This document shows positions 1 through 64,000 of a DNA stretch of 64,000 nt, piece by piece. Within the stretch, counting starts at the first letter, position 1; every line of letters begins with the position of its first letter. This stretch comes from an uncultured Eubacteriales bacterium. GTDB taxonomy: Bacteria; Bacillota; Clostridia; Oscillospirales; Oscillospiraceae. The stretch is taken from positions 12,639-76,638 of the forward strand of contig URGI01000001.1 in NCBI GenBank assembly GCA_900547315.1. The letters run 5' to 3'. The translations under genes were made by a program, and so were the position numbers. Below the pieces are notes generated by a model. That model had not been told where the DNA came from and did no database searches. It worked only from the letters and a program-made list of their open reading frames with translations.

Positions 1-384
1 CTGGAGGCACAGGGCGTGGATGTCAATATGAATGTAAACGTGCCGCGCATACCCAAGGTGAGCAACATATATATGGTGAGCGCACTCGGGAATCTGCTGG
101 ATAACGAGGCCGAGGCCGCTCTCAAATGCGAAAAGCCGTGGATAAAGCTGAACGCCTATTCCTCGAAGGGCTATCTCATCATAGAGGTCACGAATCCGAC
201 CCTGCCGAACGCGTCCAAGCCGCGCCGGATTCCGGAGCTGCCGCGTGGAGTCGGCTCGCATATTCTGACCGAGATCGCGGAAACCTACGAGGGGCAGTAT
301 ACCTGCTGCGAGGAGAACGGCGTTTTCCACGCCACGCTCACTCTGAAGGAGGACAACTGCGATGCTTCGCATAGCGATATGTGA
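1..384 (+). CDS. Sensor histidine kinase, C-terminal GHKL ATPase fragment (LytS/AgrC-type); 5' end lies outside the window
   Basis: The reading frame is open from base 1 (LEAQGVDVNMNV...). It carries the GHKL signature (G-box) GVGSHILTEIAETYEG and is followed immediately by a LytTR response regulator. Stop at 382-384. Confidence 0.6.
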   Translation: MEAQGVDVNMNVNVPRIPKVSNIYMVSALGNLLDNEAEAALKCEKPWIKLNAYSSKGYLIIEVTNPTLPNASKPRRIPELPRGVGSHILTEIAETYEGQYTCCEENGVFHATLTLKEDNCDASHSDM

Positions 385-1084
385 CGATGAACGCATACAC
401 CGCCGGCACACGGCGGAGCTGATAGACAGCGCGCTCGCCGCGCGCAGCGCGGATATCAGCTGCTTTGACAGCTCCGAAGCGCTGCTCCAGGCGGTGGTTT
501 CCGGCTACGCGCCGGACATCGCGGTGCTGGATATTCAGATGGGCGAGATGGACGGGATCAGTCTCGCAAAGAGGCTCAATGCACTCACTCCGTCCTGCCG
601 CATAATTTTTGTCACGTCGTACCTCGCATTTGCGACCGAAGTCTACAGCACGGAGCACGTCTATTTCATCCTGAAAAGCCAGATCGACGAGCGCATCGGA
701 AGCGCACTGGAGAAGGCCGTGTCGGCGATCGACGCGGATCGCGGCAGCGGCGCGATGCTGCCGGTCAAGGTTCGCGGCGGCACGGAGCTGATACCGGTGA
801 AGGACGTCAAATACGTGGAGCGGCTGGGCCGCAAGACGCATGTCGTCGCCGCGGGCTCGGAGCTGTGGAGCGCGCATGCTCCGGCGGAGCTGCTGAGCGG
901 GCATGAGGAGCGGTTTATCCGATGTCATCAGAGCATATGGGTCAATCCGCAGTGGGTCTCCGCCATGAAGAGCGACGAATTCCTGCTCAAGGACGGGGCG
1001 AGCCTGCCAATAAGCCGCGGCTACAAGCAGTCCGCGCGGGACGCGTTCTTCGCATCGCTCCGCCGTCCGGAGGACGCACTATAA
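362..1084 (+). CDS. LytTR-family two-component response regulator (REC + LytTR DNA-binding domain)
   Basis: N-terminal REC motifs (ICDDE, phospho-acceptor region DIAVLDIQM) and a C-terminal LytTR-like region. GGAGGA RBS lies 9 nt upstream of the ATG at 362. The start overlaps the kinase stop. Confidence 0.85.
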   Translation: MLRIAICDDERIHRRHTAELIDSALAARSADISCFDSSEALLQAVVSGYAPDIAVLDIQMGEMDGISLAKRLNALTPSCRIIFVTSYLAFATEVYSTEHVYFILKSQIDERIGSALEKAVSAIDADRGSGAMLPVKVRGGTELIPVKDVKYVERLGRKTHVVAAGSELWSAHAPAELLSGHEERFIRCHQSIWVNPQWVSAMKSDEFLLKDGASLPISRGYKQSARDAFFASLRRPEDAL

Positions 1085-1104
1085 TAAAGCAGCGCGGCAA
1101 AGTG

Positions 1105-1133
1105 TTGACAAGTCCGGCGGCGCACCGTATAAT
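1105..1133 (+). promoter_or_regulatory. Consensus sigma-A-type promoter upstream of serC: TTGACA, 17-nt spacer, TATAAT
   Basis: Exact TTGACA at 1105-1110 and TATAAT at 1128-1133 with a 17-nt spacer, read directly from the sequence. Confidence 0.45.
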
Positions 1134-1150
1134 TGAACGAAGAAGAATTC

Positions 1151-1189
1151 ACGGCAGGAAGATGAATCTTCCTGCCGTTGGTTTATAAA
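1151..1189 (+). promoter_or_regulatory. 5' leader hairpin (12-bp perfect stem ACGGCAGGAAGA/TCTTCCTGCCGT, loop TGAA) followed by UGGUUUAUAAA; possible attenuator or pause element ahead of serC
   Basis: Perfect inverted repeat at 1151-1162 and 1167-1178. It lies between the predicted -10 and the serC RBS (AGGAGGG at about 1196). Confidence 0.35.
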
Positions 1190-1209
1190 CTGCCAACAGG
1201 AGGGATATT

Positions 1210-2298
1210 GTGAACCGTGTTTTGAATTTTTCCGCGGGGCCGTCGATGCTGCCGCTTGAGGTGCTTGAGGAGGCTCAGCGCGATCTGGTAGATTATAAGG
1301 GCTGCGGCAGCAGCGTCATGGAGATGAGCCACCGCTCCAAGTATTTCGCGCCGATAATCGCGGACGCGGAGGCCTCGCTGCGCCGCATCATGAACATAAG
1401 CGACGATTACCATGTGCTCTTTCTGCAGGGCGGCGCGTCGCTCCAGTTCTCGATGATACCGATGAACCTCGCAAAGCGCGGGGAAAAGGCGGCATATGTC
1501 GTCACGGGGCAGTTCGCGGGCAAAGCGCTTGACGAGGGCGCGCGCTGGTGCGATGCTGTGTGTCTTGCAAGCGGCAAGGAAAACGGCTTCGCGGAAATTC
1601 CGCACATAAGCGCCGCCGATGTGCCGCAGGACGCGCGGTTTCTGCACATAACCGTCAACAATACCATCTACGGCACCATGTGGAGCGAGCTGCCCGAAAC
1701 GGGAAGCGTCCCCCTCGTGGGCGACCTGTCGTCCGTTGCACTGGGGCGCGAATATGATATAAACCGCTTCGGCCTCGCGTATATGGGCGCGCAGAAGAAT
1801 ATGGGCATCGCAGGTCTCACCGTCGTCATAATCCGCAAGGAGCTTGTGACGAGCGAGCTTGACGAGGTCGTCCCCTCCATGCTGCGCTATGATCTGATGG
1901 CGAAAAACGGCTCTATGTACAATACCCCGCCCGCCTTTGCGATATATATGGCCGGACTCATGTTCAACTGGGTCGAGGCGCAGGGCGGCGTCGCGGAGAT
2001 GGAGCGCCGTAATAAAGAGAAAGCCGCGCTGCTGTATTCCGTGCTGGACGAGTCGAGCATGTTTGCCCCGCGCGCCGAGAAGGACAGCCGTTCGATAACC
2101 AACGTCACCTTTACACTGCCCACGCCTGAGCTGACCGCGGATTTCGTGCGCATGGCCGAGGGGCGCGGGATGATAAACGTCAAGGGACACCGGCTCACCG
2201 GAGGCTGCCGCGCCTCGATATATAACGGCATGCCGATGACGGGCGTGGAGAAGCTCGCCGAGTGCATGAGAGACTTTGAGAGGGGACTGCGCGAATGA
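1210..2298 (+). CDS. serC: Phosphoserine aminotransferase (3-phosphoserine/phosphohydroxythreonine transaminase)
   Basis: Full-length similarity pattern to SerC (NFSAGPSMLP, PLP-lysine region, C-terminal GCRASIYNGMP). GTG start at 1210 with an AGGAGGG RBS. The stop overlaps the next ATG (ATGA). Confidence 0.9.
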   Translation: MNRVLNFSAGPSMLPLEVLEEAQRDLVDYKGCGSSVMEMSHRSKYFAPIIADAEASLRRIMNISDDYHVLFLQGGASLQFSMIPMNLAKRGEKAAYVVTGQFAGKALDEGARWCDAVCLASGKENGFAEIPHISAADVPQDARFLHITVNNTIYGTMWSELPETGSVPLVGDLSSVALGREYDINRFGLAYMGAQKNMGIAGLTVVIIRKELVTSELDEVVPSMLRYDLMAKNGSMYNTPPAFAIYMAGLMFNWVEAQGGVAEMERRNKEKAALLYSVLDESSMFAPRAEKDSRSITNVTFTLPTPELTADFVRMAEGRGMINVKGHRLTGGCRASIYNGMPMTGVEKLAECMRDFERGLRE

Positions 2299-3458
2299 AG
2301 GATCTGAACAAGCTGTTCGCGCCGATCGGGCTGCGCGTTCCGGAAATCCTGCTCCCCGCGCGAGACATTGAGCGCTTCGCGGTTATCGCCTGCGATCAGC
2401 ATACGGCGGAACCGGAATATTGGGAGGAGACGGAGCGGATCGTCGGCGATGCGCCGTCCGCGCTGCATCTGATGCTGCCGGAGGCGTGGCTCGGCCGCGA
2501 GAATGCGGGCGCGGATGTGCCAGCGAATATGCGCCGGTACCTTGCCGACGGGAGCCTGCGCAGCATAGGCGAGGGCTTCGTCTATGTGTGCCGCCGGACT
2601 TCGGAGGGCATACGCCATGGGCTGCTTGCCGCCGTCGATCTTGAGCAGTATGATTTCAGCCCCACGGCGGATACGCTCATGCGCGCGACCGAGGCCACCG
2701 TGCGTGAGCGGCTGCCCGCGCGCATTGCGCTGCGGCGCGAAGCCGTGCTGGAAATGCCGCATGTGCTCGTGCTGACGGACGACCGCGAGAATTCCGTGAC
2801 GGCGCTGCTGGAGCGCGAGCTTGGCAGCCTGCCGAAGCTGTATGATTTCGACCTGATGCAGGGCGGCGGACATATCGAGGGCTATCATGTTCGGGATGAG
2901 CGCGTGTGCGCGGCGATAGCCGATGCACTCGGCGCGCTGAACGAGAAGCGCGGCAACGCGCCGCTGTACGCCGTCGGCGACGGGAACCATTCGCTGGCCG
3001 CGGCGCGCGAGTGCTGGTATGCCCAGCGCGAAAGCATTCCGGAGACCGAGCGCGAGGGGCATCCGCTGCGCTATGCGCTGGTGGAGCTGGTCAGCATCTA
3101 TGACGATGGACTGAGCTTCCACCCGATACACCGGCTGCTGTGCAATGTCGATCCGGAGCAGGTGCAGCGCGAGCTGGGCTTCGATGCGGCGAACCCGCCG
3201 TCGCTTCAGGAATTGCAGCCCAAGCTCGACGAGTGGCTGGCGCGGCATCCGGAGGCGCAGCTGGACTACATACACGGTGCCGAGGAGTGCCGGAAGCTTG
3301 GGGACAGGCCGGATAGGCTGAGCATAGTGTTCGGCAGCTTCGACCGCGGCGACTTTTTCGCTACGATACAGCGCGACGGGATATTTGTCCGCAAGAGCTT
3401 CTCCATCGGTAGTGCGGACGAAAAGCGGTATTATCTTGAATGCCGCAGGATAAGATAA
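2295..3458 (+). CDS. DUF1015 family protein (conserved serC partner of unknown function)
   Basis: 387-aa protein of the length and character of DUF1015 proteins, which are frequently encoded next to serC/serA in Firmicutes. Translationally coupled to serC through the ATGA overlap. Confidence 0.7.
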   Translation: MKDLNKLFAPIGLRVPEILLPARDIERFAVIACDQHTAEPEYWEETERIVGDAPSALHLMLPEAWLGRENAGADVPANMRRYLADGSLRSIGEGFVYVCRRTSEGIRHGLLAAVDLEQYDFSPTADTLMRATEATVRERLPARIALRREAVLEMPHVLVLTDDRENSVTALLERELGSLPKLYDFDLMQGGGHIEGYHVRDERVCAAIADALGALNEKRGNAPLYAVGDGNHSLAAARECWYAQRESIPETEREGHPLRYALVELVSIYDDGLSFHPIHRLLCNVDPEQVQRELGFDAANPPSLQELQPKLDEWLARHPEAQLDYIHGAEECRKLGDRPDRLSIVFGSFDRGDFFATIQRDGIFVRKSFSIGSADEKRYYLECRRIR

Positions 3459-3487
3459 AGACGCGGCGCTGAAACTGAATAGACGAA

Positions 3488-3522
3488 GGGCGGCTGTTTC
3501 AGACAGCCGCCTTTCGTTATCG
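3488..3522 (+). terminator. Intrinsic terminator after the DUF1015 gene (GGCGGCTG/CAGCCGCC stem plus T-rich tail)
   Basis: 8-bp GC stem at 3489-3496 and 3504-3511, followed by TTTCGTTATCGTGTGTTTT. Confidence 0.6.
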
Positions 3523-3548
3523 TGTGTTTTCCAGGTCACAATTCCATC

Positions 3549-3577
3549 TTGAAATAATAGCCATATTTTATTATAAT
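3549..3577 (+). promoter_or_regulatory. Sigma-A-like promoter for the orphan gene: TTGAAA, 17 nt, TATAAT
   Basis: TTGAAA at 3549-3554 and TATAAT at 3572-3577. It sits about 40 nt upstream of the RBS/ATG at 3619. Confidence 0.4.
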
Positions 3578-3618
3578 CAAGTCAGATCGACCTGATAAAA
3601 CACGTAAGGAGTGCTGAT

Positions 3619-4902
3619 ATGGGGGCATGGAGCGTCAGCGTAACCGGAAATGATATGGCGCTCGACCTGAAGATGGATTACTCATGCGCCTTCTATCGCT
3701 GGGGAGAAAGCGCCGCAGACAAGATAGACGAATACATCAGAACCAGATTCGACGAGACCGATCCGGAGGAATGGTGCAACTATGTCTATTCCCTCGCGGA
3801 CTATATGTGGAAAAAGGGCATTCTCACGGACGAGATAAGAGATCGGGCGATACAGCTGATCGACAGCGATTTCGGCCTTGAGATATGGGCGGAGTCAGGG
3901 GAGAAGATACTGAACCAGCGGAAGAAAGCGCTTGCGGATTTCCGCGCGATGCTTCTCTCGCCGATGGGGCCGAAGAAGAAAATCAAGCCCGACGTATACA
4001 CGGACACCATTTTCAACGAAGGGGATATAGTGGCGATACAGCTGAAAACCGCCAATAAATCCATCGCCAAGCACGCCCGCGAATATACGGACATGACGGA
4101 CGAAGAGTTCCATAGCTACGACGGGAAATATGTCCTGCTGCAAAAGATATCTGACAAATCGTCATGGCAATGCGCCATGGTGCCTGAAATACATGACTGG
4201 TGGGCAAACTTCCGGCTGCTCAACGGCATTTACGAAGAGATACCGGACAGCGTCGATACTGACCGGCTCACTGACGCGACCTTTATCGGTTGTCGGGAGC
4301 CGGTGTTCACCTGTGAGAGCAGCATGTTTTACTTCAGGAAAAGGCACTACAAGGTGATAGGCAATCAACGCCCGCAAATGGAGAGATACCAGTATTTGCA
4401 GAAAAGTGAAGGCAGGCAGATTTTCCTCGGAATAAGCACGGAGTGGCACGATCCGGACTCCTTCTTTGTGGCGGCGATGGATCTGGAGAAAACTGTCCGC
4501 CTGTGGGACGGTTCGGTCAGCCGGCTGATGGAGATCGCGCATGACGCGAACCGCTGTGGCGCGTTCAATTACCGTTTGTCGAAAGAAGAAAATGACAGGA
4601 ATCGGGAGCAGGAGGAGCTTCTGATAGACCAGAAGCTGCGGGAAGCGGCGGACGATCCCAAAACGAAAATTTATATGCTGCACTGGGGTCGTGACTGCGC
4701 TTTTGCTTCCGTCAAAGATGGCCGGATAGACAATGTCTATGTCCTGGGAGTTTATCAGAGAAGCGGCGCGGCGACCTGCCTTCTGACCGAAATATCAAAG
4801 GCGGCGGGGTCGGGCGCATATATGATCATTCCCGATGTCAGGCGTAAAAAGGAGCTCGAAAAGCTCTGCGGATACGCGGATATTGAGATAAGGTACTGCT
4901 GA
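3619..4902 (+). CDS. Hypothetical 427-aa protein. N-terminus resembles DUF4259 (MGAW...ND.ALD). The C-terminal region carries a GNAT-like R/Q-x-x-G-x-A motif.
   Basis: Clean ORF with an AAGGAGTG RBS. It is AT-richer than its neighbours and is flanked by its own promoter and by terminators on both sides. The domain calls come from motif memory, not from a search. Confidence 0.5.
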   Translation: MGAWSVSVTGNDMALDLKMDYSCAFYRWGESAADKIDEYIRTRFDETDPEEWCNYVYSLADYMWKKGILTDEIRDRAIQLIDSDFGLEIWAESGEKILNQRKKALADFRAMLLSPMGPKKKIKPDVYTDTIFNEGDIVAIQLKTANKSIAKHAREYTDMTDEEFHSYDGKYVLLQKISDKSSWQCAMVPEIHDWWANFRLLNGIYEEIPDSVDTDRLTDATFIGCREPVFTCESSMFYFRKRHYKVIGNQRPQMERYQYLQKSEGRQIFLGISTEWHDPDSFFVAAMDLEKTVRLWDGSVSRLMEIAHDANRCGAFNYRLSKEENDRNREQEELLIDQKLREAADDPKTKIYMLHWGRDCAFASVKDGRIDNVYVLGVYQRSGAATCLLTEISKAAGSGAYMIIPDVRRKKELEKLCGYADIEIRYC

Positions 4903-4912
4903 CACATAATAA

Positions 4913-4948
4913 AACGAGCGGCTCCATAGCGGAGCCGCTTGTTTCTTA
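4913..4948. terminator. Bidirectional intrinsic terminator between the orphan gene (+) and the transketolase operon (-)
   Basis: Stem AGCGGCTCC/GGAGCCGCT with loop ATAGC, flanked by an A-run upstream and a T-run downstream. Confidence 0.6.
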
Positions 4949-4972
4949 TATATCGGGATGCCGATCCGAGCC

Positions 4973-5896
4973 TTACAGGAGCGCTTTGACCTTGGCGGCG
5001 ATGTTTTCCGCGGTCAGGCCGTATTCCACGAACAGCGCGTCGGGCTTACCGGACTGGCCGAAGCGATCTTCTACGCCGACGCGGTCGAAGCCGGCGCCGG
5101 CATGACCGGCCAGAACCTCTGCGACTGCGGAGCCGAGGCCGCCTGTGACGAAGTGTTCCTCGGCGGTGACGATGGCCTTCACCTTGCCGTTGTAGGCGAG
5201 GATGGTCTCTTTGTCGATGGGCTTGATGGTGTGGAAATTCACGACCGCTGCGCTGATGCCCTCGGCCTCAAGCAGCTCCGCCGCCTTGATGGCGCGGGTC
5301 ACCATGAGTCCGGTGGCGAAGATCGCGGCATCACTGCCGTCGCGGATGACGTTGGCCTTGCCGGGGATGAACGGCGTATCCGCGTCGGTCACGGCGTCGG
5401 TATTCGGGCGGGACAGGCGCAGATATACGGGGCCGTCTATCTCCACGGCCGCCGCGACGGCCTTTTTGGCTTCCTCGGCGTCACAGGGGACGAACACGGT
5501 CATGCCGGGGATGCCGCGCATGAGGCTTATATCCTCAAGCGCCTGATGGGAGCCGCCGTCCTCGCCGACGCTGAGCCCCGCGTGGGTGAACGCGAGCTTG
5601 ACGTTTGCCTTGGCATAGGCGACGCTGTTGCGTATCTGCTCATATGCGCGGCCTGCGCCGAATATGGCGAAGGTGCTGGCGAAGGGGATATAGCCGGAGA
5701 AGGCAAAGCCCGCCGCCGCGTCTATCATGTTCGCTTCGGCGATGCCGAAATCATAAAACCTGTCGGGGAAAGCCTTTTTGAAGGTGCTGGTCTTTGTGGA
5801 GCCGGAGAGATCCGCGTCCATAACGACTATGCGCTCGTTGATTTTGCCAAGCTCAGCAAGAGCTTCGCCGTATGCTTCTCTTGTGGATTTAGCCAT
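4973..5896 (-). CDS. Transketolase, C-terminal subunit (split transketolase, pyrimidine-binding plus C-terminal domains)
   Basis: 307-aa protein with typical split-Tkt C-subunit sequence (FGIAEANMIDAAAGFA..., GEDGGSHQ). Confidence 0.9.
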   Translation of the reverse strand: MAKSTREAYGEALAELGKINERIVVMDADLSGSTKTSTFKKAFPDRFYDFGIAEANMIDAAAGFAFSGYIPFASTFAIFGAGRAYEQIRNSVAYAKANVKLAFTHAGLSVGEDGGSHQALEDISLMRGIPGMTVFVPCDAEEAKKAVAAAVEIDGPVYLRLSRPNTDAVTDADTPFIPGKANVIRDGSDAAIFATGLMVTRAIKAAELLEAEGISAAVVNFHTIKPIDKETILAYNGKVKAIVTAEEHFVTGGLGSAVAEVLAGHAGAGFDRVGVEDRFGQSGKPDALFVEYGLTAENIAAKVKALL

Positions 5897-6701
5897 TTAA
5901 CGCAGCCTCCAATTCTTTCATGGCCGCCTCGTAGTCGGCGGTCTTTATAGTGGTGCCGTGCCAGCCGGGGTTGTTCTCCATGAAGGAAACGCCCTTGCCT
6001 TTGACGGTCTCGCAGCAGATGAACTTCGGCTTGCCAGTGGTGTGCGGCAGGCGGAGCGCCGCGGTGACGGCGTCGATATTGTGCCCGTCCACGGTGACAG
6101 TGTCAAAGCCGAAGGCGGCAAACTTCGCGCAGATGTTGCCGAGGGACATGACGTCGTCGTTCCTGCCGTCTATCTGCAGGCCGTTATGGTCGAGAATAAC
6201 GGTGAGGTTATCGAGCTTATAATGGGCGGCGGCCATTGCGGCCTCCCATATCTGACCCTCCTGGCACTCGCCGTCGCCGACCATGGTGTACACCTGATAG
6301 CGCTTGCCGCCGTGCTTTGCGGCCATAGCCATGCCTACAGCGATGGACATGCCCTGACCGAGGGAGCCGGTGCAGGCGTCAACGCCGGGGGTCTTGTTCT
6401 TGTCGGGGTGCCCCTGCAGGTGGCTTCCGAGCTGGCGCAGAGTCATAAGCTCCTCCTTCGGGAAGAAGCCCTTGTCCGCCAGCACCGCGTAGAGCGCGGG
6501 GCAGCAATGACCCTTGCTCAGGACGAAACGGTCACGATCCGGCATCTGCGGATCGGCGGGGTCAACGTTCATCACGTTATAATACAGCGCGACCAGCTCG
6601 TCGATGCAGGACAGGGAGCCGCCCGGATGACCGGACTGCGCCTTGTACAGCTCTTCGATAATATCAATTCTGAGCTGAGCCGCTTTCTTCTGAAGCGTCA
6701 T
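5889..6701 (-). CDS. Transketolase, N-terminal subunit (TPP-binding)
   Basis: 270-aa protein with the TPP motif GDGECQEG...HNG. It overlaps the downstream C-subunit gene by 8 nt. Confidence 0.9.
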   Translation of the reverse strand: MTLQKKAAQLRIDIIEELYKAQSGHPGGSLSCIDELVALYYNVMNVDPADPQMPDRDRFVLSKGHCCPALYAVLADKGFFPKEELMTLRQLGSHLQGHPDKNKTPGVDACTGSLGQGMSIAVGMAMAAKHGGKRYQVYTMVGDGECQEGQIWEAAMAAAHYKLDNLTVILDHNGLQIDGRNDDVMSLGNICAKFAAFGFDTVTVDGHNIDAVTAALRLPHTTGKPKFICCETVKGKGVSFMENNPGWHGTTIKTADYEAAMKELEAALNG

Positions 6702-6858
6702 TCTTTATTCCTCCATTCAGGTTTGTAGCCAATCGAGCGGGAATTCCGTCCCGCAAAACGACGTCTATAAGTATACATTACCGCGAATAGAATTTCAATA
6801 CATAAAAGTTCTTGAAAAATGTCAATAAATGCTGTTTAATATCAACGGAGTGATTTGA

Positions 6859-7710
6859 TTGAAATACAAAATTATTGCATTTGACCTTGACGGTACGCTT
6901 CTGAACGACGTCAAGGAGATACCTGAGGAGAATCTGCGCATGCTGCACCGCGCGGCGGAGTGCGGCGTACAGCTCGTGCCGGCGACTGGGCGGATATATC
7001 CCGGCCTGCCGGAGCAGCTGCGCGCGCTGCCGTTCGTGCGCTACTGCATATGCGTGAACGGTGCGCAGGTGTACGACGCATGGGAGAAAAAAGTGATCTG
7101 CCGCGCGGAGATACCGGCGGCGCGGGCGATAGAACTGGCGGAATTCATGGACGGCCTGCCCGTGATCTATGACTGCTATCAGGACGACTGGGGCTGGATG
7201 AGCGGCAGCATGTACGCGAAGATCGACGAATATATAAGTGACCCCGGCGTCGCACTGCTGACGAAAAAGACCCGCACGGCGGTGGACGATCTGAAAGCGA
7301 CGCTGCGCGAGCGCGGAACGCCGGTGCAGAAAATGCAGATGCATTTCAGCAATCCGGCGCAGCGGCTGCACTGGCTGGCTGAGCTGCCCGCGCTGTGGCC
7401 GGACATATCCGTGACCTCGTCGATAAGCAGCAACATAGAGCTGAACAGCCTCGACGCAAACAAGGGCGCGGCGCTGAAGCAGCTGTGCGGCCTGCTCGGC
7501 GTCGGTATAGAGGAGACGCTCGCCTTCGGCGACGGGTCGAACGACCTGACGATGCTCTCCGCGGCGGGAACCGGAGCCGCCATGCTCAACGCCTCGGATA
7601 ACGTCAAGGCCGCGGCGGACATCGTGACGGAGGCGGACAACAACTGCGCCGGTGTTGCGCAGACTGTATACAGGCTCATGCCGGAGATAGGGGGAGCATG
7701 CGATGAATGA
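6859..7710 (+). CDS. Cof-type HAD-IIB family hydrolase (sugar-phosphatase-like)
   Basis: N-terminal DLDGTLL motif and C-terminal GDGSND motif. TTG start with a GGAGTG RBS. Confidence 0.8.
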   Translation: MKYKIIAFDLDGTLLNDVKEIPEENLRMLHRAAECGVQLVPATGRIYPGLPEQLRALPFVRYCICVNGAQVYDAWEKKVICRAEIPAARAIELAEFMDGLPVIYDCYQDDWGWMSGSMYAKIDEYISDPGVALLTKKTRTAVDDLKATLRERGTPVQKMQMHFSNPAQRLHWLAELPALWPDISVTSSISSNIELNSLDANKGAALKQLCGLLGVGIEETLAFGDGSNDLTMLSAAGTGAAMLNASDNVKAAADIVTEADNNCAGVAQTVYRLMPEIGGACDE

Positions 7711-8386
7711 AGCGATCGCGGTGCGCGTGGTGATAAGCGCGCTGATAGGATATCTGCTCGGCTGCATAAGCCCGTCGTTCCTCATCGGGAAGCGGCGCGG
7801 ATACGACGTGCGCGAGACCGGGTCGAAGAATGCCGGCGCGTCAAACACGATAATCATGGCGGGGAAGTTTGCCGGAGTGCTGGTCGCGGTGCTGGATATT
7901 CTGAAGGCTGCGGCCTCATGGTGGATAGCGGCCGCGCTGTTTCCGGAGCTTGAATTTGCCGGACAGATCGCAGGAGCGGCCTGCGTGCTGGGGCATATGT
8001 TCCCCGTGTTCCTGGGCTTCAGGGGCGGAAAGGGCTTCGCCTGCCTCGGCGGGCTGGCGCTTGCCTGCGGCCCCGCGACGTTTTTGCTGATGGTACTGCT
8101 CGCGGCAATTATCGGCTTTGCGAGCAGCTATATCTGCATCGCGGCGGTGTCGATGTCGGTCGTTTTCCCGCTGTATTATGCGCTGACCACCGGCTCGTGG
8201 CTGGGTGCGCTGATATTGCTGCTGCCGTCTCCGTTCATGTTCTATAAGCATAGGGAAAATTTCCAAAGGATCGCGGCGGGGCAGGAGTTGAAGCTCAGCT
8301 TCCTGTGGAAAAATGAGAGCGAGATGAACCGCACCGGCCATATAGCCGCCGTCGAAAACGAAGCCGACGACGAGCTGCAGGCGTAA
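7703..8386 (+). CDS. plsY: Glycerol-3-phosphate acyltransferase PlsY (acyl-phosphate dependent)
   Basis: 227-aa polytopic protein with the PlsY hallmark GSKNAGASN and the GHMFPVFLGFRGGKG motif. Overlaps the HAD gene by 8 nt. Confidence 0.9.
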   Translation: MNEAIAVRVVISALIGYLLGCISPSFLIGKRRGYDVRETGSKNAGASNTIIMAGKFAGVLVAVLDILKAAASWWIAAALFPELEFAGQIAGAACVLGHMFPVFLGFRGGKGFACLGGLALACGPATFLLMVLLAAIIGFASSYICIAAVSMSVVFPLYYALTTGSWLGALILLLPSPFMFYKHRENFQRIAAGQELKLSFLWKNESEMNRTGHIAAVENEADDELQA

Positions 8387-8411
8387 AAATTCGCAGTTTG
8401 CTGGCAGAATA

Positions 8412-8450
8412 AATAAAAAATTCCGTGGATCATTCCACGGAATTTTTTTA
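8412..8450. terminator. Bidirectional intrinsic terminator between plsY (+) and the membrane-protein gene (-)
   Basis: Stem AATTCCGTGGA/TCCACGGAATT with loop TCAT, flanked by A-rich and T-rich runs. Confidence 0.65.
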
Positions 8451-9281
8451 TCTGAGCCGGTCGAAGCCATCGTCCACAGGGGACTGGACTTTCTGCGGCT
8501 TTTTGCCCATGTTCTGAATAATGACCCAGGTGTAGTACATGAACATCAGCGCGGTGGAGATAAAGATGAGCTGCATACCGAAATAGCGCTCATCCGCGAT
8601 GCACATCACGCACAGCATCGCGCCGATCATTGAGAAGAACAGACTGTGCCACGGTTTGGGCTGGCCGAATACGTATCCGGCGTTATAGAAGAAGCCGATC
8701 ATTGCGACCGAGACCGCGATGATCTCCACAGCGTAAGCCCAGACGACGCTGTTGATATCGTTGGCCTTGTAGCAGACAACGAGCCAGAGCGCGTACATCA
8801 GCACCGGCAGCATGGACAACAGGCACAGCAGGGAGATCTTGGCCTGCGGGTCGCTCACCTTTTTCATGAGCAGCGGGAATGCGACTCCAGAGAGGAGCGC
8901 CAGCCCCGCGAGGATGAGCAGAAATACGACCTCTTCGTCGGTCTCGCAGCTCATGGCCAGGACGAGCGCGCCGAGACACATCATCCCGCCGATGACCCAG
9001 CGGAGAATGGAGAAGAGCCGTCCGGTGTTGGCCAGCGCCTCATGCGGCGCGGCGGGCGGGACGAACTGCTGTGCTTTCATACGCTTGATGAAGCGATAGA
9101 ACACTGCGGCCGCCGCGAGGACTATCAGCACCACCGCGACATTCAGCGAGCTGGAGCCGCAAAGCCCGTTGTCATCGAACGCGATCTGAAGCTGGAGCCA
9201 GCGGATGAAAACACCGAAAGCGCTTGCGCCCAGCACGTAGCAGTCGAGCTTCAGGGCAAGCTGTTTCATTTCGTTGCGCAT
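8448..9281 (-). CDS. Hypothetical polytopic membrane protein
   Basis: 277-aa hydrophobic ORF with multiple predicted TM helices. No recognisable catalytic motif. Confidence 0.5.
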   Translation of the reverse strand: MRNEMKQLALKLDCYVLGASAFGVFIRWLQLQIAFDDNGLCGSSSLNVAVVLIVLAAAAVFYRFIKRMKAQQFVPPAAPHEALANTGRLFSILRWVIGGMMCLGALVLAMSCETDEEVVFLLILAGLALLSGVAFPLLMKKVSDPQAKISLLCLLSMLPVLMYALWLVVCYKANDINSVVWAYAVEIIAVSVAMIGFFYNAGYVFGQPKPWHSLFFSMIGAMLCVMCIADERYFGMQLIFISTALMFMYYTWVIIQNMGKKPQKVQSPVDDGFDRLR

Positions 9282-9377
9282 AAAGAATTACCTGCTTTTA
9301 TATTATTTTATATAGGGATTTATATAAGGGATTTTATACTCATTCTGCCATTCCGTCAAGCGGAAGATGAGGAGGAC

Positions 9378-10355
9378 ATGATGAAGCGAACGATTTTGCT
9401 GTCATATATCGCGCTGGTGATCGCTGTTGTGCTGTCGGCTGCGGCAGGGCGCGGCGCGGAGAGCGCACCGGAGGAGACTGCACCGCCCGTGGAAAGTGCT
9501 GCACCGGAGACAACGCCGCAGCCCCCGTCCGCGCCGGAGCGGATAAGCCTGCTGACAGAGGACGGCATACTGGAAATGGACATGCAGGAGTATCTGGTCG
9601 GCGTTGTCGCGGCGGAGATGCCGGCGGCTTTTCCTAGTGAAGCGCTGAAGGCGCAGGCGGTGGCTGCGCGGACATACGCGATGAACTGCGCCGCAGGCAA
9701 AAAGCATGGCGATGCGCAGGTGTGCGCCGATTATAAATGCTGTCAGGCGTGGCAGGACGACGCCGCGCTGCGCGAAAAATGGGGCGTGGACTACGACATG
9801 TATATAGAAAAAATACGCGCCGCGGTCGCGGCGACGGAGGGGCAGTATCTGAGCTATGATGGGGAGGCGGTGTTCGCGGCGTTCCACTCATCGTCCGCCG
9901 GAGCGACCGAGGCCAGCGGCAGCATATGGAGTGAGCGGCCGTATCTCATAAGCGTCAGCAGTCCGGAAACGGAGGAAGACGTGCCTAACTTTGTCAGCCG
10001 CGTTGACTGCACGGAGCTTGACTTCCGCGACACGCTTCTCTCCGCGCACCCCGAAGCGGACTTCACCGGCGATGCGTCGGGCTGGGTGGGCGAGATCTCA
10101 CGCGACGAGAGCGGACGCGTGGCAAGCGTCGTTCTGGGCGGCGTCAGCGTATCTGGAACGGAGCTCAGGAGCCTGTTCGCGCTCCGCTCCACGGCATTCG
10201 AGCTTGAATATGACGGCGGCTTTCATTTCACCGTCACGGGCTACGGCCACGGCGTTGGAATGAGCCAGTACGGCGCGAAGGTCATGGCCGAGGATGGCGA
10301 TGACTATCGGGCGATACTGGCTCATTATTATACGGGATGCGAGCTTACAGGCTGA
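9378..10355 (+). CDS. spoIID: SpoIID/LytB family protein (stage II sporulation protein D-like lytic transglycosylase)
   Basis: GAGGAGGA RBS then ATGATG at 9378. Signal/TM segment at the N-terminus. SpoIID motifs AQAVAARTYA and GHGVGMSQYGA are present. The longer 569-aa ORF in the track is an upstream antisense extension. Confidence 0.8.
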   Translation: MMKRTILLSYIALVIAVVLSAAAGRGAESAPEETAPPVESAAPETTPQPPSAPERISLLTEDGILEMDMQEYLVGVVAAEMPAAFPSEALKAQAVAARTYAMNCAAGKKHGDAQVCADYKCCQAWQDDAALREKWGVDYDMYIEKIRAAVAATEGQYLSYDGEAVFAAFHSSSAGATEASGSIWSERPYLISVSSPETEEDVPNFVSRVDCTELDFRDTLLSAHPEADFTGDASGWVGEISRDESGRVASVVLGGVSVSGTELRSLFALRSTAFELEYDGGFHFTVTGYGHGVGMSQYGAKVMAEDGDDYRAILAHYYTGCELTG

Positions 10356-10833
10356 ACTTCTTCTCGTAGGTACAGAAGCAGTAGCGTATGCCGTCCTCCT
10401 CCTCCCATGGCTCCTGCGAAACGCATTCCCATTCGGGGTTGCGGTCGAGGTTCGGGAAGAAGCTGTCCGACTGCGGCTCGGTGTCTATTTTGGTGACGTA
10501 TACGCGCTCAAGATAGTTGAAAAACTGCATGTAAACGCTCGCGCCGCCTATGACGAAGCACTGTTCAAAGTCTTCCGCCGCGTCCAGCGCTTCGCCGGTG
10601 CTGTGCACGACCAGCGCGCCGTCCACGTTGATGCCCTGGCGGGAGACGACGATGTTGAAGCGGTTTGCCAGGGGCTTGCCGCCCGGAAAATCGGCAAGCG
10701 TTTTGCGGCCGACTATGACGGCGGAGCCGTCGGTAAGGCTGCGGAAATGGCGCCTGTCGGCCTTGAGGACGACGGGCTGCGTGCCGCCGTCGCCGATGCC
10801 CCAATCGGAATATACTGCAACTATTGCATCCAT
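10345..10833 (-). CDS. folA: Dihydrofolate reductase
   Basis: 162-aa protein with DHFR motifs (IGxxGxxPW-like region, VIVGRKT, FVIGGASVY). It lies immediately downstream of thyA, the classic thyA-folA operon arrangement. Confidence 0.9.
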   Translation of the reverse strand: MDAIVAVYSDWGIGDGGTQPVVLKADRRHFRSLTDGSAVIVGRKTLADFPGGKPLANRFNIVVSRQGINVDGALVVHSTGEALDAAEDFEQCFVIGGASVYMQFFNYLERVYVTKIDTEPQSDSFFPNLDRNPEWECVSQEPWEEEDGIRYCFCTYEKKFSL

Positions 10834-10849
10834 AATTTTACCTCTGTCC

Positions 10850-11680
10850 TCACAGTGCTACGGGTATTTTTTCGTCAAAAGGCGTAAACTCGTAATTTTC
10901 CATGCGGAAACTGTCGCGCGTGAACTTGTAGAAATCATCAACGCTCGGATCGACGATGAATTTCGGCGCCGGCTTCGGCTCGTTCCGGATTATCCGCTCT
11001 ATCATCGGCACATGCCGGTCGTATATATGTGCGTCGGCGATGACGTGCACAAACTCGCCCGGCTCAAAGCCGGACACCTGCGCCAGCATTATCGTCAGCA
11101 CGGCGTACTGCACAACGTTCCAGTTGTTCGCGGCGAGCATGTCCTGCGAGCGCTGGTTGAGTATGGCGTTGAGCTTGTTTCCGGTGACGTTGAAGGTCAT
11201 GGAATACGCGCAGGGGTAGAGCGCCATTTCCGACAGGTCGGCAAAATTATAAATGTTCGTCATGATGCGGCGCGAGGCCGGATTGTGCTTGAGGTCCCAC
11301 AGCACCTTATCGACCTGATCCATGTCGCCCTCGGGGTAATGGTGCTTTACGCCCAGCTGATAGCCGTAGGCCTTGCCGATGGAGCCGTTCTCGTCCGCCC
11401 ACGCGTCCCAGACGCGGGTACGCAGATCGTGCACGTTGTTGCTTTTGGCCTGCCATATCCACAGCAGCTCGTCGATGGCGGACTTCCAATATGTGCGCCG
11501 TATGGTGAGTATCGGAAATTCGCTGGACAGATCGTAGCGGTTTACAATGCCAAATTTCTTGACCGTGTGGGCGCTCGCACCGTCCTCCCAGTGCGGGCGG
11601 ACTTCGCGGTCGGTGTCCCAGACGCCGTTGTCAAGAATGTCCCGGCAGTTCTGGATGAATATCTCGTCTGCTCTGCTCAT
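10850..11680 (-). CDS. thyA: Thymidylate synthase (ThyA)
   Basis: Active-site region ALYPCAYSMTFNV. The start is chosen at MSRADEIF (ATG at 11680) because the longer track ORF adds 13 unsupported residues. Confidence 0.9.
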   Translation of the reverse strand: MSRADEIFIQNCRDILDNGVWDTDREVRPHWEDGASAHTVKKFGIVNRYDLSSEFPILTIRRTYWKSAIDELLWIWQAKSNNVHDLRTRVWDAWADENGSIGKAYGYQLGVKHHYPEGDMDQVDKVLWDLKHNPASRRIMTNIYNFADLSEMALYPCAYSMTFNVTGNKLNAILNQRSQDMLAANNWNVVQYAVLTIMLAQVSGFEPGEFVHVIADAHIYDRHVPMIERIIRNEPKPAPKFIVDPSVDDFYKFTRDSFRMENYEFTPFDEKIPVAL

Positions 11681-11792
11681 ATCGCACCGCCTTAAAAAAA
11701 CTAAGCTTAATAATAACACATTTGCCGCCGCATGTCCACAGGAACCGCTTCACGTCCATCCGAATACCATGGAGCGAGGAGGTGGTTTATTT

Positions 11793-12653
11793 GTGAAATT
11801 TGCTGTAATTGGAGGAGATCTGCGCTCTGCGCTGCTCTGCTCGATGCTTGCGGGCGACGGACACAGGGTGTACAGCTTCGCGCTTGAGAAGGCGGAGCTG
11901 CCGCCGGAGGTGCCGAAGGCCGGGTGCATCCAAGGCTGCACATACGGCGCGGACTGCGTAATTCTGCCGTGCCCTGCGGAGAAGGGCGGCTTCCTGTACG
12001 CCCCGTTTGCCGCCGAGACCCACCGGATGACCGAGGTGTGCGGCGCGCTCTGGCCGGGGCAGATACTCTGCGCGGGGAAGCTGAGCGACGCCGCCGCGGC
12101 ATGCGCGATGGAGGCAGGGGCGCAGGTGGAGGACATCATGCTGCGGCAGGATTTCGCCGTGGGCAACGCGGCGATAACCGCCGAGGGGGCGCTCGGCCTG
12201 CTCATCTCCGGCAGCGATAAAACGCTCTGGCGGCGAAAAGCCCTCGTCCTCGGCTGGGGGCGCATAGGCTCCATCCTTGCTCAGCGGCTGCGCGCGATGG
12301 GAGCGGATGTATACGCCGCGGCCAGAAAGAGCCGTGATCGCGCAATGGCGCGCGCGATGGGCTGCCATGGGCTTGGCTTTGACGAGCTTGAGGGGCGGGT
12401 CGCGGACTTCGACTACATAATCAATACGATACCGGCGCGCGTCCTCAGCGACGCCGCGCTCTGCTGTGTCCGCGATGACGCGCTGCTGCTGGAGCTTGCC
12501 TCGCAGCCTGGCGGCTTCGACCGGAATCTGGCCGAGAACATCGGGATAAGGACGATCTGCGCGCCGGGGCTGCCCGGAAAGTGTGCGCCCTACGGTGCGG
12601 CGGAGCTGATGCGCGAGGCAATATATGACGTTTTGAACGAGCAGGGGGAGTAG
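11793..12653 (+). CDS. dpaA: Dipicolinate synthase subunit A (SpoVFA/DpaA)
   Basis: GTG start after a GGAGGTGG RBS. Rossmann motif VIGGD at the N-terminus and the DpaA-characteristic C-terminus ...ICAPGLPGK. Confidence 0.8.
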   Translation: MKFAVIGGDLRSALLCSMLAGDGHRVYSFALEKAELPPEVPKAGCIQGCTYGADCVILPCPAEKGGFLYAPFAAETHRMTEVCGALWPGQILCAGKLSDAAAACAMEAGAQVEDIMLRQDFAVGNAAITAEGALGLLISGSDKTLWRRKALVLGWGRIGSILAQRLRAMGADVYAAARKSRDRAMARAMGCHGLGFDELEGRVADFDYIINTIPARVLSDAALCCVRDDALLLELASQPGGFDRNLAENIGIRTICAPGLPGKCAPYGAAELMREAIYDVLNEQGE

Positions 12654-12655
12654 CA

Positions 12656-13237
12656 ATGGGTGAGAAGAAAATTGTCGGTCTGGCGCTGTGCGGGTCGTAT
12701 TGCAGCTATGACAAGGTGTTCGCCGCGGCGGGGGTGCTTGCGGAGAAATACGAGCTGATACCGATCATGAGCGGCACCGCCGCCGCGACGGACAGCCGCT
12801 TCGGCATGGCGGAAGAGAATATGCGCAGGCTCGCCGAGCTGACGGGGCATGCCGACGTGGTGACGACGATAGCCGCCGCCGAGCCGCTCGGCCCTGCAAG
12901 GCCGATGGATGCGCTGCTGATCGCGCCGTGCACCGGCAACACGCTTGCAAAGCTTGCTCACGGGATAACGGACAGCGCCGTGACGATGGCGGCAAAGGCG
13001 CACCTTCGCAACGGGCGGCCGCTCGTGCTTGCGATATCGACGAACGACGGGCTTTCCGGCTCGGCGGAAAACATCGCGCGGCTGCTGAACCGGAAGAACG
13101 TCTATTTCGTCCCATTCGGGCAGGACGATCCGGCGAAAAAGCCCTGCTCACTCCAGGCGGATTTCAGCCTGATGTACGCAAGTGTGGAGGCGGCGATGGC
13201 GGGAGCACAGCTTCAGCCAATTTTGACTGCAAAATAA
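12656..13237 (+). CDS. dpaB: Dipicolinate synthase subunit B (SpoVFB/DpaB, flavoprotein)
   Basis: 193-aa flavoprotein-like sequence (LALCGSYCSYDKV..., PCTGNTLAKLA). It starts 3 nt after the dpaA stop. Confidence 0.85.
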   Translation: MGEKKIVGLALCGSYCSYDKVFAAAGVLAEKYELIPIMSGTAAATDSRFGMAEENMRRLAELTGHADVVTTIAAAEPLGPARPMDALLIAPCTGNTLAKLAHGITDSAVTMAAKAHLRNGRPLVLAISTNDGLSGSAENIARLLNRKNVYFVPFGQDDPAKKPCSLQADFSLMYASVEAAMAGAQLQPILTAK

Positions 13238-13322
13238 TGGCTTTGTGGCATTGACAAGAAATTATCCGGCATGTTACAATTATAAGAGCGCGTTACCGAT
13301 ACGATAAAGCGGAGGAGAGAAA

Positions 13323-13880
13323 ATGAAGAAAAAGCTATGGATAATCGCTGTTGTGGCGATACTCATCGTCGCGGTGCTGGCGTCTCTGGCGGCCTGCGGC
13401 AATCTGTTTTCCAAGAACGATGAGCCCGAGGAGCTGGAGGATGAGCTGACGGCGGAGGAGCCGGAAGCCGAGGAGACCGAGGAACCGGAAGCGACCGCAC
13501 AGCCTGAGGAGCCGGAAGCCACGAAGACCCCGACGAGCACCGGCAGTGGCAGCAGACCCGGCGCAAGCACCGGCAATAAGCCCGGCAATTCCGGCAGAAC
13601 CACTCCCGCACCCACGCCCGGCGCAGAACCCGATCCCGCACCGAGCACCGAGCCAGAACCCGGCACGGAGCCGACCCCCGCGCCCAGTCCGGACACTGAG
13701 CCGAACCCCGGCTACGATCCGACTCCCGCGCCCGATCAGAATAACGGCACTGGCAGCGATCTGGGGGATGCCATAAAGGACATCATCGACGAGTCTCATA
13801 AGCCCGGCAACGGCGACCTTGGCGGCGCAATCGGTGACCTGATAGGCACGATCATCGGCGGCGGCAGCGAGAAGCCCTGA
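13323..13880 (+). CDS. Secreted lipoprotein, Pro/Glu/Thr-rich low-complexity (function unknown)
   Basis: Signal peptide with lipobox LAAC-G. The remainder is acidic EPEA/TEPEP repeats and then a Gly-rich tail. Confidence 0.6.
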   Translation: MKKKLWIIAVVAILIVAVLASLAACGNLFSKNDEPEELEDELTAEEPEAEETEEPEATAQPEEPEATKTPTSTGSGSRPGASTGNKPGNSGRTTPAPTPGAEPDPAPSTEPEPGTEPTPAPSPDTEPNPGYDPTPAPDQNNGTGSDLGDAIKDIIDESHKPGNGDLGGAIGDLIGTIIGGGSEKP

Positions 13881-13897
13881 GCACATAAAACAAGGTA

Positions 13898-13938
13898 AAA
13901 CGATCCCGCATCACTTCTGTGATGCGGGATTTTGCTAT
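13898..13938. terminator. Bidirectional intrinsic terminator between the lipoprotein gene (+) and pyrG (-)
   Basis: 12-bp stem ATCCCGCATCAC/GTGATGCGGGAT with loop TTCT, followed by a T-run. Confidence 0.6.
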
Positions 13939-13940
13939 GT

Positions 13941-15599
<1,659 letters not shown>

Positions 15600-15711
15600 C
15601 TAAAGGGGGCAACTGGCCCCATACATCAGCGAACGCTTTCATGCAAAAAATACCGGTATTCAAATTACTGTGATAGTATACAGCAGTTTTTTTGATTTGT
15701 CAATACCGAAA

Positions 15712-15750
15712 ATCGAAAAAATTTGGGCGGCCTGCAAGGCCGCCCAAATC
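15712..15750 (-). terminator. Intrinsic terminator downstream of the PFOR gene (minus strand)
   Basis: Stem TTTGGGCGGCC/GGCCGCCCAAA with loop TGCAA, followed by T6 on the minus strand. Confidence 0.6.
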
Positions 15751-15763
15751 GGGGTAACTGGGA

Positions 15764-19402
<3,639 letters not shown>

Positions 19403-19611
19403 TTCTATTTTCATCTCCATTAAAAATATTTGCCATTGCCTGTCTTTGTCCTGTACAGACATATTCAATATAACATTAAAACGACAAAATGTAAACAGAT
19501 CATCGGAGTAAAATTAGTGCAAAAATACACGTTTGAGCCGCCTGACTGACATATTTGTAGGAATGACCAAAAGATATCCGCATTTCGGACGCCGCGCGGA
19601 AGAAATTGTTC

Positions 19612-19640
19612 TTGTGTTTGCGGGAAATTTATATTATAAT
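19612..19640 (+). promoter_or_regulatory. Sigma-A-like promoter for the asp23-DAK2 operon: TTGTGT, 17 nt, TATAAT, with a 7-bp-stem hairpin (19646-19668) at the 5' end of the transcript
   Basis: TTGTGT at 19612-19617 and TATAAT at 19635-19640, then ATCGGCC...GGCCGAT. Confidence 0.35.
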
Positions 19641-19698
19641 CATACATCGGCCATGATTTCCGGCCGATAAATAACAAACGGGAAGGAACTCGTATCTT

Positions 19699-20049
19699 AT
19701 GGTGAATATAACTAACGACATCGGAACCATCAGCATCACCAGCGAGGTCTTTACGAATCTTGCCGGAGACGCCGCGACAAGCTGCTTTGGCGTCAAGGGA
19801 ATGGTGGCGTGCAGCAAGGAAGGCGGCCCATGGCAGCTCCTGCGCCGTGAGTCCATGTCGAAGGGCATCGTGGTGCACTTTGACGATGAGGGCGGCGTTT
19901 CGCTGGAGCTTCACATAGGAGTCGACCGCGGGGTCAACTTCAGCGCGGTCTCCCGCAGCATCATGAACGAAGTGAGCTACAAGCTCGCCAAGTCCACCGG
20001 CATACCCGTAAAGAGCGTGGATGTTTATATAGATACAATTATCGGGTAA
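19699..20049 (+). CDS. Asp23/Gls24 family envelope stress protein
   Basis: 116-aa protein with Asp23-family character. It is in the typical position just upstream of a DAK2-domain gene. Confidence 0.8.
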   Translation: MVNITNDIGTISITSEVFTNLAGDAATSCFGVKGMVACSKEGGPWQLLRRESMSKGIVVHFDDEGGVSLELHIGVDRGVNFSAVSRSIMNEVSYKLAKSTGIPVKSVDVYIDTIIG

Positions 20050-20075
20050 GCCAGCTTGCCCCGGAGGTGTTTCAC

Positions 20076-21764
20076 TTGAGAGAATATATTGACGCTGCGG
20101 CGTTCAAGGAAATGATGCTCTGCGCGGACGCCGCGCTCAGCGACAATATTCAGATAATCAACGATCTTAACGTTTTCCCCGTCCCCGACGGCGATACCGG
20201 CACCAACATGAGCCTTACCATGAACAGCGCCGCCGCCGAGCTAAGGAAAAAGAGCTTCGACGCAATCGACGCCGCGGCCTCCTGCGTCGCATCCGCGCTG
20301 CTGCGCGGCGCGCGCGGCAACTCCGGCGTTATCCTGTCGCTGCTGTTCCGCGGTATATCCCGCCGCCTCAAGGGCATCGAGACCGCGGGCGCGGCGGAAT
20401 TCGCCGGCGCGCTGTCCGACGGTGTCGACGCGGCATACAAGGCCGTTATGAAGCCCGCGGAGGGCACCATACTCACCGTCTCCCGCCTTGCCGCTGCCGC
20501 AGCCGTAGAGGCCGCGAATGCGGGCGCAAGCCTTGAAAGCGCGCTTGAGTGCGCGATCAGAGCGGGCGAAGAGGCGCTGGAGGACACCGTGAATCTCAAC
20601 CCCGTGCTGAAGAAGGCCGGAGTTGTGGACGCGGGCGGCATGGGCTTTATGACGATACTCAAGGCGATGCTCGCCTCCCTGCGCGGCGAGGTCACGGCTC
20701 CCGTGAGCGCCGCGAAGCCGAAGGCTCCGGTCGAGGAGAAGACTGCGTTCGAGGTGTTCGACACCGAGGACATCACCTTCGCGTTCGACACGGTGTACAT
20801 CGTCCGCAAGAACGACCCCGACGTCGATCTCGACCCGCTGCGCGCCTACCTCAACAGCATAGGCGACTCGCTGGTCATCGGCGAGGACGACGAGTCCTTC
20901 AAGGTTCACGTCCATACGAACATCCCCGGCGACGCGCTCAACGAGTCGCAGAAGTACGGTGCGCTGGAGCTTGCGAAGATAGAGAACATGCGCACCCAGC
21001 ACGACGATATACTCGCCGGTAAGAAGGCGCAGACTACGGACGATCTGGAGCAGATCGAAGCCGAGCTTGAAGCCGCCGAGCACGAGGAGAAGATCGCCGC
21101 GCCGGAGAAGGAATACGGCGTCGTCGCGGTCTGCGCGGGCGCGGGCATGGAAGCACTGTTTCAGGAGCTGGGAGCCGACGCGATAGTGACCGGCGGCCAG
21201 ACCATGAACCCCTCCACGAACGACATTCTCAAGGAGATAAACCGCACTCCGGCCTCGACCGTATTCGTGTTCCCCAACAACAAGAACATCATCATGGCGG
21301 CGGAGCAGTGCGTGCCGCTGACGGAGAAAAAGGTCGTCGTCATGCCGACCAAGACCGTGCCGCAGGGCATCTCCGCGCTGCTGAACTTCAACCCCGAAAA
21401 CAGCGAGGAGCAGCTTGAGGCGGATATGAAGGAGGCCATCTCCCACGTCCACACCGCTATGGTGACTTATGCTGCACGCGACTCCGATTTTGACGGCCAC
21501 ATCATCCATGCGGGCGAATACCTCGCGCTGATGGACGGCGCGCTGCTCGGCAGCTATACGAACATCAAGACCCTGTTCAAGGAGCTGAGCTGGGCGTTTG
21601 ACGAGATCGCGCCCGAGTTCATCACCGTGTACTACGGCGAGGACGTGCAGGAGGACGATGCGCAGGAGGCGGCCAAGACCATTATCGACTGCTTCCCCGA
21701 CGCGGAGGTAAGCGTAGTTTCCGGCGGCCAGCCCGTGTACTACTACATGATCTCCGTTGAATAA
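20076..21764 (+). CDS. DAK2 domain-containing protein (YloV-like, DhaL fusion)
   Basis: N-terminal DhaL/DAK2 region (PDGDTGTNM) with a long C-terminal extension. TTG start 8 nt after a GGAGG RBS. Confidence 0.8.
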   Translation: MREYIDAAAFKEMMLCADAALSDNIQIINDLNVFPVPDGDTGTNMSLTMNSAAAELRKKSFDAIDAAASCVASALLRGARGNSGVILSLLFRGISRRLKGIETAGAAEFAGALSDGVDAAYKAVMKPAEGTILTVSRLAAAAAVEAANAGASLESALECAIRAGEEALEDTVNLNPVLKKAGVVDAGGMGFMTILKAMLASLRGEVTAPVSAAKPKAPVEEKTAFEVFDTEDITFAFDTVYIVRKNDPDVDLDPLRAYLNSIGDSLVIGEDDESFKVHVHTNIPGDALNESQKYGALELAKIENMRTQHDDILAGKKAQTTDDLEQIEAELEAAEHEEKIAAPEKEYGVVAVCAGAGMEALFQELGADAIVTGGQTMNPSTNDILKEINRTPASTVFVFPNNKNIIMAAEQCVPLTEKKVVVMPTKTVPQGISALLNFNPENSEEQLEADMKEAISHVHTAMVTYAARDSDFDGHIIHAGEYLALMDGALLGSYTNIKTLFKELSWAFDEIAPEFITVYYGEDVQEDDAQEAAKTIIDCFPDAEVSVVSGGQPVYYYMISVE

Positions 21765-21779
21765 ATATTAATATTGATA

Positions 21780-21817
21780 TAAAAAGGTTCCTGACGCACT
21801 GTCGGGAACCTTTTTTG
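21780..21817. terminator. Bidirectional intrinsic terminator between the DAK2 gene (+) and the SleB-like gene (-)
   Basis: Stem GGTTCCTGAC/GTCGGGAACC flanked by A5 and T6 runs. Confidence 0.6.
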
Positions 21818-22408
21818 TCACCAATATAATTCCGGATGCATGCTGGAGCAGAAGTATGTATAGCCAAGCTCGCTGTCGAAGTACGCGGAATAGACCCCGC
21901 CGCCCTGAACAAAGTTTGCCTGAAACACGACCCACGGCTCCATCAGGCGCTCGCCCTCGAGCAGCCGCCGCGCGGCGTTGACGCACTCCTCCGTCGGCAT
22001 GAGCACGTACGCAAATTCAAAGGTATCGACCTCCTGATACTGCCCCGGCTCGTACACGACGTCATGGATGCTGTCCGGAAACTCCGGTGATGCGACGCGG
22101 TTGAGCACGACCTCGCCTACGCACATGCGCCAGTCGTCGCTGAGCTGCGGGCTGCCCGCCTCGGCGCAGATTATCTTCGCCAGCAGAAACAGCTCGTCAA
22201 AATCCAGCTTCGTCTCTCCGGTAAGCTCGATGTCGATCTGCTCGTTGCGGCATATCGCGGCGGCGCGTCCGGCCTCAATGTCGCCGACCTCCGCCGCGTG
22301 CAGCATGATGGAGAGGTAGTCCACCTTCGGGTCGTAATCTGCGTGCCCGGGCGGACTGAGGGCGAGCATGAGCGCCAGTGCCAGCAGTGCTGAGATAAGC
22401 TTTTTCAT
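21818..22408 (-). CDS. Secreted cell-wall hydrolase, SleB/CwlJ-like (Hydrolase_2 domain)
   Basis: Start at MKKLISALLALALMLALS (signal peptide) with an AGGAGG RBS. C-terminal Hydrolase_2-like region (VVLNRVASPEFPD...). Confidence 0.65.
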   Translation of the reverse strand: MKKLISALLALALMLALSPPGHADYDPKVDYLSIMLHAAEVGDIEAGRAAAICRNEQIDIELTGETKLDFDELFLLAKIICAEAGSPQLSDDWRMCVGEVVLNRVASPEFPDSIHDVVYEPGQYQEVDTFEFAYVLMPTEECVNAARRLLEGERLMEPWVVFQANFVQGGGVYSAYFDSELGYTYFCSSMHPELYW

Positions 22409-22537
22409 TTCGTTTCCTCCTATACTGTGCGTACAGTATAGCGGCAGACAGCCGGGAAACTTGTCGCAACCGGACTTTACGGGAAATAAAAATTTTCCGG
22501 AGCGCGGCGGGAAAAGAAAAAGCCGCATAAAGTGTGA

Positions 22538-22580
22538 AAATCCGCCTGATTTCGAGCTTTCAGCCCAAAATCAGGCGGAT
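22538..22580 (-). terminator. Intrinsic terminator downstream of the VanZ-like gene (minus strand)
   Basis: 13-bp stem ATCCGCCTGATTT/AAATCAGGCGGAT with a 15-nt loop. Confidence 0.5.
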
Positions 22581-22599
22581 CGTATTCTCTACCCGCTTA

Positions 22600-23952
22600 T
22601 CAGAACGCGGGGAGGAGTATAGTTGCGACGCCGCCGTTTATGACGGCTTCGATGGAGTACATCGGCCGGTAGAAGTTCTTGGAGTCACCTGCGTAGACGA
22701 TATTGACCGTGCGGCACTGCACCTCGTCTATCTCACTGGAGATCATTACGCCGCCAGTGCAGATGAATTCGCCGCGGCGTATGAGCCGGGCCACGCCGTC
22801 GGCGCTGAGGGTGTATTCCTCGCCGAGCGGGAGCATGGTGTACAGCTCATAATCGAGGTATTCGAGACGGCCGTCGTGTACACTGAAATTGACGCTGCCG
22901 TTATAGATCTCATCGCCGCTGTGCAGAAAATCGGCGGTGAGGCGGTATTCGTCGTCGTCGGCGATCTCGCGCGTGAGACCGGCGGGCAGCGGGCGGCCGA
23001 TGCTGTCAAGCAGCTTGTACACAAGCTCAAACGGATCGGAACCGCTGCTCTCGCCGCCGCTGTACAGCGTGAAGTTGAAGGTCGCGTCGTTATAGCACCA
23101 CAGCAGCGCCTGCGCGTCGGTCGAGCGGTAGAGCAGCACGGAGTCGTACGCGCTCTTATAGCTGCGGTCGCGGGTGAAGCCGAGCGCGGAGAACACGTCG
23201 TCCGCGGCGGCGTCCGTGCTGCCGGACGGAGCGGCGAGCGAATAGAGCTCAAGCTTTGATGGCAACATGTCCGCAATCATCGAGCAGTCCACGGCGGCGC
23301 GCTTCACTTCGTAGGGGCTGCCGGTCTCGCAGGGGAGGTAGCCGTATGGCCGTGCGGAATAGGAGATGAGCAGCGCCGCAGTCAGCGCCACGGGGACGGC
23401 GGTCTCGACGTAATGCCAGACGTTCCGCCTGCCGCCGCAGCGGGACGGGAATATCATCGCGCACAGCCCGCAGCCGAACAGCGCGCCGAGCATGCCGAGG
23501 ATCGGGCGGTCAATGTCGAACGCCCCGTAGCCGAAGAGCAGATGAAGCCCCTCGAGCGCCAGCGCGTATACAAGAGAGAAGAGCGGGATAAAATATTGCA
23601 GCGGCCTGCGGCGGATGACCAGCATCAGCAGGAAGCCGAAGGGCACGAACAGGCCGGAGGTCAGCACTATGAGCTGCGACAGGCTCACTCCGGTGTCGGC
23701 TACGGCGGAATAGATGCTGCGCAGGGGGTAGAGGTTCACGTCGTTCTCCCCGCTGTGTCCGGTCGTGAAGAGTATCGTGCTGAGAGATATCAGATACCAC
23801 AGCGTCACGAACCACAGCGCCTGCCGCTTCGGGGAAACGCCGCTCCGCTTGCGCACGGCAAGGCAGGATATCAGAAAAATACCCGAACAGAGAACCAACG
23901 CCGAGAGGCAGAGACTCGCATATGTATATAGATATGTTCCGAAAGCAGACAT
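22600..23952 (-). CDS. VanZ-like membrane protein with a large C-terminal extracytoplasmic domain (function unknown)
   Basis: N-terminal 4-5 TM helices with VanZ-family character, then about 250 hydrophilic residues. Start at MSAFGTYLY (ATG at 23952, GGAGAAA RBS). Confidence 0.55.
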   Translation of the reverse strand: MSAFGTYLYTYASLCLSALVLCSGIFLISCLAVRKRSGVSPKRQALWFVTLWYLISLSTILFTTGHSGENDVNLYPLRSIYSAVADTGVSLSQLIVLTSGLFVPFGFLLMLVIRRRPLQYFIPLFSLVYALALEGLHLLFGYGAFDIDRPILGMLGALFGCGLCAMIFPSRCGGRRNVWHYVETAVPVALTAALLISYSARPYGYLPCETGSPYEVKRAAVDCSMIADMLPSKLELYSLAAPSGSTDAAADDVFSALGFTRDRSYKSAYDSVLLYRSTDAQALLWCYNDATFNFTLYSGGESSGSDPFELVYKLLDSIGRPLPAGLTREIADDDEYRLTADFLHSGDEIYNGSVNFSVHDGRLEYLDYELYTMLPLGEEYTLSADGVARLIRRGEFICTGGVMISSEIDEVQCRTVNIVYAGDSKNFYRPMYSIEAVINGGVATILLPAF

Positions 23953-24275
23953 AAGTTTCTCCAAATGCAGATGATGCCCTTGTTAACTGATAATATTATT
24001 GTACACCACTTTTTATCAAAATTGGTCGAATTTAAGCAATCTTTAGATTTGAAATGCAATTTTGGCGTAATGCACAAGTCAATGGCCGCGTATACTTATA
24101 TATACGGAAAAGCTGTGGAATTGTTGCAGCATCCGGTCGAAAAAGCAAAATCAGCATTTTCGACAAAAATCAGCGCGCGATTTTGTGCATGGTATTGAGC
24201 GCCGCTCATGTGATATACCAAAACGGGATATAATTAATATACCAGTTTGGTATGCTCATGTCAAGAGGTGGGCAT

Positions 24276-24482
24276 ATGAGATTAAAGGCGCTGAGAGAAA
24301 AACGGGGGATATCCCAGCTGAAGCTTGCAATGGACCTGGGGCTGAATCAGAACAGCATAAGCAGGTACGAATCCGGCGCGAGGGAGGCGGATTACAAGAC
24401 GCTGATCGCGCTGGCAGATTATTTTGACGTGTCGATAGACTATCTCCTTGAGCGGACGGACAAACCCAAAATGAACCGGTGA
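24276..24482 (+). CDS. XRE-family (Cro/C1-type HTH) transcriptional regulator
   Basis: 68-aa protein with the HTH region GISQLKLAMDLGLNQNSISRYESG and the C-terminal ...FDVSIDYLL typical of short XRE regulators. AGAGGTGGG RBS. Confidence 0.7.
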   Translation: MRLKALREKRGISQLKLAMDLGLNQNSISRYESGAREADYKTLIALADYFDVSIDYLLERTDKPKMNR

Positions 24483-24645
24483 GGGCTTTTCCGGACGGCA
24501 GAGAATTTTACTGAATAAAGGAATTCGGACAAGTCCTCGGCGGCGCGCCGTGGGCTTGTCCGATTAAGCAAGCAGAGCAAAAAAGTGTTGCGGGTTGAGG
24601 ATGTGTAGAGTTTGTATAATATAGCTTTTTCGCCCATATCGCTTT

Positions 24646-24672
24646 AACAGCATTATCCATTATAATGCTGTT
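24646..24672 (+). promoter_or_regulatory. Perfect 11-bp inverted repeat AACAGCATTAT-ccatt-ATAATGCTGTT overlapping a TATAAT box, upstream of the second XRE gene (candidate operator)
   Basis: Inverted repeat read directly at 24646-24656 and 24662-24672. Confidence 0.35.
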
Positions 24673-24729
24673 GGATGGTTCATGTCAACAACTTCATTAC
24701 ATAAACTAATGCAGAGAGGTGGAGTTGAC

Positions 24730-25071
24730 ATGCCGGAAAAGAAAGATCTGAATGTATTGATAGGGACGAATATCCGTCAGGCGCGGGAGGCCGCGGGCTT
24801 TACGCAGGAAAAGTTTTCGGAGATGATAGGCATCGGCCCGAAGAGCCTGTCGGCGATAGAGCGCGGCACGGTCGGCATATCGCTTGCGGCGCTGAAGCGG
24901 GTGTGCTCGACGCTGTCAGTATCTAGCGACTCGATAATTTTCGGGCACACCGAGGAGAACGACGTCTCGGCGCTGACGGCGCGGCTGGCGCTGCTGACCG
25001 AGGAGGAGTTCAGGCTATGCAGCGAGATAATCTGCAAGCTGCTTGAGGCGCTACAGCACGGAAAAGGCTGA
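24730..25071 (+). CDS. XRE-family HTH transcriptional regulator (second of a tandem pair)
   Basis: HTH region GFTQEKFSEMIGIGPKSLSAIERG. Start taken at MPEKKDLN (ATG at 24730, GAGAGGTGGAG RBS). The longer ORF from 24682 lacks an RBS. Confidence 0.65.
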   Translation: MPEKKDLNVLIGTNIRQAREAAGFTQEKFSEMIGIGPKSLSAIERGTVGISLAALKRVCSTLSVSSDSIIFGHTEENDVSALTARLALLTEEEFRLCSEIICKLLEALQHGKG

Positions 25072-25114
25072 AAAAACACCGGCGTGTTGAAAAGCAACAC
25101 GCCGGTGTTTTTAA
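25071..25114. terminator. Bidirectional intrinsic terminator between the XRE gene (+) and the M20 hydrolase gene (-)
   Basis: 14-bp stem ACACCGGCGTGTTG/CAACACGCCGGTGT with loop AAAAG, flanked by A- and T-runs. Confidence 0.6.
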
Positions 25115-25115
25115 G

Positions 25116-26288
25116 TTATAAATTGTCCTGCGCCGAAAATACCGACTGCGCGAGCAACGCCGCGCCGCATACCGGCGTGTCATGCGCGGCATGGAACATC
25201 GGGTTGTGCCATAGGTAGGGCTTCTCTCCGGGGACGCCGGAGCCGAGAAAATAGAAGAAGGAGGGGACGCCCTCGCTCAGCAGCGAGAAATCCTCCGACG
25301 CCATGTTCACGGAGGGAACCTTTACGTTTTCCACCCCGAATACCGCGGCGCCCGCGTCCGACGCGGCCTTCAGCAGCGACTCGCTGTTGAAAACTCCGCG
25401 CGTGATCGGTATCAGCTCAAGCTCACAGGCGCAGCCGAATTCCTCCGCGGTGCCGTGCGCCATAAGCTCAACACGCTTGAGGATGCGCTCGCGCACGTCC
25501 TCTTCAAGACTGCGGATGTTGCCGGTTATCTCGGCGTCGTCGATCGTGGTGGTGAACGGCGTACCGGACTGGATGGAGCACACGGTCAGCACGGCGGACT
25601 CAAGTGGGCCGACATTGCGGCTTATGATAGTCTCAAGCGACATGACGAGGCTGGCGATGGCCACCGTCGGGTCGACATTTTTCTGCGGCGTGCTCGTATG
25701 GCCGCTTTTGCCGATGAACTTAATGCGGAAGCCATCTTTGAACGACATGAGCGGCCCGGCCTTGACGCCGACGGTGCCGACAGGCAGCTCCGGCAGATTG
25801 TGCAGCCCGAAAACGGCGCTGGGCTTGTACTGCGAAAAGACGTTGTGCTCAAGCATGTACTTTGCGCCCTTGAGCTTTTCCTCCGCCGGCTGGAACACAA
25901 AGAGCACGTTCGCGCGAAGCTCGTCCCGGTGCGCGCTCAGCAGCATCGCCGCGCCGAGCAGCCCCGCCGTATGGGTGTCGTGCCCGCAGCCGTGCATGAC
26001 TCCGGGCGTGAGGGATTTGTCCGGCCGGTCATATTCCTCGTGCTGCACGATAGCGTCGATGTCCGCGCGCAGCGCGATGGTCGCGTCCCCGCGGCCGCGG
26101 AGCAGCCCCACGACGCCGGTCTCAAGACCAAGGTCAAGTATCTCAATGCCGAGCTTCTCAAGCTGGGCGCGGATGATGGCGCTGGTGCGCTTTTCCTCAA
26201 AGCTCAGCTCAGGATGGGCGTGAAGGTCGGCAGTAATCGAATAAATCTGTTCGGAATAGTGTTTTTTTGCCTCTTCAAGAAGGTTCAA
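25116..26288 (-). CDS. M20/M20D family amidohydrolase (aminoacylase/hippurate-hydrolase-like; a possible N-carbamoyl or N-acyl amino acid amidohydrolase)
   Basis: 390-aa protein with the M20D metal-binding motifs (MHGCGHDTH, ...FQPAEE...). TTG start at 26288 after an AAAGGAG RBS. Divergent from the LacI-family regulator gene. Confidence 0.8.
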   Translation of the reverse strand: MNLLEEAKKHYSEQIYSITADLHAHPELSFEEKRTSAIIRAQLEKLGIEILDLGLETGVVGLLRGRGDATIALRADIDAIVQHEEYDRPDKSLTPGVMHGCGHDTHTAGLLGAAMLLSAHRDELRANVLFVFQPAEEKLKGAKYMLEHNVFSQYKPSAVFGLHNLPELPVGTVGVKAGPLMSFKDGFRIKFIGKSGHTSTPQKNVDPTVAIASLVMSLETIISRNVGPLESAVLTVCSIQSGTPFTTTIDDAEITGNIRSLEEDVRERILKRVELMAHGTAEEFGCACELELIPITRGVFNSESLLKAASDAGAAVFGVENVKVPSVNMASEDFSLLSEGVPSFFYFLGSGVPGEKPYLWHNPMFHAAHDTPVCGAALLAQSVFSAQDNL

Positions 26289-26463
26289 AAGTCGTCACTC
26301 CTTTCCCCACAACTCTTTAAGTATAAAATTTGCCGTCGGAAAACACAAGAGAAAAAATAAAAATCGCGAAATGACCAAAAATCTATCGAAAATTCTGTAC
26401 ATAGTGTCAATTGCAAATAGACAAAAACATGTTTATTATATATCTTGAAAAAAGTCATAGGGA

Positions 26464-26478
26464 AGTTAAACGATTATC
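26464..26478 (+). promoter_or_regulatory. Candidate LacI-family operator, copy 1 (AGTTAAACGATTATC), about 40 nt upstream of the regulator gene
   Basis: One of three copies of a near-palindromic 14-16-mer centred on CG. Exact string read from the sequence. Confidence 0.4.
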
Positions 26479-26514
26479 CGGGAGCAAACATCCCGAAAAA
26501 CGCAGTAAACGCAG

Positions 26515-27570
26515 ATGAATGGTAGAAAAGTAAGCTATGCGACAATAAAAGATGTTGCAGAGCTGGCCGAAACGTCTGTGGCGACCGTATCGTATATTCT
26601 CAGCGGAAAGTCCGAAAAGAGCTTCCGACAGGATACGGTGGACAGAGTTATGGCGGCTGTCGAGGAGCTGAATTACAGCAAGAACGCAATCGCCTCCGGA
26701 CTGCGCGGCAATAAGCGCGGCATGATCTACATCATTATCCCTCAGTTTTCAAACATATACTACACGCGAGTGTGCGAAGCGATAGAAAATGTTCTGTTTG
26801 AAAACGGACTTGTCCCCGTGATATGCGACACGAGAGAAGACCCGGAGCGTGAAAAGCGCCTGCTTGAGCTTGCGATAAGCCAGCGCTGCGACGGGATAGT
26901 GCTTGGGCCTACGATCAGAGGCTGGGAGAATACGGCGGCGGTCAGAAGCCTGAATATCCCGCTTGTCGTGGTCGGGCGCGAGCTTGGCTCGCCCAATGAC
27001 CAGAAGTCCTACTATTATGTAGGGGACGACAGCTATCAGGCCGGCTACCTTGCCGGAAGCGTCCTCGCAAAGGGCGGACATGAATCCATCGGAGTTATCG
27101 ACTGGGGAAGCCAGATCGGCTCGGCAATTGACCGAAGCAACGGCTTCACGGCGGCGATAAAAAAGCATTGCCCCGGTGTGAAGCTCATGCATGCGTCAAG
27201 CATGATCGTTGATGTAGATACCGGATACCAGCTTACGAAGAGCATATTTGGCGATAAAATGCCCAATGCACTCTTTTACAGCTACCATGTACTGGCGCAG
27301 GGAGGCATAACCTACCTTCACGAGCATGGCCTGCGCATCCCTGAGGATGTGACGATCTCGATGGTCGGCACACCGTCGTGGGCGAAGCTGCTGGAATCGC
27401 CGTGCACGATGGTAAATCAAAATGAAGATTGGGTTGGATCAACGGCGGCGAAGATAATGCTCCGTCTTATAGACGGAGATACGTCGAGCCTGCTCATGTC
27501 GGAATACCGGCATGTGTGCCGCTGCCAGCTCGTTGAACACAGCGGCTTCAGAAAAGCCGCGTCAAATTAG
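26515..27570 (+). CDS. LacI-family transcriptional regulator (HTH plus periplasmic-binding-protein-like sugar/ligand domain)
   Basis: N-terminal HTH ATIKDVAELAETSVATVSYIL and a C-terminal PBP-like domain. Confidence 0.85.
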   Translation: MNGRKVSYATIKDVAELAETSVATVSYILSGKSEKSFRQDTVDRVMAAVEELNYSKNAIASGLRGNKRGMIYIIIPQFSNIYYTRVCEAIENVLFENGLVPVICDTREDPEREKRLLELAISQRCDGIVLGPTIRGWENTAAVRSLNIPLVVVGRELGSPNDQKSYYYVGDDSYQAGYLAGSVLAKGGHESIGVIDWGSQIGSAIDRSNGFTAAIKKHCPGVKLMHASSMIVDVDTGYQLTKSIFGDKMPNALFYSYHVLAQGGITYLHEHGLRIPEDVTISMVGTPSWAKLLESPCTMVNQNEDWVGSTAAKIMLRLIDGDTSSLLMSEYRHVCRCQLVEHSGFRKAASN

Positions 27571-27608
27571 CAACGTTTACCGAAACAAGCCATTTTGGTA
27601 AACGTTGC
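27570..27608 (+). promoter_or_regulatory. Perfect 12-bp inverted repeat GCAACGTTTACC-N15-GGTAAACGTTGC just after the regulator stop (terminator-like hairpin or extended operator)
   Basis: Arms at 27570-27581 and 27597-27608. There is no U-tract afterwards, so its role is ambiguous. Confidence 0.35.
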
Positions 27609-27619
27609 AAAATAGGACA

Positions 27620-27635
27620 GGTTAAACGATTAACC
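27620..27635 (+). promoter_or_regulatory. Candidate LacI-family operator, copy 2 (GGTTAAACGATTAACC). A perfect palindrome TAGTTAACTA lies at 27642-27651.
   Basis: Near-palindrome with the same core as copies 1 and 3. Confidence 0.4.
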
Positions 27636-27755
27636 TAGATTTAGTTAACTACTTCACCGGAAAGAACCGGTTTGTGCAATCTGAAAAAAGACCGTAGGGG
27701 AGAAAAGCCCCGGAAAAAGACATGATTTCTGAAAATTGTGTCTTAACTTTAGCAA

Positions 27756-27771
27756 AGTTAAACGATTAACT
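27756..27771 (+). promoter_or_regulatory. Candidate LacI-family operator, copy 3 (AGTTAAACGATTAACT), about 100 nt upstream of the carbamate kinase start
   Basis: 7 of 8 palindromic pairs around the central CG. Identical core to copy 2. Confidence 0.4.
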
Positions 27772-27873
27772 ATTTTTCACTCATTTCACCTTTTGTTTAA
27801 CCTGCACAGAAAAGTCAGCAAATTCAATTTATATATATCATGTTTGCTCAAAAAATGGAAGGACGGTAAGATT

Positions 27874-28812
27874 ATGAAAAAAGTTGTTATTGCTCTCGGT
27901 GGAAACGCTCTTCAGGCAAGAGGCGAGGCCGCGACCAGCGAAAACCAGCTTAAGAACGTCATGGTGACCGCAGAGCACATCGCCAAGATAATCGGCGAGG
28001 GCTACAAGGTCATCGTCAGCCACGGCAACGGCCCCCAGGTCGGCAGAATCCTGCTCCAGAACGAGGCCGGCAAGAGCGTGACTCCTCCGATGCCGATGGA
28101 TGTCTGCGGCGCAATGACTCAGGGCATGATCGGATATCACATCCAGCAGGGTCTCTCTCAGGTTCTCCGCGAGAACGGCATTGACAAGCCCGTCTGCACC
28201 CTCGTGACTCAGGTCGAGGTCGACAGCGCTGACCCCGCATTCCAGAATCCCACCAAGCCTGTCGGCGCTTTCTACACCGAGGAAGAGGCCATGCAGATAC
28301 AGGCCGAGAAGGGCTACGCGATGAAGAAGGACGCGAACCGCGGCTACCGCAGAGTCGTTCCCTCCCCCAAGCCCCAGAAGATCATCGAGATCGACACCAT
28401 AAAGACCCTCGTCGACGGCGATACCGTTGTTGTCGCAGCAGGCGGCGGCGGAATCCCCGTGTGCAAGAAGGACGGCAAGTACGTCGGTATCGAGGCTGTT
28501 ATAGACAAGGACTTCGCCTCCGAGGTTCTCGCAGAGCAGCTTGACGCGGACATCCTGATGATCCTCACTGAGGTCGAGAACGTCTGCCTCAACTTCGGCA
28601 AGCCCGACGAGAAGGTTCTGCGTGAAGTCACTGCAGATGAGATGGACAAGTACGCGGCAGAAGGCCACTTCGCTCCCGGCAGCATGCTCCCGAAGGTTCA
28701 GGCCGTCAGCAAGTTCGTACACTCCAAGCCCGGCAGAGTCGCAGTCATCACCTCTCTGGAGAACGCCGTCAACGGCATCACCGGTGTAAAGGGAACCATC
28801 ATCAAAGGCTAA
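27874..28812 (+). CDS. arcC: Carbamate kinase
   Basis: Start at MKKVVIALGGNAL (ATG at 27874, GGAAGGACGG RBS). Amino-acid-kinase fold motifs throughout (e.g. VVVAAGGGGIPV). 312 aa. Confidence 0.85.
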   Translation: MKKVVIALGGNALQARGEAATSENQLKNVMVTAEHIAKIIGEGYKVIVSHGNGPQVGRILLQNEAGKSVTPPMPMDVCGAMTQGMIGYHIQQGLSQVLRENGIDKPVCTLVTQVEVDSADPAFQNPTKPVGAFYTEEEAMQIQAEKGYAMKKDANRGYRRVVPSPKPQKIIEIDTIKTLVDGDTVVVAAGGGGIPVCKKDGKYVGIEAVIDKDFASEVLAEQLDADILMILTEVENVCLNFGKPDEKVLREVTADEMDKYAAEGHFAPGSMLPKVQAVSKFVHSKPGRVAVITSLENAVNGITGVKGTIIKG

Positions 28813-28846
28813 GCGTCATTCATTATATTAATTAGGAGTTATAAAA

Positions 28847-30004
28847 ATGCGTGAAGTTATTCCTGTAAAATGCTCCATCGTCCGCGGCGGCACCAGCAAG
28901 GGCATCTTCATTATGGAAAATGAACTGCCCCGTGATCCCGAACTGCGCGACAAGTATATTCTTGAGATATTCGGCAGCCCCGATGTCCGTCAGATAGACG
29001 GTCTCGGCGGTGCGGACGTCCTCACCAGCAAGCTTGCGATAATCGGCCCGTCCAGCAGAGAAGATGCGGACGTCGATTATACCTTCGGTCAGGTCAGCTT
29101 CGTCGAGCCAAAGATCGACTACAAGTCCAACTGCGGCAACATCTCCGCCGGCGTTGCACCCTTTGCGATAAACAACGGCATTGTCAAGGCTGTTGAGCCC
29201 TACACCACCGTCCGCATCCATCAGGTCAACACCGACACCATCATCAACGCCAAGGTCGAGGTTCGTGACGGCAAGGCCGCTGTTGACGGCGACTTCCATA
29301 TCGACGGTGTTCCCACTCCCGGCTCCACGATCGAGCTTGACTTCTCCGACAGCGTCGGCGGCATCACCGGCAAGCTCCTTCCGACCGATAACGTTGTTGA
29401 CACCATCGTGACCGACGACGGCAAGAGCTACGAGGTCTCCGTGGTCGACGCGGGCATCCCAACCGTGTTCATTGAGGCCAAGTCCCTCGACATGAGCGGC
29501 ATCGAGACTCCCCAGCAGATCGAGGGCAACGCGGCGCTTATGACCAAGATCGAAGAGATCCGCGGCCGCTGCGCGGTAAAGATGGGCTTCACCGACGATT
29601 ACAAGAACGCCGTTAAGGATTGCCCCTACGCTCCGTTCTTCGCCATCGTCTCTCCGAGCCAGAGCTACCACACCTTCGACGGCAAGGACGTCAAGGGTGA
29701 GGACATCGACATCGTCAGCCGCCTCGTCTTCATGCAGAAGATGCATAAGACCCACCCCGTGACCGGCACCGTGTGCATGTCCACCGCGGCCCGCATCCCC
29801 GGCAGCATCGTCAACCGCAATCTCTCCGAGCGCGGCAAGGCCGAGCACCGTATATGGATCGGCCACCCGGCAGGCGTTATCCCGGCGGTCTCCGTCCTCG
29901 ACAACGTTGACGGCGAGTACAAGCTCCGCACCGCTGCCATTCTCCGCACCGCACGCGTCATCATGGACGGCACCGTATACGTGCGCCGCTCCAGAGTAGA
30001 GTAA
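28847..30004 (+). CDS. PrpF/AcnD-accessory family isomerase (2-methylaconitate or 3-methylitaconate isomerase-like)
   Basis: 385-aa protein with N-terminal IPVKCSIVRGGTSKGIFI, the hallmark of the PrpF/Mii family. Confidence 0.8.
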   Translation: MREVIPVKCSIVRGGTSKGIFIMENELPRDPELRDKYILEIFGSPDVRQIDGLGGADVLTSKLAIIGPSSREDADVDYTFGQVSFVEPKIDYKSNCGNISAGVAPFAINNGIVKAVEPYTTVRIHQVNTDTIINAKVEVRDGKAAVDGDFHIDGVPTPGSTIELDFSDSVGGITGKLLPTDNVVDTIVTDDGKSYEVSVVDAGIPTVFIEAKSLDMSGIETPQQIEGNAALMTKIEEIRGRCAVKMGFTDDYKNAVKDCPYAPFFAIVSPSQSYHTFDGKDVKGEDIDIVSRLVFMQKMHKTHPVTGTVCMSTAARIPGSIVNRNLSERGKAEHRIWIGHPAGVIPAVSVLDNVDGEYKLRTAAILRTARVIMDGTVYVRRSRVE

Positions 30005-30059
30005 GGGCGTTCAGCCAAAAGCTTTCAAATAAAAAAACAAAAAATTTCAGGAGGAAACC

Positions 30060-31448
30060 ATGAGCAAGTATTTAGCAGAGCAGATTTCTGAAGTAGTTGT
30101 CAACACCCATTTTGAGGATCTGCCCCAGTATGCAGTTGACAAAGCAAAGATGCTGACCCTCGACGTTCTGGCCTCTATGGTCGGTACCCGCAAGGTCATC
30201 TCCAGCGAAATCGCCCGCGATGTAGCGGCAGAGCTCGGCGGCCCGGAAGAGGCTTCCATCGTCGGCTACGGCAAGAAGGTTGCAGCACCCAACGCTGCAT
30301 TCGCAAATGCTATCCAGTGCTATGGTCTTGACTTCGTTGATGACCATAATGAATCCAACGCTCACCCCTCTCCCGTTACCTACCCCGTCAGCTTCGCACT
30401 CGCCGAGCAGCTCAAGCGCTCCGGTAAGGAATTCATCGAAGCCTGCGTTCTCGGTAACGAGATCGTCTGCCGTATGGGCAGCGCCTACCTCGGCGACATG
30501 TACACCCAGGGCTTCCATCCCACCAGCACCTGCGGCACCATGGGCGGTGTTGTCTCCGCTGCAAAGCTGATGAAGCTCGACGAGCAGAAGGTCTCCTACG
30601 CTCAGGGCATCGCCGGCTCCGCCGTTGCGGGTCTGATGGCATGGAACACCCAGGGCTCCTTCACCAAGCGTTACCAGGCCGGCCGTCCCTCCATGGACGT
30701 CATCGTTGCCGCACGCATGGCCGAGAAGGGCTTCAACGGACCTACCGACATCTTCGAGAGCCAGGACGGTCTGCTCCACGCATACTCCTACCAAGATCGC
30801 TACGACACCAACTGGATCACCAAGGATCTGGGCAAAGAGTGGATATTCGCCACCTCCAGCATCAAGGTTTACCCCTGCTGCCGTTACTCCGGCGGTCACC
30901 TCGACGCCTGCCTTGAGATCGTCCACAAGTATCATCCCGATCCCGCCAAGATCGCAAAGATCCACGTTCGCTCCTCCCTCCAGACCATGCACCTGCTGGC
31001 CGAGCCGCGCAAGTGGCATCCGGAAAACATCGTTGACCTGCAGTTCTCCATGCCTTACCAGGCAGCTGTCGCGTTCCTCAACGGCAAGTTCACTCCGGAC
31101 GAGCTGAATGTCGAGTACATCAAGAATCCGCTCATCCAGAAGATGATCGCCAACACCACCGTCGTCTGCGACGATGAGTTCGAGCGCCGTTATCCTGAGC
31201 ACTACTCCAGCGCTGTTACCATCACCATGGAAGACGGCACCGAGTACACCGCAGTTGTCGACGATCCTAAGGGCGACTGGAGAAATCCCGTTACCTACGA
31301 AGATGTCGAGAACAAGTTCCGTTACCTCGCCAATACCGTTTACGCTGATCCCGAGCGCACCGAGAAGATCATTGCTTTCGTCAAGGATCTTGAGAAGCAG
31401 CCCGACATGAGCGTTCTCATGGAGCTTGTAAACGACGAGGCCAAATAA
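30060..31448 (+). CDS. MmgE/PrpD family protein (2-methylcitrate dehydratase / cis-aconitate decarboxylase superfamily)
   Basis: 462-aa protein with the MmgE/PrpD architecture (N-terminal helical domain, conserved C-terminal region). Confidence 0.85.
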   Translation: MSKYLAEQISEVVVNTHFEDLPQYAVDKAKMLTLDVLASMVGTRKVISSEIARDVAAELGGPEEASIVGYGKKVAAPNAAFANAIQCYGLDFVDDHNESNAHPSPVTYPVSFALAEQLKRSGKEFIEACVLGNEIVCRMGSAYLGDMYTQGFHPTSTCGTMGGVVSAAKLMKLDEQKVSYAQGIAGSAVAGLMAWNTQGSFTKRYQAGRPSMDVIVAARMAEKGFNGPTDIFESQDGLLHAYSYQDRYDTNWITKDLGKEWIFATSSIKVYPCCRYSGGHLDACLEIVHKYHPDPAKIAKIHVRSSLQTMHLLAEPRKWHPENIVDLQFSMPYQAAVAFLNGKFTPDELNVEYIKNPLIQKMIANTTVVCDDEFERRYPEHYSSAVTITMEDGTEYTAVVDDPKGDWRNPVTYEDVENKFRYLANTVYADPERTEKIIAFVKDLEKQPDMSVLMELVNDEAK

Positions 31449-31479
31449 TTAAGCTTCGCAAGTGAGAGGAGATAAACAT

Positions 31480-32055
31480 ATGGGCGAAAGAAATGCCGAC
31501 TCTCGCGGGAAGAAGATAGTTTTCGTATCCAACTGCCTGCTCAACGCCAACAACAAGGTTCAGGAGTTTGCACGCTACCCCGGAATGTTTTTCGAGATAC
31601 TCACCACGCTCAACAGGTATGGCATCGGCGTCGAGCAGATGCCATGCCCGGAGACGCTGTACGCCGGAAACCAGCGCTGGTGGCACTCCCGCAATCTTTA
31701 CGATAATGCGGGCTTCAGAAGATTCTGCCGCGAGCTTGCCGAGCGGACGGTCGACTACATCGAGAACTACGGCATAGTAGGCTATCAGGTGGTCGGTATT
31801 CTGGTCTGCGACGGGTCCCCGACCTGCGGCTACTCCATCTCCAGCTATTACGAAAACGGCGGCGGTCATCCTGCCGAGCCGGTACGCAGCTTTAAAGAGC
31901 GCCCCGGCATATATACGGAGGAATTGCTCAAGGCGGTCGAGGCGCGGGGCGTGAAGCTCCCGCCGATATACGGCCTGCCGGTGGACGACAGAGATCGCAC
32001 CAACGAGCAGATAATCGCCGATTTTGACAGTTTCATTAATTCCAATCTCACCTAA
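31480..32055 (+). CDS. DUF523 family protein (TudS-like: three conserved Cys, [4Fe-4S]-dependent 2-thiouracil desulfidase family)
   Basis: IVFVSNCLL..., MPCPET and GSPTCGY match the three Cys-containing motifs of DUF523/TudS. Start at the ATG at 31480 with a GAGAGGAG RBS. Confidence 0.6.
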   Translation: MGERNADSRGKKIVFVSNCLLNANNKVQEFARYPGMFFEILTTLNRYGIGVEQMPCPETLYAGNQRWWHSRNLYDNAGFRRFCRELAERTVDYIENYGIVGYQVVGILVCDGSPTCGYSISSYYENGGGHPAEPVRSFKERPGIYTEELLKAVEARGVKLPPIYGLPVDDRDRTNEQIIADFDSFINSNLT

Positions 32056-32170
32056 TTTATATCGCGCTCGCTCCGGCTCCCCCCTTGCCGGAGTGAGCGC
32101 ACCTCCCCCTGCTTCTGGCTCATAGTGAGCATAGATTTATTTAGAAAAACAGAGAAGGGTTGTATTTACT

Positions 32171-33433
32171 ATGGGAATGACATTTGCACAGAAAGCTCTG
32201 GCAAGAGCCGCAGGCAAAGATTATGTTGATATAGGCGAAATCGTCATGGCGAACGTCGACGTGGCCATGATGGACGATATACTCGGCCCCAGAATCGAGA
32301 TCGCAGCCGGTTTGAAAGAACTGGGCGTTGACGTCTGGGACAAGTCCAAGGTCGTTGTCATAAGCGACCACTACACTCCTCCCTGCGAGATAAAGCAGGC
32401 TGAGGCCGTCCGCTTCACGCGCGACTGGTCCGAGGAGCACGAGGTGTCCTACTACGAGTACGCAGGACCGTGTCATCAGGTTCTGGCCGAGCGCTGCTAT
32501 GACCAGCCCGGCACCCTCGTCGTCGGCACCGACTCCCACACCTGCATGGCAGGCGCTTTCGGCGCGTTCGGCACCGGCATCGGCTCTACCGAGATGCTCG
32601 GCGTCGTCGCCACCGGCCAGATCTGGCTCAAGGTTCCCGAAAGCTTCCGCATTGAATGGAAAAACAAGCTCCCCGCGGGCGTATTTGCCAAGGACATGGT
32701 TCTCTATGACTGCGGCAAGATCGGCCACTCCGGAGCCACATATAAAGCACTTGAGTACTGCGGCGATATGATAAGCGCCCTGTCAATGGACGAGCGCATG
32801 GCCATCTCCAACATGGCCGTTGAGATGGGCGCGAAGGCCGGCTACATCCCGGCCGACGAAAAGACCCTCGAATACATCAAGGCGCACGGCGAGCTCAAGA
32901 ACTACGCGATGCTCTATCCCGACGCGGACGCCGTCTACGAGCGCAACTACGTGAACGACGCGGCGGCGCTTGTACCGCAGGTCGCCTGCCCGCACCACGT
33001 CGACAATGTCCACCCCGTCACCGAGGTGGAGGGCACCAAGCTCACCCAGGTCTACATCGGCTCCTGCACCGGCGGCAGAATTTCCGACCTGCGCACCGCA
33101 GCAAAGGTGCTCAAGGACAGGAAAGCGGCTCCCGGAATGCGCTTCCTCGTCTCCCCGGCCTCCAGAGAGGTCTACAAGATGGCGCTTAACGAAGGCATAC
33201 TCGATATCCTCACCGACGCCGGCGCGGTCATCGTCGCCCCGTCCTGCGGACTCTGCCTCGGCGCGCACACCGGCATACTCGCAGCCGGCGAGAGCTGCAT
33301 CTCCACCAGCAACCGCAACTTTATCGGACGTATGGGCAGCAAGAATGCGAACGTCTACCTCGGCTCTGCGGCAACCGTCGCAGCTTCCGCGATAGAGGGA
33401 CGTATAGCCGATCCAAGAAAGTATTTTGAATAA
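32171..33433 (+). CDS. Aconitase-family hydro-lyase large subunit, short LeuC-type (3-isopropylmalate / citramalate / dimethylmaleate dehydratase-like)
   Basis: 420-aa short-form LeuC with Fe-S ligand motifs GSCTGGR and APSCGLCLG. It is sited in a catabolic operon, not with leuAB. Confidence 0.8.
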   Translation: MGMTFAQKALARAAGKDYVDIGEIVMANVDVAMMDDILGPRIEIAAGLKELGVDVWDKSKVVVISDHYTPPCEIKQAEAVRFTRDWSEEHEVSYYEYAGPCHQVLAERCYDQPGTLVVGTDSHTCMAGAFGAFGTGIGSTEMLGVVATGQIWLKVPESFRIEWKNKLPAGVFAKDMVLYDCGKIGHSGATYKALEYCGDMISALSMDERMAISNMAVEMGAKAGYIPADEKTLEYIKAHGELKNYAMLYPDADAVYERNYVNDAAALVPQVACPHHVDNVHPVTEVEGTKLTQVYIGSCTGGRISDLRTAAKVLKDRKAAPGMRFLVSPASREVYKMALNEGILDILTDAGAVIVAPSCGLCLGAHTGILAAGESCISTSNRNFIGRMGSKNANVYLGSAATVAASAIEGRIADPRKYFE

Positions 33434-33451
33434 TCGGGAGGGAGAATAAAA

Positions 33452-33946
33452 ATGGATTCTGTAATCACCGGAAAGGTATGGAAATTCGGAGATGACATCA
33501 ATACCGACATAATATCTCCCGCCGAATACATGGACGCCAGCTACGGGGTTATCGGTAAGCACGCGATGGAGCGCGCGTTCCCCGGCTTCGCGGATGCTAT
33601 TGCACGGGGTGATATAATCGTTGCAGGTAAAAACTTCGGCTCCGGCTCCAGCCGCGAGACAGCGCAGATCGCTCTCATTTACGCGGGCGTCGGCGCGGTC
33701 ATTGCGAAGGACTTCGCCCGTATCTTCTTCAGAAACTGCATTAACGTCGGCCTGCCCGTTGTCAACTTTGCGGACACCGACAAGCTCAATCAGGGCGATG
33801 AGATACGCGTCAACTTCCTCTCCGGCGTGATCGAGGATCTCACCACCGGCGAGACCTATCACGGCAGCCGTCTGCCTGAAAACGTGCTTGCAATCGTGCA
33901 GGACGGCGGACTGAAGGAGCACCTGAAGAAAAGCCTCAAAAAATAA
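33452..33946 (+). CDS. Aconitase-family hydro-lyase small subunit, short LeuD-type
   Basis: 164-aa protein with N-terminal KFGDDINTDIISP and a GSSRE region typical of the LeuD swivel domain. Confidence 0.8.
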   Translation: MDSVITGKVWKFGDDINTDIISPAEYMDASYGVIGKHAMERAFPGFADAIARGDIIVAGKNFGSGSSRETAQIALIYAGVGAVIAKDFARIFFRNCINVGLPVVNFADTDKLNQGDEIRVNFLSGVIEDLTTGETYHGSRLPENVLAIVQDGGLKEHLKKSLKK

Positions 33947-33982
33947 GTAAAAACTTATATATATTTTCACGGAGGTAAAACA

Positions 33983-35173
33983 ATGGCAACACTGAAGACA
34001 ACCTTTGCCGGAGTTTCCATGCCGAACCCGTTCATGCTCGCATCCGCGCCTCCCACGACCAACTGTGAGATGGTAGCCCGCAGCTTTGACGCCGGCTGGG
34101 GCGGCGCCGTGCTCAAGACCATGGCATATGATCTGAGAATGGCACGCAATGTAAACCCGCGCATAGCGGCCTATAAGGTTGGCAAGTCCATCCACGGCTT
34201 TACTAACTTCGAGCTCGGCAGCCCGAAGCCCATCTCCAAGTGGCTTGAGGACGCGCGCTGGCTGAAGGAACGCTTCCCCGAACACGCCGTGTTCGTCAGC
34301 CTTCTGCACACGGAAGGTCTCGTCGAGGAACAGTGGCGCGAAGTGACCAGAATGTTCAACGATGCCGGTATCGACGGCTTCGAGCTGAACTTCTCATGCT
34401 CCCACGGTATGGCGGAAGCGGGCGGCGGCGCTCAGGTCGGCGGCAACGAGGAGGCTATAAAGATGGTCACCAACTGGGTCAGATCCGAAACCAATCTCCC
34501 GGTTATGCCAAAGCTTCCCGCAATGGTTCCCAACATCGGCAGCAAGGCTCGCGCGGCTGAGGAAGCCGGCGCAGACGCCATAGCAACGATAAACACCCTC
34601 AATTCCATTCCCGGAATCGACATCTATAATTTCGTCCCGTATCCCACGGTCGACGGCAAGAGCGCATTTTCCGGCATGAGCGGCCGCGCGATAAAGCCCA
34701 TCGCTCTGCGCACCGTCGCTCAGGTCGCCAAGGCCGTCAACATCCCGGTCTCCGGTATCGGCGGCATATACACATGGCAGGATGCGGTAGAGTTCATCCT
34801 CGCGGGCGCGTCCTCTCTGCAGGTCTGTTCCGCGGTCATGGAGAACGGCTACAAGTGCGTCGAGGCGATGAACAAGGGTCTCCTTAAGTATATGGAGGAG
34901 ATGGGCTTTGAGACGATAAGCGACTTCGTCGGCAAGGCGCTGCCCAACATTACCGCGCACAACAATCTTTCTAGAACCTATAAGCTCCACGCCGAGTGCG
35001 ACGAGACCAAGTGCATCGGCTGCTCCCGCTGCGTGGCGGTCTGCAGCGACAGCGCTTACAGCGCAATCAGCATGGACGGCAAGCACGCTTCCGTTGACGC
35101 GGCGAAGTGCGACGGCTGCGGCCTGTGCACTCAGGTCTGCCCGGCCGGAGCGCTCAGCATGAAGGTCAGATAA
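33983..35173 (+). CDS. PreA-like dihydropyrimidine/dihydroorotate dehydrogenase-family flavoprotein with a C-terminal 2x[4Fe-4S] ferredoxin domain
   Basis: 396-aa protein: TIM-barrel DHOD/DHPD-like core plus C-terminal CIGCSRCVAVC...CDGCGLCTQVCP. No PreT-like partner is encoded nearby. Confidence 0.8.
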   Translation: MATLKTTFAGVSMPNPFMLASAPPTTNCEMVARSFDAGWGGAVLKTMAYDLRMARNVNPRIAAYKVGKSIHGFTNFELGSPKPISKWLEDARWLKERFPEHAVFVSLLHTEGLVEEQWREVTRMFNDAGIDGFELNFSCSHGMAEAGGGAQVGGNEEAIKMVTNWVRSETNLPVMPKLPAMVPNIGSKARAAEEAGADAIATINTLNSIPGIDIYNFVPYPTVDGKSAFSGMSGRAIKPIALRTVAQVAKAVNIPVSGIGGIYTWQDAVEFILAGASSLQVCSAVMENGYKCVEAMNKGLLKYMEEMGFETISDFVGKALPNITAHNNLSRTYKLHAECDETKCIGCSRCVAVCSDSAYSAISMDGKHASVDAAKCDGCGLCTQVCPAGALSMKVR

Positions 35174-35194
35174 ACAGCAGGGGAGGCTGAGACA

Positions 35195-36580
35195 GTGAAC
35201 GATATCAACATTATAAACGGTACGATTGTTCGCCCTGAGGGCTGCGAGAAGGCCGATATCGGCATTCGCGGCGGAAAGATAGTCTCAGTGAACAAGCCCG
35301 GCAGCCTGACCGAAGCGGCTGAAAAAACGATAGATGCAAGCGGCCTGTATGTGTTTCCGGGGATGATAGATACCCATGTGCACATCCGCGGCGGTATCCT
35401 CTCCCACCGTGAGAGCTTTGCCTCCGGCACTCAGGCTGCCGCATCCGGCGGCATCACTACGATCATGGAGATGCCGATAGCGAACCCGCCCGCCTCCACG
35501 CCGGAAGCCTTCGATGCGCGGCGCAAGGAAATAGGCGAGCAGGCATATGTCGACTTCTGCATGTACGGCGGCGCCGGAAGCGATAACCTCGACCAGATAG
35601 AGCTGCTGACGAGCCACGGCGCGGCGGCATATAAGACCTTCCTGATGCCTCCCGTGCCCGGCCGCGAGAAGGAATTTTACGGCCTTTGCAGCGAGACTAC
35701 AGAACAGCTCACGGAGGTCATGGAGCGCGTGGCCGCGGTCGGCGGCGTGCTCTGCTGCCACAGCGAGCTGAACGAATACGTTGCTCCCTATGCCGCAAAG
35801 CTTATGGCCGAAGGCCGCAACGGCGTAAAGGCATGGGGCGAGTCGAGACCGATCGAGGCTGAGACGGAAGCCGTAAAGCGCGTCATTGCCGCCGCCGAAA
35901 AGACCGGCTGCAAGGCAGTTATCTGCCATGTCAGCGCACCGGAGACGGTCGAGCTTATCCAGCAGGCGAAGAAGCGCGGCGTGGATATACACGGCGAGAC
36001 CTGCCCGCAGTACATCCTGTATAACTGCGAGAATGCGGAAGCCGCCGGTGTGTTTGCCCGCATGAAGCCGCCGCTCCGCACTCCGGAGACCATGGAGAAG
36101 CTCATGCAGTGCTACGCCGACGGGCTCCTTGAGATAACCGGCAGCGACCATGCGCCGTACACCTACGAGGAGAAGACCCGCAGCGGCGAAGATATATGGC
36201 ATTGCTTCGACGGACTTCCCGGCCTTGAGCTGAGCCTGCGCCTTCTGCTGAACGCGGCATCCGACGGCAGACTCACCTATGAGGAGATCGCCTGCAACAC
36301 GGCCGAGAACCCCGCTGCGCTGTTTGGTATCGACGGCGCGAAGGGCAGGATCGAAGCCGGACGCGACGCCGACCTTGTGCTCGTAGAGCGACTGGACAAG
36401 CCGGAGACGCTGCATAAAGAGCAGCTCGTCACGAAGAGCCGCGAGAGCGCGGTGCTCTACGACGGCACGCAGATGACCCACCGCATCAAAGAAACCCTCG
36501 TGAGAGGAATCACCGTCTTCAAAGACGGCACCATTACCGTAAGCCATGGCTTCGGCCAGCTTATTATACCAAAATCCTAA
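35195..36580 (+). CDS. Cyclic amidohydrolase of the dihydropyrimidinase/hydantoinase/allantoinase family
   Basis: 461-aa protein with the metal-ligand motif DTHVHIR, the carbamylated-Lys region AAYKTFLM and the C-terminal Asp region GSDHAP. GTG start after a GGGGAGG RBS. Confidence 0.8.
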   Translation: MNDINIINGTIVRPEGCEKADIGIRGGKIVSVNKPGSLTEAAEKTIDASGLYVFPGMIDTHVHIRGGILSHRESFASGTQAAASGGITTIMEMPIANPPASTPEAFDARRKEIGEQAYVDFCMYGGAGSDNLDQIELLTSHGAAAYKTFLMPPVPGREKEFYGLCSETTEQLTEVMERVAAVGGVLCCHSELNEYVAPYAAKLMAEGRNGVKAWGESRPIEAETEAVKRVIAAAEKTGCKAVICHVSAPETVELIQQAKKRGVDIHGETCPQYILYNCENAEAAGVFARMKPPLRTPETMEKLMQCYADGLLEITGSDHAPYTYEEKTRSGEDIWHCFDGLPGLELSLRLLLNAASDGRLTYEEIACNTAENPAALFGIDGAKGRIEAGRDADLVLVERLDKPETLHKEQLVTKSRESAVLYDGTQMTHRIKETLVRGITVFKDGTITVSHGFGQLIIPKS

Positions 36581-36603
36581 ATCAACAAAAAAGGAGAACT
36601 ACT

Positions 36604-37590
36604 ATGAGAACAGACATGCGCGGAAGAGATTTTGTTACCCTTCAGGACTTCACCGGTGAAGAGATCCAGACCATTCTGGACGTAGCTTTCCAGCTGAAGC
36701 GCGAGAACGCTATCGGTCAGGCTCACGAGCTGCTCAAGAACAAGACCCTCGGTATGCTCTTTGCACAGCCCTCCACCCGTACCCGCGTCTCCTTTGAGAC
36801 TGGTATGACTCAGCTTGGCGGCCACGCTCAGTATTACAGCGAGGACTCCATGCAGCGCAAGAATAAGGAAACTTGGGCCGACACCGGTCTGGTTCTTTCC
36901 CGTTACCTCAACGCTCTGATGGTTCGTCTGTACGACCTTGAGGAGTACGGCATGGCTCGTGACATCATGAACGAGATCCGCAAGAACACCACTATCCCCG
37001 TCATCAACGGCCTCGACGACAAAGAGCATCCCTGCCAGTGCATGGGCGACCTGATGGTCATTCAGGAGAAGCTCGGCGCAGGCTGGAAGAAGAAAAAGAT
37101 CGTTATGAGCTGGGCATACTCCGACCGCGTCAAGTCCCCCGGCGTTCCTCAGGCAATGCTGACCGCATGCAGCCTGCTCGGCGCAGACATCACCCTCGCT
37201 TACCCGAAGGGATACGAACTTGACGACCAGTACATGGAGTTCGCTCAGAACGCCGCAAAGTCCTCCGGCTCCGTCATCAGCGTTACCAACGACATCTACG
37301 AAGCCTGCACCGGCGCAGACGTCATCTACGCAAAGAGCTGGGGCAGCACCCACGGTATGCCCAAGGACGAGGATAAGGAGTACCGCAAGCAGTTCGCCAA
37401 GGATTGGTGCATCTCCGACAAGCACTTCGAGCTTGCAAATCCTGTTTCCTACTACATGCATCCGCTGCCCGCAGCACGCCACGAGGAAGTCACCGACGAA
37501 GTCATCGACGGACCGCACTCCATCGTTTACGATCAGGCCGAGAACCGTCTGCACGCTCAGAAGGCAGTCCTCGCTCTGCTCATGAAGTAA
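36604..37590 (+). CDS. Carbamoyltransferase of the ATC/OTC family with divergent second-substrate motifs (substrate unknown)
   Basis: Carbamoyl-phosphate motifs STRTR and HPCQ are present. The positions equivalent to OTC SMG and HCLP read SWG and HPLP. No arcA or arcD is in the window. Confidence 0.8.
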   Translation: MRTDMRGRDFVTLQDFTGEEIQTILDVAFQLKRENAIGQAHELLKNKTLGMLFAQPSTRTRVSFETGMTQLGGHAQYYSEDSMQRKNKETWADTGLVLSRYLNALMVRLYDLEEYGMARDIMNEIRKNTTIPVINGLDDKEHPCQCMGDLMVIQEKLGAGWKKKKIVMSWAYSDRVKSPGVPQAMLTACSLLGADITLAYPKGYELDDQYMEFAQNAAKSSGSVISVTNDIYEACTGADVIYAKSWGSTHGMPKDEDKEYRKQFAKDWCISDKHFELANPVSYYMHPLPAARHEEVTDEVIDGPHSIVYDQAENRLHAQKAVLALLMK

Positions 37591-37657
37591 GAATTTAATA
37601 AGAAGTAACATAAACAAAAGCAAGATCAGACGATTCCCACTCTGCGAATGAAATAAT

Positions 37658-37715
37658 CGGGGCAGGAGGAGAACCTGCCCCGTGTTGGAAAGCGATCCGC
37701 GGTCGCTTTTCTCCG
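37658..37715 (+). terminator. Tandem hairpins ending operon 1 (CGGGGCAGG/CCTGCCCCG, then AGCGATC/GGTCGCT plus TTTTCTCC)
   Basis: 9-bp GC stem at 37658-37682. A second 7-bp stem at 37691-37707 is followed by a U-rich tract. Confidence 0.5.
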
Positions 37716-37788
37716 CAGGCCGTATGCTCAGTCGCGAGGGTATGCGAGGCGGAAAACATAAAGCAACATTTAGAGGAGGAAAAAATTT

Positions 37789-37938
37789 ATGTTCGGATTA
37801 CCGTTCCCAACCTATCTTGGCTGGCTTCTCGGCCCCGGCGTCATGATCTTCACGTTCTTGACAAGCTTTATCCTTTATAAGAACTATCTTAAAAAGGAAG
37901 CTGCCGAGGAAGCAGAAAAGAACAGCAAAGATAAGTAA
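37789..37938 (+). CDS. Small single-TM peptide (49 aa) immediately upstream of the SSS symporter (possible symporter accessory subunit)
   Basis: GAGGAGGA RBS 8 nt before the ATG at 37789. Translation is MFGLPFPTYLGWLLGPGVMIFTFLTSFILYKNYLKKEAAEEAEKNSKDK. It is absent from the ORF track because it is under 60 aa. Confidence 0.4.
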   Translation: MFGLPFPTYLGWLLGPGVMIFTFLTSFILYKNYLKKEAAEEAEKNSKDK

Positions 37939-37992
37939 ATAGCATATACCAGCAGAAACCTATCATGGCATAAAGTGACAGGAGGAAACCAA

Positions 37993-39483
37993 ATGGATAG
38001 TAAAATCAAAATAATGGGTTATGCGGTCCATGGCTTGTACTTCGTTGGTATGCTGGCTATCGGTTATTTTTGCAACAAGAAGTATGCAAACAATGTTGAT
38101 GGCTTCTTTGCCGGCGGCAAGAACCTTGGCCCATGGGTCTTCGCACTTACCTACGGTTCAACTTATCTCAGCTCTTCGACGTTTGTCGGCAACACCGCCA
38201 CGGCTTACTCCGGCGGTCTTGCCTACCTTTTCATGCCCCTTGCGCAGATGCTCTTACTCCCCCTCGGACTTATCTTCTTCTCCCACATCCTGCGTAAGAT
38301 GAGTCAGTCATTGGATGTTGTCACTATCCCTGCATATCTTGAAAAACGTTTCAAGAGTCCCGCTGCCGGAATGATAACCTCCCTCATTATCGTCATTTTC
38401 TTCATTCCCTATCTCGTTGGCATAGTCAAGGCATCGGCGCTTTCGCTGGGTGCTCTTCTTGGCGTTGAGTACAAAATCGGTGTTCTCGTTATCGCGTTCA
38501 TCAGTTTTGTTTATCTCATGTTCGGCGGCTATATGGCTCGCTGCTACACTGACGTGGTTCAGGGTGTGATGATGGTCGTCGGTATGATGGCGGTTGTTAT
38601 TGCCGGCTTCTTCATTGTCGGCGGACCGAGCGCCATTACCGAAGGCGTGAAGGCAGCCGATCCCGCGCTCCTTGAGACCCCCGGTCCTAAGGGCTGGAGC
38701 GCACTGTTCCTCTATTCCACTGTTTTTGCAATAGCCCCGTGGGGACTTCCCACTCTCGTTCAGACCAACTTCACCATAGGCAACAGAAAGCATGTTTACA
38801 CCGCCGCTATCGTTCTGTCCATTTGGATATCCTGTGTCCTCTTCGGCTCCATGATAATCGGCAACATGGGCCGCGCCTTCTACGGCAACGCTCTTGTTGA
38901 TAATCCTGACTCCCTGTTCCCGACGCTGGTTATTGACTGGTTCCCGAACCTCTTCGGTGCTATAATTATCGTTGCGGTCATCTGCGCGGCAATGTCTACA
39001 ATTGACGGCACGCTGATGAACTCCGGCGCCGCTGTCGGCCTTGATATATACAAGCGTTTTATCAAGAAGGACGCGAGCGACAAGAAGGTCATTACGATCT
39101 CCAACATAGCAATGGGCGTTATCACGCTTGTCGTTATAATCTGGGCGTTTGATCCTCCCGCAATGGTGCTCACCCTCACAAGCTACGCGTTCTCTCTGGT
39201 CGCTGCCGGACTTATCGTTCCCACCTATGCGGGTCTTTACTGCAAGAAGCTCACCAGCGCAGGCTGCGTGGTTGGTATTCTTGCCGGTCTTGGCTTCTGC
39301 CTGCTGTGGTACATTACCGGTACGCCGCTTGGGATCCCTCCGTTCGTTGTCGGTATGGTCGCCTCCGCGATCGCTCTCTTCGGCGTCAGCAAGTTCACCA
39401 AGCCCCTGCCTCAGGAGTTTATTGACGATCTGTTCGCAAAGCTCAAGAACAACGCATACGTTACGGAAACTGTGGAAAAGTAA
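37993..39483 (+). CDS. Sodium:solute symporter (SSS) family transporter
   Basis: About 496-aa protein with 13-14 predicted TM helices and the SSS-family pattern. ATG at 37993 after an AGGAGGA RBS. Confidence 0.8.
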   Translation: MDSKIKIMGYAVHGLYFVGMLAIGYFCNKKYANNVDGFFAGGKNLGPWVFALTYGSTYLSSSTFVGNTATAYSGGLAYLFMPLAQMLLLPLGLIFFSHILRKMSQSLDVVTIPAYLEKRFKSPAAGMITSLIIVIFFIPYLVGIVKASALSLGALLGVEYKIGVLVIAFISFVYLMFGGYMARCYTDVVQGVMMVVGMMAVVIAGFFIVGGPSAITEGVKAADPALLETPGPKGWSALFLYSTVFAIAPWGLPTLVQTNFTIGNRKHVYTAAIVLSIWISCVLFGSMIIGNMGRAFYGNALVDNPDSLFPTLVIDWFPNLFGAIIIVAVICAAMSTIDGTLMNSGAAVGLDIYKRFIKKDASDKKVITISNIAMGVITLVVIIWAFDPPAMVLTLTSYAFSLVAAGLIVPTYAGLYCKKLTSAGCVVGILAGLGFCLLWYITGTPLGIPPFVVGMVASAIALFGVSKFTKPLPQEFIDDLFAKLKNNAYVTETVEK

Positions 39484-39607
39484 CACGCACGTTTCACTCC
39501 AAGATTCCCGTGTATCGAGGTTGGCCACCTCGATATGCGGGATGATAAAAAACGAGCATAAACTAAAAATTTAACGTAAGTTTTACACATCCAAAAAGGG
39601 AGATCTG

Positions 39608-41257
39608 ATGAAAAAATACAATCTTGACTTAAGCGGCTACAATGTGCCGCATGATATGCTGCCTACCAAACCGGAAGAGCGCAACTGGAACATTTACAGC
39701 TTCTTCGCTCTCTGGATCGGCATGGATATCGGTATCCCCACTTACATGCTCGCTTCTGGACTTATTGAGGGCGGCATGAACCTCAAGTGGGCCATGATTA
39801 CCATTTTGCTTGCGAATATAATCATTGCATTCCCCATCATGCTCAACGGCCATGCCGGTGCGAAGTATGGTATTCCTTCCACCGTTTATTGGCGCTCCGC
39901 GTTCGGCTTCAACGGCGCAAGCGTCGCTGCGGTTCTCCGCGGCATCGTGGCTGCCGGCTGGTGCGGCATCCAGTTCTGGATCGGCGGCAACGCGCTGAAC
40001 GTTGCGCTGTCCATCCTCATCCCCGCGTGGGGCAACTGGGCCTTGGGCAAATGGGTTTGCTTTGTAGTGTTCCTTCTGCTGAACCTCTATATACTTATCA
40101 ACGGACTTGGTGCGATAAAGAAGATGGAACATCTCTGCGCACCCATGCTCATCATCTGGCTGATCGTCATGCTCATCTGGGCGCGTACCACCGCGGGCAG
40201 CTGGGGACCGATGGTCAACGCCAAGATGACCTTCGCAACCACCGCGGAGTTCGTCGCTTTCTTCGTCGTCAGCCTCAACTCCAACATCAGCTACTGGTGC
40301 TCCATGCCCCTTACGGTCACTGACTTCACCAAGGCGGCAAAGGATCAGCGCAGTCAGGAAGTTGGCCAGCTGCTCGGCATACCCACCGGTATGTTCCTGC
40401 TCGCTCTCGTCGGCGCTCTGGTCAGCTCCTGCACCATCGTTATCTTCGGACATGTCATCACCGACCCCGTTGCTCTCACCAGCATGATCGGCCATCCTGC
40501 GCTGATCGTCGGCATGATGCTCTTCCTCATCATCGCAACTCTTACCACGAACGTCGCCGCAAACGCCCTTACCCCGGCGGTTGCAATCGTTCACCTCACC
40601 AACGGCAAGCTGAACTTCAAGTGGGCTGCTGTCGTTCTCTGCGCCATCGGCGTCGCAATTCGTCCTTGGGTGCTCATCAACGACATGGGTCTTTACATGA
40701 ACTTCTTCCTCAACGGCGGCGGCGCTCTGCTCGGCCCCGTTGTCGGGGTGACGATCTGCCACTACTTCTTCGTCTGCCGCACCGAGCTTGACGTTAGAAG
40801 CCTTTATGTTCCAGAAGGCGAGTCGATGTTCCTGAACATCAAGAAGTACAACAAGCCCACCTACATAATCATCTGGGCGATGTCGGCTATTATGCTTCTT
40901 ATCGCGCAGCTGGCTCCCGCATCCTGGCAGACCGCAACCTGCACTTTGGGCTGCTCCATGCGCTTCTCCATGAACGCCATGGCCATAATCTGCATTGCGC
41001 TGGGCTATCTGGTCTTCCGCAAGAGAGAAGGCGGCATCAACTCCCTGAGCTACCTCACCCTTGCGATAAGCTTTGTCATCATCTTCCTCGGCCTGTGGGT
41101 TCCCGTAGCGCACTGGCTGTATGACGCGTCCTTCATCGTCGGCACTCTGCTTGGCCTGGGCATCTACGTCCTGCTCATGCGCGTGTGCGACAAGGACTTC
41201 ATGGTCAAGAAAGCCGCCGAGCACAAGGCAGCCAAGGCTGAAGAGGCAAACGCCTGA
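39608..41257 (+). CDS. NCS1 family permease (nucleobase-cation symporter-1: cytosine/uracil/allantoin/hydantoin-type)
   Basis: 549-aa 12-TM protein with the NCS1 N-terminal pattern (ERNWNIYSFFALWIGMDIGIPTYMLASGLI). GGGAGAT RBS. Confidence 0.8.
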   Translation: MKKYNLDLSGYNVPHDMLPTKPEERNWNIYSFFALWIGMDIGIPTYMLASGLIEGGMNLKWAMITILLANIIIAFPIMLNGHAGAKYGIPSTVYWRSAFGFNGASVAAVLRGIVAAGWCGIQFWIGGNALNVALSILIPAWGNWALGKWVCFVVFLLLNLYILINGLGAIKKMEHLCAPMLIIWLIVMLIWARTTAGSWGPMVNAKMTFATTAEFVAFFVVSLNSNISYWCSMPLTVTDFTKAAKDQRSQEVGQLLGIPTGMFLLALVGALVSSCTIVIFGHVITDPVALTSMIGHPALIVGMMLFLIIATLTTNVAANALTPAVAIVHLTNGKLNFKWAAVVLCAIGVAIRPWVLINDMGLYMNFFLNGGGALLGPVVGVTICHYFFVCRTELDVRSLYVPEGESMFLNIKKYNKPTYIIIWAMSAIMLLIAQLAPASWQTATCTLGCSMRFSMNAMAIICIALGYLVFRKREGGINSLSYLTLAISFVIIFLGLWVPVAHWLYDASFIVGTLLGLGIYVLLMRVCDKDFMVKKAAEHKAAKAEEANA

Positions 41258-41280
41258 TCGACCTCAAACAGGAGCAAAAA

Positions 41281-42105
41281 ATGAGAAACGTAACTATCAG
41301 CGTCATCCAGCTTGAAAACAAGCTCTTTGATAAGAATGCGAACCTTCTCAAGGCCGACGGACTCATCCGTCAGGCCGCGGCAAAGGGCGCAAAAATGATA
41401 TGCCTGCCCGAACTTTTTGTCACGGGCTACAACCTCAACGCCTTCGGCGACAGGATATATGAGCTTGGCGAAGGGCTGACCGGCCCCACCATCACTCATA
41501 TGCGCGCTCTGGCAAAGGAGCTTGGCGTGTACATAATAGCGCCCATAGCCATGCAGATGCGCACGACCCGCCCGCTGGAGAACAACGCCGTCGTTATCGA
41601 CGACGAGGGCGAGGTCATCGGCACCTACAGCAAAAACCATCTCTTCGGCGACGAGCCGAAATACTTCACCGCCAACGGTGAATACCCGGTGTTTGACACC
41701 AAATACGGCAAGATCGGCATAATGATCTGCTGCGATAACAACTTCCCCGAACCCGCGCGCATCCTTGCGCTCGGCGGCGCGGAGCTGATATTCATGCCCG
41801 CGGCATGGCGCGTACAGGAAGCGGATCTGTGGAAGCTCCTCATCTCCTCGCACGCCTGCGAGAACAATGTGTTCATCGCCGCAGCCAATGTCTTCAGCCG
41901 TATGGACGATCTGTTCCTTTTCGGACACAGCAAGGTCGTCGATCCCAGAGGCAGAGTTCTGCGCGAATCCGAGACGGAGGGAGACGATGTGCTCGTTGAG
42001 ACCATCGATCTCGATTCCGTGTACGAGCATCGCGCCTGCATGCCCAGCCTCAAGGATCGCCACCCCGAAACCTACGATGCGTTCATCGAACCGGTGAACG
42101 TGTAA
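41281..42105 (+). CDS. Carbon-nitrogen hydrolase family amidase (nitrilase superfamily branch that includes N-carbamoyl-amino-acid amidohydrolases, beta-ureidopropionase and omega-amidase)
   Basis: Catalytic triad context: E in LPELF, K in YSKNHLF, C in MICCDNNFPE. Confidence 0.8.
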   Translation: MRNVTISVIQLENKLFDKNANLLKADGLIRQAAAKGAKMICLPELFVTGYNLNAFGDRIYELGEGLTGPTITHMRALAKELGVYIIAPIAMQMRTTRPLENNAVVIDDEGEVIGTYSKNHLFGDEPKYFTANGEYPVFDTKYGKIGIMICCDNNFPEPARILALGGAELIFMPAAWRVQEADLWKLLISSHACENNVFIAAANVFSRMDDLFLFGHSKVVDPRGRVLRESETEGDDVLVETIDLDSVYEHRACMPSLKDRHPETYDAFIEPVNV

Positions 42106-42192
42106 GCACAGCGAAAGCGGGCGGTGCGCAAATCATTTGCCGCGCCGCCTGCAAATTAAGCCTTTGGCTTTATTATAATGGAGGAAAATAAA

Positions 42193-43383
42193 ATGTCTGG
42201 ATTACTTGACGGCGTAGTCGTACTCGACCTTACGCGTGTTCTTGCAGGCCCCTACTGCGGAATGATAATGGCCGATATGGGCGCGACCGTAATTAAGCTC
42301 GAAAACCCGGCCGGCGGCGACGATACGCGCAAAATGGGCCCGTTTGTTAACGAAAACAGCGTTTATTATGCAAACTTCAACAGAAGCAAGCTCGGCTGCA
42401 CGCTCAATCTCAAGGCTCCCGAAGGAAAAGAGATTTTCAAAGAGCTTGTAAAGAAGGCCGACATTGTTATTGAGAACTACCGTCCCGGCACCATGGAAAA
42501 GCTCGGTCTCGGCTACGATGTTCTCAAGGAAATAAATCCCGCGATAATCTACGGCGCAGTCTCCGGCTTCGGCCACACCGGCCCGCTGAGCAGACGCGCA
42601 GGCTATGACATAGTCGGTCAGGCAATGGGCGGCCTTATGAGCACCACCGGCTGGCCCGACGGCGAGCCGACCCGTTCCGGCACCCCCATGGGCGACGTCC
42701 TCGGCGGCCTGAACCTCACCATCGGCGTCCTTGCCGCGCTGAATAACCGCCAGAAGACCGGCCTTGGCGAAAAGGTCGACGTCGCGCTGGTCGACTCCGT
42801 TGCGTCCGCGATGGAGAACATAACCATGATTTATCAGGCCACCGGCCGTATCCCCCAGCGCATAGGCAACCGCTATGAGTCTACATATCCGTACGACTCC
42901 TTCCCCGCGAAGGACGGCAACGTCATTATTGCTGCCGGCAATAACAAGCTCTTTGCTATCCTGTGCCAGGTCATGGGTCAGCCGGAGCTGGCTCAGGATC
43001 CGCGCTTCGTCGAGATAAAGGATCGCGTTGCAAACCATGCGCCCCTGCGCAGAATCGTCTCCGCGTGGAGCGAGAACTACACCATCGCCGAGATCGACCA
43101 GATGCTCAACTCCGCCGGCTGCCCCGCCAGCGCCGTCAACACCATCGACAGACTCGTTGTCGATCCGCAGATCTCCGGCGCGCGCAACATGTTCCCCGAA
43201 ATAGACCAGCCGGGCATCGGCAAGCTCCATATCACCGCCATTGCCCCCAAGCTCACCCGCACCGACTCCTATCCCAGAAAGGCCGCTCCGCTGCTCGGCG
43301 AGGACAACGCCAATGTCTACGGAGAGTATCTCGGCTTCGACGCGGGCAAGCTCGAACAGCTCAAGAACGACGGCGTCATCTGA
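42193..43383 (+). CDS. Family III CoA-transferase (CaiB/BaiF family; e.g. formyl-CoA, itaconate or citramalate CoA-transferase-like)
   Basis: N-terminal LDGVVVLDLTRVLAGPYCGMIMADMGATVIKLE is the family III signature. ATG at 42193 after a GGAGGA RBS. Confidence 0.85.
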   Translation: MSGLLDGVVVLDLTRVLAGPYCGMIMADMGATVIKLENPAGGDDTRKMGPFVNENSVYYANFNRSKLGCTLNLKAPEGKEIFKELVKKADIVIENYRPGTMEKLGLGYDVLKEINPAIIYGAVSGFGHTGPLSRRAGYDIVGQAMGGLMSTTGWPDGEPTRSGTPMGDVLGGLNLTIGVLAALNNRQKTGLGEKVDVALVDSVASAMENITMIYQATGRIPQRIGNRYESTYPYDSFPAKDGNVIIAAGNNKLFAILCQVMGQPELAQDPRFVEIKDRVANHAPLRRIVSAWSENYTIAEIDQMLNSAGCPASAVNTIDRLVVDPQISGARNMFPEIDQPGIGKLHITAIAPKLTRTDSYPRKAAPLLGEDNANVYGEYLGFDAGKLEQLKNDGVI

Positions 43384-43402
43384 TTTTCGGGAGGTAAGAA
43401 TA

Positions 43403-44314
43403 ATGTCTGAATATCCGAAAAGCGTACAGCTCGTCGAGGTCGGCCCAAGAGACGGCTTCCAGAGCGTGAAGGAATTCATCCCCACCGAGACAAAGAAAAA
43501 GGTCATCGACATGCTCGTCGCGGCCGGCTGCAAGAAGATACAGGCCACGTCCTTCGTAAACCCCAAGGCCATCCCCCAGATGGCGGATGCCGCGGAGATA
43601 GCCGAGTACGTGCTCAAGACCTATCCCGACGTTTCGTTCTATGCGCTCACCCCGAACGCCAGAGGTGTCCAGAACGCATGGGACGCCGGCTTCCGTGAGG
43701 TCAGCTATGTCATCTCCGTCTCCGCGGGGCACAACATGGCGAACGTCCGCCGCACCCCGGACGAGTCCTTTGCCGATCTCCGCGCGATCCGCGAGCGCTA
43801 TCCCGACATGAAGATCGTCCTTGACGCAGCAACCACCTTCGGCTGCCCGTTCGACGGCGTCGTCACGACGGAGCAGGTCGTCGCGTATCTTGAAAAGGCG
43901 CGCGAAGCCGGCATCACCGCCGTTGACCTCTGTGATACCATCGGCATCGCAAACCCGCTTCAGGTTGAGCGCCTTGCGGGCGTTGTGCTCGAAAAGTTCC
44001 CGGAGATAAGCTTCGGCATACATATTCACGACACCCGTAACATGGGCATCGTCAATACGCTCACCGCCATCCGCTCCGGCATCACCAGAGTGTCCACCAC
44101 CTGCGGCGGCATGGGCGGCTGCCCGTTCGCACCCGGCGCGTCCGGCAACACCTCCAGCGAGGATCTCGTGTTCATGCTCGACCAGATGGGCATCGACACC
44201 GGCGTCAGCTTCGAGAAGCTGCTGGAGACGGCGCGCTTCCTCAAGGAGAACGTCCCCGCAAATTACAGCGGCCACCAGATGAATATTGCCCCGAAGCAGT
44301 GCGTCATGGGCTGA
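43403..44314 (+). CDS. HMG-CoA lyase-like (DRE-TIM HMGL family) acyl-CoA lyase; candidate citramalyl-CoA / HMG-CoA-type lyase
   Basis: VEVGPRDGFQ, HIHDTRNMG and GGCPFA motifs. ATG at 43403 after a GGGAGG RBS. Confidence 0.8.
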   Translation: MSEYPKSVQLVEVGPRDGFQSVKEFIPTETKKKVIDMLVAAGCKKIQATSFVNPKAIPQMADAAEIAEYVLKTYPDVSFYALTPNARGVQNAWDAGFREVSYVISVSAGHNMANVRRTPDESFADLRAIRERYPDMKIVLDAATTFGCPFDGVVTTEQVVAYLEKAREAGITAVDLCDTIGIANPLQVERLAGVVLEKFPEISFGIHIHDTRNMGIVNTLTAIRSGITRVSTTCGGMGGCPFAPGASGNTSSEDLVFMLDQMGIDTGVSFEKLLETARFLKENVPANYSGHQMNIAPKQCVMG

Positions 44315-44335
44315 TCGCCCCGCCGCACTTTACGG

Positions 44336-44383
44336 AAAACAAATCCCGCGTACCGTTCGGTACGCGGGATTTGTCGGTTTATG
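44336..44383 (+). terminator. Intrinsic terminator ending operon 2 of the island
   Basis: 12-bp stem ATCCCGCGTACC/GGTACGCGGGAT with loop GTTC, then TTGTCGGTTTAT. Confidence 0.6.
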
Positions 44384-44524
44384 ACTGCCGACACGCCGAA
44401 AGCGCAGGAAAATCCAAGAATCGTGCGGATGGGGCGCACACGCGTATTGTGTTTTGACAAATAATGAGCTAAAATAAAATGCTAGGCGCAGTGACAGACG
44501 ATAGGCGATCTGACGAGCTTCTAC

Positions 44525-45328
44525 ATGATAACCGGCATTGTCTTGCTCCAGCTCATGCAGTTCTTCATGAACGTCGGCTCCGTCTCCGGCACCTTCGGCA
44601 CGATGAAGAAGATAGCCCAGATAATGGACACAGACTCCGAACCGGACGGCGGGGAGCCTGTCCCGGAAGTGTGCGCCGACATAGAGTTCGACAATGTCAG
44701 CTTCGCCTACGCCGGGGGACAGGACGTCATAAAGAATCTGTCCGTGAAGATACCCATGGGCAAGGTGACGGCCGTCATCGGCGGCAACGGCGCGGGCAAA
44801 TCGACGCTGTTCAAGCTGCTTCTTCATCTTTACGAGCCGAAGAGCGGCGAGATCCGCTTCGGCGGGGACGGCATCGGCAAATACTCCCTGACCGACTGGC
44901 GCGACAGGTTCGCCGTCGTCTCTCAGCGCAATCCGCTTATCGGCGGCACCGTGCGCGAGAACATCGCCTACGGTCTTGACCGCGAGGTCAGCGACGAGGA
45001 ACTGGCGGAGACCGCCCGCAGAGCCAACTTCTCCGGCGGTCAGGGGCAGTGCATCTCCATTGCGCGCGCCATGCTGAGAAACGCCGACTACCTGCTGCTC
45101 GACGAGGCGACGAGCAATCTCGACGTCGTAAGCGAGGCGGAAGTGACCGGCGCGATGGACGAGCTGATGCGGGATAAGACCACTATAATGATCGCCCATA
45201 ACTACGCGGCGACGCGAAACGCCGACTACATAATCGTTATGAAGGACGGTGCGGTCGAGGCCGCGGGAACGCCGGACGAGCTGCTGAAGACGAACGAGTA
45301 TTATAAAATGTTCGTCAAGACGCTCTGA
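44525..45328 (+). pseudogene. 3' remnant of an ABC exporter gene (end of TM6 plus nucleotide-binding domain only; no transmembrane domain, no RBS)
   Basis: Walker A GGNGAGKST, degenerate signature FSGGQGQCISIARAM, Walker B LLLDEATSNLD. The frame is closed by an in-frame TGA only 10 codons upstream of the first ATG. Confidence 0.55.
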
Positions 45329-45351
45329 ATATAAAAATAAGAGGATAAATA

Positions 45352-48237
45352 ATGCAGAAATTGTTGTCAAAACTCAGCGCCGCGCAGTCGGGGGAGATAT
45401 GCTCCGGCTTCAGGCTCATAAAGAAAGAATATGTCGCGGCGAAGTCCGCGGAGCTGTACACCCTGCGCCATGAGAAAACCGGCGCGGAGCTGCTGTATTT
45501 CGACCGCGCGGACGAGAACAAAACCTTCACCATCTGCTTCAAGACGCTTCCCGAGGATGACACAGGCGTGTTCCACATACTTGAGCATAGCGTCCTGAAC
45601 GGCTCGCGGCGTTTTCCGGTGAAGGAGCCGTTCGTCACGCTGCTGCAGGGCTCGATGCAGACCTATCTCAATGCCCTGACCTTCAGCGACAAGACGATGT
45701 ATCCCGTCTCCAGCCGCAACGAGCAGGATCTCTTTAACCTTATGTCCGTCTATCTCGACGCGGTGTTCTGCCCGCTGATACATGAGCGCCCTGAGATATT
45801 CATGCAGGAGGGCTGGCACTACGAGTTCGACGGCGAGACCGGCAAGCCGTACTATAACGGCGTCGTGTTCAGCGAGATGAAGGGCGCGTTTTCCGATGTG
45901 GACACGCTCATCGGAAACGAAATGCACCGCCTGCTCTACCCCAACACGAGTTACGGCTATGTCAGCGGCGGCGACCCCAAATACATAACCAGCCTGAGCT
46001 ACGAGAAGTTCACCGCCGCGCATAAGCGCTTCTACCACCCCTCGAACGCGCGCATATTCCTCGACGGGCATATGAACATCGACGCGGTGCTGGAGTATAT
46101 CGACGGGGAGTACCTGTCAAAGTACGAGTACCGCGCGCCGGACTTTGATTTTGCCATGCAGACGCCCGTGACCGCGGAAAAGACCATCAGCTACGAGGTG
46201 CGCGAGGGCGAAGAGGCGCTGGCGCATATGGCGTCGGCAAAGATACTCTGCACCCATAAGGATGTCGAAAAGCTGTACGCGGCGGAGATACTCGCCGATT
46301 ACCTGACCGGCTCCAACGAAGCGCCGCTCAAGCGCGCGTTTCTGGAGAGCGGCCTCGCGCAGGACGTGAGCATCGACGTGAACGATGGAATGTATCAGCC
46401 GAACATCGCCGTCGTCGTGCGCAACACTGCGCCGGAGAATTTCGCCGCGATAAAGGCGTTCATCCCCGAAACTGTGCGAGGGCTGCTGGCTGAAGGTCTG
46501 AACCGAGAAGCCCTGTCCGCGTCGCTTGAGCGCTCCGCGTTCACCAACCGCGAGATAACAGAGCCTTCCGGCCTGAACCTCGCCATCCGCGCGCTGGACG
46601 GCTGGCTCTATGGTGATGATCCGCTCACGCATATAGACAACGCATGGATATTTGACTCCCTGCGTGAGAAGCTGGACACCGATTATTTTACCGACCTGCT
46701 CGTCGAAATGCTCGGCAGCGCGGAGGACAAGTGCTATGTGTACGTCTTGCCGTCTGCGGAAAAGGGGCAGGAAGATGCGCGCGAGGAGGCGGAGCGCCTG
46801 GCCGCGGCTACCGCGGACTGGGACGACGCCAGATTCGCGCGGGCCAGAGCGGAATTCGAGAAAATGCAGCAGTGGCAGCAGAGCATGGACAGCGAGGAAG
46901 ACCTCGCCGCGCTGCCGCACCTGAACCTTGAGGACGTGCCCAAGGATGTAGTTCCGGCGAAAACGGAGCTGACGCGCGTTGACGGTGTGGAAGTGCTGCG
47001 GCTGGATTCCGACACCAACGGTATAGTCTATCTGAATCTGTACTTCGACGTGTCGGACTTCGACGCGGACGAGCTGCGCCTGCTCAATGTGCTGACCACA
47101 TTCTTCGGCGAGCTGCGCACCGAGCACTACTCCGCCGACCGGCTCCAGACGAAGATCAAGGCGACCCTGGGCGGGCTTGCGGCGCGCGTGGAGCTTATCC
47201 CGAAGCGCGGCGAGCTGCGCGAATGCAGGCCGTACCTGCTGGTCTTCGCCAGCATGCTGGAGGAAAACGTCCCCGCGGCGCTGGAGCTGCTGGAAGAGCT
47301 GTTCATAAACGGCCGCTACGACGAAACGGGCAGAATAAGCGAGACTGTTCTGCAGTCGGATTATTTCATAAAGCAATCGCTCATCGTCAACGGCCATGCC
47401 TACGCCGTCACCAAGTCGCTCTCGGCGTTTTCCGCGGAGGGCGCGATGAAGGAGCTGCTTGAGGGCGAGAGCTTTGTGCGCTGGTTCTCCGATTTTGCTG
47501 CGAACTTTGAGGCAAATTCCGGCGAATACGCCGCGCGCTTTGCCGCGCTCGCCGCGAAGGCCTTCGCGTCCAACCGTCTGTTCGCCGGCTTTGGCGGAAA
47601 GATGGACGCGCAGACGCTCGGCGGCCTCATACGCGCGCTGCCCGCAAACGAAAAGGGCGCGGCGGCGGAATACCCCGCCTATGACGGCGAGGACTGCGCG
47701 ATAGAGATCGCCTCCGACGTGGGCTACTCCGCACTGGGACATAACCTCTATGCGCTGGGCGGCAGCTTCAGCGGCGAGTATGCGGTGCTGGCCTCGCTCG
47801 TCAGCTATGGCTACCTCTGGAACATGATCCGCGTGCAGGGCGGCGCCTACGGCACGGGCATGAACGTGCGCTCCAACGGCGACGTTTTCTGCTATTCCTA
47901 CCGTGACCCGAATGTTGAAAATTCGCTCGCGGTCTACGGCGGCATACCCGATTTTCTGGCGGAATTCCTGAGCCAGGGGATGCCGATGGACGATATCATC
48001 ATCGGGACTGTCAACACCACGGAGCCGCTGCTCGACCCCGCGGGCGTGTGCGAGCTGGAATGCATCAGATATCTGAAAGGCACAACGGCGGCGGACATTT
48101 CGCGTATACGCAGGGAAATTCTCGGCACGACCGCAGAGAAGCTTCTGAAGCTGGCAGAGCCGCTGAGAGTCTATGCCGAAAACGGCAAGTTCTGCGCCGT
48201 CGGCAGCAAGAACGCGGTGGCGTTTCTGAACAAATAA
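45352..48237 (+). CDS. M16-family (insulinase/pitrilysin-like, M16C-type) zinc metallopeptidase, about 960 aa
   Basis: Inverted zinc motif HILEH near the N-terminus. The length and four-domain layout are typical of M16C/PreP-like peptidases. Confidence 0.75.
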   Translation: MQKLLSKLSAAQSGEICSGFRLIKKEYVAAKSAELYTLRHEKTGAELLYFDRADENKTFTICFKTLPEDDTGVFHILEHSVLNGSRRFPVKEPFVTLLQGSMQTYLNALTFSDKTMYPVSSRNEQDLFNLMSVYLDAVFCPLIHERPEIFMQEGWHYEFDGETGKPYYNGVVFSEMKGAFSDVDTLIGNEMHRLLYPNTSYGYVSGGDPKYITSLSYEKFTAAHKRFYHPSNARIFLDGHMNIDAVLEYIDGEYLSKYEYRAPDFDFAMQTPVTAEKTISYEVREGEEALAHMASAKILCTHKDVEKLYAAEILADYLTGSNEAPLKRAFLESGLAQDVSIDVNDGMYQPNIAVVVRNTAPENFAAIKAFIPETVRGLLAEGLNREALSASLERSAFTNREITEPSGLNLAIRALDGWLYGDDPLTHIDNAWIFDSLREKLDTDYFTDLLVEMLGSAEDKCYVYVLPSAEKGQEDAREEAERLAAATADWDDARFARARAEFEKMQQWQQSMDSEEDLAALPHLNLEDVPKDVVPAKTELTRVDGVEVLRLDSDTNGIVYLNLYFDVSDFDADELRLLNVLTTFFGELRTEHYSADRLQTKIKATLGGLAARVELIPKRGELRECRPYLLVFASMLEENVPAALELLEELFINGRYDETGRISETVLQSDYFIKQSLIVNGHAYAVTKSLSAFSAEGAMKELLEGESFVRWFSDFAANFEANSGEYAARFAALAAKAFASNRLFAGFGGKMDAQTLGGLIRALPANEKGAAAEYPAYDGEDCAIEIASDVGYSALGHNLYALGGSFSGEYAVLASLVSYGYLWNMIRVQGGAYGTGMNVRSNGDVFCYSYRDPNVENSLAVYGGIPDFLAEFLSQGMPMDDIIIGTVNTTEPLLDPAGVCELECIRYLKGTTAADISRIRREILGTTAEKLLKLAEPLRVYAENGKFCAVGSKNAVAFLNK

Positions 48238-48254
48238 ATCACTCCAAAAAGTTA

Positions 48255-48296
48255 GAAAAAATAACTCCGGAAGCATTGCTTCCGGAGTTGTTGCGT
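48255..48296. terminator. Bidirectional intrinsic terminator between the M16 peptidase (+) and the phosphoesterase gene (-)
   Basis: 12-bp stem AACTCCGGAAGC/GCTTCCGGAGTT with loop ATT. Confidence 0.55.
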
Positions 48297-48301
48297 TTCG
48301 G

Positions 48302-48775
48302 TTACAGCTCCTTTATCTCACAGGCTATCGCGCCGTTATCGAAGACGGTGACGACCGCCCATGTCAGCGTGCGGCCTTTTCCGGCCGTGCCGGGGTTGAG
48401 GAGCTGGACGCCGCCCGCCTCGCCGTAATACGCCTCGTGCGTATGGCCGAACATGGCGATCTTCGCCCCGGCCTCCTGCGCGGCGTACACGAGAGAATCG
48501 AGTCTGCCGTATTCAACGCCGTAGGTGTGCCCATGGCAGATGAAAGCCTTCACGGGGCCGAGCGGGACGATGTCAGTGTCGGGTGCGTCGGAGGAGATAT
48601 CGCAGTTGCCGCGCACGGAGTAGAGCGGTATCTCAGGGAATTTCTCGCGCAGGATCGCGGTGTCGCGGGAGTGGTCGCCGAGATGGATTATCAGGTCGGG
48701 GCGGCAGCGCGCCACGGCCTCGACCATAAGCGCGGTGTTGCTGTGAGTGTCGGAAAAAACGGCAGCTTTCATCAT
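48302..48775 (-). CDS. YfcE-like metallophosphoesterase (MPP superfamily phosphodiesterase)
   Basis: Start at MMKAAVFSDTHSN (AAGGAGA RBS). MPP motifs DTHS, GDH, GNCD and GHTH. The 293-aa track ORF includes an unsupported N-terminal extension. Confidence 0.75.
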   Translation of the reverse strand: MMKAAVFSDTHSNTALMVEAVARCRPDLIIHLGDHSRDTAILREKFPEIPLYSVRGNCDISSDAPDTDIVPLGPVKAFICHGHTYGVEYGRLDSLVYAAQEAGAKIAMFGHTHEAYYGEAGGVQLLNPGTAGKGRTLTWAVVTVFDNGAIACEIKEL

Positions 48776-48844
48776 GTATTCTCCTTTGTGATTATCATTG
48801 AGACGGCTCCTGAATATAATGTAGCGAACAGGAGCGTGATTTCC

Positions 48845-49084
48845 ATGAAAGATTTTGAACGCATAGGCAAAGAGCTTGAGCGGCGCGGCAAGACCGGCAG
48901 CATCAAGAGCATTGCGGAGTCCGAGGACGGACAGCGTATAAGCAGGATGATAGATACGGAGGCGGTCGAGCGCGCGGCGCGCAGCGGGGACGCGGCGGCG
49001 ATGAAAAATATCCTTGGGCAGGTGCTCGGCACCGCGGAGGGCAAGCGCCTCGCGGAGAGCATCCGCCGCATGATGCAGGATTAA
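48845..49084 (+). CDS. Hypothetical small protein (79 aa)
   Basis: ATG at 48845 with an AGGAGCG RBS about 10 nt upstream. Charged, helical-looking sequence with no recognisable family. Confidence 0.4.
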   Translation: MKDFERIGKELERRGKTGSIKSIAESEDGQRISRMIDTEAVERAARSGDAAAMKNILGQVLGTAEGKRLAESIRRMMQD

Positions 49085-49097
49085 AACGGAGGCCGCC

Positions 49098-49439
49098 ATG
49101 AGTGAATTTGAAGATAAGCTCAACAGTGTCCTCGGCGATCCGGCGCAGATGGAGAAGATAGCGAATCTGGCAAAGACGCTCATGGGCGGAGACGGCGGCG
49201 CTCAGGAACCCTCTCCGGAGCCGTTCGGCGGCCTTGACATCGACCCGAGTCTCATAAGCCGCATCGGCAAGCTTATGAATAACAGCGGCGATGACAACAA
49301 GCAGCGGCTTTTGCAGGCGATGGAGCCGTACCTGTCGGAAAAGCGGCGCGGCAAGATGGATAAGGCGCTGAAGATAGCGCGCCTTGCGCGCATCGCAAAG
49401 GCCGCGATGGGGGAGGAGGGCGGCGATGGCAAGCTATAA
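49098..49439 (+). CDS. Hypothetical small protein (113 aa)
   Basis: GGAGG RBS then ATG at 49098. Gly/charged-rich. Confidence 0.45.
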   Translation: MSEFEDKLNSVLGDPAQMEKIANLAKTLMGGDGGAQEPSPEPFGGLDIDPSLISRIGKLMNNSGDDNKQRLLQAMEPYLSEKRRGKMDKALKIARLARIAKAAMGEEGGDGKL

Positions 49440-49722
49440 CCGCTATCAGGGCAACACCGGCCGCGTCACGCGCGTAGACGAGCGCCGGGCGGAACGTCCG
49501 CCGGAGGAGCCGCCGCGGCAGTACCCCGCGCCGCGCCCGCCGGATGCACCGAAGCCGAGACAGCTGCCGCTGCTGGGCGGCTCGCTGGCAGATCTGCTGC
49601 CGAAGAGCTTCGGCGAGCTTGAGACGGAGGACATTATCCTCCTGCTCATCCTCTATCTCATGTACCGCGAGAGCGGCGACAGCGAGCTGCTGATCATAAT
49701 GGGCGCAATGTTCTTATTATAA
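49426..49722 (+). CDS. Hypothetical small protein with a C-terminal hydrophobic anchor (98 aa)
   Basis: ATG at 49426 overlaps the end of the previous gene in another frame. The C-terminus is IILLLILYLMY...LLIIMGAMFLL. Confidence 0.35.
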   Translation: MASYNRYQGNTGRVTRVDERRAERPPEEPPRQYPAPRPPDAPKPRQLPLLGGSLADLLPKSFGELETEDIILLLILYLMYRESGDSELLIIMGAMFLL

Positions 49723-49738
49723 TATTGCTATAACAACG

Positions 49739-49762
49739 CCGCCGTGTGAAAGCACGGCGGCA
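49739..49762. terminator. Hairpin between the convergent small-protein (+) and phosphotransferase (-) genes
   Basis: 9-bp stem GCCGCCGTG/CACGGCGGC with loop TGAAAG. Confidence 0.4.
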
Positions 49763-49767
49763 TAGTG

Positions 49768-50856
49768 TTATTTCTGCTCGGTTTTGCTGTCATCCCGGCG
49801 ATGATGCAGGTTCGGGTTGCGCCAGAAGACGTAGAACCAGACTACGAGCGCGATGATGAACGCGCAGATGGCGCACACTGTGCGCACGAGGGCACCGGGG
49901 CCTGCGAGCAGCACCGCGATAAGGCCAAGCACGGCGGACACGCCGTACAGCACCGCGACAGCCTGCTTCTGATTGAGGCCGAGCGCGAGGAGCCGGTGAT
50001 GGAAATGCCCCTTGTCGGCATGGAACGGGCTTTGCCCGTGGATTATCCGGCGGAAGAAGGCGAAGGTCGTATCCGCCAGCGGCACTGCGAGCGCCAGCAG
50101 CGGAACGAGGAAGGTTATCATGGCGTGCAGCTTGAACATGCCCAGTATCGACGCGGTCGACAGGACGAAACCGAGAAGCTGCGAGCCGACGTCGCCCATG
50201 AATATCTTGGCCGGGTTGAAGTTATACGGGATGAAGCCGAGGCACGCGCCGACAAGCGCGGCGAGAATCACCGCGACGTTCGGCTCCGCGACGAACAGCG
50301 CCACGACCAGCATTGTCAGCGAGCTTATCGTCGACACGCCGACGGCCAGCCCGTCCAGCCCGTCTATCAGATTGACGGCGTTCGTGCAGCCGACGATCCA
50401 CAGAAGGGTCAGCGGGATGGGGAGATAGCTTGCGAGAACGAAAGTGGCCTGCTCGGAAAACGGGTTCGGGTTCGATATCGCGTCGAAGACTATGCCGCAA
50501 CGGATCGCAACGACGGCGGCGACGATCTGCCCCGCGAGCTTGATCCACGCGTTGAGATTGACGATATCGTCTATTGCGCCCATGACGACGATTATCAGCG
50601 CGCCCAGCAGAATGCCGAGCACCGGCGTCGACACGTCGACAAATATGAGCAGCGACAGCACAAAGCCGATGAATATGGCAAGTCCGCCCATGCGGGGGAT
50701 CGGGTGGTTATGCACACGGCGCTCGTCCTTCGGGACGTCTATCGCGCCGACCTTTTCAGCAAAACGCTTGACCGGCGGCGTCATCAGGAACGACACAACC
50801 GCCGCGACGACTATGGCCATCAGCAGCTTGAGCCACAATGACATATCTGAAATCAT
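49768..50856 (-). CDS. Polyprenyl-phosphate N-acetylhexosamine-1-phosphate transferase (GT4 MraY/WecA/TagO family)
   Basis: Motifs MGAIDDIVNL and NAVNLIDGLDGLA in an 11-TM protein. GGGAGGA RBS. Confidence 0.8.
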   Translation of the reverse strand: MISDMSLWLKLLMAIVVAAVVSFLMTPPVKRFAEKVGAIDVPKDERRVHNHPIPRMGGLAIFIGFVLSLLIFVDVSTPVLGILLGALIIVVMGAIDDIVNLNAWIKLAGQIVAAVVAIRCGIVFDAISNPNPFSEQATFVLASYLPIPLTLLWIVGCTNAVNLIDGLDGLAVGVSTISSLTMLVVALFVAEPNVAVILAALVGACLGFIPYNFNPAKIFMGDVGSQLLGFVLSTASILGMFKLHAMITFLVPLLALAVPLADTTFAFFRRIIHGQSPFHADKGHFHHRLLALGLNQKQAVAVLYGVSAVLGLIAVLLAGPGALVRTVCAICAFIIALVVWFYVFWRNPNLHHRRDDSKTEQK

Positions 50857-50868
50857 GGATATCCTCCC

Positions 50869-51885
50869 TTAGAACGGCTTCTCCACGAGACCGACGCGCT
50901 TGTAAACCTTGCGCAGAGTTTTGCGGGCAACGGAGCTTGCCTTTATTGCGCCGTCCGTATACACCTGCTTGAGATATGCCTTGTCCGCGAGTATGCGTTC
51001 GGCCTCCTCACGTATGGGACGCAGTGTCTCGATGACGGCGTCGCCCACGGCGGGCTTGAACACGCCGTAGCCCTTACCGGCGAATTCGCTCTCGATCTCG
51101 TCGAAGCTCTTGCCGGTGACGGAGGCGTATATGTTCATCAGGTTTGCGACGCCGGGCTTGTTCTCCGGATCGTAGCGGACACAGCGCTCAGTGTCGGAGT
51201 CGGTGATGGCGCGTTTGAACTTGCGGGAGATCTCTTCGGGGCTGTCCATGAGGAACACACAGCCCGCGGGATCGGACTTGGACATCTTCGAGGTCGGGTT
51301 GCCAAGGCTCATGATGCGCGCACCGACCCTGGGAATATAAGGTTCGGGAACCTTGAAGGTCTCGCCGTAGAGGTTATTGAAGCGGTTGGCGATGTCGCGC
51401 GTGAGCTCGCAGTGCTGCTTCTGATCCTCGCCGACGGGGACGTAGTCGGCCTGATACAGCAGAATATCCGCTGCCATGAGGGACGGATAGGTGAAGAGGC
51501 CGCCGTTTATATTGTCGGCGTTCTTTGCGCATTTGTCTTTGAACTGGGTCATGCGGCTCAGCTCGCCGAACATGGTGTAGCAGTTGAGGATCCAGCCCAG
51601 CTCCGCGTGCTCATGCACGTGGCTCTGGAGGAAGAGCACGTTCTTCTCCGGATCAAGCCCGCAGGCGATATACTGCGCGAGCTGGGTGGTGGAGCGGCGG
51701 CGCAGCTCGGCCGGATTCTGGCGCACGGTGAGCGTGTGCAGGTCGGCCATGAAATAGAAGCAGTTAAACTCGTCAGGAAGAGCAGCCCAGTTCTTTACGG
51801 CGCCGAGGTAGTTGCCAAGGTGCAGGTTGCCGGAGGGCTGGATGCCCGAAAGCAAAGTCTTTTTGACGGCGGTGTCGTTATCCAT
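50869..51885 (-). CDS. trpS: Tryptophanyl-tRNA synthetase
   Basis: Class I HIGH-type motif (GNLHLGNYLGA) and KMSKS motif. 338 aa. Confidence 0.9.
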   Translation of the reverse strand: MDNDTAVKKTLLSGIQPSGNLHLGNYLGAVKNWAALPDEFNCFYFMADLHTLTVRQNPAELRRRSTTQLAQYIACGLDPEKNVLFLQSHVHEHAELGWILNCYTMFGELSRMTQFKDKCAKNADNINGGLFTYPSLMAADILLYQADYVPVGEDQKQHCELTRDIANRFNNLYGETFKVPEPYIPRVGARIMSLGNPTSKMSKSDPAGCVFLMDSPEEISRKFKRAITDSDTERCVRYDPENKPGVANLMNIYASVTGKSFDEIESEFAGKGYGVFKPAVGDAVIETLRPIREEAERILADKAYLKQVYTDGAIKASSVARKTLRKVYKRVGLVEKPF

Positions 51886-52004
51886 AGTTTTTCTCCAATC
51901 TCTGTATGGAAAAAATAATAGCTATAAAGCGTCTTTATATTGTATCAAATCAAGTTCGACTTGACAAGCGGTAAAATGTAAAATAATATATAGATTGATA
52001 TCAA

Positions 52005-52025
52005 GTCCGCAGCTGCGGGCTTTTT
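52005..52025 (+). promoter_or_regulatory. Short terminator-like hairpin (GTCCGC-AGCT-GCGGGC plus T5) abutting the gltX RBS
   Basis: 6-bp stem with a 4-nt loop, followed by TTTTT and then GGAGG. Confidence 0.35.
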
Positions 52026-52036
52026 GGAGGCTTATT

Positions 52037-53512
52037 ATGAAAGATATGAAATGGTTCGAGGACATGGAGGCTCGTATTCCTCACGGCGAGGTACGTACCC
52101 GTTTTGCCCCGTCGCCCACCGGATATATGCACGTTGGCAACCTGCGCACGGCGCTGTACACCTATCTGATAGCGCGCCACGCGGGCGGCAAGTTCATCCT
52201 GCGCATTGAAGACACCGATCAGGGCCGTCTCGTAGAGGGCGCAGTGGACGTTATATACAAGACCATGGCCGAGTGCCATCTGGAGCATGACGAAGGCCCC
52301 GACGTCGGCGGCCCCGTAGGCCCCTATGTGCAGACCGAGCGCCGCCCGCTGTACAAGGAATACGCCGACCTTCTCATCGAGAAGGGACATGCTTACCGCT
52401 GCTTCTGCGAGAAGACGGAGAGCGAGGAGGATTCCGGCGATTTCGACCGTGCGGACGATCCCTGCCGCGTGATGAGCCGCGAAGAGTCCGACCGCCGCGC
52501 AGCCGCGGGCGAGCCTTATGTTGTCCGTCAGCTCATCCCGCACGAGGGCACTACCACCTTCCATGACGAGATATTCGGCGACATCACCGTCGAGAACAAG
52601 ACTCTGGACGATCAGGTGCTCATAAAGCGCGACGGCCTGCCGACCTACAACTTCGCCAATGTTATCGACGACCATCTCATGGGCATCACCCATGTCGTGC
52701 GCGGCAGCGAGTATCTGTCCTCCGCGCCGAAATACAATCTGCTGTACCAGGGCTTCGGCTGGGACATCCCAAAGTATGTCCACTGCTCGCCCGTCATGCG
52801 CGACGCGCACAACAAGATGTCCAAGCGTCACGGCGACCCGTCCTATGAAGATCTCATCGCGCAGGGCTTCCTGACCGACGCGGTGCTCAACTATGTTACG
52901 CTGCTGGGCTGGAGCCCGCGCGGCGAGCAGGAGATATTCTCGCTTGACGAGCTGAAGAAGGTCTTTGAGCTCAGCGGCGTTTCCAAGTCCCCCGCGATAT
53001 TCGACATCGAGAAGCTGCGCTACTTCAACAGCGAGTACATCCGCGCCATGAGCGCCGAGGAGTTTGCGAAGGTGGCCGAGCCGTTCATCCGCAGGAGCGT
53101 GAAGAACGAGAAGTATGACGCCGCCGCTATCGCTGCTCTCCTCCAGCAGCGCACCGAGGTACTGACCGACATCCCCGAGAAGGTGGACTTCTTCGACGAG
53201 CTGCCCGAATACGGTGCGGAGCTGTTCGTACACAAGAAATCCAAGTCCGACGAGGCGTCCTCGAAGGCGGTGCTTGAGCAGATTATCCCCGTTTTCGAGT
53301 CCATCACCGACTGGAACGACGAGAACATCATGGCCGCGATGGTCGGCCTTGCGGAGCGCATGGAGGCCAAGAACGCGAAGGTCATGTGGCCGGTGCGCAT
53401 CGCGGCTGCGGGCAAGGCAGTCACGCCGGGCGGCGCGGTCGAGATATGCCGCATCCTCGGCAAGGACGAGACTCTGAGAAGAATTCACGTCGCGCTTGAG
53501 AAACTGGCATAA
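52037..53512 (+). CDS. gltX: Glutamyl-tRNA synthetase
   Basis: VRTRFAPSPTGYMHVGNLRTAL (HIGH region) and KMSKRHG. ATG at 52037 after a GGAGG RBS. Confidence 0.9.
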   Translation: MKDMKWFEDMEARIPHGEVRTRFAPSPTGYMHVGNLRTALYTYLIARHAGGKFILRIEDTDQGRLVEGAVDVIYKTMAECHLEHDEGPDVGGPVGPYVQTERRPLYKEYADLLIEKGHAYRCFCEKTESEEDSGDFDRADDPCRVMSREESDRRAAAGEPYVVRQLIPHEGTTTFHDEIFGDITVENKTLDDQVLIKRDGLPTYNFANVIDDHLMGITHVVRGSEYLSSAPKYNLLYQGFGWDIPKYVHCSPVMRDAHNKMSKRHGDPSYEDLIAQGFLTDAVLNYVTLLGWSPRGEQEIFSLDELKKVFELSGVSKSPAIFDIEKLRYFNSEYIRAMSAEEFAKVAEPFIRRSVKNEKYDAAAIAALLQQRTEVLTDIPEKVDFFDELPEYGAELFVHKKSKSDEASSKAVLEQIIPVFESITDWNDENIMAAMVGLAERMEAKNAKVMWPVRIAAAGKAVTPGGAVEICRILGKDETLRRIHVALEKLA

Positions 53513-53537
53513 ATTCCAGTTTTTACATTAGTAATTA

Positions 53538-53577
53538 TCCCCTTACGGAGAATAATAAATCCGTAAGGGGGTTTTTA
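53538..53577 (+). terminator. Intrinsic terminator after gltX whose 3' arm contains the RBS of the next gene
   Basis: Stem CCCCTTACGGA/TCCGTAAGGGGG followed by TTTTTAT and then the ATG at 53579. Confidence 0.55.
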
Positions 53578-53578
53578 T

Positions 53579-54853
53579 ATGTCCCAAAAAGCACGAAGAA
53601 TAATGGGTATATACGCCGCGGCGGCGATCGCGATGCTGGCGGTGTACTCCTGCGTCAGCCATGTGCGGCTGGAGAACTACCGGCTCATCGCGAAATACAG
53701 CTCGCAGCGCGCGTTTGAGGAGACGGCGGCCTCGGTGCAGGAGCTGAGTGAGGCGCTTGGCAAGGGCGTGTATGCAGTTGACGCCGGAATGTGCGCGCAG
53801 GTCTGCAGCGACATACAGGCGGCGGCGCAGTCCGCGGAGGCTGCGATGGCGACGCTGCCGTTCACGACGCAGGAGCTGAGCCGCACGGCGGGCTTCCTCG
53901 GCACGGCGGGGGACTACGCCATGTCGCTTTCGCGGCAGGACGGCGAGTTCACCGGCGAGCAGCGGGAGACACTGCGCAGCCTATCCGACAAGGCCTCGGA
54001 GTTCAGCGCGCTGCTTCAGGAGCTGCGCGGCAGCATCAACGACGGCGAGGTGATGATCGACCGGCAGGAGCGGCGGCTTCAGAACGTGGGCGAGGACGGC
54101 GGCGTCACGCTCAGCGCGCGGCTGACCGAGTACGAGGGCGACTTTGAAATGCCCGACCTGCCGGAATATGAGGGGCGCTACACCGCGAGCGAGACGGCGC
54201 GCAGCGGAGACATGAGCGACGAGGAGATGCTCTCCGCCGCGGCATCGGTCGCGGGCGTGGAGCCGGAAGAGCTGAAAAAGGAGTACGGCTACGAGGGCGA
54301 GAGCAGGCTCAGGTGTTACAGCGCAGGGACGAAATATATCCTCGTCAGCTCCGCCGGAGTCGAGAGCCTTACGGATTCCCGTCTCGTCGAGGAGGCGCAG
54401 ATAGACATCGAGCAGGCGCGGCAGCTTGCGGATGAGTTTCTGGCCGCAAACGGCTATGAAGATATCAAACTCAGCGCCGAGGGGGAGAACGGAGCCGTCG
54501 CGCGCTTTGAATATATATGTACCGACGGGGAGGCGGACTGCCTCGACAGCGGCCTGAGCGTGGCGATCGCGCTGGACACCGGCGAGGTCTATTCTTTCGA
54601 CGCTGAGGACTACTCCGACGCGAATCCGGAGGACGGCCGGTGGCAGATAAGCGAGGAGGACGCCCGCGCAAAGCTGCCGTCGGGGCTGGAGGCCGAGAGC
54701 TGCCGCAGGGTGGTCATCGACAGCATCGGCGGAAAGCCGGCCGCCTGCTACGAGCTGATCTGCATCGACGGCGAAAAACAGGTGAAAATCTATATAAACG
54801 CCGCCGACGGCCGGCAGCAGGAGATTCTTGTCAAAACTATACAAGACGTATAA
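53579..54853 (+). CDS. YpeB-like germination protein (N-terminal TM anchor plus PepSY-type repeats)
   Basis: Single N-terminal TM segment. The length and the tandem C-terminal beta-rich repeats resemble YpeB (SleB partner). This comes from pattern memory only. Confidence 0.5.
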   Translation: MSQKARRIMGIYAAAAIAMLAVYSCVSHVRLENYRLIAKYSSQRAFEETAASVQELSEALGKGVYAVDAGMCAQVCSDIQAAAQSAEAAMATLPFTTQELSRTAGFLGTAGDYAMSLSRQDGEFTGEQRETLRSLSDKASEFSALLQELRGSINDGEVMIDRQERRLQNVGEDGGVTLSARLTEYEGDFEMPDLPEYEGRYTASETARSGDMSDEEMLSAAASVAGVEPEELKKEYGYEGESRLRCYSAGTKYILVSSAGVESLTDSRLVEEAQIDIEQARQLADEFLAANGYEDIKLSAEGENGAVARFEYICTDGEADCLDSGLSVAIALDTGEVYSFDAEDYSDANPEDGRWQISEEDARAKLPSGLEAESCRRVVIDSIGGKPAACYELICIDGEKQVKIYINAADGRQQEILVKTIQDV

Positions 54854-54875
54854 GAGGTTTTTATAACATTGATCT

Positions 54876-54908
54876 AAAATCGGAGCGTAGCTGCTCCGAT
54901 TTTTTATT
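54876..54908 (+). terminator. Intrinsic terminator after the ypeB-like gene
   Basis: Stem CGGAGC/GCTCCG followed by T7. Confidence 0.55.
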
Positions 54909-55011
54909 CAGGGGGTATTGATATTATATTAACAACGTGCTTTAATATAGGATGAGTTATGGTTTTGACATGTGTGTAGGAATTTTGTCAGGCAAAACGC
55001 TCATATTTGCC

Positions 55012-55040
55012 TTGAAACCCATGCATTTTTAGGGTATTAT
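55012..55040 (+). promoter_or_regulatory. Candidate sigma-A promoter for the V-ATPase operon: TTGAAA, 17 nt, TATTAT
   Basis: Read directly from the sequence. The surrounding 200 nt are AT-rich with several further -35-like hexamers. Confidence 0.3.
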
Positions 55041-55130
55041 GACTGTGTTGTATGCATTGTTGTTCCATGTGTGCAAAATTCTGGAACGCATGTTATAAAC
55101 CAACAAAATTGACAAAGAGGAGGTGTGCCA

Positions 55131-55445
55131 ATGTCATTTGAAGCGATCGCGGGCATAGCCAAAGCCGAAGCCGACGCAAAGGAGCTGATAGCCGCGGCCG
55201 AGGTCAAGGCTCGTCAGATGTCCGCCGAGGCCGAAAACGAAGGCAAGGCCGCAGTTGAAGCTGCGCGTGCCAAGGCCGACAGCGAGCTGACCGAGCTGCG
55301 CAAGCAGGCGGACGCCAAAGCGATGACGGAGGCGGGAGAGCTTTCCGCGGAGACGGAAAATCGGAAGGCCGCACTGCGCGCCAGAGCCGAAGCCAGACTT
55401 GAGAAAGCCGCGGCTCTTGTTGTGGAAAGGATAGTGAACAGCTAA
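55131..55445 (+). CDS. V-type ATPase small peripheral-stalk subunit (G/H-like)
   Basis: About 104-aa Ala/Glu/Lys-rich coiled-coil protein at the head of the operon. ATG at 55131, 7 nt after GGAGG. Confidence 0.6.
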   Translation: MSFEAIAGIAKAEADAKELIAAAEVKARQMSAEAENEGKAAVEAARAKADSELTELRKQADAKAMTEAGELSAETENRKAALRARAEARLEKAAALVVERIVNS

Positions 55446-57431
55446 ATGGCCATTGTAAAAATGAAAAAGCTGCGGCTCATGGCTATCCGGTCAAACAAGG
55501 ACGCGCTGCTGAAGGAGCTGATCTGCAAAGGCTGCGTTGAGTTCTCCGAGATCGAGGGCGAGGTTCAGGATTCCGACTTCAAGGAGCTTCTGAAACGCGA
55601 GAGCAGCAGCCTTATGACATTCAAGTCCCAGCACATGGCATTAGTCAACGCCGTGGGTATTCTCGACAGGTATTCACCCGCAAAGAAACCCCTGCTCAGT
55701 GCACTGCCGGAGGTCGGCGAGGACGTTCTGCTGGATGACAGCGGCGTCGGCGCGGCACTGGCAGCAGCGGATGAGATATCCGCAAACGAGGATCGCATAA
55801 AAAGCATCGGCGCGGAGGTCGGCCGTCTGGAAAACACCATTGACGCGCTGAAGCCGTGGGCGTCGCTTGACATGCCCCTCGGAACAACCGAAACTCAGCG
55901 CTGCTCGGTAGTGCTGGGAACGGTCGCCGGCAGCACGGACTTCTCCGCGATGGAGAGCGCGCTTGCAGCGGTCACGGAGGAAGCAGAGCTGTTTCTGGTC
56001 GATGCGGACAAGATGCAGAAGTATCTGGTTCTGGTCTGCATGAAGGAGCAGCACGCCGCCGTTATGGACTGCATGCGCGGCTTCAGCTTTGCCGCGGCAC
56101 CCATCTCCGGTATGAACGGCACCGCGCGCGAATGTATCGCAGCCGCCGAGAAGGAACTGCATAAGCTTGCCGACGAGAAGGCAGGCTGCGCGCAGCACAT
56201 CGTTGAGCTTGCGGAGCACCGAGACGAGCTCAAGCTCGCAGCTGACGTGCTCGGCACGAAGATCGCCCGCGCCGAAGCCGAGGATAAGCTCTACGGCCTG
56301 ACAAACGTTCTGGTAATGCAGGGCTGGATGCCCGCGGAGCGCGAGGCCGAGCTTGCCGAAATATTCGAAAAGTACGACTGCGCATGGGAGACCGAGGATC
56401 CGTCCGAGGACGAGTACCCCACAGTCCCTGTGCAGCTCAAGAACAACAAATTCACAAATGCGCTCAACATGGTCACGAACATGTACAGCCTCCCGGCTTA
56501 CGGATCCGTTGACGCAAACCCCCTTATGGCGCCGTTCTTCATCCTGTTCTATGGACTGATGATGGCGGATATAGGCTACGGCCTCGTCATGATCGCCGCC
56601 GCGCTGGTCGCGATGGCGAAGATAAAGCCCCGCGAGGGCAGCCTGAGCTTCTGCCAGCTCCTGCTTTACTGCGGCATATCGACCCTGGCGATGGGCGCGC
56701 TGACCGGCGGCTTCTTCGGAGACGCGCCGTATCAGCTCGTACATATGTTTAACCCCTCAAGCACCTGGGAGGGTCTGCCGTACCTGTTCAGTCCGGTGAA
56801 CAACAGCACCATGGTCCTTTACGGCTCAATGGTTCTCGGTCTCATCCACCTGAACACAGGTATGGTGATCAGCTTCTGCATGAAGGTCCGCCGCGGCCGG
56901 CTTGTAGACGGTCTGTGGGAAGAGGTCCCGCTGTGGGTCATCCTCATCGGAGGCATCATGGCCGGCTTGAGTCTCCTCGGTGTTACCGATGCGCTGGCTA
57001 CTCCAAGTATCGTGGTAATGATAATAGGCGCTGCCGCTCTGTTGATCGGTTCCGCCCGCGGTGCAAAAGGCTTCGGCATAATCGGAGCCGCATTCGGCTG
57101 CATCTACAATACGCTTACCGGCTGGTTCGGCGATATTCTCTCATACTCGCGTATCATGGCGCTCATGCTCGCGGGCGGCGTCGTCGCGCAGGTGTTCAAC
57201 ACCATAGCAGCCATGCCCGCAAACGGCTCCGGTGTGAACGTGTTCACGGTGCTCGCCTTCATAGTCATCTTCCTTATAGGCCATTGCCTGAACTTCGGCC
57301 TGAATATTCTCGGCTGCTACGTGCACGACCTGCGTCTCCAGTGCCTTGAGTTCTTCGGCAAATTCTATGAAGACGGCGGCAAGCCCTTCAGCCCGCTGCG
57401 CATCAAGAGCAAATACGTCCGGGCTAAATAA
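55446..57431 (+). CDS. atpI: V-type ATPase subunit I (a-subunit, membrane)
   Basis: 661-aa protein with a cytoplasmic N-terminal half plus a C-terminal polytopic membrane domain. The start abuts the previous stop (TAAATG). Confidence 0.85.
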   Translation: MAIVKMKKLRLMAIRSNKDALLKELICKGCVEFSEIEGEVQDSDFKELLKRESSSLMTFKSQHMALVNAVGILDRYSPAKKPLLSALPEVGEDVLLDDSGVGAALAAADEISANEDRIKSIGAEVGRLENTIDALKPWASLDMPLGTTETQRCSVVLGTVAGSTDFSAMESALAAVTEEAELFLVDADKMQKYLVLVCMKEQHAAVMDCMRGFSFAAAPISGMNGTARECIAAAEKELHKLADEKAGCAQHIVELAEHRDELKLAADVLGTKIARAEAEDKLYGLTNVLVMQGWMPAEREAELAEIFEKYDCAWETEDPSEDEYPTVPVQLKNNKFTNALNMVTNMYSLPAYGSVDANPLMAPFFILFYGLMMADIGYGLVMIAAALVAMAKIKPREGSLSFCQLLLYCGISTLAMGALTGGFFGDAPYQLVHMFNPSSTWEGLPYLFSPVNNSTMVLYGSMVLGLIHLNTGMVISFCMKVRRGRLVDGLWEEVPLWVILIGGIMAGLSLLGVTDALATPSIVVMIIGAAALLIGSARGAKGFGIIGAAFGCIYNTLTGWFGDILSYSRIMALMLAGGVVAQVFNTIAAMPANGSGVNVFTVLAFIVIFLIGHCLNFGLNILGCYVHDLRLQCLEFFGKFYEDGGKPFSPLRIKSKYVRAK

Positions 57432-57468
57432 TCGTATCTTATTTAAACAAAACATATTTAAGATTTAG

Positions 57469-57951
<483 letters not shown>

Positions 57952-57975
57952 TAACACACCGAACAGGAGATATTT

Positions 57976-58563
57976 ATGAAAGGCACTGAAAAAATAATCG
58001 CGCATATCCGCTCTGACGCAGAGGAGCAGGCCAACGCGATACTGGCTGAGGCAGCCGAGCAGTGCGCAGCCATCAAGTCCGGCTGTGAAGAGCAGGCCAA
58101 GGACACCTACGCCGAGAGAATACGTGCCGGCGTAAAGGAGTGCGAGAGTCGGGCGGACAGCATGAAGCGCATGGCTCAGATGGAATCCAGAAAAGGCGTG
58201 CTCGCGCTCAAGCAGGAGCTGGTATCGGCGAGCTTTGACAAGGCCGTTGAAATGATTGTCGCGCTCCCCCGCGAGCAGTACGTATCCCTGCTGGCAAAGC
58301 TCGCCTCCGAAGCGGCCGTGACCGGCAGCGAGGAGATCGTCCTCAACGCACGCGACCGTGAAGCTATCGGTGCGGACGTTGTCAAGGCGGCCGACGCGCT
58401 CTTCAAGGGCGGCAGCTTCAGCCTGAGCGACGAGACCGGCAGCTTCGCAGGCGGCCTGATACTCCGCCGCGGCAGCGTTGCGGCAAACTGCACCGCAGAG
58501 CTGCTTGTTGAGCTTCAGCGCAGCGGCATGGCGTCAGAAATCGCCAAGGTCCTTTTCGATTGA
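57976..58563 (+). CDS. atpE: V-type ATPase subunit E
   Basis: 195-aa helical N-terminus followed by a globular C-terminus. Operon position is consistent. Confidence 0.8.
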   Translation: MKGTEKIIAHIRSDAEEQANAILAEAAEQCAAIKSGCEEQAKDTYAERIRAGVKECESRADSMKRMAQMESRKGVLALKQELVSASFDKAVEMIVALPREQYVSLLAKLASEAAVTGSEEIVLNARDREAIGADVVKAADALFKGGSFSLSDETGSFAGGLILRRGSVAANCTAELLVELQRSGMASEIAKVLFD

Positions 58564-58601
58564 TGCTGCGGCTGCACAATCCCATATAGGGAGGGAATAA
58601 A

Positions 58602-59594
58602 TTGTCAACAAAAAAAGAAGCGTACCTCTGCCTGTCCGCGATGGTCCGCGCCAAGGAGCCGAAGCTCCTCAACGCCGACAGAGCCAACCGTATGCTCGAG
58701 GCCGCGACCTATGAGGAGGCGGCAAAGCTGCTGACCGACTCTGGCTACGACGATATGTCCCAGATGACCACGAAGGGAATCGAGGCATATCTCACACAAC
58801 GCCGCGAGGACTGCTTTGCAGAGCTTGAAAAATCCGCTCCGGACAAGGCAATATTCGACGTATTCAAGCTCAAGTATGACTACCACAACGCCAAGGTAAT
58901 GATAAAGGCCAAGGCCACGGGGCAGGATGCGAAGCGGCTTATGAGCGCATCCGGCAGGTTCGATCCGGACACGCTTTTGAACATTTTCAGCGAGGATCTG
59001 CTCAGCCGGCTCCCTGAGACCTTCGGCACTGCCATTGCCGAGGCAGAGAGCAGCCTTGCCCGCACCGCAAACCCGCAGCTTGCCGATTTCATCCTCGACA
59101 AGGCGCTGTTCGCGGAGCTTCGGGCGACTGCGAAGCAGATCGGCTGCCCGTTCCTTGACGGCTATGTTGCCATCATGATAGACGCCGCCAATCTGAAAAC
59201 CGCCGTCCGCGCCCTGCGTATGGGCAAGGACACCGACTTCATGGCCGCGGCGCTCATCCCCAGCGGCAGCATCGACATATCACGTATATCCGCCGCAGGC
59301 GACAAGGACGGTATTGCCGCGCTCTATGCAAGCTCCAGGCTTGAAAAGGCCGCCGCACTCGGTGCGGAAGCCGTTTCCGGCGGAAGCATGACCGCCTTTG
59401 AGCTTGCATGCGACAACGCGGTGAACGCGTATCTCTGCTCGGCAAAGCTCGTCAGCTACGGCCCCGAGGCTCTTATAGCCTATCTTGCCGCCGTAGAGAG
59501 CGAGATTACCGCTGTCAGAATGATACTCACCGGCAAGCGCGAGGGCATCGCCCCGGAGCTGATACGAGAAAGGCTGCGTGATATGTATGCTTAA
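58602..59594 (+). CDS. atpC: V-type ATPase subunit C (V0 d-like)
   Basis: 330-aa protein. TTG start after a GGGAGGG RBS. Confidence 0.8.
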   Translation: MSTKKEAYLCLSAMVRAKEPKLLNADRANRMLEAATYEEAAKLLTDSGYDDMSQMTTKGIEAYLTQRREDCFAELEKSAPDKAIFDVFKLKYDYHNAKVMIKAKATGQDAKRLMSASGRFDPDTLLNIFSEDLLSRLPETFGTAIAEAESSLARTANPQLADFILDKALFAELRATAKQIGCPFLDGYVAIMIDAANLKTAVRALRMGKDTDFMAAALIPSGSIDISRISAAGDKDGIAALYASSRLEKAAALGAEAVSGGSMTAFELACDNAVNAYLCSAKLVSYGPEALIAYLAAVESEITAVRMILTGKREGIAPELIRERLRDMYA

Positions 59595-59907
59595 AATCGC
59601 TGTTATTGGCGGCAGAGACACCGTCATCGGCTTCCGTGCGCTCGGGCTGGAGACCTATCCCGCCGCGGACGCCGCCGAAGCCGGACATATCCTGCGCCGC
59701 CTCACCCGCGAAAACGATGATTATGCCATAATCTATATCGAAGAAAATCTCGCCGCGGAGCTTGAGCACGAGATAAGCAAGTTCAAGGATCGCCCCACTC
59801 CGGCCGTGATCCTCATCCCCGGCAGAGAAGGCTCGATGGGACTCGGCCAGTCGGCGCTCAAGGCCGCTGTCGAGCGTGCCGTCGGCACGAATATCCTGGG
59901 CGACTGA
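59587..59907 (+). CDS. atpF: V-type ATPase subunit F
   Basis: MLKIAVIGGRDTVIGFRALG, typical of subunit F. The ATG overlaps the subunit C stop by 8 nt. Confidence 0.8.
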   Translation: MLKIAVIGGRDTVIGFRALGLETYPAADAAEAGHILRRLTRENDDYAIIYIEENLAAELEHEISKFKDRPTPAVILIPGREGSMGLGQSALKAAVERAVGTNILGD

Positions 59908-59945
59908 CGCCCTGTCCTTCAACACTAACAAAGGAAGGTATGTAA

Positions 59946-61715
59946 ATGAGCGGAACTATAACAAAAGTTTCCGGACCGCTTGTTGTGGCCGAGAACCTTG
60001 CGGACGCCAACGTCTCCGACGTTGTCCGCGTCGGTTCTCAGCGCCTGATAGGCGAGATCCTTAACATGACCGGCGACAAGGCGTCAATTCAGGTTTATGA
60101 AGAGACCTCCGGCCTTGGCCCCGGCGCCGTCGTTGAAACTACCGGTATGCCGATGTCCGTTGAGCTTGGCCCCGGTATGCTCGACAATATCTATGACGGC
60201 ATCCAGCGCCCCCTGCCCGAGATGCGCGCCCTCTCCGGCGACTCCATCACCCGCGGCACCGACGTTCCCGCGCTCAACCGCGAGAAGAAGTGGGACTTCG
60301 TCCCCGTCGCAAAGCTGGGCGACAAGGTCATTGCGGGCGACGTGCTCGGCACCGTGCAGGAGACCAGCGCCATACTCCACAAGATAATGGTGCCCTACGG
60401 CGTGTCCGGCGAGGTCGTCAGCCTGAACGCAGGCGAGCACGTCGTCACAGACGTAGTCGCCGTTGTTCGTGATGCAAAGGGCGTTGACCACGAGCTGACC
60501 ATGATCCAGCGCTGGCCCGTCCGTATCGCCAGACCCTACACCAAGAAATACGTCCCCAGCCGCCCCATGAACAGCGGCCAGCGTATCATAGACACTCTGT
60601 TCCCAATCGCAAAGGGCGGTACCGCGGCAGTCCCTGGCCCCTTCGGTTCCGGCAAGACCGTTGTACAGCACCAGCTGGCGAAGTGGTCGGACGTCGATAT
60701 CGTTATCTACATAGGCTGCGGCGAGCGCGGCAACGAGATGACCGACGTTCTTATGGAGTTCCCCGAACTCAAGGACCCGCGCAACGGCGAGCCTCTGATG
60801 AAGCGCACCGTTCTCATCGCAAACACCTCTGATATGCCCGTCGCGGCACGTGAAGCCTCGATATACACCGGCATCACGATAGCCGAGTACTTCCGCGACA
60901 TGGGCTATGACGTCGCCGTCCTTGCAGACTCCACCTCCCGCTGGGCAGAGGCTTTGCGTGAGATGTCCGGCCGTCTGGAAGAGATGCCCGGTGAAGAGGG
61001 CTACCCCGCCTACCTCGCCTCCCGTCTGGCTCAGTTCTATGAGCGCGCGGGCGTTGTCGAGTGTCTGGGCGCCGACGACCGTCAGGGCTCCGTCACCGCA
61101 ATCGGCGCCGTTTCTCCTCCGGGCGGCGATATTTCCGAGCCTGTCTCTCAGGCGACGATGCGTATAGTCAAGGTGTTCTGGGCGCTTGACTCCAGCCTTG
61201 CCTATGCCCGCCACTTCCCGGCAATCAACTGGCTGACCTCCTACTCGCTGTATATGGACACTCTGGCTCCCTGGTACACCGAGCAGTTCGGCGAGGGCTA
61301 CATGGCCAACCGCACCAAGTCCATGCACATCCTTCAGGAGGAGAGCGAGCTGCAGGAGATCGTCCGTCTTGTCGGTCAGGACGCACTGTCCCCGGCGGAC
61401 AGGCTCACCATGGAGACCGCGAAGATGATCCGCGAAGACTTCCTCCAGCAGAACGCCTTCGTCGATGAGGACGCATATTCCTCCTACGCCAAGCAGTATC
61501 GGCTCCTTGACATCATCCTGCACTATGACGAGCTTTGCCGCGAGGCTCTGACCAAGGGCGCGGACATGAACGCACTCTTCGTCATCAGCGCGCGCGAGAA
61601 GATCGGCCGCGCAAAGATGGCGGACGCAGTCTCCTTTGCCGCAGACTACGACGAGATCGAAGCGCTGATGAATAAGGAGATCGATGAAGTCATTGCCGGA
61701 GGTGAGGACGCATGA
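59946..61715 (+). CDS. atpA: V-type ATPase catalytic subunit A
   Basis: 589-aa protein with Walker A GPFGSGKT and the non-homologous insert region characteristic of A subunits. Confidence 0.95.
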
Positions 61716-63085
61716 TTAAAGAGTATAAGACTATAAGAGAGATCGCAAGCCCGCTGATGGTCGTCGATCAGGTCGAAGGCGTCACTTATGATGAGCTGGC
61801 CGAGATCGAACTGCCCAACGGAGATGTCCGCCGCTGCAAGGTGCTTGAGGTCGAGGGCAACAAGGCTGTCGTCCAGCTGTTTGAGTCCGCGCAGGGCATC
61901 AACCTTGCGCAGTCCAAGGTTCGCTTCCTTGGCCATCCGCTGGAGCTGGCGGTTTCCGAGGATATGCTCGGCCGCGTCTTCAACGGCATGGGTCAGCCCA
62001 TCGACGGCGGCCCCGACATTCTTGCCGAGGCGCATCTGGACATCAACGGCCTGCCGATGAATCCGGCCGCCCGCGCCTATCCCGCAGAGTTTATACAGAC
62101 CGGCGTTTCCACCATTGACGGTCTTAACACTCTGGTTCGCGGCCAGAAGCTGCCGATATTCTCCGGCTCCGGCCTGCCCCACGCCGCGCTCGCCGCGCAG
62201 ATCGCGCGTCAGGCGAAGGTTCTGGGCGACAACGAGACCTTCGCGGTCGTGTTCGCCGCCGTCGGTATCACGTTTGAGGAGTCCGAGTACTTCATCAACG
62301 ACTTCCGCCGCACCGGCGCTATCGAGCGTACCGTCGTATTCTCAAACCTCGCGAATGACCCGGCAGTTGAGCGTATCGCAACTCCGCGTATGGCGCTGAC
62401 CGCTGCCGAGTACCTCGCCTTCGAGAAGGACATGCAGGTTCTCGTCATCATCACCGATATCACCAACTACGCTGAGGCTCTGCGTGAGGTCTCCGCGGCA
62501 AAGAAGGAAGTTCCCGGCCGCCGCGGCTACCCCGGCTACCTGTACACCGACCTTGCGACCATGTATGAGCGCGCAGGCCGCCGTCAGGGCAAGAAGGGCT
62601 CCATTACCATGATTCCCATCCTGACCATGCCTGAGGACGACAAGACTCACCCAATCCCCGACCTTACCGGCTACATCACCGAGGGTCAGATAATCCTCAG
62701 CCGTGAACTGCACCGCAAGGGCATAGTTCCTCCCGTGGACGTTCTGCCGTCCCTGAGCCGTCTGAAAGATAAGGGCATCGGCGTCGGCAAGACCCGTGAG
62801 GATCACTCCGGCACGATGAACCAGCTCTTCGCCGCGTACTCCCGCGGCAAGGATGCCAAGGAGCTTATGACCATCCTCGGCGAGGCCGCGCTGTCTGACG
62901 ACGACAAGCTGTTTGCAAAGTTTGCGGATGAGTTCGAGAAGGTCTATGTCAGCCAGGGCAATAACACCAACCGCAGCATTGAGGAGACGCTGAACATCGG
63001 CTGGGAGCTGCTGAGCATTCTCCCGCGCCGCGAGCTGAAGCGTATCAAGCCCGAAATGATCGACAAGTACATGCCCAAGAAGTGA
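61712..63085 (+). CDS. atpB: V-type ATPase subunit B
   Basis: 457-aa protein with an ATGA overlap with subunit A. Typical B-subunit sequence (no intact P-loop). Confidence 0.95.
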
Positions 63086-63117
63086 TGACCCAAAATTATT
63101 TACGGAGGTGATGCTTT

Positions 63118-63771
63118 TTGGCGAGTACCGCAATAACTCCGACCAGAATGGTGCTCAACCAGCTCAAGGGCCGTCTCAAGACTGCCCGAAGAGGCCATAA
63201 GCTGCTCAAGGACAAGCGCGATGAGCTGATGCGTCAATTCATGGACGTCGTGAAGCTCAATAAGCAGCTGCGTCTGAAGGTCGAGGAAGGGCTGACCGCC
63301 GCGTTCTCGTCCCTTCAGGTGGCAAGCGCCATCATGTCCCCGGAGATGCTCGAGCAGGCGCTGATGTATCCGCGCCAGAGCGTCGAGTTGGGGCTGGAGT
63401 TTAAGAACATAATGAGCGTCAACGTGCCGCGTTACAGCTTCCATACCAAGAATAACGACCCGTCCGAAATCTATCCCTACGGTTTCGCGCAGACCTCCGG
63501 CGAACTGGACGATGCGCTGGATAAGATGGCGAGGGTGTTTGAGGATATGCTGGAGCTGGCTCAGGTCGAGAAGACCATGCAGCTTCTCGCGGAGGAGATC
63601 GAAAAGACCCGCCGCCGCGTCAACGCGCTGGAGTACGTCATGATACCGGAGCTTGAGGGCAATATCAAGTATATTTCCATGAAGCTCGAGGAGAACGAGA
63701 ACTCCACGAAGGTTCGTTTGCTGAAGGTAAAGGAAATGGTTCTTCAGGACGCGCATAATTACAAGCAATAA
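63118..63771 (+). CDS. atpD: V-type ATPase subunit D
   Basis: 217-aa protein. TTG start 9 nt after GGAGG. N-terminal ...ITPTRMVLNQLKGRLKTARRGHKLLKDKRDEL is typical of subunit D. Confidence 0.85.
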   Translation: MASTAITPTRMVLNQLKGRLKTARRGHKLLKDKRDELMRQFMDVVKLNKQLRLKVEEGLTAAFSSLQVASAIMSPEMLEQALMYPRQSVELGLEFKNIMSVNVPRYSFHTKNNDPSEIYPYGFAQTSGELDDALDKMARVFEDMLELAQVEKTMQLLAEEIEKTRRRVNALEYVMIPELEGNIKYISMKLEENENSTKVRLLKVKEMVLQDAHNYKQ

Positions 63772-63784
63772 GCCAATAAAGCAG

Positions 63785-63819
63785 CCGCCCCGACGGGATC
63801 CCGTCGGGGCGGTTTTTTG
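63785..63819 (+). terminator. Strong intrinsic terminator after the V-ATPase operon
   Basis: 13-bp GC-rich stem CCGCCCCGACGGG/CCCGTCGGGGCGG followed by T6. Confidence 0.65.
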
Positions 63820-63849
63820 TGGTTTCGATGTATTTTGACAATGTGATGC

Positions 63850-63960
63850 GAAGTTTTTGCCGCCCCTCTTGTCGCCCCTTTTAGGTAGTGCAACGGCGGC
63901 GAAAATTTGCCTTGCTGTACCGCGGCACCCCTCCCTTGGCGCCCCTTTTAGGGGAGCTGT
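63850..63960 (+). repeat. Two imperfect GC-rich direct repeats ending in CGCCCCTTTTAGG (about 58 nt apart) at the window edge
   Basis: GCCGCCCCTCTTGTCGCCCCTTTTAGG versus GCGGCACCCCTCCCTTGGCGCCCCTTTTAGG. The window ends 40 nt later. Confidence 0.2.
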
Positions 63961-64000
63961 CAGCGAAGCTGACTGAGGGGTCGCCGGGGTGGAGAAAGCG

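Follow-up and report, generated by a model that had tools for sequence, protein, structure and literature searches.

Does the run of ureide and carboxylate genes at this locus of a human-gut Clostridia bacterium constitute a single catabolic pathway and, if so, for which substrate? The window, that is the whole stretch of 64,000 nucleotides (64 kb), was analysed by open reading frame listing and by Pfam and NCBIfam scans. The 15 genes and the lacI gene were found at the positions given in the initial annotation, whose family assignments were correct, and the catabolic genes all lie on the + strand (Table 1). This conserved cluster of 15–16 genes probably serves to ferment a carboxyl-bearing uracil-like compound, with ATP gained via carbamoyl phosphate and the remainder converted to pyruvate and acetyl-CoA. 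For the model as a whole, namely that the island encodes a single catabolic pathway and that its substrate is an anionic, carboxyl-substituted uracil-type ureide, we estimate a probability of about 0.5.

Table 1. Features of the island and its borders, by position in the window.
Feature	Position	Strand	Basis or remark
M20D-type amidohydrolase, candidate 16th member	25116..26288	-	Pfam Peptidase_M20/M20_dimer; TIGR01891 303 bits, cut-off 154
LacI-type operator-like palindrome, one mismatch	26465..26478	.	upstream of lacI
LacI-family regulator	26515..27570	+	Pfam LacI and Peripla_BP domains
Operator-like palindrome GTTAAACGATTAAC, exact copy 1	27621..27634	.	upstream of carbamate kinase gene
Operator-like palindrome GTTAAACGATTAAC, exact copy 2	27757..27770	.	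~100 nt upstream of carbamate kinase start
Carbamate kinase	27874..28812	+	TIGR00746 arcC equivalog 438.9 bits, cut-off 358
(Methyl)itaconate delta-isomerase-like (Mii-like), PrpF family	28847..30004	+	420 bits to 3G7K
MmgE/PrpD-superfamily protein, distinct clade	30060..31448	+	best PDB match IDS epimerase, 110 bits
TudS-related putative [4Fe-4S] desulfidase, CD3072 family	31480..32055	+	NF045597 133.6 bits, cut-off 130
LeuC-like hydro-lyase, large subunit	32171..33433	+	NF001614 545.8 bits, cut-off 385
LeuD/DmdB-family small subunit	33452..33946	+	TIGR02087 180.3 bits, cut-off 109
PreA-type dihydropyrimidine dehydrogenase subunit	33983..35173	+	NF006183 448.4 bits, cut-off 335
Cyclic amidohydrolase, L-hydantoinase/allantoinase/dihydroorotase-like	35195..36580	+	below every NCBIfam equivalog cut-off
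OTC/ATC-family carbamoyltransferase	36604..37590	+	STRTR and HPxQ motifs kept, ornithine motifs replaced
Two tandem hairpins, second followed by UUUUCUCC	37658..37711	+	-39.2 kcal/mol, z -3.9
49-aa single-TM peptide	37789..37938	+	small ORF before SSS gene
Sodium:solute symporter (SSS), PutP/PanF-like	37993..39483	+	Pfam SSF 192 bits; TIGR00813 201 bits, cut-off 184
NCS1 nucleobase/hydantoin/allantoin-type permease	39608..41257	+	PF02133 226 bits
Nitrilase-superfamily amidase (CN-hydrolase)	41281..42105	+	PF00795 186.6 bits
Family III CoA-transferase, dicarboxylate type	42178..43383	+	PF02515 425 bits
HMG-CoA-lyase-family (HMGL-like) lyase	43403..44314	+	NF004283 278.7 bits, cut-off 246
16-bp hairpin, intrinsic-terminator-like island end	44339..44374	+	-32.2 kcal/mol, z -5.2

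Homologs of the MmgE/PrpD-like gene were present in 51 lineages, 24 of them with at least 61% identity. PreA was also present in 19 of these 24; of the remaining five, four are contigs of at most 5.5 kb, and in L137 (12.5 kb), the last one, only a PrpF-type gene and a second paralog of PrpD are in view. A carbamoyl-removing step was in view in 17 of the 19 PreA lineages, as an OTC-like transferase (11) or an M20 carbamoylase (6). At least six different gene orders, all with ureide and carboxylate genes interleaved, were seen; they come from Oscillospiraceae, Thermoanaerobacteraceae, an Enterocloster-type scaffold and further lineages. Cultured Enterocloster aldenensis has a protein in the same 90% PrpD cluster, and a gut-metagenome scaffold that encodes the exact E. 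aldenensis protein carries the full cluster. Since the co-occurrence table and gene maps have the genes travelling together through many lineages in several orders, the grouping is, judged from sequence, more than a chance juxtaposition. The ureide and dicarboxylate modules are co-conserved, and a mapping of the genes to separate canonical pathways was looked for and not found.

Two further cluster types bear on whether one pathway or two are encoded. In type II clusters the PrpD-like gene has TudS-like, PreA, amidohydrolase and M20 genes as neighbours, and Mii, LeuCD and lyase genes are absent; type II relatives also have a uridine phosphorylase equivalog (TIGR01718 281.9 bits, cut-off 280.3), a link to nucleosides. 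In type III clusters, PrpD-like, Mii-like, LeuCD-like and lyase genes occur and no ureide gene is in view. The PrpD-like gene is thus the element common to all types, and type III clusters imply that its substrate can arise without a pyrimidine, which counts against our model. They would suit two parallel pathways coupled in a Stickland-like fermentation: uracil, thymine or thiouracil would serve as acceptor and ATP source via PreA, amidohydrolase, transferase and carbamate kinase, with beta-alanine or 3-aminoisobutyrate excreted, and an imported C5/C6 acid (itaconate, citraconate, aconitate) would be the donor, converted to pyruvate by the PrpD-like, Mii-like, LeuCD-like, CoA-transferase and lyase enzymes. 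The two different transporters and a PreA above the dihydropyrimidine dehydrogenase equivalog cut-off agree with this. However, the type II gene content suggests that the PrpD-like step is part of the ureide branch, the genes are intermixed instead of forming blocks, and the invariant basic residues of the transferase (below) suggest more negative charge than beta-alanine has. We regard this arrangement as unlikely.

Among the ureide genes, the kinase was assigned the reaction carbamoyl phosphate + ADP to ATP, CO2 and NH3. PreA has an FMN domain and two 4Fe-4S motifs. No PreT homolog was found anywhere in the window; most of the type I relatives do have PreT. A PFOR gene is located 8 kb upstream. 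The TudS-related protein had no Pfam match at E<0.001, but its homologs carry PF27735/PF04463, and Cys19, 56, 83, 110 and 116 are invariant. Its AlphaFold model (pLDDT 82.6) had TudS structures as the top five PDB fold matches (prob 0.84–0.90); the TM scores of 0.38–0.52 are weak at fold level and count against the model.

The transferase belongs to the OTC/ATC family, as initially annotated, but in contrast to ordinary OTC it lacks the ornithine motifs: DxxxSMG is replaced by AKSWGST (Asp231 to Lys244), HCLP by HPLP and GDGNNV by SWAYSDRVKSPGVPQ. No variation at R175, K177 and K244 was seen among 43 homologs. Loss of the ornithine motifs and gain of invariant basic residues, with the carbamoyl-phosphate motifs intact, suggest that the enzyme probably has a new specificity and an acidic amine substrate.

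The ATCase-like HPLP motif would also fit fermentation of an orotate-type (6-carboxy) pyrimidine, in which orotate would be converted via dihydroorotate and N-carbamoyl-aspartate to aspartate and carbamoyl phosphate, and hence ATP, with the aspartate-type product, or the N-carbamoyl form of it, as substrate of the PrpD-like protein, which could be an epimerase, for instance. In the gut, orotate does occur as a substrate, and Clostridium oroticum ferments it. Dihydroorotase models give the amidohydrolase good scores, its relatives match PF12890 (DHOase), and the IDS epimerase nearest to the PrpD-like protein acts on N-substituted aspartate. Yet PreA is closer to the dihydropyrimidine than to the dihydroorotate dehydrogenase models (448 versus 188 bits), the uridine phosphorylase and TudS-like genes of type II clusters point to uridine-type nucleosides, and the Mii-like, LeuCD-like, CoA-transferase and HMGL-type genes are co-conserved while needless for aspartate. 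This makes the orotate route a rather poor prospect.

The best PDB matches of the amidohydrolase were L-hydantoinase 1GKR (290 bits) and allantoinase (243 bits). Being nearer to these than to dihydropyrimidinase, the enzyme leaves room for a five-membered ring, a point against our model. A (thio)hydantoin-type ureide with an unsaturated carboxyalkyl side chain would be opened to an N-carbamoyl alpha-amino dicarboxylate (e.g. of 3-methylaspartate) and deaminated to a C5 unsaturated acid. Consistent with such a substrate, the M20 enzyme of type II clusters belongs to the hydantoinase/carbamoylase-family amidases, sub-threshold matches to the NCBIfam ErtD and ErtE models occurred, and hydantoin transporters are known among NCS1 permeases. 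It appears improbable, however, given that PreA passes the dihydropyrimidine dehydrogenase cut-off and that type II clusters contain uridine phosphorylase. Moreover, Mii-type isomerases act on methylene-succinates, not mesaconate, and we could name no natural hydantoin of the required structure.

In the carboxylate module, placement of the isomerase in the PrpF family was upheld and refined: it is 56% identical to the 3-methylitaconate isomerase of Eubacterium barkeri (3G7K), with catalytic K62 and C96 conserved in register, and scores only 250 bits to PrpF; it is also below the NCBIfam cut-offs for PrpF and OMA-tautomerase. Both it and the PrpD-like protein fall far below the methylcitrate-cycle equivalog cut-offs; for the latter, methylcitrate dehydratase was rejected (PrpD equivalogs 21–47 bits, cut-offs 458–950). 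Its next PDB matches were CAD/IRG1 (about 92–97 bits). Five of the eight CAD active-site residues are kept, as an imported C5/C6 acid would favor; the three that differ count against our model, as does the ~25% similarity to any characterised member. We propose that this protein is the lyase linking the amine to an unsaturated dicarboxylate, although, to our knowledge, no ammonia-lyase has been described in the MmgE/PrpD family. The LeuC-like subunit does not reach the equivalog cut-offs for LeuC, HacA or aconitase, and the LeuD-like specificity loop has the sequence YMDA in type I relatives. The nearest NCBIfam models of the CoA-transferase, all below cut-off, were oxalate, glutarate and mesaconate CoA-transferases; the HMGL-like lyase scored 230 bits to HMG-CoA lyase 1YDO. 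Relatives end in a CoA-transferase or SucCD-like ligase plus an HMGL-type lyase, or in an ICL/PrpB-type lyase (L006), where an ICL-family enzyme replaces both terminal proteins. Both kinds of lyase can cleave a citramalate-type 2-alkylmalate.

The SSS symporter, conserved in type I clusters, starts at an ATG with an AGGAGG ribosome-binding site at 37993, not 37975. Small ORFs precede its gene also in L001 (49 aa), L003 (39 aa) and L172 (55 aa), and the 49-aa peptide is likely a small subunit of the symporter. The NCS1 gene adjoins the CN-hydrolase gene in every relative mapped. Best PDB matches of the CN-hydrolase were PH0642, an archaeal Nit/beta-ureidopropionase, N-carbamoylputrescine amidase and Nit2; it occurs together with an M20 carbamoylase in L088 and L106.

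A LacI homolog also precedes the cluster in type I relatives. The 14-bp palindrome GTTAAACGATTAAC occurs at just three places in the window, once with a single mismatch, and all of them fall in the promoter regions flanking lacI on either side; LacI would act as a repressor through these predicted operators. The second operon showed no operator of its own upstream. Both the transferase gene and the lyase gene are followed by stable hairpins and then U-rich runs, which makes the initially suggested layout of two terminator-delimited operons plausible; the hairpin pair between the gene blocks is proposed to be a terminator or attenuator. The downstream ABC gene (44525–45328) encodes a nucleotide-binding domain only (267 aa). 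Divergent from lacI, upstream of it and outside the island as first delimited, lies the M20D amidohydrolase gene; homologs with 54–62% identity are divergently placed upstream of LacI in three further lineages, so that the arrangement is conserved in four, and the gene may belong to the island.

For the single pathway that we favor, family assignments suggest uptake of the anionic form by the SSS symporter and of the neutral form by NCS1, possibly partly as a 2-thio or amide form; where present, the thio group would be taken off by the TudS-related protein and the amide by the CN-hydrolase. PreA would reduce the ring double bond, probably with electrons from ferredoxin, as suggested by the lack of PreT in the window and the nearby PFOR gene. 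The amidohydrolase would open the ring to an N-carbamoyl acid, the OTC-derived transferase would convert this N-carbamoyl acidic amine and Pi to the amine and carbamoyl phosphate, and carbamate kinase would then yield ATP. From context, the PrpD-like protein would turn the amine into an itaconate-type methylene-dicarboxylate, most simply by beta-elimination of ammonia; the Mii-like isomerase would shift the double bond (citraconate type), the LeuCD-like hydratase would add water (citramalate type), and the CoA-transferase and HMGL-like lyase would give pyruvate and acetyl-CoA by a citramalyl-CoA-type cleavage. As pyruvate oxidation would regain the two electrons spent on ring reduction, the fermentation would be in redox balance and could yield as many as about 3 ATP per substrate. 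Our leading candidate substrate, a guess at long odds, is 5-carboxymethyl(-2-thio)uracil or its amide, possibly derived from wobble nucleosides (mcm5/ncm5(s2)U) of eukaryotic tRNA; the intermediates would then be 2-(aminomethyl)succinate and itaconate. A point against it is the scarcity of 5-carboxymethyluracil as a nutrient, given a pathway of 15 genes that yields ATP.

The initial annotation had held the gene combination to be undescribed, and the full-text literature searched gave no description of it or of the pathway. The island had also been set apart from nicotinate fermentation. The link to that system is closer than claimed, as the 3-methylitaconate isomerase of E. barkeri resembles the PrpF-family protein of the island and L006 has an ICL-family lyase instead of the two terminal proteins.

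ORF listing and Pfam/NCBIfam scans bore out the claimed gene list on the + strand, comprising lacI and 15 further genes in two proposed operons (see table). Hairpins with U-rich tails were predicted 3' of the transferase gene and 3' of the lyase gene, in line with the two terminator-delimited blocks of the initial annotation. The ABC-exporter gene beyond the island (44525-45328) was correctly described as a truncated remnant, as it encodes the nucleotide-binding domain alone; its signature region is shortened and a long antisense ORF overlaps it.

Genes of the island, with positions in the window and model scores
Gene product	Position	Strand	Score
LacI	26515-27570	+	
Carbamate kinase	27874-28812	+	arcC equivalog 439 bits, cut-off 358
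PrpF-family protein	28847-30004	+	
MmgE/PrpD-family protein	30060-31448	+	
TudS-related protein	31480-32055	+	NF045597 133.6, cut-off 130; Pfam: none at E<0.001
LeuC-like subunit	32171-33433	+	
LeuD-like subunit	33452-33946	+	
PreA	33983-35173	+	NF006183 448.4 bits, cut-off 335
Cyclic amidohydrolase	35195-36580	+	
OTC/ATC-family transferase	36604-37590	+	
49-aa membrane peptide	37789-37938	+	
SSS symporter	37993-39483	+	
NCS1 permease	39608-41257	+	
CN-hydrolase	41281-42105	+	
Family III CoA-transferase	42178-43383	+	
HMG-CoA-lyase-family protein	43403-44314	+	

The operator-like 14-bp palindrome GTTAAACGATTAAC occurs in only three copies in the 64 kb, one of them with a single mismatch (26465-26478, 27621-27634 and 27757-27770). 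All copies lie within promoter regions on both sides of lacI, a placement that would fit regulation of both lacI and the first operon by LacI; a search of the 64-kb window revealed no copy before the second operon. A 15-bp hairpin with no U-run behind it is located immediately 3' of the lacI stop codon (27571-27607), and an Rfam scan of the whole window detected no riboswitch or leader. The island is flanked by housekeeping genes (CTP synthase, PFOR, FakA, spore-cortex enzymes, tRNA synthetase). GC skew on the + strand is negative over the island (window 28000-44000) and positive in the flanks, and GC falls to 0.49 at 26-28 kb; together with the differing flanking genes in the close relative L001, these shifts suggest an insertion or inversion. 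Divergent from lacI, an M20D amidohydrolase gene is situated on the - strand (25116-26288). Three further lineages (L098; L099/L100; L110/L111/L114/L118) have a homolog with 54-62% identity at the corresponding place, so the gene may belong to the island as its 16th member.

The transferase retains both carbamoyl-phosphate motifs, STRTR (PSTRTRVSFE) and HPxQ (EHPCQ), which are invariant in 43 homologs. In an alignment with the OTC of P. furiosus, the ornithine loop TDVWASMG (DxxxSMG) is matched to AKSWGST, Asp being replaced by Lys244, HCLP has become HPLP, and SWAYSDRVKSPGVPQ stands in place of GDGNNV. R175, K177, and K244 are likewise invariant across the 43 homologs, down to the lowest identity of 55%. 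From the replaced ornithine motifs and these three invariant residues, we infer that the amine substrate is probably acidic. A canonical arcABC operon was rejected because the OTC motifs are lost and ArcA is absent from the cluster. The transferase scores 281.6 with TIGR00658, just above the cut-off of 280.85, which explains the public 'ornithine carbamoyltransferase' labels; with NF001986 it scores 298.9 against a cut-off of 306, and with the YgeW models only 115-124 bits against cut-offs of 453-500. A pattern scan of the genome collection with the back-translated transferase alignment yielded only ordinary OTCs with at most 45% identity (L007-L086), the patterns being generic. A distant homolog (L173, 55% identity) stands alone among unrelated genes, and at L171 tandem copies with 62% identity are accompanied by carbamate kinase, M20 hydrolase, and peptide-ABC-transporter genes, indicating that the transferase family is not restricted to PreA-type clusters. 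The L171 genes (6637-11034) are under GntR regulators and form another uncharacterised ureide cluster. At L004 (7361-20981), genes for PreA, carbamate kinase, and a PreT-like protein accompany a 65%-identical transferase and are followed by genes for acyl-CoA dehydrogenase, ETF, enoyl-CoA hydratase, ADP-forming acyl-CoA synthetase, and TctABC; this locus may encode an ATP-yielding route from uracil via beta-alanine to propionate.

By tblastn, no PreT homolog was found in the 64-kb window, but PreT is encoded in most type I relatives, i.e. those with the window's type of cluster, and was found at L006, L105, L109, L119, L130, and L170. A PreA lacking PreT might draw reduced ferredoxin from PFOR, whose gene (15764-19468, - strand) is located 8 kb upstream of the island. 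The cyclic amidohydrolase is closest to L-hydantoinase and allantoinase, not to dihydropyrimidinase, and scores 261.3 with the dihydropyrimidinase model TIGR02033, below the cut-off of 393. Degradation of ergothioneine/hydantoin-5-propionate was discarded, as ErtD reached 295 bits against a cut-off of 650 and glutamate would require no C5 module. In the TudS-related protein five cysteines are invariant, candidate ligands of a [4Fe-4S] cluster; its homologs carry PF27735/PF04463, and one homolog occurs in Sporomusa sp. KB1. Since phmmer gave no match among PDB sequences, structure prediction was needed: the top five fold matches of the AlphaFold model (pLDDT 82.6) were all TudS, each of them weak (E 0.03-0.05, prob 0.84-0.90, TM 0.38-0.52). 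The CN-hydrolase matched no NCBIfam equivalog, and its gene always adjoins that of the NCS1 permease.

Among the carboxylate-module proteins, the PrpF-like protein is 56% identical (208/373; 420 bits) to the 3-methylitaconate delta-isomerase (Mii) of Eubacterium barkeri (3G7K), and has K62 and C96 of that enzyme, which we take to be catalytic, at the same positions. Against PrpF it reached only 250 bits, and its TIGR02334 (PrpF) score of 290 is below 440. The PrpD-like protein, whose clade members are publicly labelled '2-methylcitrate dehydratase', scored only 21-47 bits with PrpD equivalogs (cut-offs 458-950). With the PrpD and PrpF scores this far under cut-off, a methylcitrate cycle was rejected. 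Among proteins of solved structure, the PrpD-like protein comes closest to IDS epimerase (110 bits), followed by CAD/IRG1 (about 92-97 bits). For the active site of human CAD (92 bits) we assume residues D93, T97, H103, H159, K207, K272, H277, and Y318; five of the eight are kept, as D91, H102, H153, K203, and K269, T97 and H277 are replaced by H96 and C274, and Y318 is not conserved. The specificity loop of the LeuD-like subunit reads YMDA in clusters of type I, as opposed to YLSL in those of type III (see below). It matches neither of the patterns that we presume for homoaconitase (YLRT) and isopropylmalate (YLVx), which would speak weakly against a tricarboxylate substrate. A biosynthetic leuCD pair was dismissed because of scores below the equivalog cut-offs and the location inside a catabolic operon. 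The lyase belongs to the HMG-CoA lyase family by its scores (NF004283 278.7, cut-off 246; 230 bits to 1YDO), and a citramalyl-CoA-type substrate is proposed. At L006, an ICL/PrpB-type lyase replaces both the CoA-transferase and the HMGL-type lyase; going by known chemistry, a citramalate-type 2-alkylmalate could be cleaved by either terminal route.

Gene neighbourhoods were gathered for homologs of the transferase and of the PrpD-like protein, and the window proteins were mapped by tblastn onto 87 loci, which comprised 51 PrpD-like lineages at the 95% identity level. Contigs identical to the window originated from human-gut metagenomes, and an Oscillospiraceae MAG with proteins 82-91% identical contained all 15 genes in unchanged order between different flanks. 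Among the 24 PrpD-like lineages whose protein is 61% or more identical to that of the window, 19 also had PreA. Four of the five lineages without it are contigs of at most 5.5 kb, and on the fifth (L137, 12.5 kb) a PrpF-type gene and a second PrpD paralog were all that could be seen. For decarbamoylation, 11 of the 19 PreA lineages have an OTC-like transferase, in most cases along with a visible carbamate kinase gene; six have an M20 carbamoylase, and the other two are truncated. Ureide and carboxylate genes are interleaved in several orders (window/L001, L105/L170, L006, L003, L130, L136). With CK for carbamate kinase, DHP for the amidohydrolase, OTC for the transferase, CNh for CN-hydrolase, and CoAT for CoA-transferase, these include NCS1-CNh-CK-Mii-PrpD-TudS-LeuCD-PreA-PreT-DHP-OTC-SSS-CoAT (L105 and L170), ICL-Mii-PrpD-OTC-LeuCD-DHP-NCS1-CNh-CK-PreA-PreT-TudS (L006), and LeuCD-DHP-OTC-CK-Mii-PrpD...SSS...PreA (L003). 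This shared content across lineages and the interleaved gene orders indicate that the genes are conserved together, contrary to the refuting outcome named in the initial annotation. Fermentation of an orotate-type substrate is quite improbable, as the co-conserved Mii, LeuCD, and lyase genes speak against it. In human-gut metagenomes the gene cluster is frequent: the 90% protein clusters hold 140-173 member sequences, and one PrpD-like member occurs on 196 contigs. The 90% protein cluster of a PrpD-like homolog with 74% identity to the window protein includes proteins named for Enterocloster aldenensis; L170, a gut-metagenome scaffold with a complete type I cluster, encodes a protein identical to one of these.

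Two further cluster types were distinguished. Type II, found in Dendrosporobacter quercicolus and several MAGs, comprises a uridine phosphorylase (TIGR01718 281.9 bits, cut-off 280.3), a Crp-family regulator, a PrpD-like protein, an SsuA/NMT1-type ABC transporter, a TudS-like protein, PreA, an amidohydrolase, an M20 carbamoylase, and sometimes a CN-hydrolase; Mii, LeuCD, and lyase genes are absent from it. Such clusters speak against a coupled fermentation of two substrates in which a pyrimidine would accept the electrons donated by a C5/C6 acid, a scheme that we regard as unlikely. Their uridine phosphorylase and the PreA equivalog argue in the same manner against a substrate of the hydantoin type, a very unlikely one in our estimate. 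Type III clusters, from sediment metagenomes, encode a GntR regulator, PrpD-like proteins of 56-60% identity, LeuCD-like and Mii-like proteins, a SucCD-like ligase, an HMGL-like lyase, and a CoA-transferase; OTC-like and PreA/PreT-like genes are present in some copies and absent from others. Judged by the content of all three types, the PrpD-like gene is the element common to the ureide and the carboxylate module.

Several variants were observed beside these types. The type III variant L168 (79-9974) opens with genes for an aldehyde:ferredoxin oxidoreductase, an amidohydrolase, and a fused molybdo-flavo hydroxylase, together with a class III aminotransferase, a tandem isochorismatase, and a second PreA-like gene, and may serve another heterocycle feeding the same lower pathway. 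At L150, L161, L162 (19486-20949), L165, and L169, the type III operon ends with an MtmB-like gene (monomethylamine methyltransferase family) and is preceded, on the opposite strand, by a gene for an aldehyde:ferredoxin oxidoreductase. LarA-type racemase orthologs with 66% mutual identity adjoin ureide genes in two otherwise different clusters (L089, 5314-6600; L172, 12860-14140), at L089 with an esterase and a YjjI-type glycyl-radical pair immediately upstream. PrpD-like homologs of the L142 type were surrounded by unrelated genes, which gave no functional clue.

In our preferred model, with a probability of about 0.5, the island would encode one pathway from a carboxylated (thio)uracil-type ureide to ATP, pyruvate, and acetyl-CoA. 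Going by enzyme family, uptake would be followed by optional desulfuration and deamidation, reduction by PreA, ring opening, and phosphorolysis to carbamoyl phosphate and an acidic amine, with carbamate kinase yielding ATP. The gene context suggests that the PrpD-like enzyme would then convert the amine to an itaconate-type methylene-dicarboxylate, which would undergo Mii-like isomerisation, LeuCD-like hydration, CoA activation, and lyase cleavage to pyruvate and acetyl-CoA. As oxidation of pyruvate by PFOR would return the two electrons spent by PreA, the scheme would be redox-neutral.

The only natural compound that we could name as yielding itaconate along this scheme is 5-carboxymethyluracil, with 2-(aminomethyl)succinate as intermediate; its assignment as the substrate is speculative. 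The accessory genes would fit tRNA wobble nucleosides (mcm5/ncm5/mcm5s2U), with the TudS-like protein matching the thio group, the CN-hydrolase the amide, and the type II uridine phosphorylase the nucleoside. The assignment is weakened by how scarce the compound is, by the ureide-free type III clusters, and by the hydantoinase-like amidohydrolase. The candidates cmnm5U, cmo5U, thymine, and 5-hydroxymethyluracil were rejected, their amines being monocarboxylates or not leading to methylene-succinate. A tentative and rather unlikely version of the model is that anaerobes of gut and sediment use the modified wobble bases of eukaryotic tRNA, i.e. 5-carboxymethyl-, 5-carbamoylmethyl-, and 5-methoxycarbonylmethyl-(2-thio)uracil, as fermentation substrates in a dedicated redox-neutral pathway with two new activities. 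These would be a 2-(ureidomethyl)succinate:phosphate carbamoyltransferase and a PrpD-family 2-(aminomethyl)succinate ammonia-lyase, with free itaconate as intermediate and about 3 ATP gained per base. Each accessory gene would remove one decoration of xcm5(s2)U, the TudS-like protein the thio group and the CN-hydrolase the amide; in some relatives the esterase would handle the ester and the LarA-type racemase the hydroxy acid.

If the preferred model is true, it would show once more that ATP can be conserved from a ureide, for the first time with a pyrimidine-type ring, and assign functions to a large clade of mis-annotated 'ornithine carbamoyltransferases' and to a distinct MmgE/PrpD clade. 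The enzymes of lower nicotinate fermentation would have been re-used for another N-heterocycle, and an itaconate-type intermediate, if real, would tie microbial nucleobase catabolism to a host immunometabolite. Gut-bacterial PreA-type enzymes also inactivate fluoropyrimidine drugs, and the occurrence of PreA within a different pathway bears on predicting such inactivation. The model is directly testable because E. aldenensis, which is available in culture, has a protein that falls into the same 90% PrpD cluster.

Among described systems, the lower nicotinate fermentation of E. barkeri proceeds through Mii, dimethylmaleate hydratase (DmdAB), and dimethylmalate lyase (Dml). The island resembles it in its Mii homolog, in a LeuD/DmdB-family hydratase, and, at L006, in an ICL/PrpB-family lyase in the position of Dml. 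The claimed distinction from nicotinate fermentation therefore stands for the upper part, as Pfam families of nicotinate dehydrogenase, enamidase, and B12-dependent 2-methyleneglutarate mutase are absent among the island proteins, but is less sharp for the lower part, to which the Mii relation at 56% identity links it. Furthermore, the methylene-dicarboxylate would arise from a ureide-derived amine via a PrpD-family enzyme, and the window has a CoA-transferase and an HMGL-type lyase at the end. The CoA-ester route from C5 branched dicarboxylates to pyruvate and acetyl-CoA performs the same conversion as proposed here; however, the island has neither an itaconyl-CoA hydratase nor a CitE-type lyase, and with its Mii-like and LeuCD-like proteins the free acid would be isomerised and hydrated first and activated with CoA afterwards. 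Reductive pyrimidine catabolism (PreTA/PydA, dihydropyrimidinase, beta-ureidopropionase) shares the PreA equivalog, a cyclic amidohydrolase, and the start from a uracil-type ring. That the island differs from it agrees with the initial annotation; the differences lie in the lack of PreT in the window, in an amidohydrolase under the dihydropyrimidinase cut-off, in a decarbamoylation that would be phosphorolytic and ATP-yielding (transferase plus carbamate kinase), and in passing its product into a dicarboxylate module.

The reductive uric-acid (2,8-dioxopurine) pathway of E. coli and C. difficile employs XdhD, YgfK, SsnA, HyuA, YgeW, YgeY, YgeX, and YqeA (PMC12507026). The proposed pathway would resemble it in that an N-heterocycle is reductively dearomatised under anaerobic conditions and opened by a cyclic amidohydrolase, a carbamoyltransferase or M20 hydrolase removes the ureido group, carbamate kinase provides ATP, and pyruvate is the end product. 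In contrast, the island transferase is not YgeW, its reductase is PreA, and a PLP lyase at the skeleton step is replaced by PrpD-like, Mii-like, and LeuCD-like proteins, CoA-transferase, and lyase. XdhD, YgfK, SsnA, and YgeX families were absent among the island proteins by Pfam, which upholds the separation from the ygeW/hyuA/yqeA cluster. The pairing of a catabolic transcarbamylase with carbamate kinase, which serves substrate-level phosphorylation, is shared with the carbamoyl-phosphate-yielding ureide fermentations, namely those of arginine deiminase, agmatine deiminase/putrescine transcarbamylase, oxalurate, and allantoate/ureidoglycine transcarbamylase (PMC3282769, PMC4016543, PMC6022934). 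The island transferase, however, has substrate-binding motifs unlike those of any described transcarbamylase, and its ureide would be formed by ring reduction and opening. No description of the gene combination, or of phosphorolytic cleavage of a beta-ureido acid, was found in the literature searched. Features that mark OTC, the methylcitrate cycle, the ygeW cluster, and the complete nicotinate cluster were looked for in the island and found lacking. The nearest described systems each share one module with the island and none the whole, and the island is probably a new pathway built of known enzyme families with two new enzyme specificities.

Follow-up and report, generated by a model that had tools for sequence, protein, structure and literature searches.

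Candidate operators of a LacI/PurR-family regulator on both sides of its gene, beside an uncharacterised ureide or pyrimidine-like catabolic operon from an uncultured gut Clostridia bacterium

The window, a 64-kb stretch (64,000 nucleotides) of DNA from an uncultured Eubacteriales bacterium, harbors a LacI/PurR-family transcription factor gene that lies between a divergent M20-family amidohydrolase gene and a catabolic gene cluster, operon 1. The features of this locus, numbered from the first letter of the window, are listed below.

25116..26288, minus strand: divergent M20-family amidohydrolase gene (Pfam Peptidase_M20, E=3.5e-35; NCBIfam TIGR01891, 303 bits)
26411..26439, plus strand: candidate sigma-70-type promoter of the regulator gene (TTGCAA-17-TATTAT; 9/12 matches in a consensus scan)
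26464..26479, no strand: box 1, AGTTAAACGATTATCC, candidate autoregulatory operator (PWM score 24.2 bits)
26515..27570, plus strand: LacI/PurR-family transcription factor gene, 351 aa (Pfam LacI HTH, E=1.4e-13, plus Peripla_BP_1/3/4)
27570..27608, plus strand: hairpin H1, GCAACGTTTACC-N15-GGTAAACGTTGC, really 16 pairs with a 7-nt loop
27620..27635, no strand: box 2, GGTTAAACGATTAACC, candidate distal operator in the operon 1 leader (PWM score 26.0 bits)
27643..27658, no strand: CG-less box-like element, AGTTAACTACTTCACC (AGTTAA-N4-TTCACC), which includes the palindrome TAGTTAACTA
27717..27744, plus strand: hairpin/palindrome H2, AAGACATGATTT-CTGA-AAATTGTGTCTT, just upstream of box 3
27749-27776: weak candidate promoter (TTAGCA-16-TATTTT; 8/12 matches) with box 3 in its spacer
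27756..27771, no strand: box 3, AGTTAAACGATTAACT, candidate proximal operator of operon 1 (PWM score 26.8 bits)
27874..37590, plus strand: operon 1, carbamate kinase through OTCase-like carbamoyltransferase (Pfam and NCBIfam)

The closest solved structure to the regulator is E. coli PurR (E=7e-30, residues 9-318). The regulator's own hinge-helix leucine, L63, is invariant in 19 orthologues, and together with the LacI HTH this residue is consistent with a requirement for a central CpG in the DNA site. The C-terminus stops soon past the core, without a LacI-like heptad tetramerisation helix. A protein search placed the orthologues in a tight group at 43-81% identity, followed by a drop to about 32%. 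The only matches in a scan of the GTDB representative genomes were the same species (L001, 99% identity) and two paralogues with 24-25% identity. Orthologous loci were gathered by protein search plus contig look-ups, and the set used for footprinting comprises 13 loci with regulator identities of 43-99%.

Operon 1 is preceded by a 303-nt leader and encodes an uncharacterised catabolic pathway for a ureide or pyrimidine-like nitrogen-ring compound. Its genes code for a carbamate kinase, PrpF-like and MmgE/PrpD-like proteins, a TudS-related protein, aconitase/LeuCD-like large and small subunits, a PreA/PydAc-like reductase with two [4Fe-4S] domains, an allantoinase/hydantoinase-like amidohydrolase and the OTCase-like carbamoyltransferase. 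L004-L012 and L018 share this gene order downstream of the regulator, and the M20 amidohydrolase gene adjoins the regulator in most of the fetched loci (L004-L012, L014-L016 and L018). A second transcription unit in the window comprises transporters, a CN-hydrolase, a CoA-transferase and a lyase. Our literature search found no paper on the gene combination of operon 1 and no described regulog for this gene set. Orotate, thymine/uracil, thiouracil, 5-carboxymethyluracil, hydantoin-5-propionate, allantoin, ectoine and biotin were each weighed as substrates and none was favoured.

The original prediction held that three copies of a near-palindromic box with a central CG, of the type bound by LacI-family proteins, frame the regulator gene. 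All of the elements that it described are present at their coordinates; the box 1 15-mer at 26464-26478, AGTTAAACGATTATC, differs by one mismatch from the 15-mer given in its title (...TTATC, not ...TTAAC). Read as 16-mers, boxes 1, 2 and 3 are AGTTAAA-CG-ATTATCC, GGTTAAA-CG-ATTAACC and AGTTAAA-CG-ATTAACT, respectively, with the consensus RGTTAAACGATTAACY. All three are even palindromes with CG in the middle and thus have the form of LacI/GalR operators, defined as even palindromes of 16-22 bp with a central CG and a typical position between -140 and -30 (PMC4052901). Of 1303 LacI-family motifs, 1173 have this form, and autoregulation applies to 72% of such regulators (PMC4052901). By a rough estimate, a 14-16-mer motif of this kind would have hundreds to thousands of chance matches metagenome-wide, and regulon members elsewhere would be expected to have variants of the box.

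We built a symmetric PWM from 17 boxes of the other loci, the window being left out of the training set. Boxes 1-3 scored 24.2-26.8 bits and the runner-up site in the 64-kb window 8.2 bits. The exact score distribution predicts 4e-4 chance sites of at least 24 bits in 64 kb, and 4e-5 in the 529 bp of the two intergenic regions when their AT-rich composition is used. AT-richness, for which the prediction had called for a background check, therefore does not explain the boxes, which are beyond chance. With up to three mismatches, the 14-mer core matches boxes 1-3 only within the 64 kb. The window has no further sites of a wider regulon, such as those anticipated upstream of operon 2: the PWM scan found nothing beyond boxes 1-3, either at the second transcription unit, its upstream region included, or at the M20 amidohydrolase gene. 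In other loci, extra boxes lie near the M20 amidohydrolase start (L012, L014, L015), and homologues of the second transcription unit are directly linked to boxes (L014, L016, L019).

Strong boxes are found in 13/13 loci and only in the two intergenic regions that flank the regulator gene. Every locus has one box upstream of this gene, and the leader of the gene that follows carries between one and three. Their consensus across the orthologous loci is GGTTAAACGTTTAACC. In three-way alignments of the window, L004 and L017, the boxes stand out as invariant islands: the box 1 core GTTAAACGATTATCC is identical in both relatives, box 2 forms a conserved island, and AAGTTAAACGATT of box 3 is invariant. 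The invariant positions of the boxes are the central CG and the adjacent AA/TT. The boxes degenerate one half-site at a time without compensation, as in AGTTAAACGATTATCC and GGTGAAACGTTTATAT. In 12 of the 13 loci the equivalent of box 1 lies 38-105 bp upstream of the regulator ATG; in L019 the distance is 166 bp. Distal equivalents of box 2 occur in L006, L010, L012, L013, L018, L015, L016 and L019, and in most other loci the proximal box is centred 68-127 bp before the ATG of the first gene.

Box type also varies with the regulator. Regulators with Val, Ala or Ser at position 1 of the recognition helix (equivalent to LacI Tyr17) are associated with GTTAAACG boxes (GTTAA), those with Thr at this position with TGTAAACG boxes (TGTAA), and a regulator with Ile with intermediate boxes. 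In the window's regulator the recognition-helix residue concerned is Val22. Since the Thr group is a single clade, this co-variation is confounded by phylogeny and amounts effectively to one evolutionary event.

The positions of boxes 1 and 3 are typical of the family. Box 1 is centred 43.5 bp before the regulator ATG, and boxes 3 and 2 are centred 110.5 and 246.5 bp before the carbamate kinase ATG, so that boxes 1 and 3 fall within the usual 30-140 bp before a start codon and box 2, outside this range, is a distal site. Box 1 starts 25 bp past the -10 hexamer of the candidate regulator promoter, whose -35 hexamer with flank, TCTGTACATAGTGTCAATTGCAAATAG, is near-invariant in L004 and L017. In L006, L008, L010, L012, L014, L015 and L016 the autoregulatory box is preceded, at a distance of 8-42 bp, by a promoter-like site (9-11/12 matches), and in eight loci this box is located 8-42 bp downstream of a good -10 hexamer. 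A consensus promoter scan found none in the operon 1 leader, and a relaxed scan gave three weak, non-conserved candidates with 8/12 matches each: the one that has box 3 in its spacer, an extended -10 in the H2 loop, and AAGTCA-18-TATCAT.

A fourth element was observed next to box 2. The palindrome TAGTTAACTA reported at 27642-27651 is indeed there, but it is merely the left part of a conserved 16-bp CG-less element, 23 bp centre-to-centre from box 2. Taken alone, a 10-bp palindrome of this kind is insignificant, with roughly 0.3-0.6 expected by chance per 300 AT-rich bases. The CG-less element retains both half-sites in L004 (GGTTAAATTATTAACC) and L017 (AGTTAACGAATTCACC), the 4 bp between them being variable. 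A PWM restricted to the half-sites gave this element 18.4 bits, against 18.7-21.3 for boxes 1-3 and 11.4 for the next site in the window, and the pattern AGTTAANNNNTTCACC with at most two mismatches matched boxes 1-3 and the CG-less element only. A similar CG-less box lies 24 bp past the autoregulatory box of L008. The CG-less element is probably a low-affinity auxiliary site.

The perfect 12-bp inverted repeat between the regulator gene and box 2 had been grouped with the boxes through a shared TAAACG half-site. This relation did not hold, and as judged from its sequence the repeat is the hairpin H1, a 3'-end RNA stem-loop of the regulator mRNA and not an operator. H1 begins at the G of the TAG stop codon of the regulator and folds with a dG of -21.9 kcal/mol (z = -7.85). 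The 15 pairs all form in the window and in its two closest relatives, L004 and L017, where C-G is replaced by U-A in one compensatory change and two further changes give wobble pairs. Directly past the stop codon, more distant loci carry unrelated stable hairpins in the same position, and U tracts follow the equivalent hairpins in L012 and L013. H1 has the stable, G+C-containing stem-loop of an intrinsic terminator and lacks the U run past the stem, its tail AAAAUAGGA containing one U in nine; a terminator scan did not report it. The second hairpin, H2, is less stable (dG -10.1 kcal/mol, z = -4.3), and eleven of its pairs persist across the three loci, two positions showing compensatory changes. 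A -10-like hexamer lies in the H2 loop, GAAAAT in the window, TAAAAT in L004 and TGTTAAAAT in L017.

The same observations leave an unlikely alternative, that H1, and perhaps H2 as well, is a DNA site for this regulator or for a second dimeric protein. The TAAACG in the H1 arms also occurs in the boxes, H2 overlaps the -10-like hexamer, and dyad symmetry is equally expected of a dimeric protein, so that compensatory changes are not unique to RNA. However, the box PWM gives the H1 arms 6.4 and 3.2 bits, against at least 24 for the real boxes, and their good half-sites point outwards (TTTACC...GGTAAA), which is the wrong arrangement for a box; score and orientation together rule out the arms as weak boxes. 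Furthermore, a change in L017 yields a U-G wobble that preserves the RNA pair and breaks the DNA symmetry, the loop ranges from 7 to 11 nt, and the hairpins that take its place in distant loci are unrelated. H1 is thus better read as RNA.

A second alternative is that the boxes are cre sites of the global regulator CcpA, which would place operon 1 under carbon catabolite repression and not under the local regulator. CcpA, too, belongs to the LacI family and recognises a 14-16-bp palindrome with CG at its centre. The cre consensus is TGWAANCGNTNWCA, and in the most distant loci (L014, L015, L016 and L019) the boxes, TGTAAACG(A/T)TTACA, fit it, including the outer TG and CA. Only these loci do so: the window boxes, GTTAAACGATTAAC, have G-T for T-G and A-C for C-A, and the half-site of the window and its closer relatives is GTTAAA, not TGWAAN, each half-site thus being mismatched twice at the TG/CA positions that are most conserved in cre. 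In every locus the boxes are confined to the surroundings of the local regulator gene, its own upstream region included, and box type shifts with the recognition helix of that regulator, which itself scores 98 bits against a CcpA model cut-off of 442. We thus consider CcpA a very improbable owner of the boxes, although cross-talk or misassignment may occur for the distant orthologues because their boxes match the cre consensus.

That the boxes are instead RNA elements of the transcribed leader, either small hairpins or a riboswitch-like part, is hardly credible: a 6-bp stem can form within each box, the leader has a better fold than shuffled sequences (z = -4.3) and its two covarying hairpins indicate that part of it at least may be structured RNA, but the half-sites decay singly and uncompensated, the invariant central CG and adjacent AA/TT would form the loop of such a hairpin, the same box is present in two different transcripts, and Rfam has no family match for the leader at the gathering threshold or at E<=1. 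Throughout the window, Rfam gave no match at the gathering threshold, and at E<=1 the sole match in 26280-27900 was a spurious miRNA-precursor match to H1. Three other candidates were rejected. The CodY consensus is AATTTTCWGAAAATT; TGATTTCTGAAAATT in H2 matches it at 12/15 positions, and the match is probably a coincidence since it is lost in L004 and L017. A 10-nt complement between the two 5' leaders (I4) is at chance level by a rough estimate and its regulator-side arm is not conserved in L004/L017, and an 11-nt direct repeat (D7) is also at chance level by a rough estimate.

The PWM scores, the conservation in 13 loci and the co-variation of box and recognition helix lead us to propose that boxes 1-3 are operators of the LacI/PurR-family regulator encoded between them, through which it would control both its own gene and operon 1, with H1 as a separate element. 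We put the probability of this reading at about 85%. Phylogenetic footprinting, site geometry and the co-variation argue strongly for the core of the prediction, in which LacI-type operators with a central CG would allow the regulator to control its own gene from box 1 and operon 1 from the leader boxes. In the resulting model, a dimer of the regulator would bind each box. Box 1, in DNA transcribed early from the regulator's own promoter, would confer negative autoregulation. In the leader, the proximal box 3 and the distal box 2, with the CG-less auxiliary box 23 bp away, would repress the catabolic operon, whether by promoter occlusion, roadblock or looping. Repression would hold until a small-molecule effector, presumably a ureide or pyrimidine-like substrate or early intermediate, releases the regulator. 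H1, at the 3' end of the regulator message, would mark where the regulator gene ends and the operon leader begins.

The motif is a textbook LacI-family operator and the proposed switch an ordinary one, with nothing new on mechanism, acting on an uncharacterised pathway. Its value lies in linking a sensor protein and a 16-bp motif, RGTTAAACGWTTAACY, to a conserved cluster without an assigned function in uncultured human-gut Clostridia and their relatives. Screening of candidate ligands (uracil, dihydrouracil, orotate, hydantoins, allantoin, N-carbamoyl amino acids) with the purified regulator might reveal the substrate of the pathway, and the PWM could be used to delimit the regulon in complete genomes.

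The arrangement is reminiscent of several known systems. The boxes resemble the PUR box of E. coli PurR (ACGCAAACGTTTGCGT) as 16-bp even palindromes with a central CG and the inner core AAACGTTT, and the two proteins share the hinge-helix leucine; the outer half-site is GGTT here and ACGC in PurR. PurR is a self-regulating sensor of nucleobases, not of sugars. It acts globally, with a co-repressor, on biosynthesis, whereas the regulator described here is local to a catabolic operon, so that induction by ligand is the more likely logic. The regulator is not a PurR orthologue since it scores 143 bits against a PurR model cut-off of 501. As in lac O1/O2/O3 and gal OE/OI, a main operator lies near the promoter or early transcribed region with auxiliaries 100-1200 bp away, the centre-to-centre spacings here being 136 bp between boxes 2 and 3 and 1156 bp between boxes 1 and 2. 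Unlike in lac, the inter-box spacing across the orthologous loci (94-218 bp) shows no helical phasing and the regulator has no tetramerisation tail; DNA looping is therefore not supported.

The regulator also resembles AdeR, HpxR and UriR, regulators of nucleoside or nucleobase utilisation known from comparative genomics that are local, usually autoregulated and associated with palindromic CG-centred motifs. These proteins belong to the small LacI-family minority outside carbohydrate metabolism, 96% of the pathway-assigned groups being sugar-related (PMC4052901). The regulator differs from UriR in scoring 93 bits against a UriR model cut-off of 550, and from all three in its targets, which comprise a reductive ring-opening module plus PrpF, PrpD and LeuCD-like enzymes. 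A bolder and more tentative reading, which we regard as possible and short of an even chance, is that it acts as the ligand sensor of an undescribed anaerobic pathway for pyrimidine-like or ureide heterocycles in uncultured gut Clostridia. Such a pathway would combine a PydAc-like ferredoxin-dependent ring reductase, a cyclic amidohydrolase and an ATP-conserving carbamoyltransferase/carbamate-kinase pair with PrpF-, PrpD- and LeuCD-like enzymes, a TudS-like Fe-S protein, a family III CoA-transferase and an HMG-CoA-lyase-like protein. It would be controlled through cooperative binding to a four-site layout that includes a conserved operator without the canonical central CG. This would place the regulator among the very few members of the LacI family outside sugar metabolism.

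The three boxes beside the LacI/PurR-family regulator gene are predicted to be operators of that regulator, for autoregulation and for control of operon 1; this reading holds on sequence comparison, and the original interpretation of the inverted repeat and short palindrome is revised. The regulator's closest structural relative is the nucleobase-sensing PurR. Operon 1 starts downstream of the regulator gene, beyond a 303-nt leader. All elements of the original prediction (three boxes, a palindrome and an inverted repeat) were confirmed and are positioned as follows.

25116-26288, minus strand: M20-family amidohydrolase gene, divergent, upstream of the regulator
26464-26478: box 1, AGTTAAACGATTATC, 1 base off the 15-mer consensus originally proposed
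26515-27570, plus strand: regulator gene, 351 codons, LacI-type helix-turn-helix (Pfam PF00356, E=1.4e-13) and periplasmic-binding-protein-like core
27570-27608: inverted repeat H1, GCAACGTTTACC-N15-GGTAAACGTTGC, first base being the G of the regulator's TAG stop codon
27620-27635: box 2, GGTTAAACGATTAACC
27642-27651: palindrome TAGTTAACTA
27756-27771: box 3, AGTTAAACGATTAACT
27874-28812, plus strand, operon 1: carbamate kinase, passing the TIGR00746 cut-off
28847-30004, plus strand, operon 1: PrpF-like isomerase
30060-31448, plus strand, operon 1: MmgE/PrpD-family protein
31462-32055, plus strand, operon 1: TudS-related CD3072-family Fe-S protein
32171-33433 and 33452-33946, plus strand, operon 1: aconitase/LeuCD-like large and small subunits
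33983-35173, plus strand, operon 1: PreA-like dihydropyrimidine/dihydroorotate dehydrogenase with two [4Fe-4S] motifs
35195-36580, plus strand, operon 1: allantoinase/hydantoinase-like cyclic amidohydrolase
36604-37590, plus strand, operon 1: ornithine/putrescine-carbamoyltransferase-like enzyme

Taken as 16-mers, boxes 1-3 are near-palindromes with a 7+CG+7 arrangement, and they are the only matches to the 14-mer core in the 64-kb window at up to 3 mismatches. A symmetric PWM was trained on 17 boxes from other loci, the window being excluded against circularity. Boxes 1, 2 and 3 score 24.2, 26.0 and 26.8 bits, and the fourth-best site in the window 8.2 bits. The concern that an AT-rich motif might be frequent by chance is answered for the window (58% G+C), because only 4e-4 sites of at least 24 bits are expected per 64 kb from the exact score distribution, and 4e-5 in the 529 bp of the two intergenic regions beside the regulator gene under their own A+T-rich composition. 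The PWM scan revealed no further site in the window, including the 385-bp gap that precedes operon 2, where one had been expected.

A protein search delimited a sharply bounded group of regulator orthologues (43-81% identity, the next proteins at ~32%). The sole public genome carrying the regulator itself is from the same species (uncultured Clostridiales MAG UMGS1216, a 51-kb contig, 99% identity). Flanking DNA was retrieved for 12 orthologues, and most loci have the gene order of the window. Box-like sites were observed in both intergenic regions beside the regulator gene in all loci, with one box 38-166 bp 5' of the regulator ATG and 1-3 boxes in the leader of the gene that follows it; an additional box lies close to the M20 gene in three loci (L012, L014 and L015). 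No high-scoring box was found outside these intergenic regions in the 7-16 kb examined per locus. Aligned with the two closest relatives, L004 and L017 (81% and 77% protein identity), boxes 1-3 form invariant islands amid diverging intergenic DNA. Conservation at orthologous loci is standard evidence when LacI-family motifs are assigned. The form of the boxes also agrees with such motifs, 1251 of 1303 being even palindromes, 1173 of them with a central CG; 72% of LacI-family regulators are autoregulated, and over 75% of sites are located 30-140 bp 5' of the start codon (PMC4052901).

The predicted assignment of the boxes to this regulator is supported by conservation in all loci and by family form, and co-variation of box and recognition helix agrees with it. 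Boxes at the loci of the closer orthologues are of the GTTAAACG(A/T)TTAAC type, and those at the four most distant loci (L014, L015, L016, L019) of the TGTAAACG(A/T)TTACA type; locus L013 has intermediate boxes (GGGTAAACG, ACTTAAACG). The protein alignment also shows a change at the start of the recognition helix (x in TS-x-ATVSY), where the window protein has Val22, equivalent to LacI Tyr17 by alignment to the LacI sequence. LacI has three classical specificity positions (Tyr17, Gln18, Arg22), and this is one of them. Proteins of the group with GTTAAACG-type boxes have Val, Ala or Ser there, the L013 protein has Ile, and 8/8 members of the second clade have Thr. Such a correlation is the pattern expected if the regulator reads the boxes; since it represents one evolutionary event, it is supporting evidence, short of proof. 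Hinge leucine L63 does not vary across the protein alignment, as would suit the invariant central CG.

The boxes of the distant orthologues would also fit CcpA cre sites mediating catabolite control, but this origin is very improbable for boxes 1-3, which carry GTTAAA instead of TGWAAN, the cre half-site consensus; it also leaves unexplained why the sites are confined to the regulator locus and track the local regulator. In L014, L015, L016 and L019 the boxes are indistinguishable from the cre consensus, and cross-talk of the local regulator with catabolite control is possible there. Action of the boxes at the RNA level is unlikely, given that they have no Rfam match, that half-sites decay singly, without compensation, and that the invariant bases are central, where they would form the loop.

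The palindrome TAGTTAACTA is present as predicted, not as a short stand-alone element but as part of a complete 16-bp element, in which a three-way alignment reveals conserved half-sites and 4 variable central bases (AGTTAA-CTAC-TTCACC in the window, GGTTAA-ATTA-TTAACC in L004, AGTTAA-CGAA-TTCACC in L017). A half-site-only PWM scores it at 18.4 bits and boxes 1-3 at 18.7-21.3, while the best remaining site in 64 kb reaches 11.4; the pattern AGTTAANNNNTTCACC, at up to 2 mismatches, matches only these four. The element lies 23 bp from box 2, centre to centre, and in locus L008 a comparable CG-less box sits 24 bp from the autoregulatory one. From its sequence it is probably a fourth, low-affinity auxiliary site, which may fill cooperatively; alternatively, it could be a decaying duplicate.

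The 12-bp inverted repeat had been listed together with the boxes, its arms sharing the TAAACG half-site. Its arms score 6.4 and 3.2 bits with the box PWM, and the better half-sites point outwards. As RNA, H1 forms a 16-pair hairpin (-21.9 kcal/mol, z = -7.85), as do its counterparts in L004 and L017; 15/15 aligned pairs are kept across the three loci, with one C-G to U-A double change, two wobble changes and a loop of 7 to 11 nt. The low arm scores, the outward half-sites and the pair-conserving RNA hairpin make an operator role of H1 improbable. More distant loci have unrelated stable hairpins 0-35 nt from the regulator stop codon, those of L012 and L013 being of the A-tract/U-tract form typical of intrinsic terminators. 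The H1 stem is followed by AAAAUAGGA in the window, not by the U tract of an intrinsic terminator, and we therefore term it a putative 3'-end stem-loop of the regulator message, which may act in termination, processing or stability. The tail of the post-regulator hairpin is A-rich rather than U-rich in several loci (27570-27608 compared with L010, L014 and L019), the tails observed being AAAAUAGG, AAUCAAAAA, AAAAU and AAAAGUAAA. A second conserved hairpin or palindrome, H2 (AAGACATGATTT-CTGA-AAATTGTGTCTT, 27717-27744), lies immediately 5' of box 3, and both L004 and L017 show compensatory changes in it. In the window alone, it agrees with the CodY box consensus at 12/15 positions. H2 may act as structured RNA, bind a second protein or belong to the promoter.

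A promoter scan identified a candidate regulator promoter, TTGCAA-17-TATTAT (26411-26439), whose -35 hexamer and left flank are kept in close relatives. Box 1 falls within the early transcribed region, starting 25 bp past the -10 hexamer, and 7 other loci have a like arrangement (promoter-like site with 9-11/12 matches, box 8-42 bp past the -10). This placement fits the predicted autoregulation, which would be negative and in which box 1 occupancy would hinder RNA polymerase at or just past the start. The block TCTGTACATAGTGTCAATTGCAAATAG (26394-26420), nearly invariant in L004 and L017, holds the plus-strand -35 TTGCAA; abutting it is a perfect minus-strand TTGACA that faces the M20 gene, for which no acceptable -10 hexamer was found. 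A strict scan of the leader revealed no operon 1 promoter, and a relaxed one three weak candidates.

27749-27776: TTAGCA-16-TATTTT, box 3 within the spacer
H2 loop: -10-like hexamer GAAAAT (TGTTAAAAT in L017), box 3 at ~+12 to +27
27812-27841: AAGTCA-18-TATCAT, box 3 at ~-85

Read-through from the regulator promoter is a further possibility. Operon 1 would be repressed through box 3, and box 2 would serve as an auxiliary site. DNA looping is unsupported, as the inter-box spacings in the leaders of the different loci (94-218 bp) are without helical phasing and the regulator is devoid of a LacI-like tetramerisation tail. A lone right half-site of the box, GTTTAACCTG (27795-27804), lies 3' of box 3 and is conserved among the three closest loci. 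It is the exact complement of CAGGTTAAAC (27618-27627, at box 2), and RNAalifold pairs both regions, with no compensatory change in this pairing.

Operon 1 is not a sugar operon. Uracil and urate reductive ring-degradation modules of Clostridia comprise a ferredoxin-dependent PydAc/UacX reductase, cyclic amidohydrolases, a carbamoyltransferase and carbamate kinase (PMC7332683; PMC12507026). Operon 1 resembles these modules and also carries enzymes for branched di- or tricarboxylic acids. The second unit (operon 2), which begins beyond two terminator-like hairpins, encodes a 49-codon membrane ORF, an SSF symporter, an allantoin-permease-like NCS1 transporter, a CN-hydrolase, a family III CoA-transferase and an HMG-CoA-lyase-like enzyme. 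An NCS1 permease and then a CN-hydrolase lie downstream of the regulator in L014 and L019, and a carbamoyltransferase and an SSF transporter in L016, which places the second-unit genes in the same functional system; in these three genomes, boxes are directly linked to transporter genes. The regulatory system is of an ordinary kind, a new member of the best-known bacterial repressor/operator family; mildly unusual is its target, a conserved, uncharacterised catabolic cluster for a nitrogen heterocycle or ureide, not a sugar.

The conserved cluster spans 25116-44314 and has three parts: a reductive ring-opening part (PydAc/PreA-like reductase, allantoinase/hydantoinase-like amidohydrolase, OTCase-like carbamoyltransferase, carbamate kinase, M20 amidohydrolase, CN-hydrolase); PrpF-like, MmgE/PrpD-like, LeuCD/DmdAB-like and TudS-related proteins; and a family III CoA-transferase, an HMG-CoA-lyase-like enzyme and NCS1 and SSF transporters. 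No description of the cluster, or of operon 1's gene combination, was found in the literature searched, and it may represent a new anaerobic pathway that acts on a pyrimidine-like or ureide compound. Two terminator-like hairpins lie 3' of the carbamoyltransferase gene (GGGGCAGG-N7-CCTGCCCC, and AAGCGA..TCGCTT then TTTCTCC). Beyond them, immediately 5' of the SSF symporter, is the hydrophobic 49-codon ORF (MFGLPFPTYLGWLLGPGVMIFTFL...), the hairpins and ORF together occupying 37659-37714 and 37789-37938. Its product is probably a small membrane subunit of the symporter.

Follow-up and report, generated by a model that had tools for sequence, protein, structure and literature searches.

PrpF-, PrpD- and LeuCD-like genes of a common gut Clostridium appear to be part of a single operon of about 18 kb

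We analysed a 64-kb stretch of DNA (the window) from UMGS1216, a prevalent Oscillospiraceae-like gut Clostridium. Genes for PrpF-, PrpD- and LeuCD-like proteins lie between 28847 and 33946, where the initial annotation had placed them, all on the plus strand and with very strong family matches. They appear to be part of a single operon of about 18 kb (26515–44314), which would form one LacI-controlled catabolic cluster joining two modules. In the same gene row this region is flanked by a carbamate kinase gene and by genes for PreA, a hydantoinase and a carbamoyltransferase. Two things had been missed before: the gene of a TudS-related Fe-S protein inside the region, and the cyclic-ureide setting, comprising carbamate kinase, PreA, amidohydrolase, carbamoyltransferase, NCS1 and SSS transporters and a carbon-nitrogen hydrolase. 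We found no description of a pathway for this cluster in the literature.

Table 1. Genes and operator-like sites of the cluster and its upstream neighbour.
Feature	Position	Strand	Basis
M20-family amidohydrolase	25116..26288	-	PF01546, E = 3.5e-35; TIGR01891 303 bits vs cut-off 154
LacI-type operator-like palindrome GTTAAACGATTATC	26465..26478	.	upstream of regulator gene
LacI/PurR-family transcriptional regulator	26515..27570	+	LacI HTH and periplasmic-binding-protein-like domains
Two perfect operator-like palindromes GTTAAACGATTAAC	27621-27634 and 27757-27770	.	leader upstream of carbamate kinase gene
Carbamate kinase	27874..28812	+	TIGR00746 arcC 438 bits vs cut-off 358
PrpF-family isomerase, Mii type	28847..30004	+	PF04303, E = 1e-117
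MmgE/PrpD-family enzyme	30060..31448	+	both Pfam domains, E = 6e-56 and 1e-40
CD3072-family TudS-related [4Fe-4S] protein	31480..32055	+	NF045597 133.5 bits vs cut-off 130
LeuC-like large subunit, aconitase-family hydro-lyase	32171..33433	+	aconitase family, E = 5e-94
LeuD-like small subunit	33452..33946	+	TIGR02087 180 bits vs cut-off 109
PreA-type dihydropyrimidine dehydrogenase subunit	33983..35173	+	FMN and 2x[4Fe-4S] domains; NF006183 448 bits vs cut-off 335
Cyclic amidohydrolase, L-hydantoinase/allantoinase clade	35195..36580	+	nearest structure Arthrobacter L-hydantoinase 1gkr
Atypical ornithine-carbamoyltransferase-like transcarbamylase	36604..37590	+	STRTR and HPCQ present
49-aa hydrophobic ORF	37789..37938	+	sequence inspection; called in L001-L005, L135, L136
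Sodium:solute symporter (SSS family)	37993..39483	+	PF00474, E = 1.9e-56
NCS1 nucleobase/hydantoin/allantoin-type permease	39608..41257	+	PF02133, E = 8.9e-67
Carbon-nitrogen hydrolase, amidase or N-carbamoyl amidase type	41281..42105	+	PF00795, E = 6.8e-55
Family III CoA-transferase	42193..43383	+	PF02515, E = 3e-127
HMG-CoA-lyase-family lyase (HMGL-like)	43403..44314	+	PRK05692 HMG-CoA lyase subfamily 278.7 bits vs cut-off 246

In relatives, too, the regulator gene heads the cluster. Allowing up to two mismatches, the operator-like palindrome occurs at three sites in the 64 kb compared to 0.1 expected by chance, and in the related loci L009, L063 and L064 the carbamate kinase gene is preceded by similar sites. 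The M20-family amidohydrolase gene is divergent from the regulator gene and is kept at this position in Oscillospiraceae relatives (L009, L012, L063, L076); what the enzyme does in the pathway is uncertain, hydrolysis of N-acyl or N-carbamoyl amino acids being one option. A possible terminator follows the carbamoyltransferase gene and separates the enzyme genes from those of the transporters, CoA-transferase and HMGL-like lyase.

The PrpF-like isomerase shares 55% identity over 378 aa with the 3-methylitaconate delta-isomerase (Mii) of Eubacterium barkeri (3g7k, 420 bits), scores about 250 bits against true PrpF, and has Lys62 and Cys96 conserved. With Mii nearer and 290 bits against the TIGR02334 PrpF equivalog cut-off of 440, its assignment as a true PrpF was rejected. 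It would convert an itaconate-type methylene diacid into a citraconate-type methyl-maleate. The LeuC-like subunit scores 546 bits in the NF001614 subfamily model (cut-off 385) but falls short of the LeuC equivalog TIGR02083 (446 vs 611 bits); with many clostridial isopropylmalate/(R)-2-methylmalate dehydratases it shares about 60% identity, and its cluster ligands Cys299, Cys359 and Cys362 are intact. Its LeuD-like partner is 48% identical to the small subunit of the M. jannaschii isopropylmalate/citramalate isomerase (3vba). The specificity loop reads YMDA in the window, YLVY in MJ1277 and YLRT in homoaconitase, and the window loop is without the Arg for a third carboxylate. Judged by these similarities the pair is closest to, and derives from, isopropylmalate/citramalate isomerases, and would hydrate the citraconate-type diacid to a citramalate-type 2-alkylmalate.

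Farther downstream, the family III CoA-transferase has the oxalate, glutarate and mesaconate CoA-transferases as nearest models, each under its cut-off; acting on a dicarboxylate, it would activate the citramalate-type 2-alkylmalate as its CoA ester. Among solved structures the HMGL-like lyase is nearest to B. subtilis HMG-CoA lyase (1ydo, 230 bits). Its catalytic residues Arg16-Asp17, His207, His209 and Cys240 are intact, and it would cleave this citramalyl-CoA-type ester to acetyl-CoA and pyruvate. A housekeeping role, with LeuCD as biosynthetic isopropylmalate isomerase and the lyase as HMG-CoA lyase of leucine degradation, would agree with the roughly 60% identity of LeuC to annotated biosynthetic LeuC proteins and with the lyase passing the HMG-CoA lyase subfamily model. 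We consider it hardly credible, however, as no leuA, leuB, ilv or leucine-catabolic genes occur within the 64-kb window, LeuC and LeuD stay under their equivalog cut-offs, and the synteny with Mii-like, CoA-transferase and ureide genes is kept across phyla.

The genes for CoA-transferase, HMGL-like lyase, PrpF-like isomerase, LeuC and LeuD are also adjacent to each other in loci L014, L017–L020, L022, L024, L026 and L027, with 40–59% identity. This conserved five-gene module recurs across other Firmicutes and Fusobacteria and is found in compact form in at least nine unrelated genomes (Leptotrichiaceae, Lachnospiraceae, Eubacteriaceae, Clostridium and a Ruminococcus MAG), in which the CoA-transferase gene adjoins that of the lyase. 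PrpR-type sigma-54 activators and MatC/CitMHS dicarboxylate carriers accompany these modules. The synteny bears out the link, first drawn in the initial annotation, of the PrpF-like and LeuCD genes to those of the CoA-transferase and lyase farther downstream. In L050, L053 and L054 a lyase of the petal-death-protein/2,3-dimethylmalate-lyase clade stands in place of CoA-transferase and HMGL-like lyase, which reproduces the Mii-DmdAB-Dml end of nicotinate fermentation. The cluster is devoid of Ich- and CitE-type genes of the canonical itaconate pathway, from which the proposed route had been suggested to differ. Because of the five-gene synteny, the Mii-like isomerase, the affinity of LeuCD, the lyase swap and the lack of Ich- or CitE-type genes, the most economical reading is a putative cascade from itaconate via citraconate, citramalate and its presumed CoA ester to pyruvate. 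The lower module is a unit by synteny; its chemistry is predicted from the nearest characterised enzymes. Entry through mesaconate in place of itaconate is conceivable.

The same architecture could alternatively serve the C6 chemistry of nicotinate fermentation, leading from 3-methylitaconate via dimethylmaleate and dimethylmalate to propionyl-CoA (or propionate) and pyruvate. The nearest characterised isomerase is indeed a 3-methylitaconate isomerase, L050, L053 and L054 encode an alternative lyase that closely resembles 2,3-dimethylmalate lyase, and maleate-type LeuCD homologues accept dimethylmaleate. Yet none of the loci has a gene for B12-dependent 2-methyleneglutarate mutase or for any other step of the nicotinate pathway, and LeuC shares about 60% identity with isopropylmalate/citramalate enzymes. 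Furthermore, a C6 branched diacid derived from a ureide ring needs a 1-carboxyethyl side chain, and we know of no natural source of such a ureide. We regard this chemistry as rather improbable.

The initial annotation had counted the PrpD-like protein as a member of the cascade. This part did not hold: while the PrpF-like, LeuCD, CoA-transferase and lyase genes stay together, the PrpD-like gene lies outside the five-gene module. The protein scores 47 and 33 bits against the PrpD equivalogs (cut-offs 950 and 575), and with 47 vs 950 bits we rejected it as a PrpD orthologue. It belongs to a distinct clade that is widespread in anaerobes. Among solved structures it is nearest to IDS-epimerase and cis-aconitate decarboxylase (CAD), and the equivalents of CAD His103, His159, Lys207 and Lys272 are invariant across the family. 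In many anaerobes the gene co-occurs with a reductive cyclic-ureide module of PreA, cyclic amidohydrolase and decarbamoylase. De-replication left 35 loci with a length of 9 kb or more; 21 of them contained PreA and decarbamoylase, 14 LeuC and PrpF, and 10 both pairs. PreA was found in 18 of the 19 loci whose PrpD-like protein is at least 63% identical to that of the window.

A variant of the 2-methylcitrate cycle, in which PrpD, PrpF, aconitase-like LeuCD and, in relatives, a PrpB-like lyase oxidise propionyl-CoA derived from thymine-type substrates, appears very unlikely to us. All four protein families of the cycle are present across the wider locus set, but no locus has a citrate or methylcitrate synthase gene, the equivalog scores of PrpD and PrpF are far under the cut-offs, and the isomerase is Mii-like. 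In addition, the LeuD loop has Asp or Glu and no Arg, a poor fit to a tricarboxylate; the ICL-family lyase resembles PrpB less closely than it does dimethylmalate lyase and petal death protein, and each cluster has just one C-C lyase.

For the remaining enzymes of the ureide setting the protein families can be assigned and the reactions are proposed by homology. A nucleobase-like cyclic ureide would be imported by the NCS1 and SSS transporters. The best NCBIfam match of the NCS1 permease is allantoin permease (249 bits, under cut-off). The SSS symporter keeps its position in type A relatives, and the 49-aa hydrophobic ORF is probably a small subunit of this symporter, which is encoded next to it. 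The carbon-nitrogen hydrolase matches best to N-carbamoylputrescine amidase (163 bits, under cut-off), retains the Glu44, Lys118 and Cys motifs and accompanies the cluster in L011, L012, L052 and L070. Further genes in the loci of relatives encode a protein of the uridine-phosphorylase family, ABC binding proteins of the Bmp or NMT1 type, or TctABC.

The CD3072-family protein is a putative thio-base desulfidase that would convert a thiolated analogue, if such is the substrate, to the oxo form. Its homologues belong to PF27735 or PF04463, and Cys25, Cys62-Pro-Glu and Ser119-Pro-x-Cys122-Gly are invariant. The best PDB fold match of its AlphaFold model (pLDDT 82.6) is TudS (6z92), a weak one (E = 0.01, TM 0.45/0.56). 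The PreA-type reductase, with active-site loop NFSCSHG and INT motif present, would then reduce the C5=C6 bond of the ring; PreT is absent from the window copy of the cluster. The cyclic amidohydrolase would open the ring and so yield an N-carbamoyl amino acid; it scores 290 bits against 1gkr, with allantoinases next, reaches no equivalog cut-off and has its metal ligands in place (His61, His63, Lys147, His189, His245, Asp318). The carbamoyltransferase has HPLP for HCLP, KSWGS for DxxxSMG and two clade-specific insertions, its clade is without ornithine-binding motifs, and orthologues adjoin PrpD-like genes in L048–L051 and L054. It may cleave the N-carbamoyl intermediate phosphorolytically to carbamoyl phosphate and an amine. 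Carbamate kinase, called as a 312-aa gene in L001–L006, converts carbamoyl phosphate and ADP to ATP, CO2 and NH3, and would in this way gain ATP from the carbamoyl group.

From homology and gene context we favour, with somewhat more confidence than doubt, a two-module architecture in which cleavage of a ureide ring would feed the citramalate-type cascade. The PrpD-like enzyme would form the bridge by stripping the remaining nitrogen through beta-elimination, turning a ring-derived amino-diacid into an itaconate-type methylene diacid. This corresponds to the chemistry of 2-methylcitrate dehydration, here on a 2-substituted succinate. The enzyme could also be an epimerase or decarboxylase instead of a C-N lyase, as its nearest solved relatives are. 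The two-module architecture is favoured by the carbon and nitrogen balance, by the match of PreA to its equivalog, by the lack of ornithine-binding motifs in the carbamoyltransferase clade and by the further genes of relatives named above. The missing PreT, the possible terminator and minimal clusters such as that of Dendrosporobacter (L045), in which the upper module and the PrpD-like gene have no lower module in their vicinity, count against it. In loci L116, L126, L129 and L130 the PrpD-like gene and the lower-module genes are found beside a non-Pyl MtmB homologue, and ureide genes are missing; these MtmB-type clusters are not explained by the model.

Two independent pathways could share the operon by chance, namely an ordinary reductive uracil, thymine or orotate route making ATP via carbamoyl phosphate and a module for free itaconate or citraconate imported from the gut. 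Each module does occur alone, the lower one with dicarboxylate carriers and the upper one in Dendrosporobacter and others, the possible terminator lies after the carbamoyltransferase gene, and the SSS transporter could carry a carboxylate. We nevertheless find a chance association distinctly improbable. In the window the genes are interleaved (carbamate kinase, PrpF, PrpD, TudS-like, LeuCD, PreA), and the modules are joined in at least four arrangements (the window type; L051, L104, L110 and L134; L053; L054) in distant lineages with differing CoA-activating enzymes and lyases. Moreover, the PrpD-like protein is the sole conserved gene product of the window that could dispose of the upper-module amine.

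If the modules are coupled, the amine could also be 3-methylaspartate, which the PrpD-like protein would convert to mesaconate as a methylaspartase analogue and the PrpF-like protein further to citraconate for LeuCD; the ring would be a 5-methylorotate-like pyrimidine or 5-(1-carboxyethylidene)hydantoin. Consistent with this, the amidohydrolase is nearer to L-hydantoinase, allantoinase and dihydroorotase than to dihydropyrimidinase, the HPLP motif is aspartate-transcarbamylase-like, and IDS-epimerase acts on aspartate derivatives. However, the reductase passes the PreA equivalog and fails that of dihydroorotate dehydrogenase (188 vs 269 bits), a Mii-type shift of a methylene double bond is needless with mesaconate as the product, there is no class I fumarase to serve as the usual mesaconate hydratase, and no natural source of the ring is known to us. 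The chance of this variant thus seems small.

For the two-module architecture we tentatively name 5-carboxymethyluracil, or its 2-thio or amide forms, as substrate, to be degraded via 2-(aminomethyl)succinate and itaconate; as a specific assignment this is more doubtful than probable. Wobble bases of eukaryotic tRNA would be a source. 5-Carboxymethyluracil is rare for so large and widespread an operon, and we found no report of its catabolism in the literature. Overall, a carboxyalkyl-substituted cyclic ureide would be reduced, opened and phosphorolysed, with carbamoyl phosphate yielding ATP. Since the PrpD-like gene co-occurs with the ureide module, the itaconate-type diacid is probably made inside the cell from an N-heterocycle instead of being imported as free itaconate.

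The genes between 26.5 and 44.3 kb of the window form a row without interruption on the plus strand. Families were assigned by Pfam and NCBIfam. The PrpF-like, PrpD-like, LeuC-like, LeuD-like, CoA-transferase and lyase genes named in the initial annotation are all present where it had placed them, with these family assignments and with intact catalytic and ligand residues. The rest of the 64-kb window carries housekeeping genes (CTP synthase, PFOR, GluRS, V-ATPase, sporulation genes), and no leu, ilv or prp genes were found there. Many contigs from human-gut metagenomes encode exact copies of the cluster proteins, as does MAG UMGS1216 (uncultured Clostridiales). With its exact lyase sequence listed in 3458 index blocks, the organism is a frequent member of human gut metagenomes.

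Genes of the cluster in window coordinates, with the basis of each assignment
Gene product	Position	Strand	Basis
LacI-family regulator	26515-27570	+	Pfam/NCBIfam
Carbamate kinase	27874-28812	+	TIGR00746, 438 bits, cut-off 358
PrpF-family protein	28847-30004	+	Pfam/NCBIfam
MmgE/PrpD-family protein	30060-31448	+	Pfam/NCBIfam
CD3072-family TudS-related protein	31480-32055	+	NF045597, just passed, 133.5 bits vs 130
LeuC-like	32171-33433	+	NF001614, 546 bits vs 385
LeuD-like	33452-33946	+	TIGR02087, 180 bits vs 109
PreA-type dihydropyrimidine dehydrogenase subunit	33983-35173	+	passes equivalog NF006183, 448 bits, cut-off 335
Cyclic amidohydrolase	35195-36580	+	Pfam/NCBIfam
OTCase-like carbamoyltransferase	36604-37590	+	Pfam/NCBIfam
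49-aa hydrophobic membrane ORF	37789-37938	+	directly upstream of SSS symporter
SSS symporter	37993-39483	+	Pfam/NCBIfam
NCS1 permease	39608-41257	+	Pfam/NCBIfam
CN-hydrolase	41281-42105	+	Pfam/NCBIfam
Family III CoA-transferase	42193-43383	+	PF02515, 425 bits
HMG-CoA-lyase-family lyase	43403-44314	+	PRK05692, 278.7 bits vs 246

The 49-aa ORF is also predicted by gene callers in identical and related contigs and probably encodes a small accessory subunit of the SSS transporter. A LacI-type operator-like palindrome, GTTAAACGATTA(A/T)C, is present at 26465-26478, 27621-27634 and 27757-27770 (3 observed vs 0.1 expected by chance; candidate LacI operator sequence GTTAAACGATTAAC). These sites lie upstream of the regulator and carbamate kinase genes, and similar ones are found 5’ of carbamate kinase in the related loci L009, L063 and L064. 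They are confined to the head of the cluster, with none before the transporter or CoA-transferase genes. Two successive hairpins lie just 3’ of the carbamoyltransferase gene (37658-37712), the first one GC-rich (CGGGGCAGG...CCTGCCCCG) and the other accompanied by a short T-run. The two may act as a terminator or attenuator separating two transcription units. Scanning 24-46 kb against Rfam for riboswitches, which could have named the ligand, returned nothing significant. The GC content is 0.49 at 26001-28000, comprising the regulator gene and the long leader 5’ of carbamate kinase, vs about 0.58-0.60 in the flanks.

The PrpF-like protein matches PF04303 over its full length (393 bits). Aligned across 378 aa with 3-methylitaconate isomerase (Mii) of Eubacterium barkeri (3g7k), it scores 420 bits at 55% identity, compared to about 250 bits with genuine PrpF. 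Its TSK62 and NC96GN motifs are in register with Lys62 and Cys96 of Mii, which we take, following the Mii structure paper, to be the catalytic pair. By sequence the protein is of the Mii type, and it is predicted to interconvert methylene-succinates and methyl-maleates. PrpF sensu stricto, a 2-methylaconitate cis-trans isomerase, was rejected, as the protein misses the PrpF equivalog TIGR02334 (290 bits vs 440.55) and as no acnD, prpC or prpB was found in the window.

LeuC shows about 60% identity to many clostridial isopropylmalate/(R)-2-methylmalate dehydratases and retains the cluster ligands Cys299, Cys359 and Cys362. LeuD is 48% identical to the small subunit of the M. jannaschii isopropylmalate/citramalate isomerase. 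In the specificity loop it has YMDA (YME in related modules) instead of YLVY, and the homoaconitase Arg for the extra carboxylate is absent from this loop in the window and in related modules. Among the best 120 LeuC homologues listed, all annotated as LeuC, there is no E. barkeri DmdA. The CoA-transferase matches PF02515 over its full length and reaches no substrate-specific equivalog. The lyase is nearest to bacterial and human HMG-CoA lyases (1ydo, 230 bits), with the catalytic residues Arg16-Asp17, His207, His209 and Cys240 present; it is the synteny with the CoA-transferase, LeuCD and Mii-like genes that points to citramalyl-CoA rather than HMG-CoA as its substrate. Judged by their nearest homologues, LeuCD and the lyase could be housekeeping enzymes. 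LeuC and LeuD miss the biosynthetic equivalogs (TIGR02083, 446 bits vs 611; TIGR02084, 163 vs 246), leuA and leuB are both absent from the window, and we rate a housekeeping LeuCD and HMG-CoA lyase lower.

A scan of a genome collection with the PrpF-like protein yielded 38 loci, each of which was probed by tblastn with all cluster proteins. The whole cluster is present in close relatives (Oscillospiraceae, Ruthenibacterium, Allofournierella). Nine loci at 52–61% identity, from Leptotrichiaceae, Lachnospiraceae, Eubacteriaceae, Clostridium and one Ruminococcus MAG, contain only the CoA-transferase, lyase, PrpF-like, LeuC and LeuD genes, adjacent to one another. PrpR-type sigma-54 activators are located nearby, as are two MatC/CitMHS dicarboxylate carriers in one case. 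These nine compact loci provide strong contextual evidence for the earlier proposal that the five genes act jointly on a dicarboxylate. In L014, L017 and L026 such stand-alone modules are under PrpR-type sigma-54 control, and their further neighbors are an aldehyde-dehydrogenase-like gene, a 4HBT thioesterase, an Fe-alcohol dehydrogenase or the two MatC/CitMHS carriers.

Interleaved with the lower-module genes, the window encodes an upper, putatively ring-directed module consisting of PreA, amidohydrolase, carbamoyltransferase and carbamate kinase. No PreT gene was found in the window. In most relatives (L070, L076, L090 and others) a PreT-like gene is located between PreA and the amidohydrolase, whereas at 35173-35195 of the window, and likewise in the nearest relatives of its cluster, it is absent. 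PreA of the window and of these nearest relatives must therefore use another electron donor. The amidohydrolase is nearest to an Arthrobacter L-hydantoinase, followed by allantoinases, and misses the dihydropyrimidinase equivalog TIGR02033 (261 bits vs 393). In place of a hydrolytic beta-ureidopropionase the window has the carbamoyltransferase, which barely reaches TIGR00658 (281.6 bits vs 280.85) and contains the carbamoyl-phosphate motifs PSTRTRVSFE (STRTR) and EHPCQ (HPxQ). An ornithine carbamoyltransferase was rejected, since the ornithine-binding motifs HCLP and DxxxSMG are replaced by HPLP and KSWGS and two clade-specific insertions are common to its orthologues.

The TudS-related protein has the conserved Cys motifs and no Pfam match; homologues match PF27735 or PF04463. 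The best PDB fold match of its AlphaFold model (pLDDT 82.6) is TudS 6z92, a weak one (E = 0.01, TM 0.45/0.56), and a PDB search with the sequence gave nothing useful. Another common gut bacterium has a homologue of 56% identity as a lone gene, a placement expected of a general base-salvage enzyme. In locus L139 (391-8824), from another gut bacterium, a stand-alone TudS-like gene and an integrase adjoin microvirus-like genes for a major capsid protein (Phage_F), a Chlamydia-phage-type scaffold protein and a replication protein.

The PrpD-like protein contains the N- and C-terminal MmgE/PrpD domains (PF03972, 190 bits; PF19305, 140 bits). It has the fold and two-domain architecture of the known MmgE/PrpD enzymes, namely 2-methylcitrate dehydratase, cis-aconitate decarboxylase (CAD) and iminodisuccinate epimerase. 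Similarity to these is weak, however: the nearest solved relatives, the epimerase and CAD, score about 110–154 bits, CAD chains (92–144 bits) not scoring above the epimerase, and the genomic partners are wholly different. His102, His153, Lys203 and Lys269, which align with His103, His159, Lys207 and Lys272 of CAD, are invariant in the clade, and so are its own motifs DDHNESN and KVYPCCRYSGGH. A 2-methylcitrate dehydratase (PrpD) was rejected on its scores (NF042438, 46.7 bits vs 950; NF006943, 33.5 vs 575) and its context of ureide genes. A methylcitrate-cycle variant, which would draw on the PrpF and PrpD families, is likewise rated lower. Homologues at 60–75% identity are widespread in anaerobes. 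At 56–59% identity the PrpD-like gene adjoins genes for gamma-glutamyltranspeptidase, DUF1847, a class V aminotransferase and an FAD-linked oxidase in four loci (L103, L107, L109, L121), a context that hints at thiol or glutathione adducts instead of ureides.

Besides the contexts of the homologues at 60–75% identity we examined a metagenome scan, which yielded 80 loci; all loci were classed by tblastn and de-replicated at 90% identity, which left 35 with a length of 9 kb or more. Counts refer to these 35, in which the PrpD-like gene was the search anchor. PreA together with a decarbamoylase occurs in 21 of the 35 and LeuC together with the PrpF-like protein in 14. Both sets are found in 10 loci and neither in another 10, every one of the latter at 61% PrpD-like identity or less. 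When considering only loci at 63% or more identity to the window protein, 18 of 19 contain PreA.

Apart from the window type (A) we distinguished several arrangements. A minimal type B (as in Dendrosporobacter) comprises a uridine-phosphorylase-family gene, Crp, PrpD-like, an ABC transporter, TudS-like, PreA, amidohydrolase and an M20/M28 hydrolase, with no lower module nearby. Type C combines genes for a xanthine-dehydrogenase-like protein, an aminotransferase, an isochorismatase and a CN-hydrolase with PreA, PrpD-like, carbamoyltransferase, LeuCD, PrpF-like, a succinyl-CoA-synthetase-like ligase and the HMG-CoA-lyase-type gene. Type D combines PrpD-like, LeuCD, PrpF-like, ligase, lyase and CoA-transferase with a non-pyrrolysine MtmB homologue and a corrinoid protein and has no ureide genes. 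In the variants L050, L053 and L054 the CoA-transferase and lyase are replaced by an ICL/PEP-mutase-family lyase, nearest to petal death protein and 2,3-dimethylmalate lyase and farther from PrpB. A deltaproteobacterial form features PreT, an enoyl-CoA hydratase, an ADP-forming acyl-CoA synthetase and TctABC. The CoA-activating and C-C-cleaving enzymes are thus interchangeable, while the PrpD-like gene is constant, as expected of the search anchor. The ring and diacid modules have thus been joined repeatedly and in differing orders; two independent pathways housed in one operon are rated lower. The MtmB homologue is full length with no in-frame stop (L116, L126, L129, L130; L050 12556-14714). 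It adjoins the PrpD-like, LeuCD, PrpF-like and lyase genes, in four loci without ureide-ring genes. In one lineage, represented by L064 and L065 (12069-13688; PrpD-like protein at 82% identity), the cluster is interrupted within LeuC, giving a 539-aa chimeric ORF with a LeuC start followed by unrelated sequence, and the downstream pathway genes are absent.

Taking the family membership, intact sites, synteny and recurrence as observed, we infer the following chemistry. The PreA-type reductase, the cyclic amidohydrolase and the carbamoyltransferase/carbamate kinase pair would reproduce the order of reductive pyrimidine catabolism, the last two turning the ureido group into ATP, a known anaerobic device. 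C2 and N3 would leave as carbamoyl phosphate and the remainder would keep C4-C5-C6 with their substituents and N1 as an amine. Because the Mii-like isomerase, the LeuCD hydratase and a 2-alkylmalate-type cleavage are needed, this remainder can only be a branched diacid of five (or six) carbons. With a 5-carboxymethyl substituent it would be 2-(aminomethyl)succinate, which elimination would turn into itaconate. A 5-methyl-6-carboxy pattern would instead give 3-methylaspartate and then mesaconate, an entry point that we rate lower. N1 would be removed by the PrpD-like enzyme, the sole conserved candidate in the window. Such a beta-elimination on a 2-substituted succinate would be the amine analogue of 2-methylcitrate dehydration, and a succinyl skeleton is common to all known substrates of the MmgE/PrpD family. 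From itaconate, the Mii-like enzyme would form citraconate, LeuCD citramalate, the CoA-transferase citramalyl-CoA and the HMG-CoA-lyase-type enzyme acetyl-CoA and pyruvate. The lower route predicted here is identical to the cascade that the initial annotation had proposed.

Several features fit a substituted uracil as the starting compound: in the window PreA passes its equivalog and is accompanied by an NCS1 permease, a TudS-like desulfidase and a CN-hydrolase, and relatives have a nucleoside phosphorylase and Bmp/NMT1 binding proteins. We tentatively suggest a 5-substituted, sometimes thiolated or amidated uracil, e.g. the cm5/ncm5/mcm5(s2)U bases of eukaryotic tRNA, although the specific substrate is a guess and more probably wrong than right. 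Other ring compounds were considered and rejected. The longest contiguous carbon chain of purines has three carbons and gives no branched C5 diacid, and uracil and thymine give monocarboxylates unusable by LeuCD. Orotate would lead to aspartate and fumarate, which need no Mii, LeuCD or lyase. For hydantoin-5-propionate (from histidine or ergothioneine) ergothionase and glutamate mutase are absent; trigonelline and nicotinate have no ureido group, and the B12 mutase is absent. As paralogues of aspartate transcarbamylase, dihydroorotase and dihydroorotate dehydrogenase, the ring enzymes might also build a substituted pyrimidine. This biosynthetic reading is unlikely because of the carbamate kinase, the transporters, the LacI or sigma-54 catabolic regulators, the desulfidase and the amidase.

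Extended to the biology of gut and sediment anaerobes, the substituted-uracil model would amount to a dedicated fermentation of 5-carboxymethyl-type uracils, which as a whole we consider unlikely. In such a fermentation xm5U/xm5s2U wobble bases of eukaryotic tRNA would be freed by nucleoside phosphorylase, amidase and TudS-like desulfidase, and the ring carbamoyl would yield ATP. A MmgE/PrpD C-N lyase of a new kind would release itaconate inside the bacterium, to be consumed by the Mii, LeuCD, CoA-transferase and lyase steps, which are unrelated to Ict, Ich and Ccl. Type D without ureide genes, type B without the lower module, the lack of PreT in the window, the gamma-glutamyltranspeptidase-type contexts and the possible two transcription units fit the overall pathway model poorly. 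Type D, with MtmB and no ureide genes, suggests another precursor of the same amine, perhaps N-methylated.

The end of the nicotinate fermentation of E. barkeri (Mii, dimethylmaleate hydratase DmdAB and 2,3-dimethylmalate lyase Dml) draws on three enzyme families that recur, in the same sequence of steps, in the cluster and its relatives. Its hydratase is of the two-subunit LeuCD type as in the window, the petal-death-protein-type lyase of L050, L053 and L054 matches the Dml step, and upstream an N-heterocycle is reduced and hydrolyzed, as in our model. A C6 nicotinate-like chemistry would be in line with these parallels. In contrast to that route, the window has no nicotinate dehydrogenase, enamidase, 2-hydroxymethylglutarate enzymes or B12 mutase, its ring module is of the pyrimidine/hydantoin type with carbamoyltransferase and carbamate kinase, and the hydroxy-acid would be cleaved as CoA ester by an HMG-CoA-lyase-type enzyme. 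We rate the C6 chemistry lower; the window substrate is probably one carbon shorter (C5).

In its (R)-citramalate branch, the 3-hydroxypropionate bi-cycle of Chloroflexus employs a succinyl-CoA:(R)-citramalate CoA-transferase and an (R)-citramalyl-CoA lyase. The likeness is at family level, a family III CoA-transferase adjoining an HMG-CoA-lyase-family lyase acting on a C5 hydroxy-diacid. The window differs in its catabolic setting in a fermenting Clostridium and in that the pair would be fed by isomerase and hydratase, not by mesaconyl-CoA chemistry. The canonical itaconate pathway (Ict, Ich, Ccl) also ends in pyruvate and acetyl-CoA via citramalyl-CoA, as predicted here. The claim that the present route departs from it agrees with our analysis: the cluster genes include no MaoC-type itaconyl-CoA hydratase or CitE-type (S)-citramalyl-CoA lyase. 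Hydration would take place on the free acid, after isomerization to citraconate, and the (R)-series, not the (S)-series, is likely.

With reductive pyrimidine catabolism (PreTA/PydA, PydB, PydC) the ring module shares the reaction order of reduction, ring hydrolysis and decarbamoylation, and relatives of the cluster have PreT and an M20/M28 decarbamoylase as in that pathway. In the window, by contrast, decarbamoylation would be phosphorolytic, with the carbamoyltransferase feeding carbamate kinase. The amidohydrolase is a member of the L-hydantoinase/allantoinase clade, and a PrpD-like enzyme and a branched-diacid module are present that uracil and thymine products would not need. The energy logic, in which a ureido group is phosphorolyzed and carbamate kinase makes ATP, is that of the urate and allantoin pathways. 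E. coli uses the carbamoyltransferase YgeW and the carbamate kinase YqeA in reductive uric acid breakdown (PMC12507026), and in allantoin fermentation oxalurate cleavage harvests carbamoyl phosphate (PMC11326118). These pathways act on another ring and lead to a three-carbon compound (diaminopropionate or oxamate) where the route proposed here would give a branched C5 diacid, and the window transcarbamylase belongs to another clade (YgeW models, 115–124 bits vs cut-offs of 453–500).

In the literature searched, which may miss work in subscription journals, we found no description of the cluster, of the proposed pathway or of 5-carboxymethyluracil catabolism. None of the enzyme families is new; novelty appears to lie in how the genes are combined, in the clades to which the PrpD-like protein and the transcarbamylase belong, and in a CoA-late route that handles a branched C5 diacid. 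If the model is true, it would represent a new anaerobic catabolic pathway with known enzyme families in a new order, and a second, CoA-late route for itaconate, citraconate and citramalate in strict anaerobes. It would also give a first physiological role to a large and widespread MmgE/PrpD clade, a new transcarbamylase clade and the CD3072 TudS-related family. Should the 5-carboxymethyl-uracil reading hold, the pathway would be both a bacterial source and a sink of gut itaconate and the first catabolic fate for these modified bases. Given the frequency of the organism in human gut metagenomes, the substrate and the products, possibly including itaconate-type immunometabolites, could matter for host-microbe chemistry.
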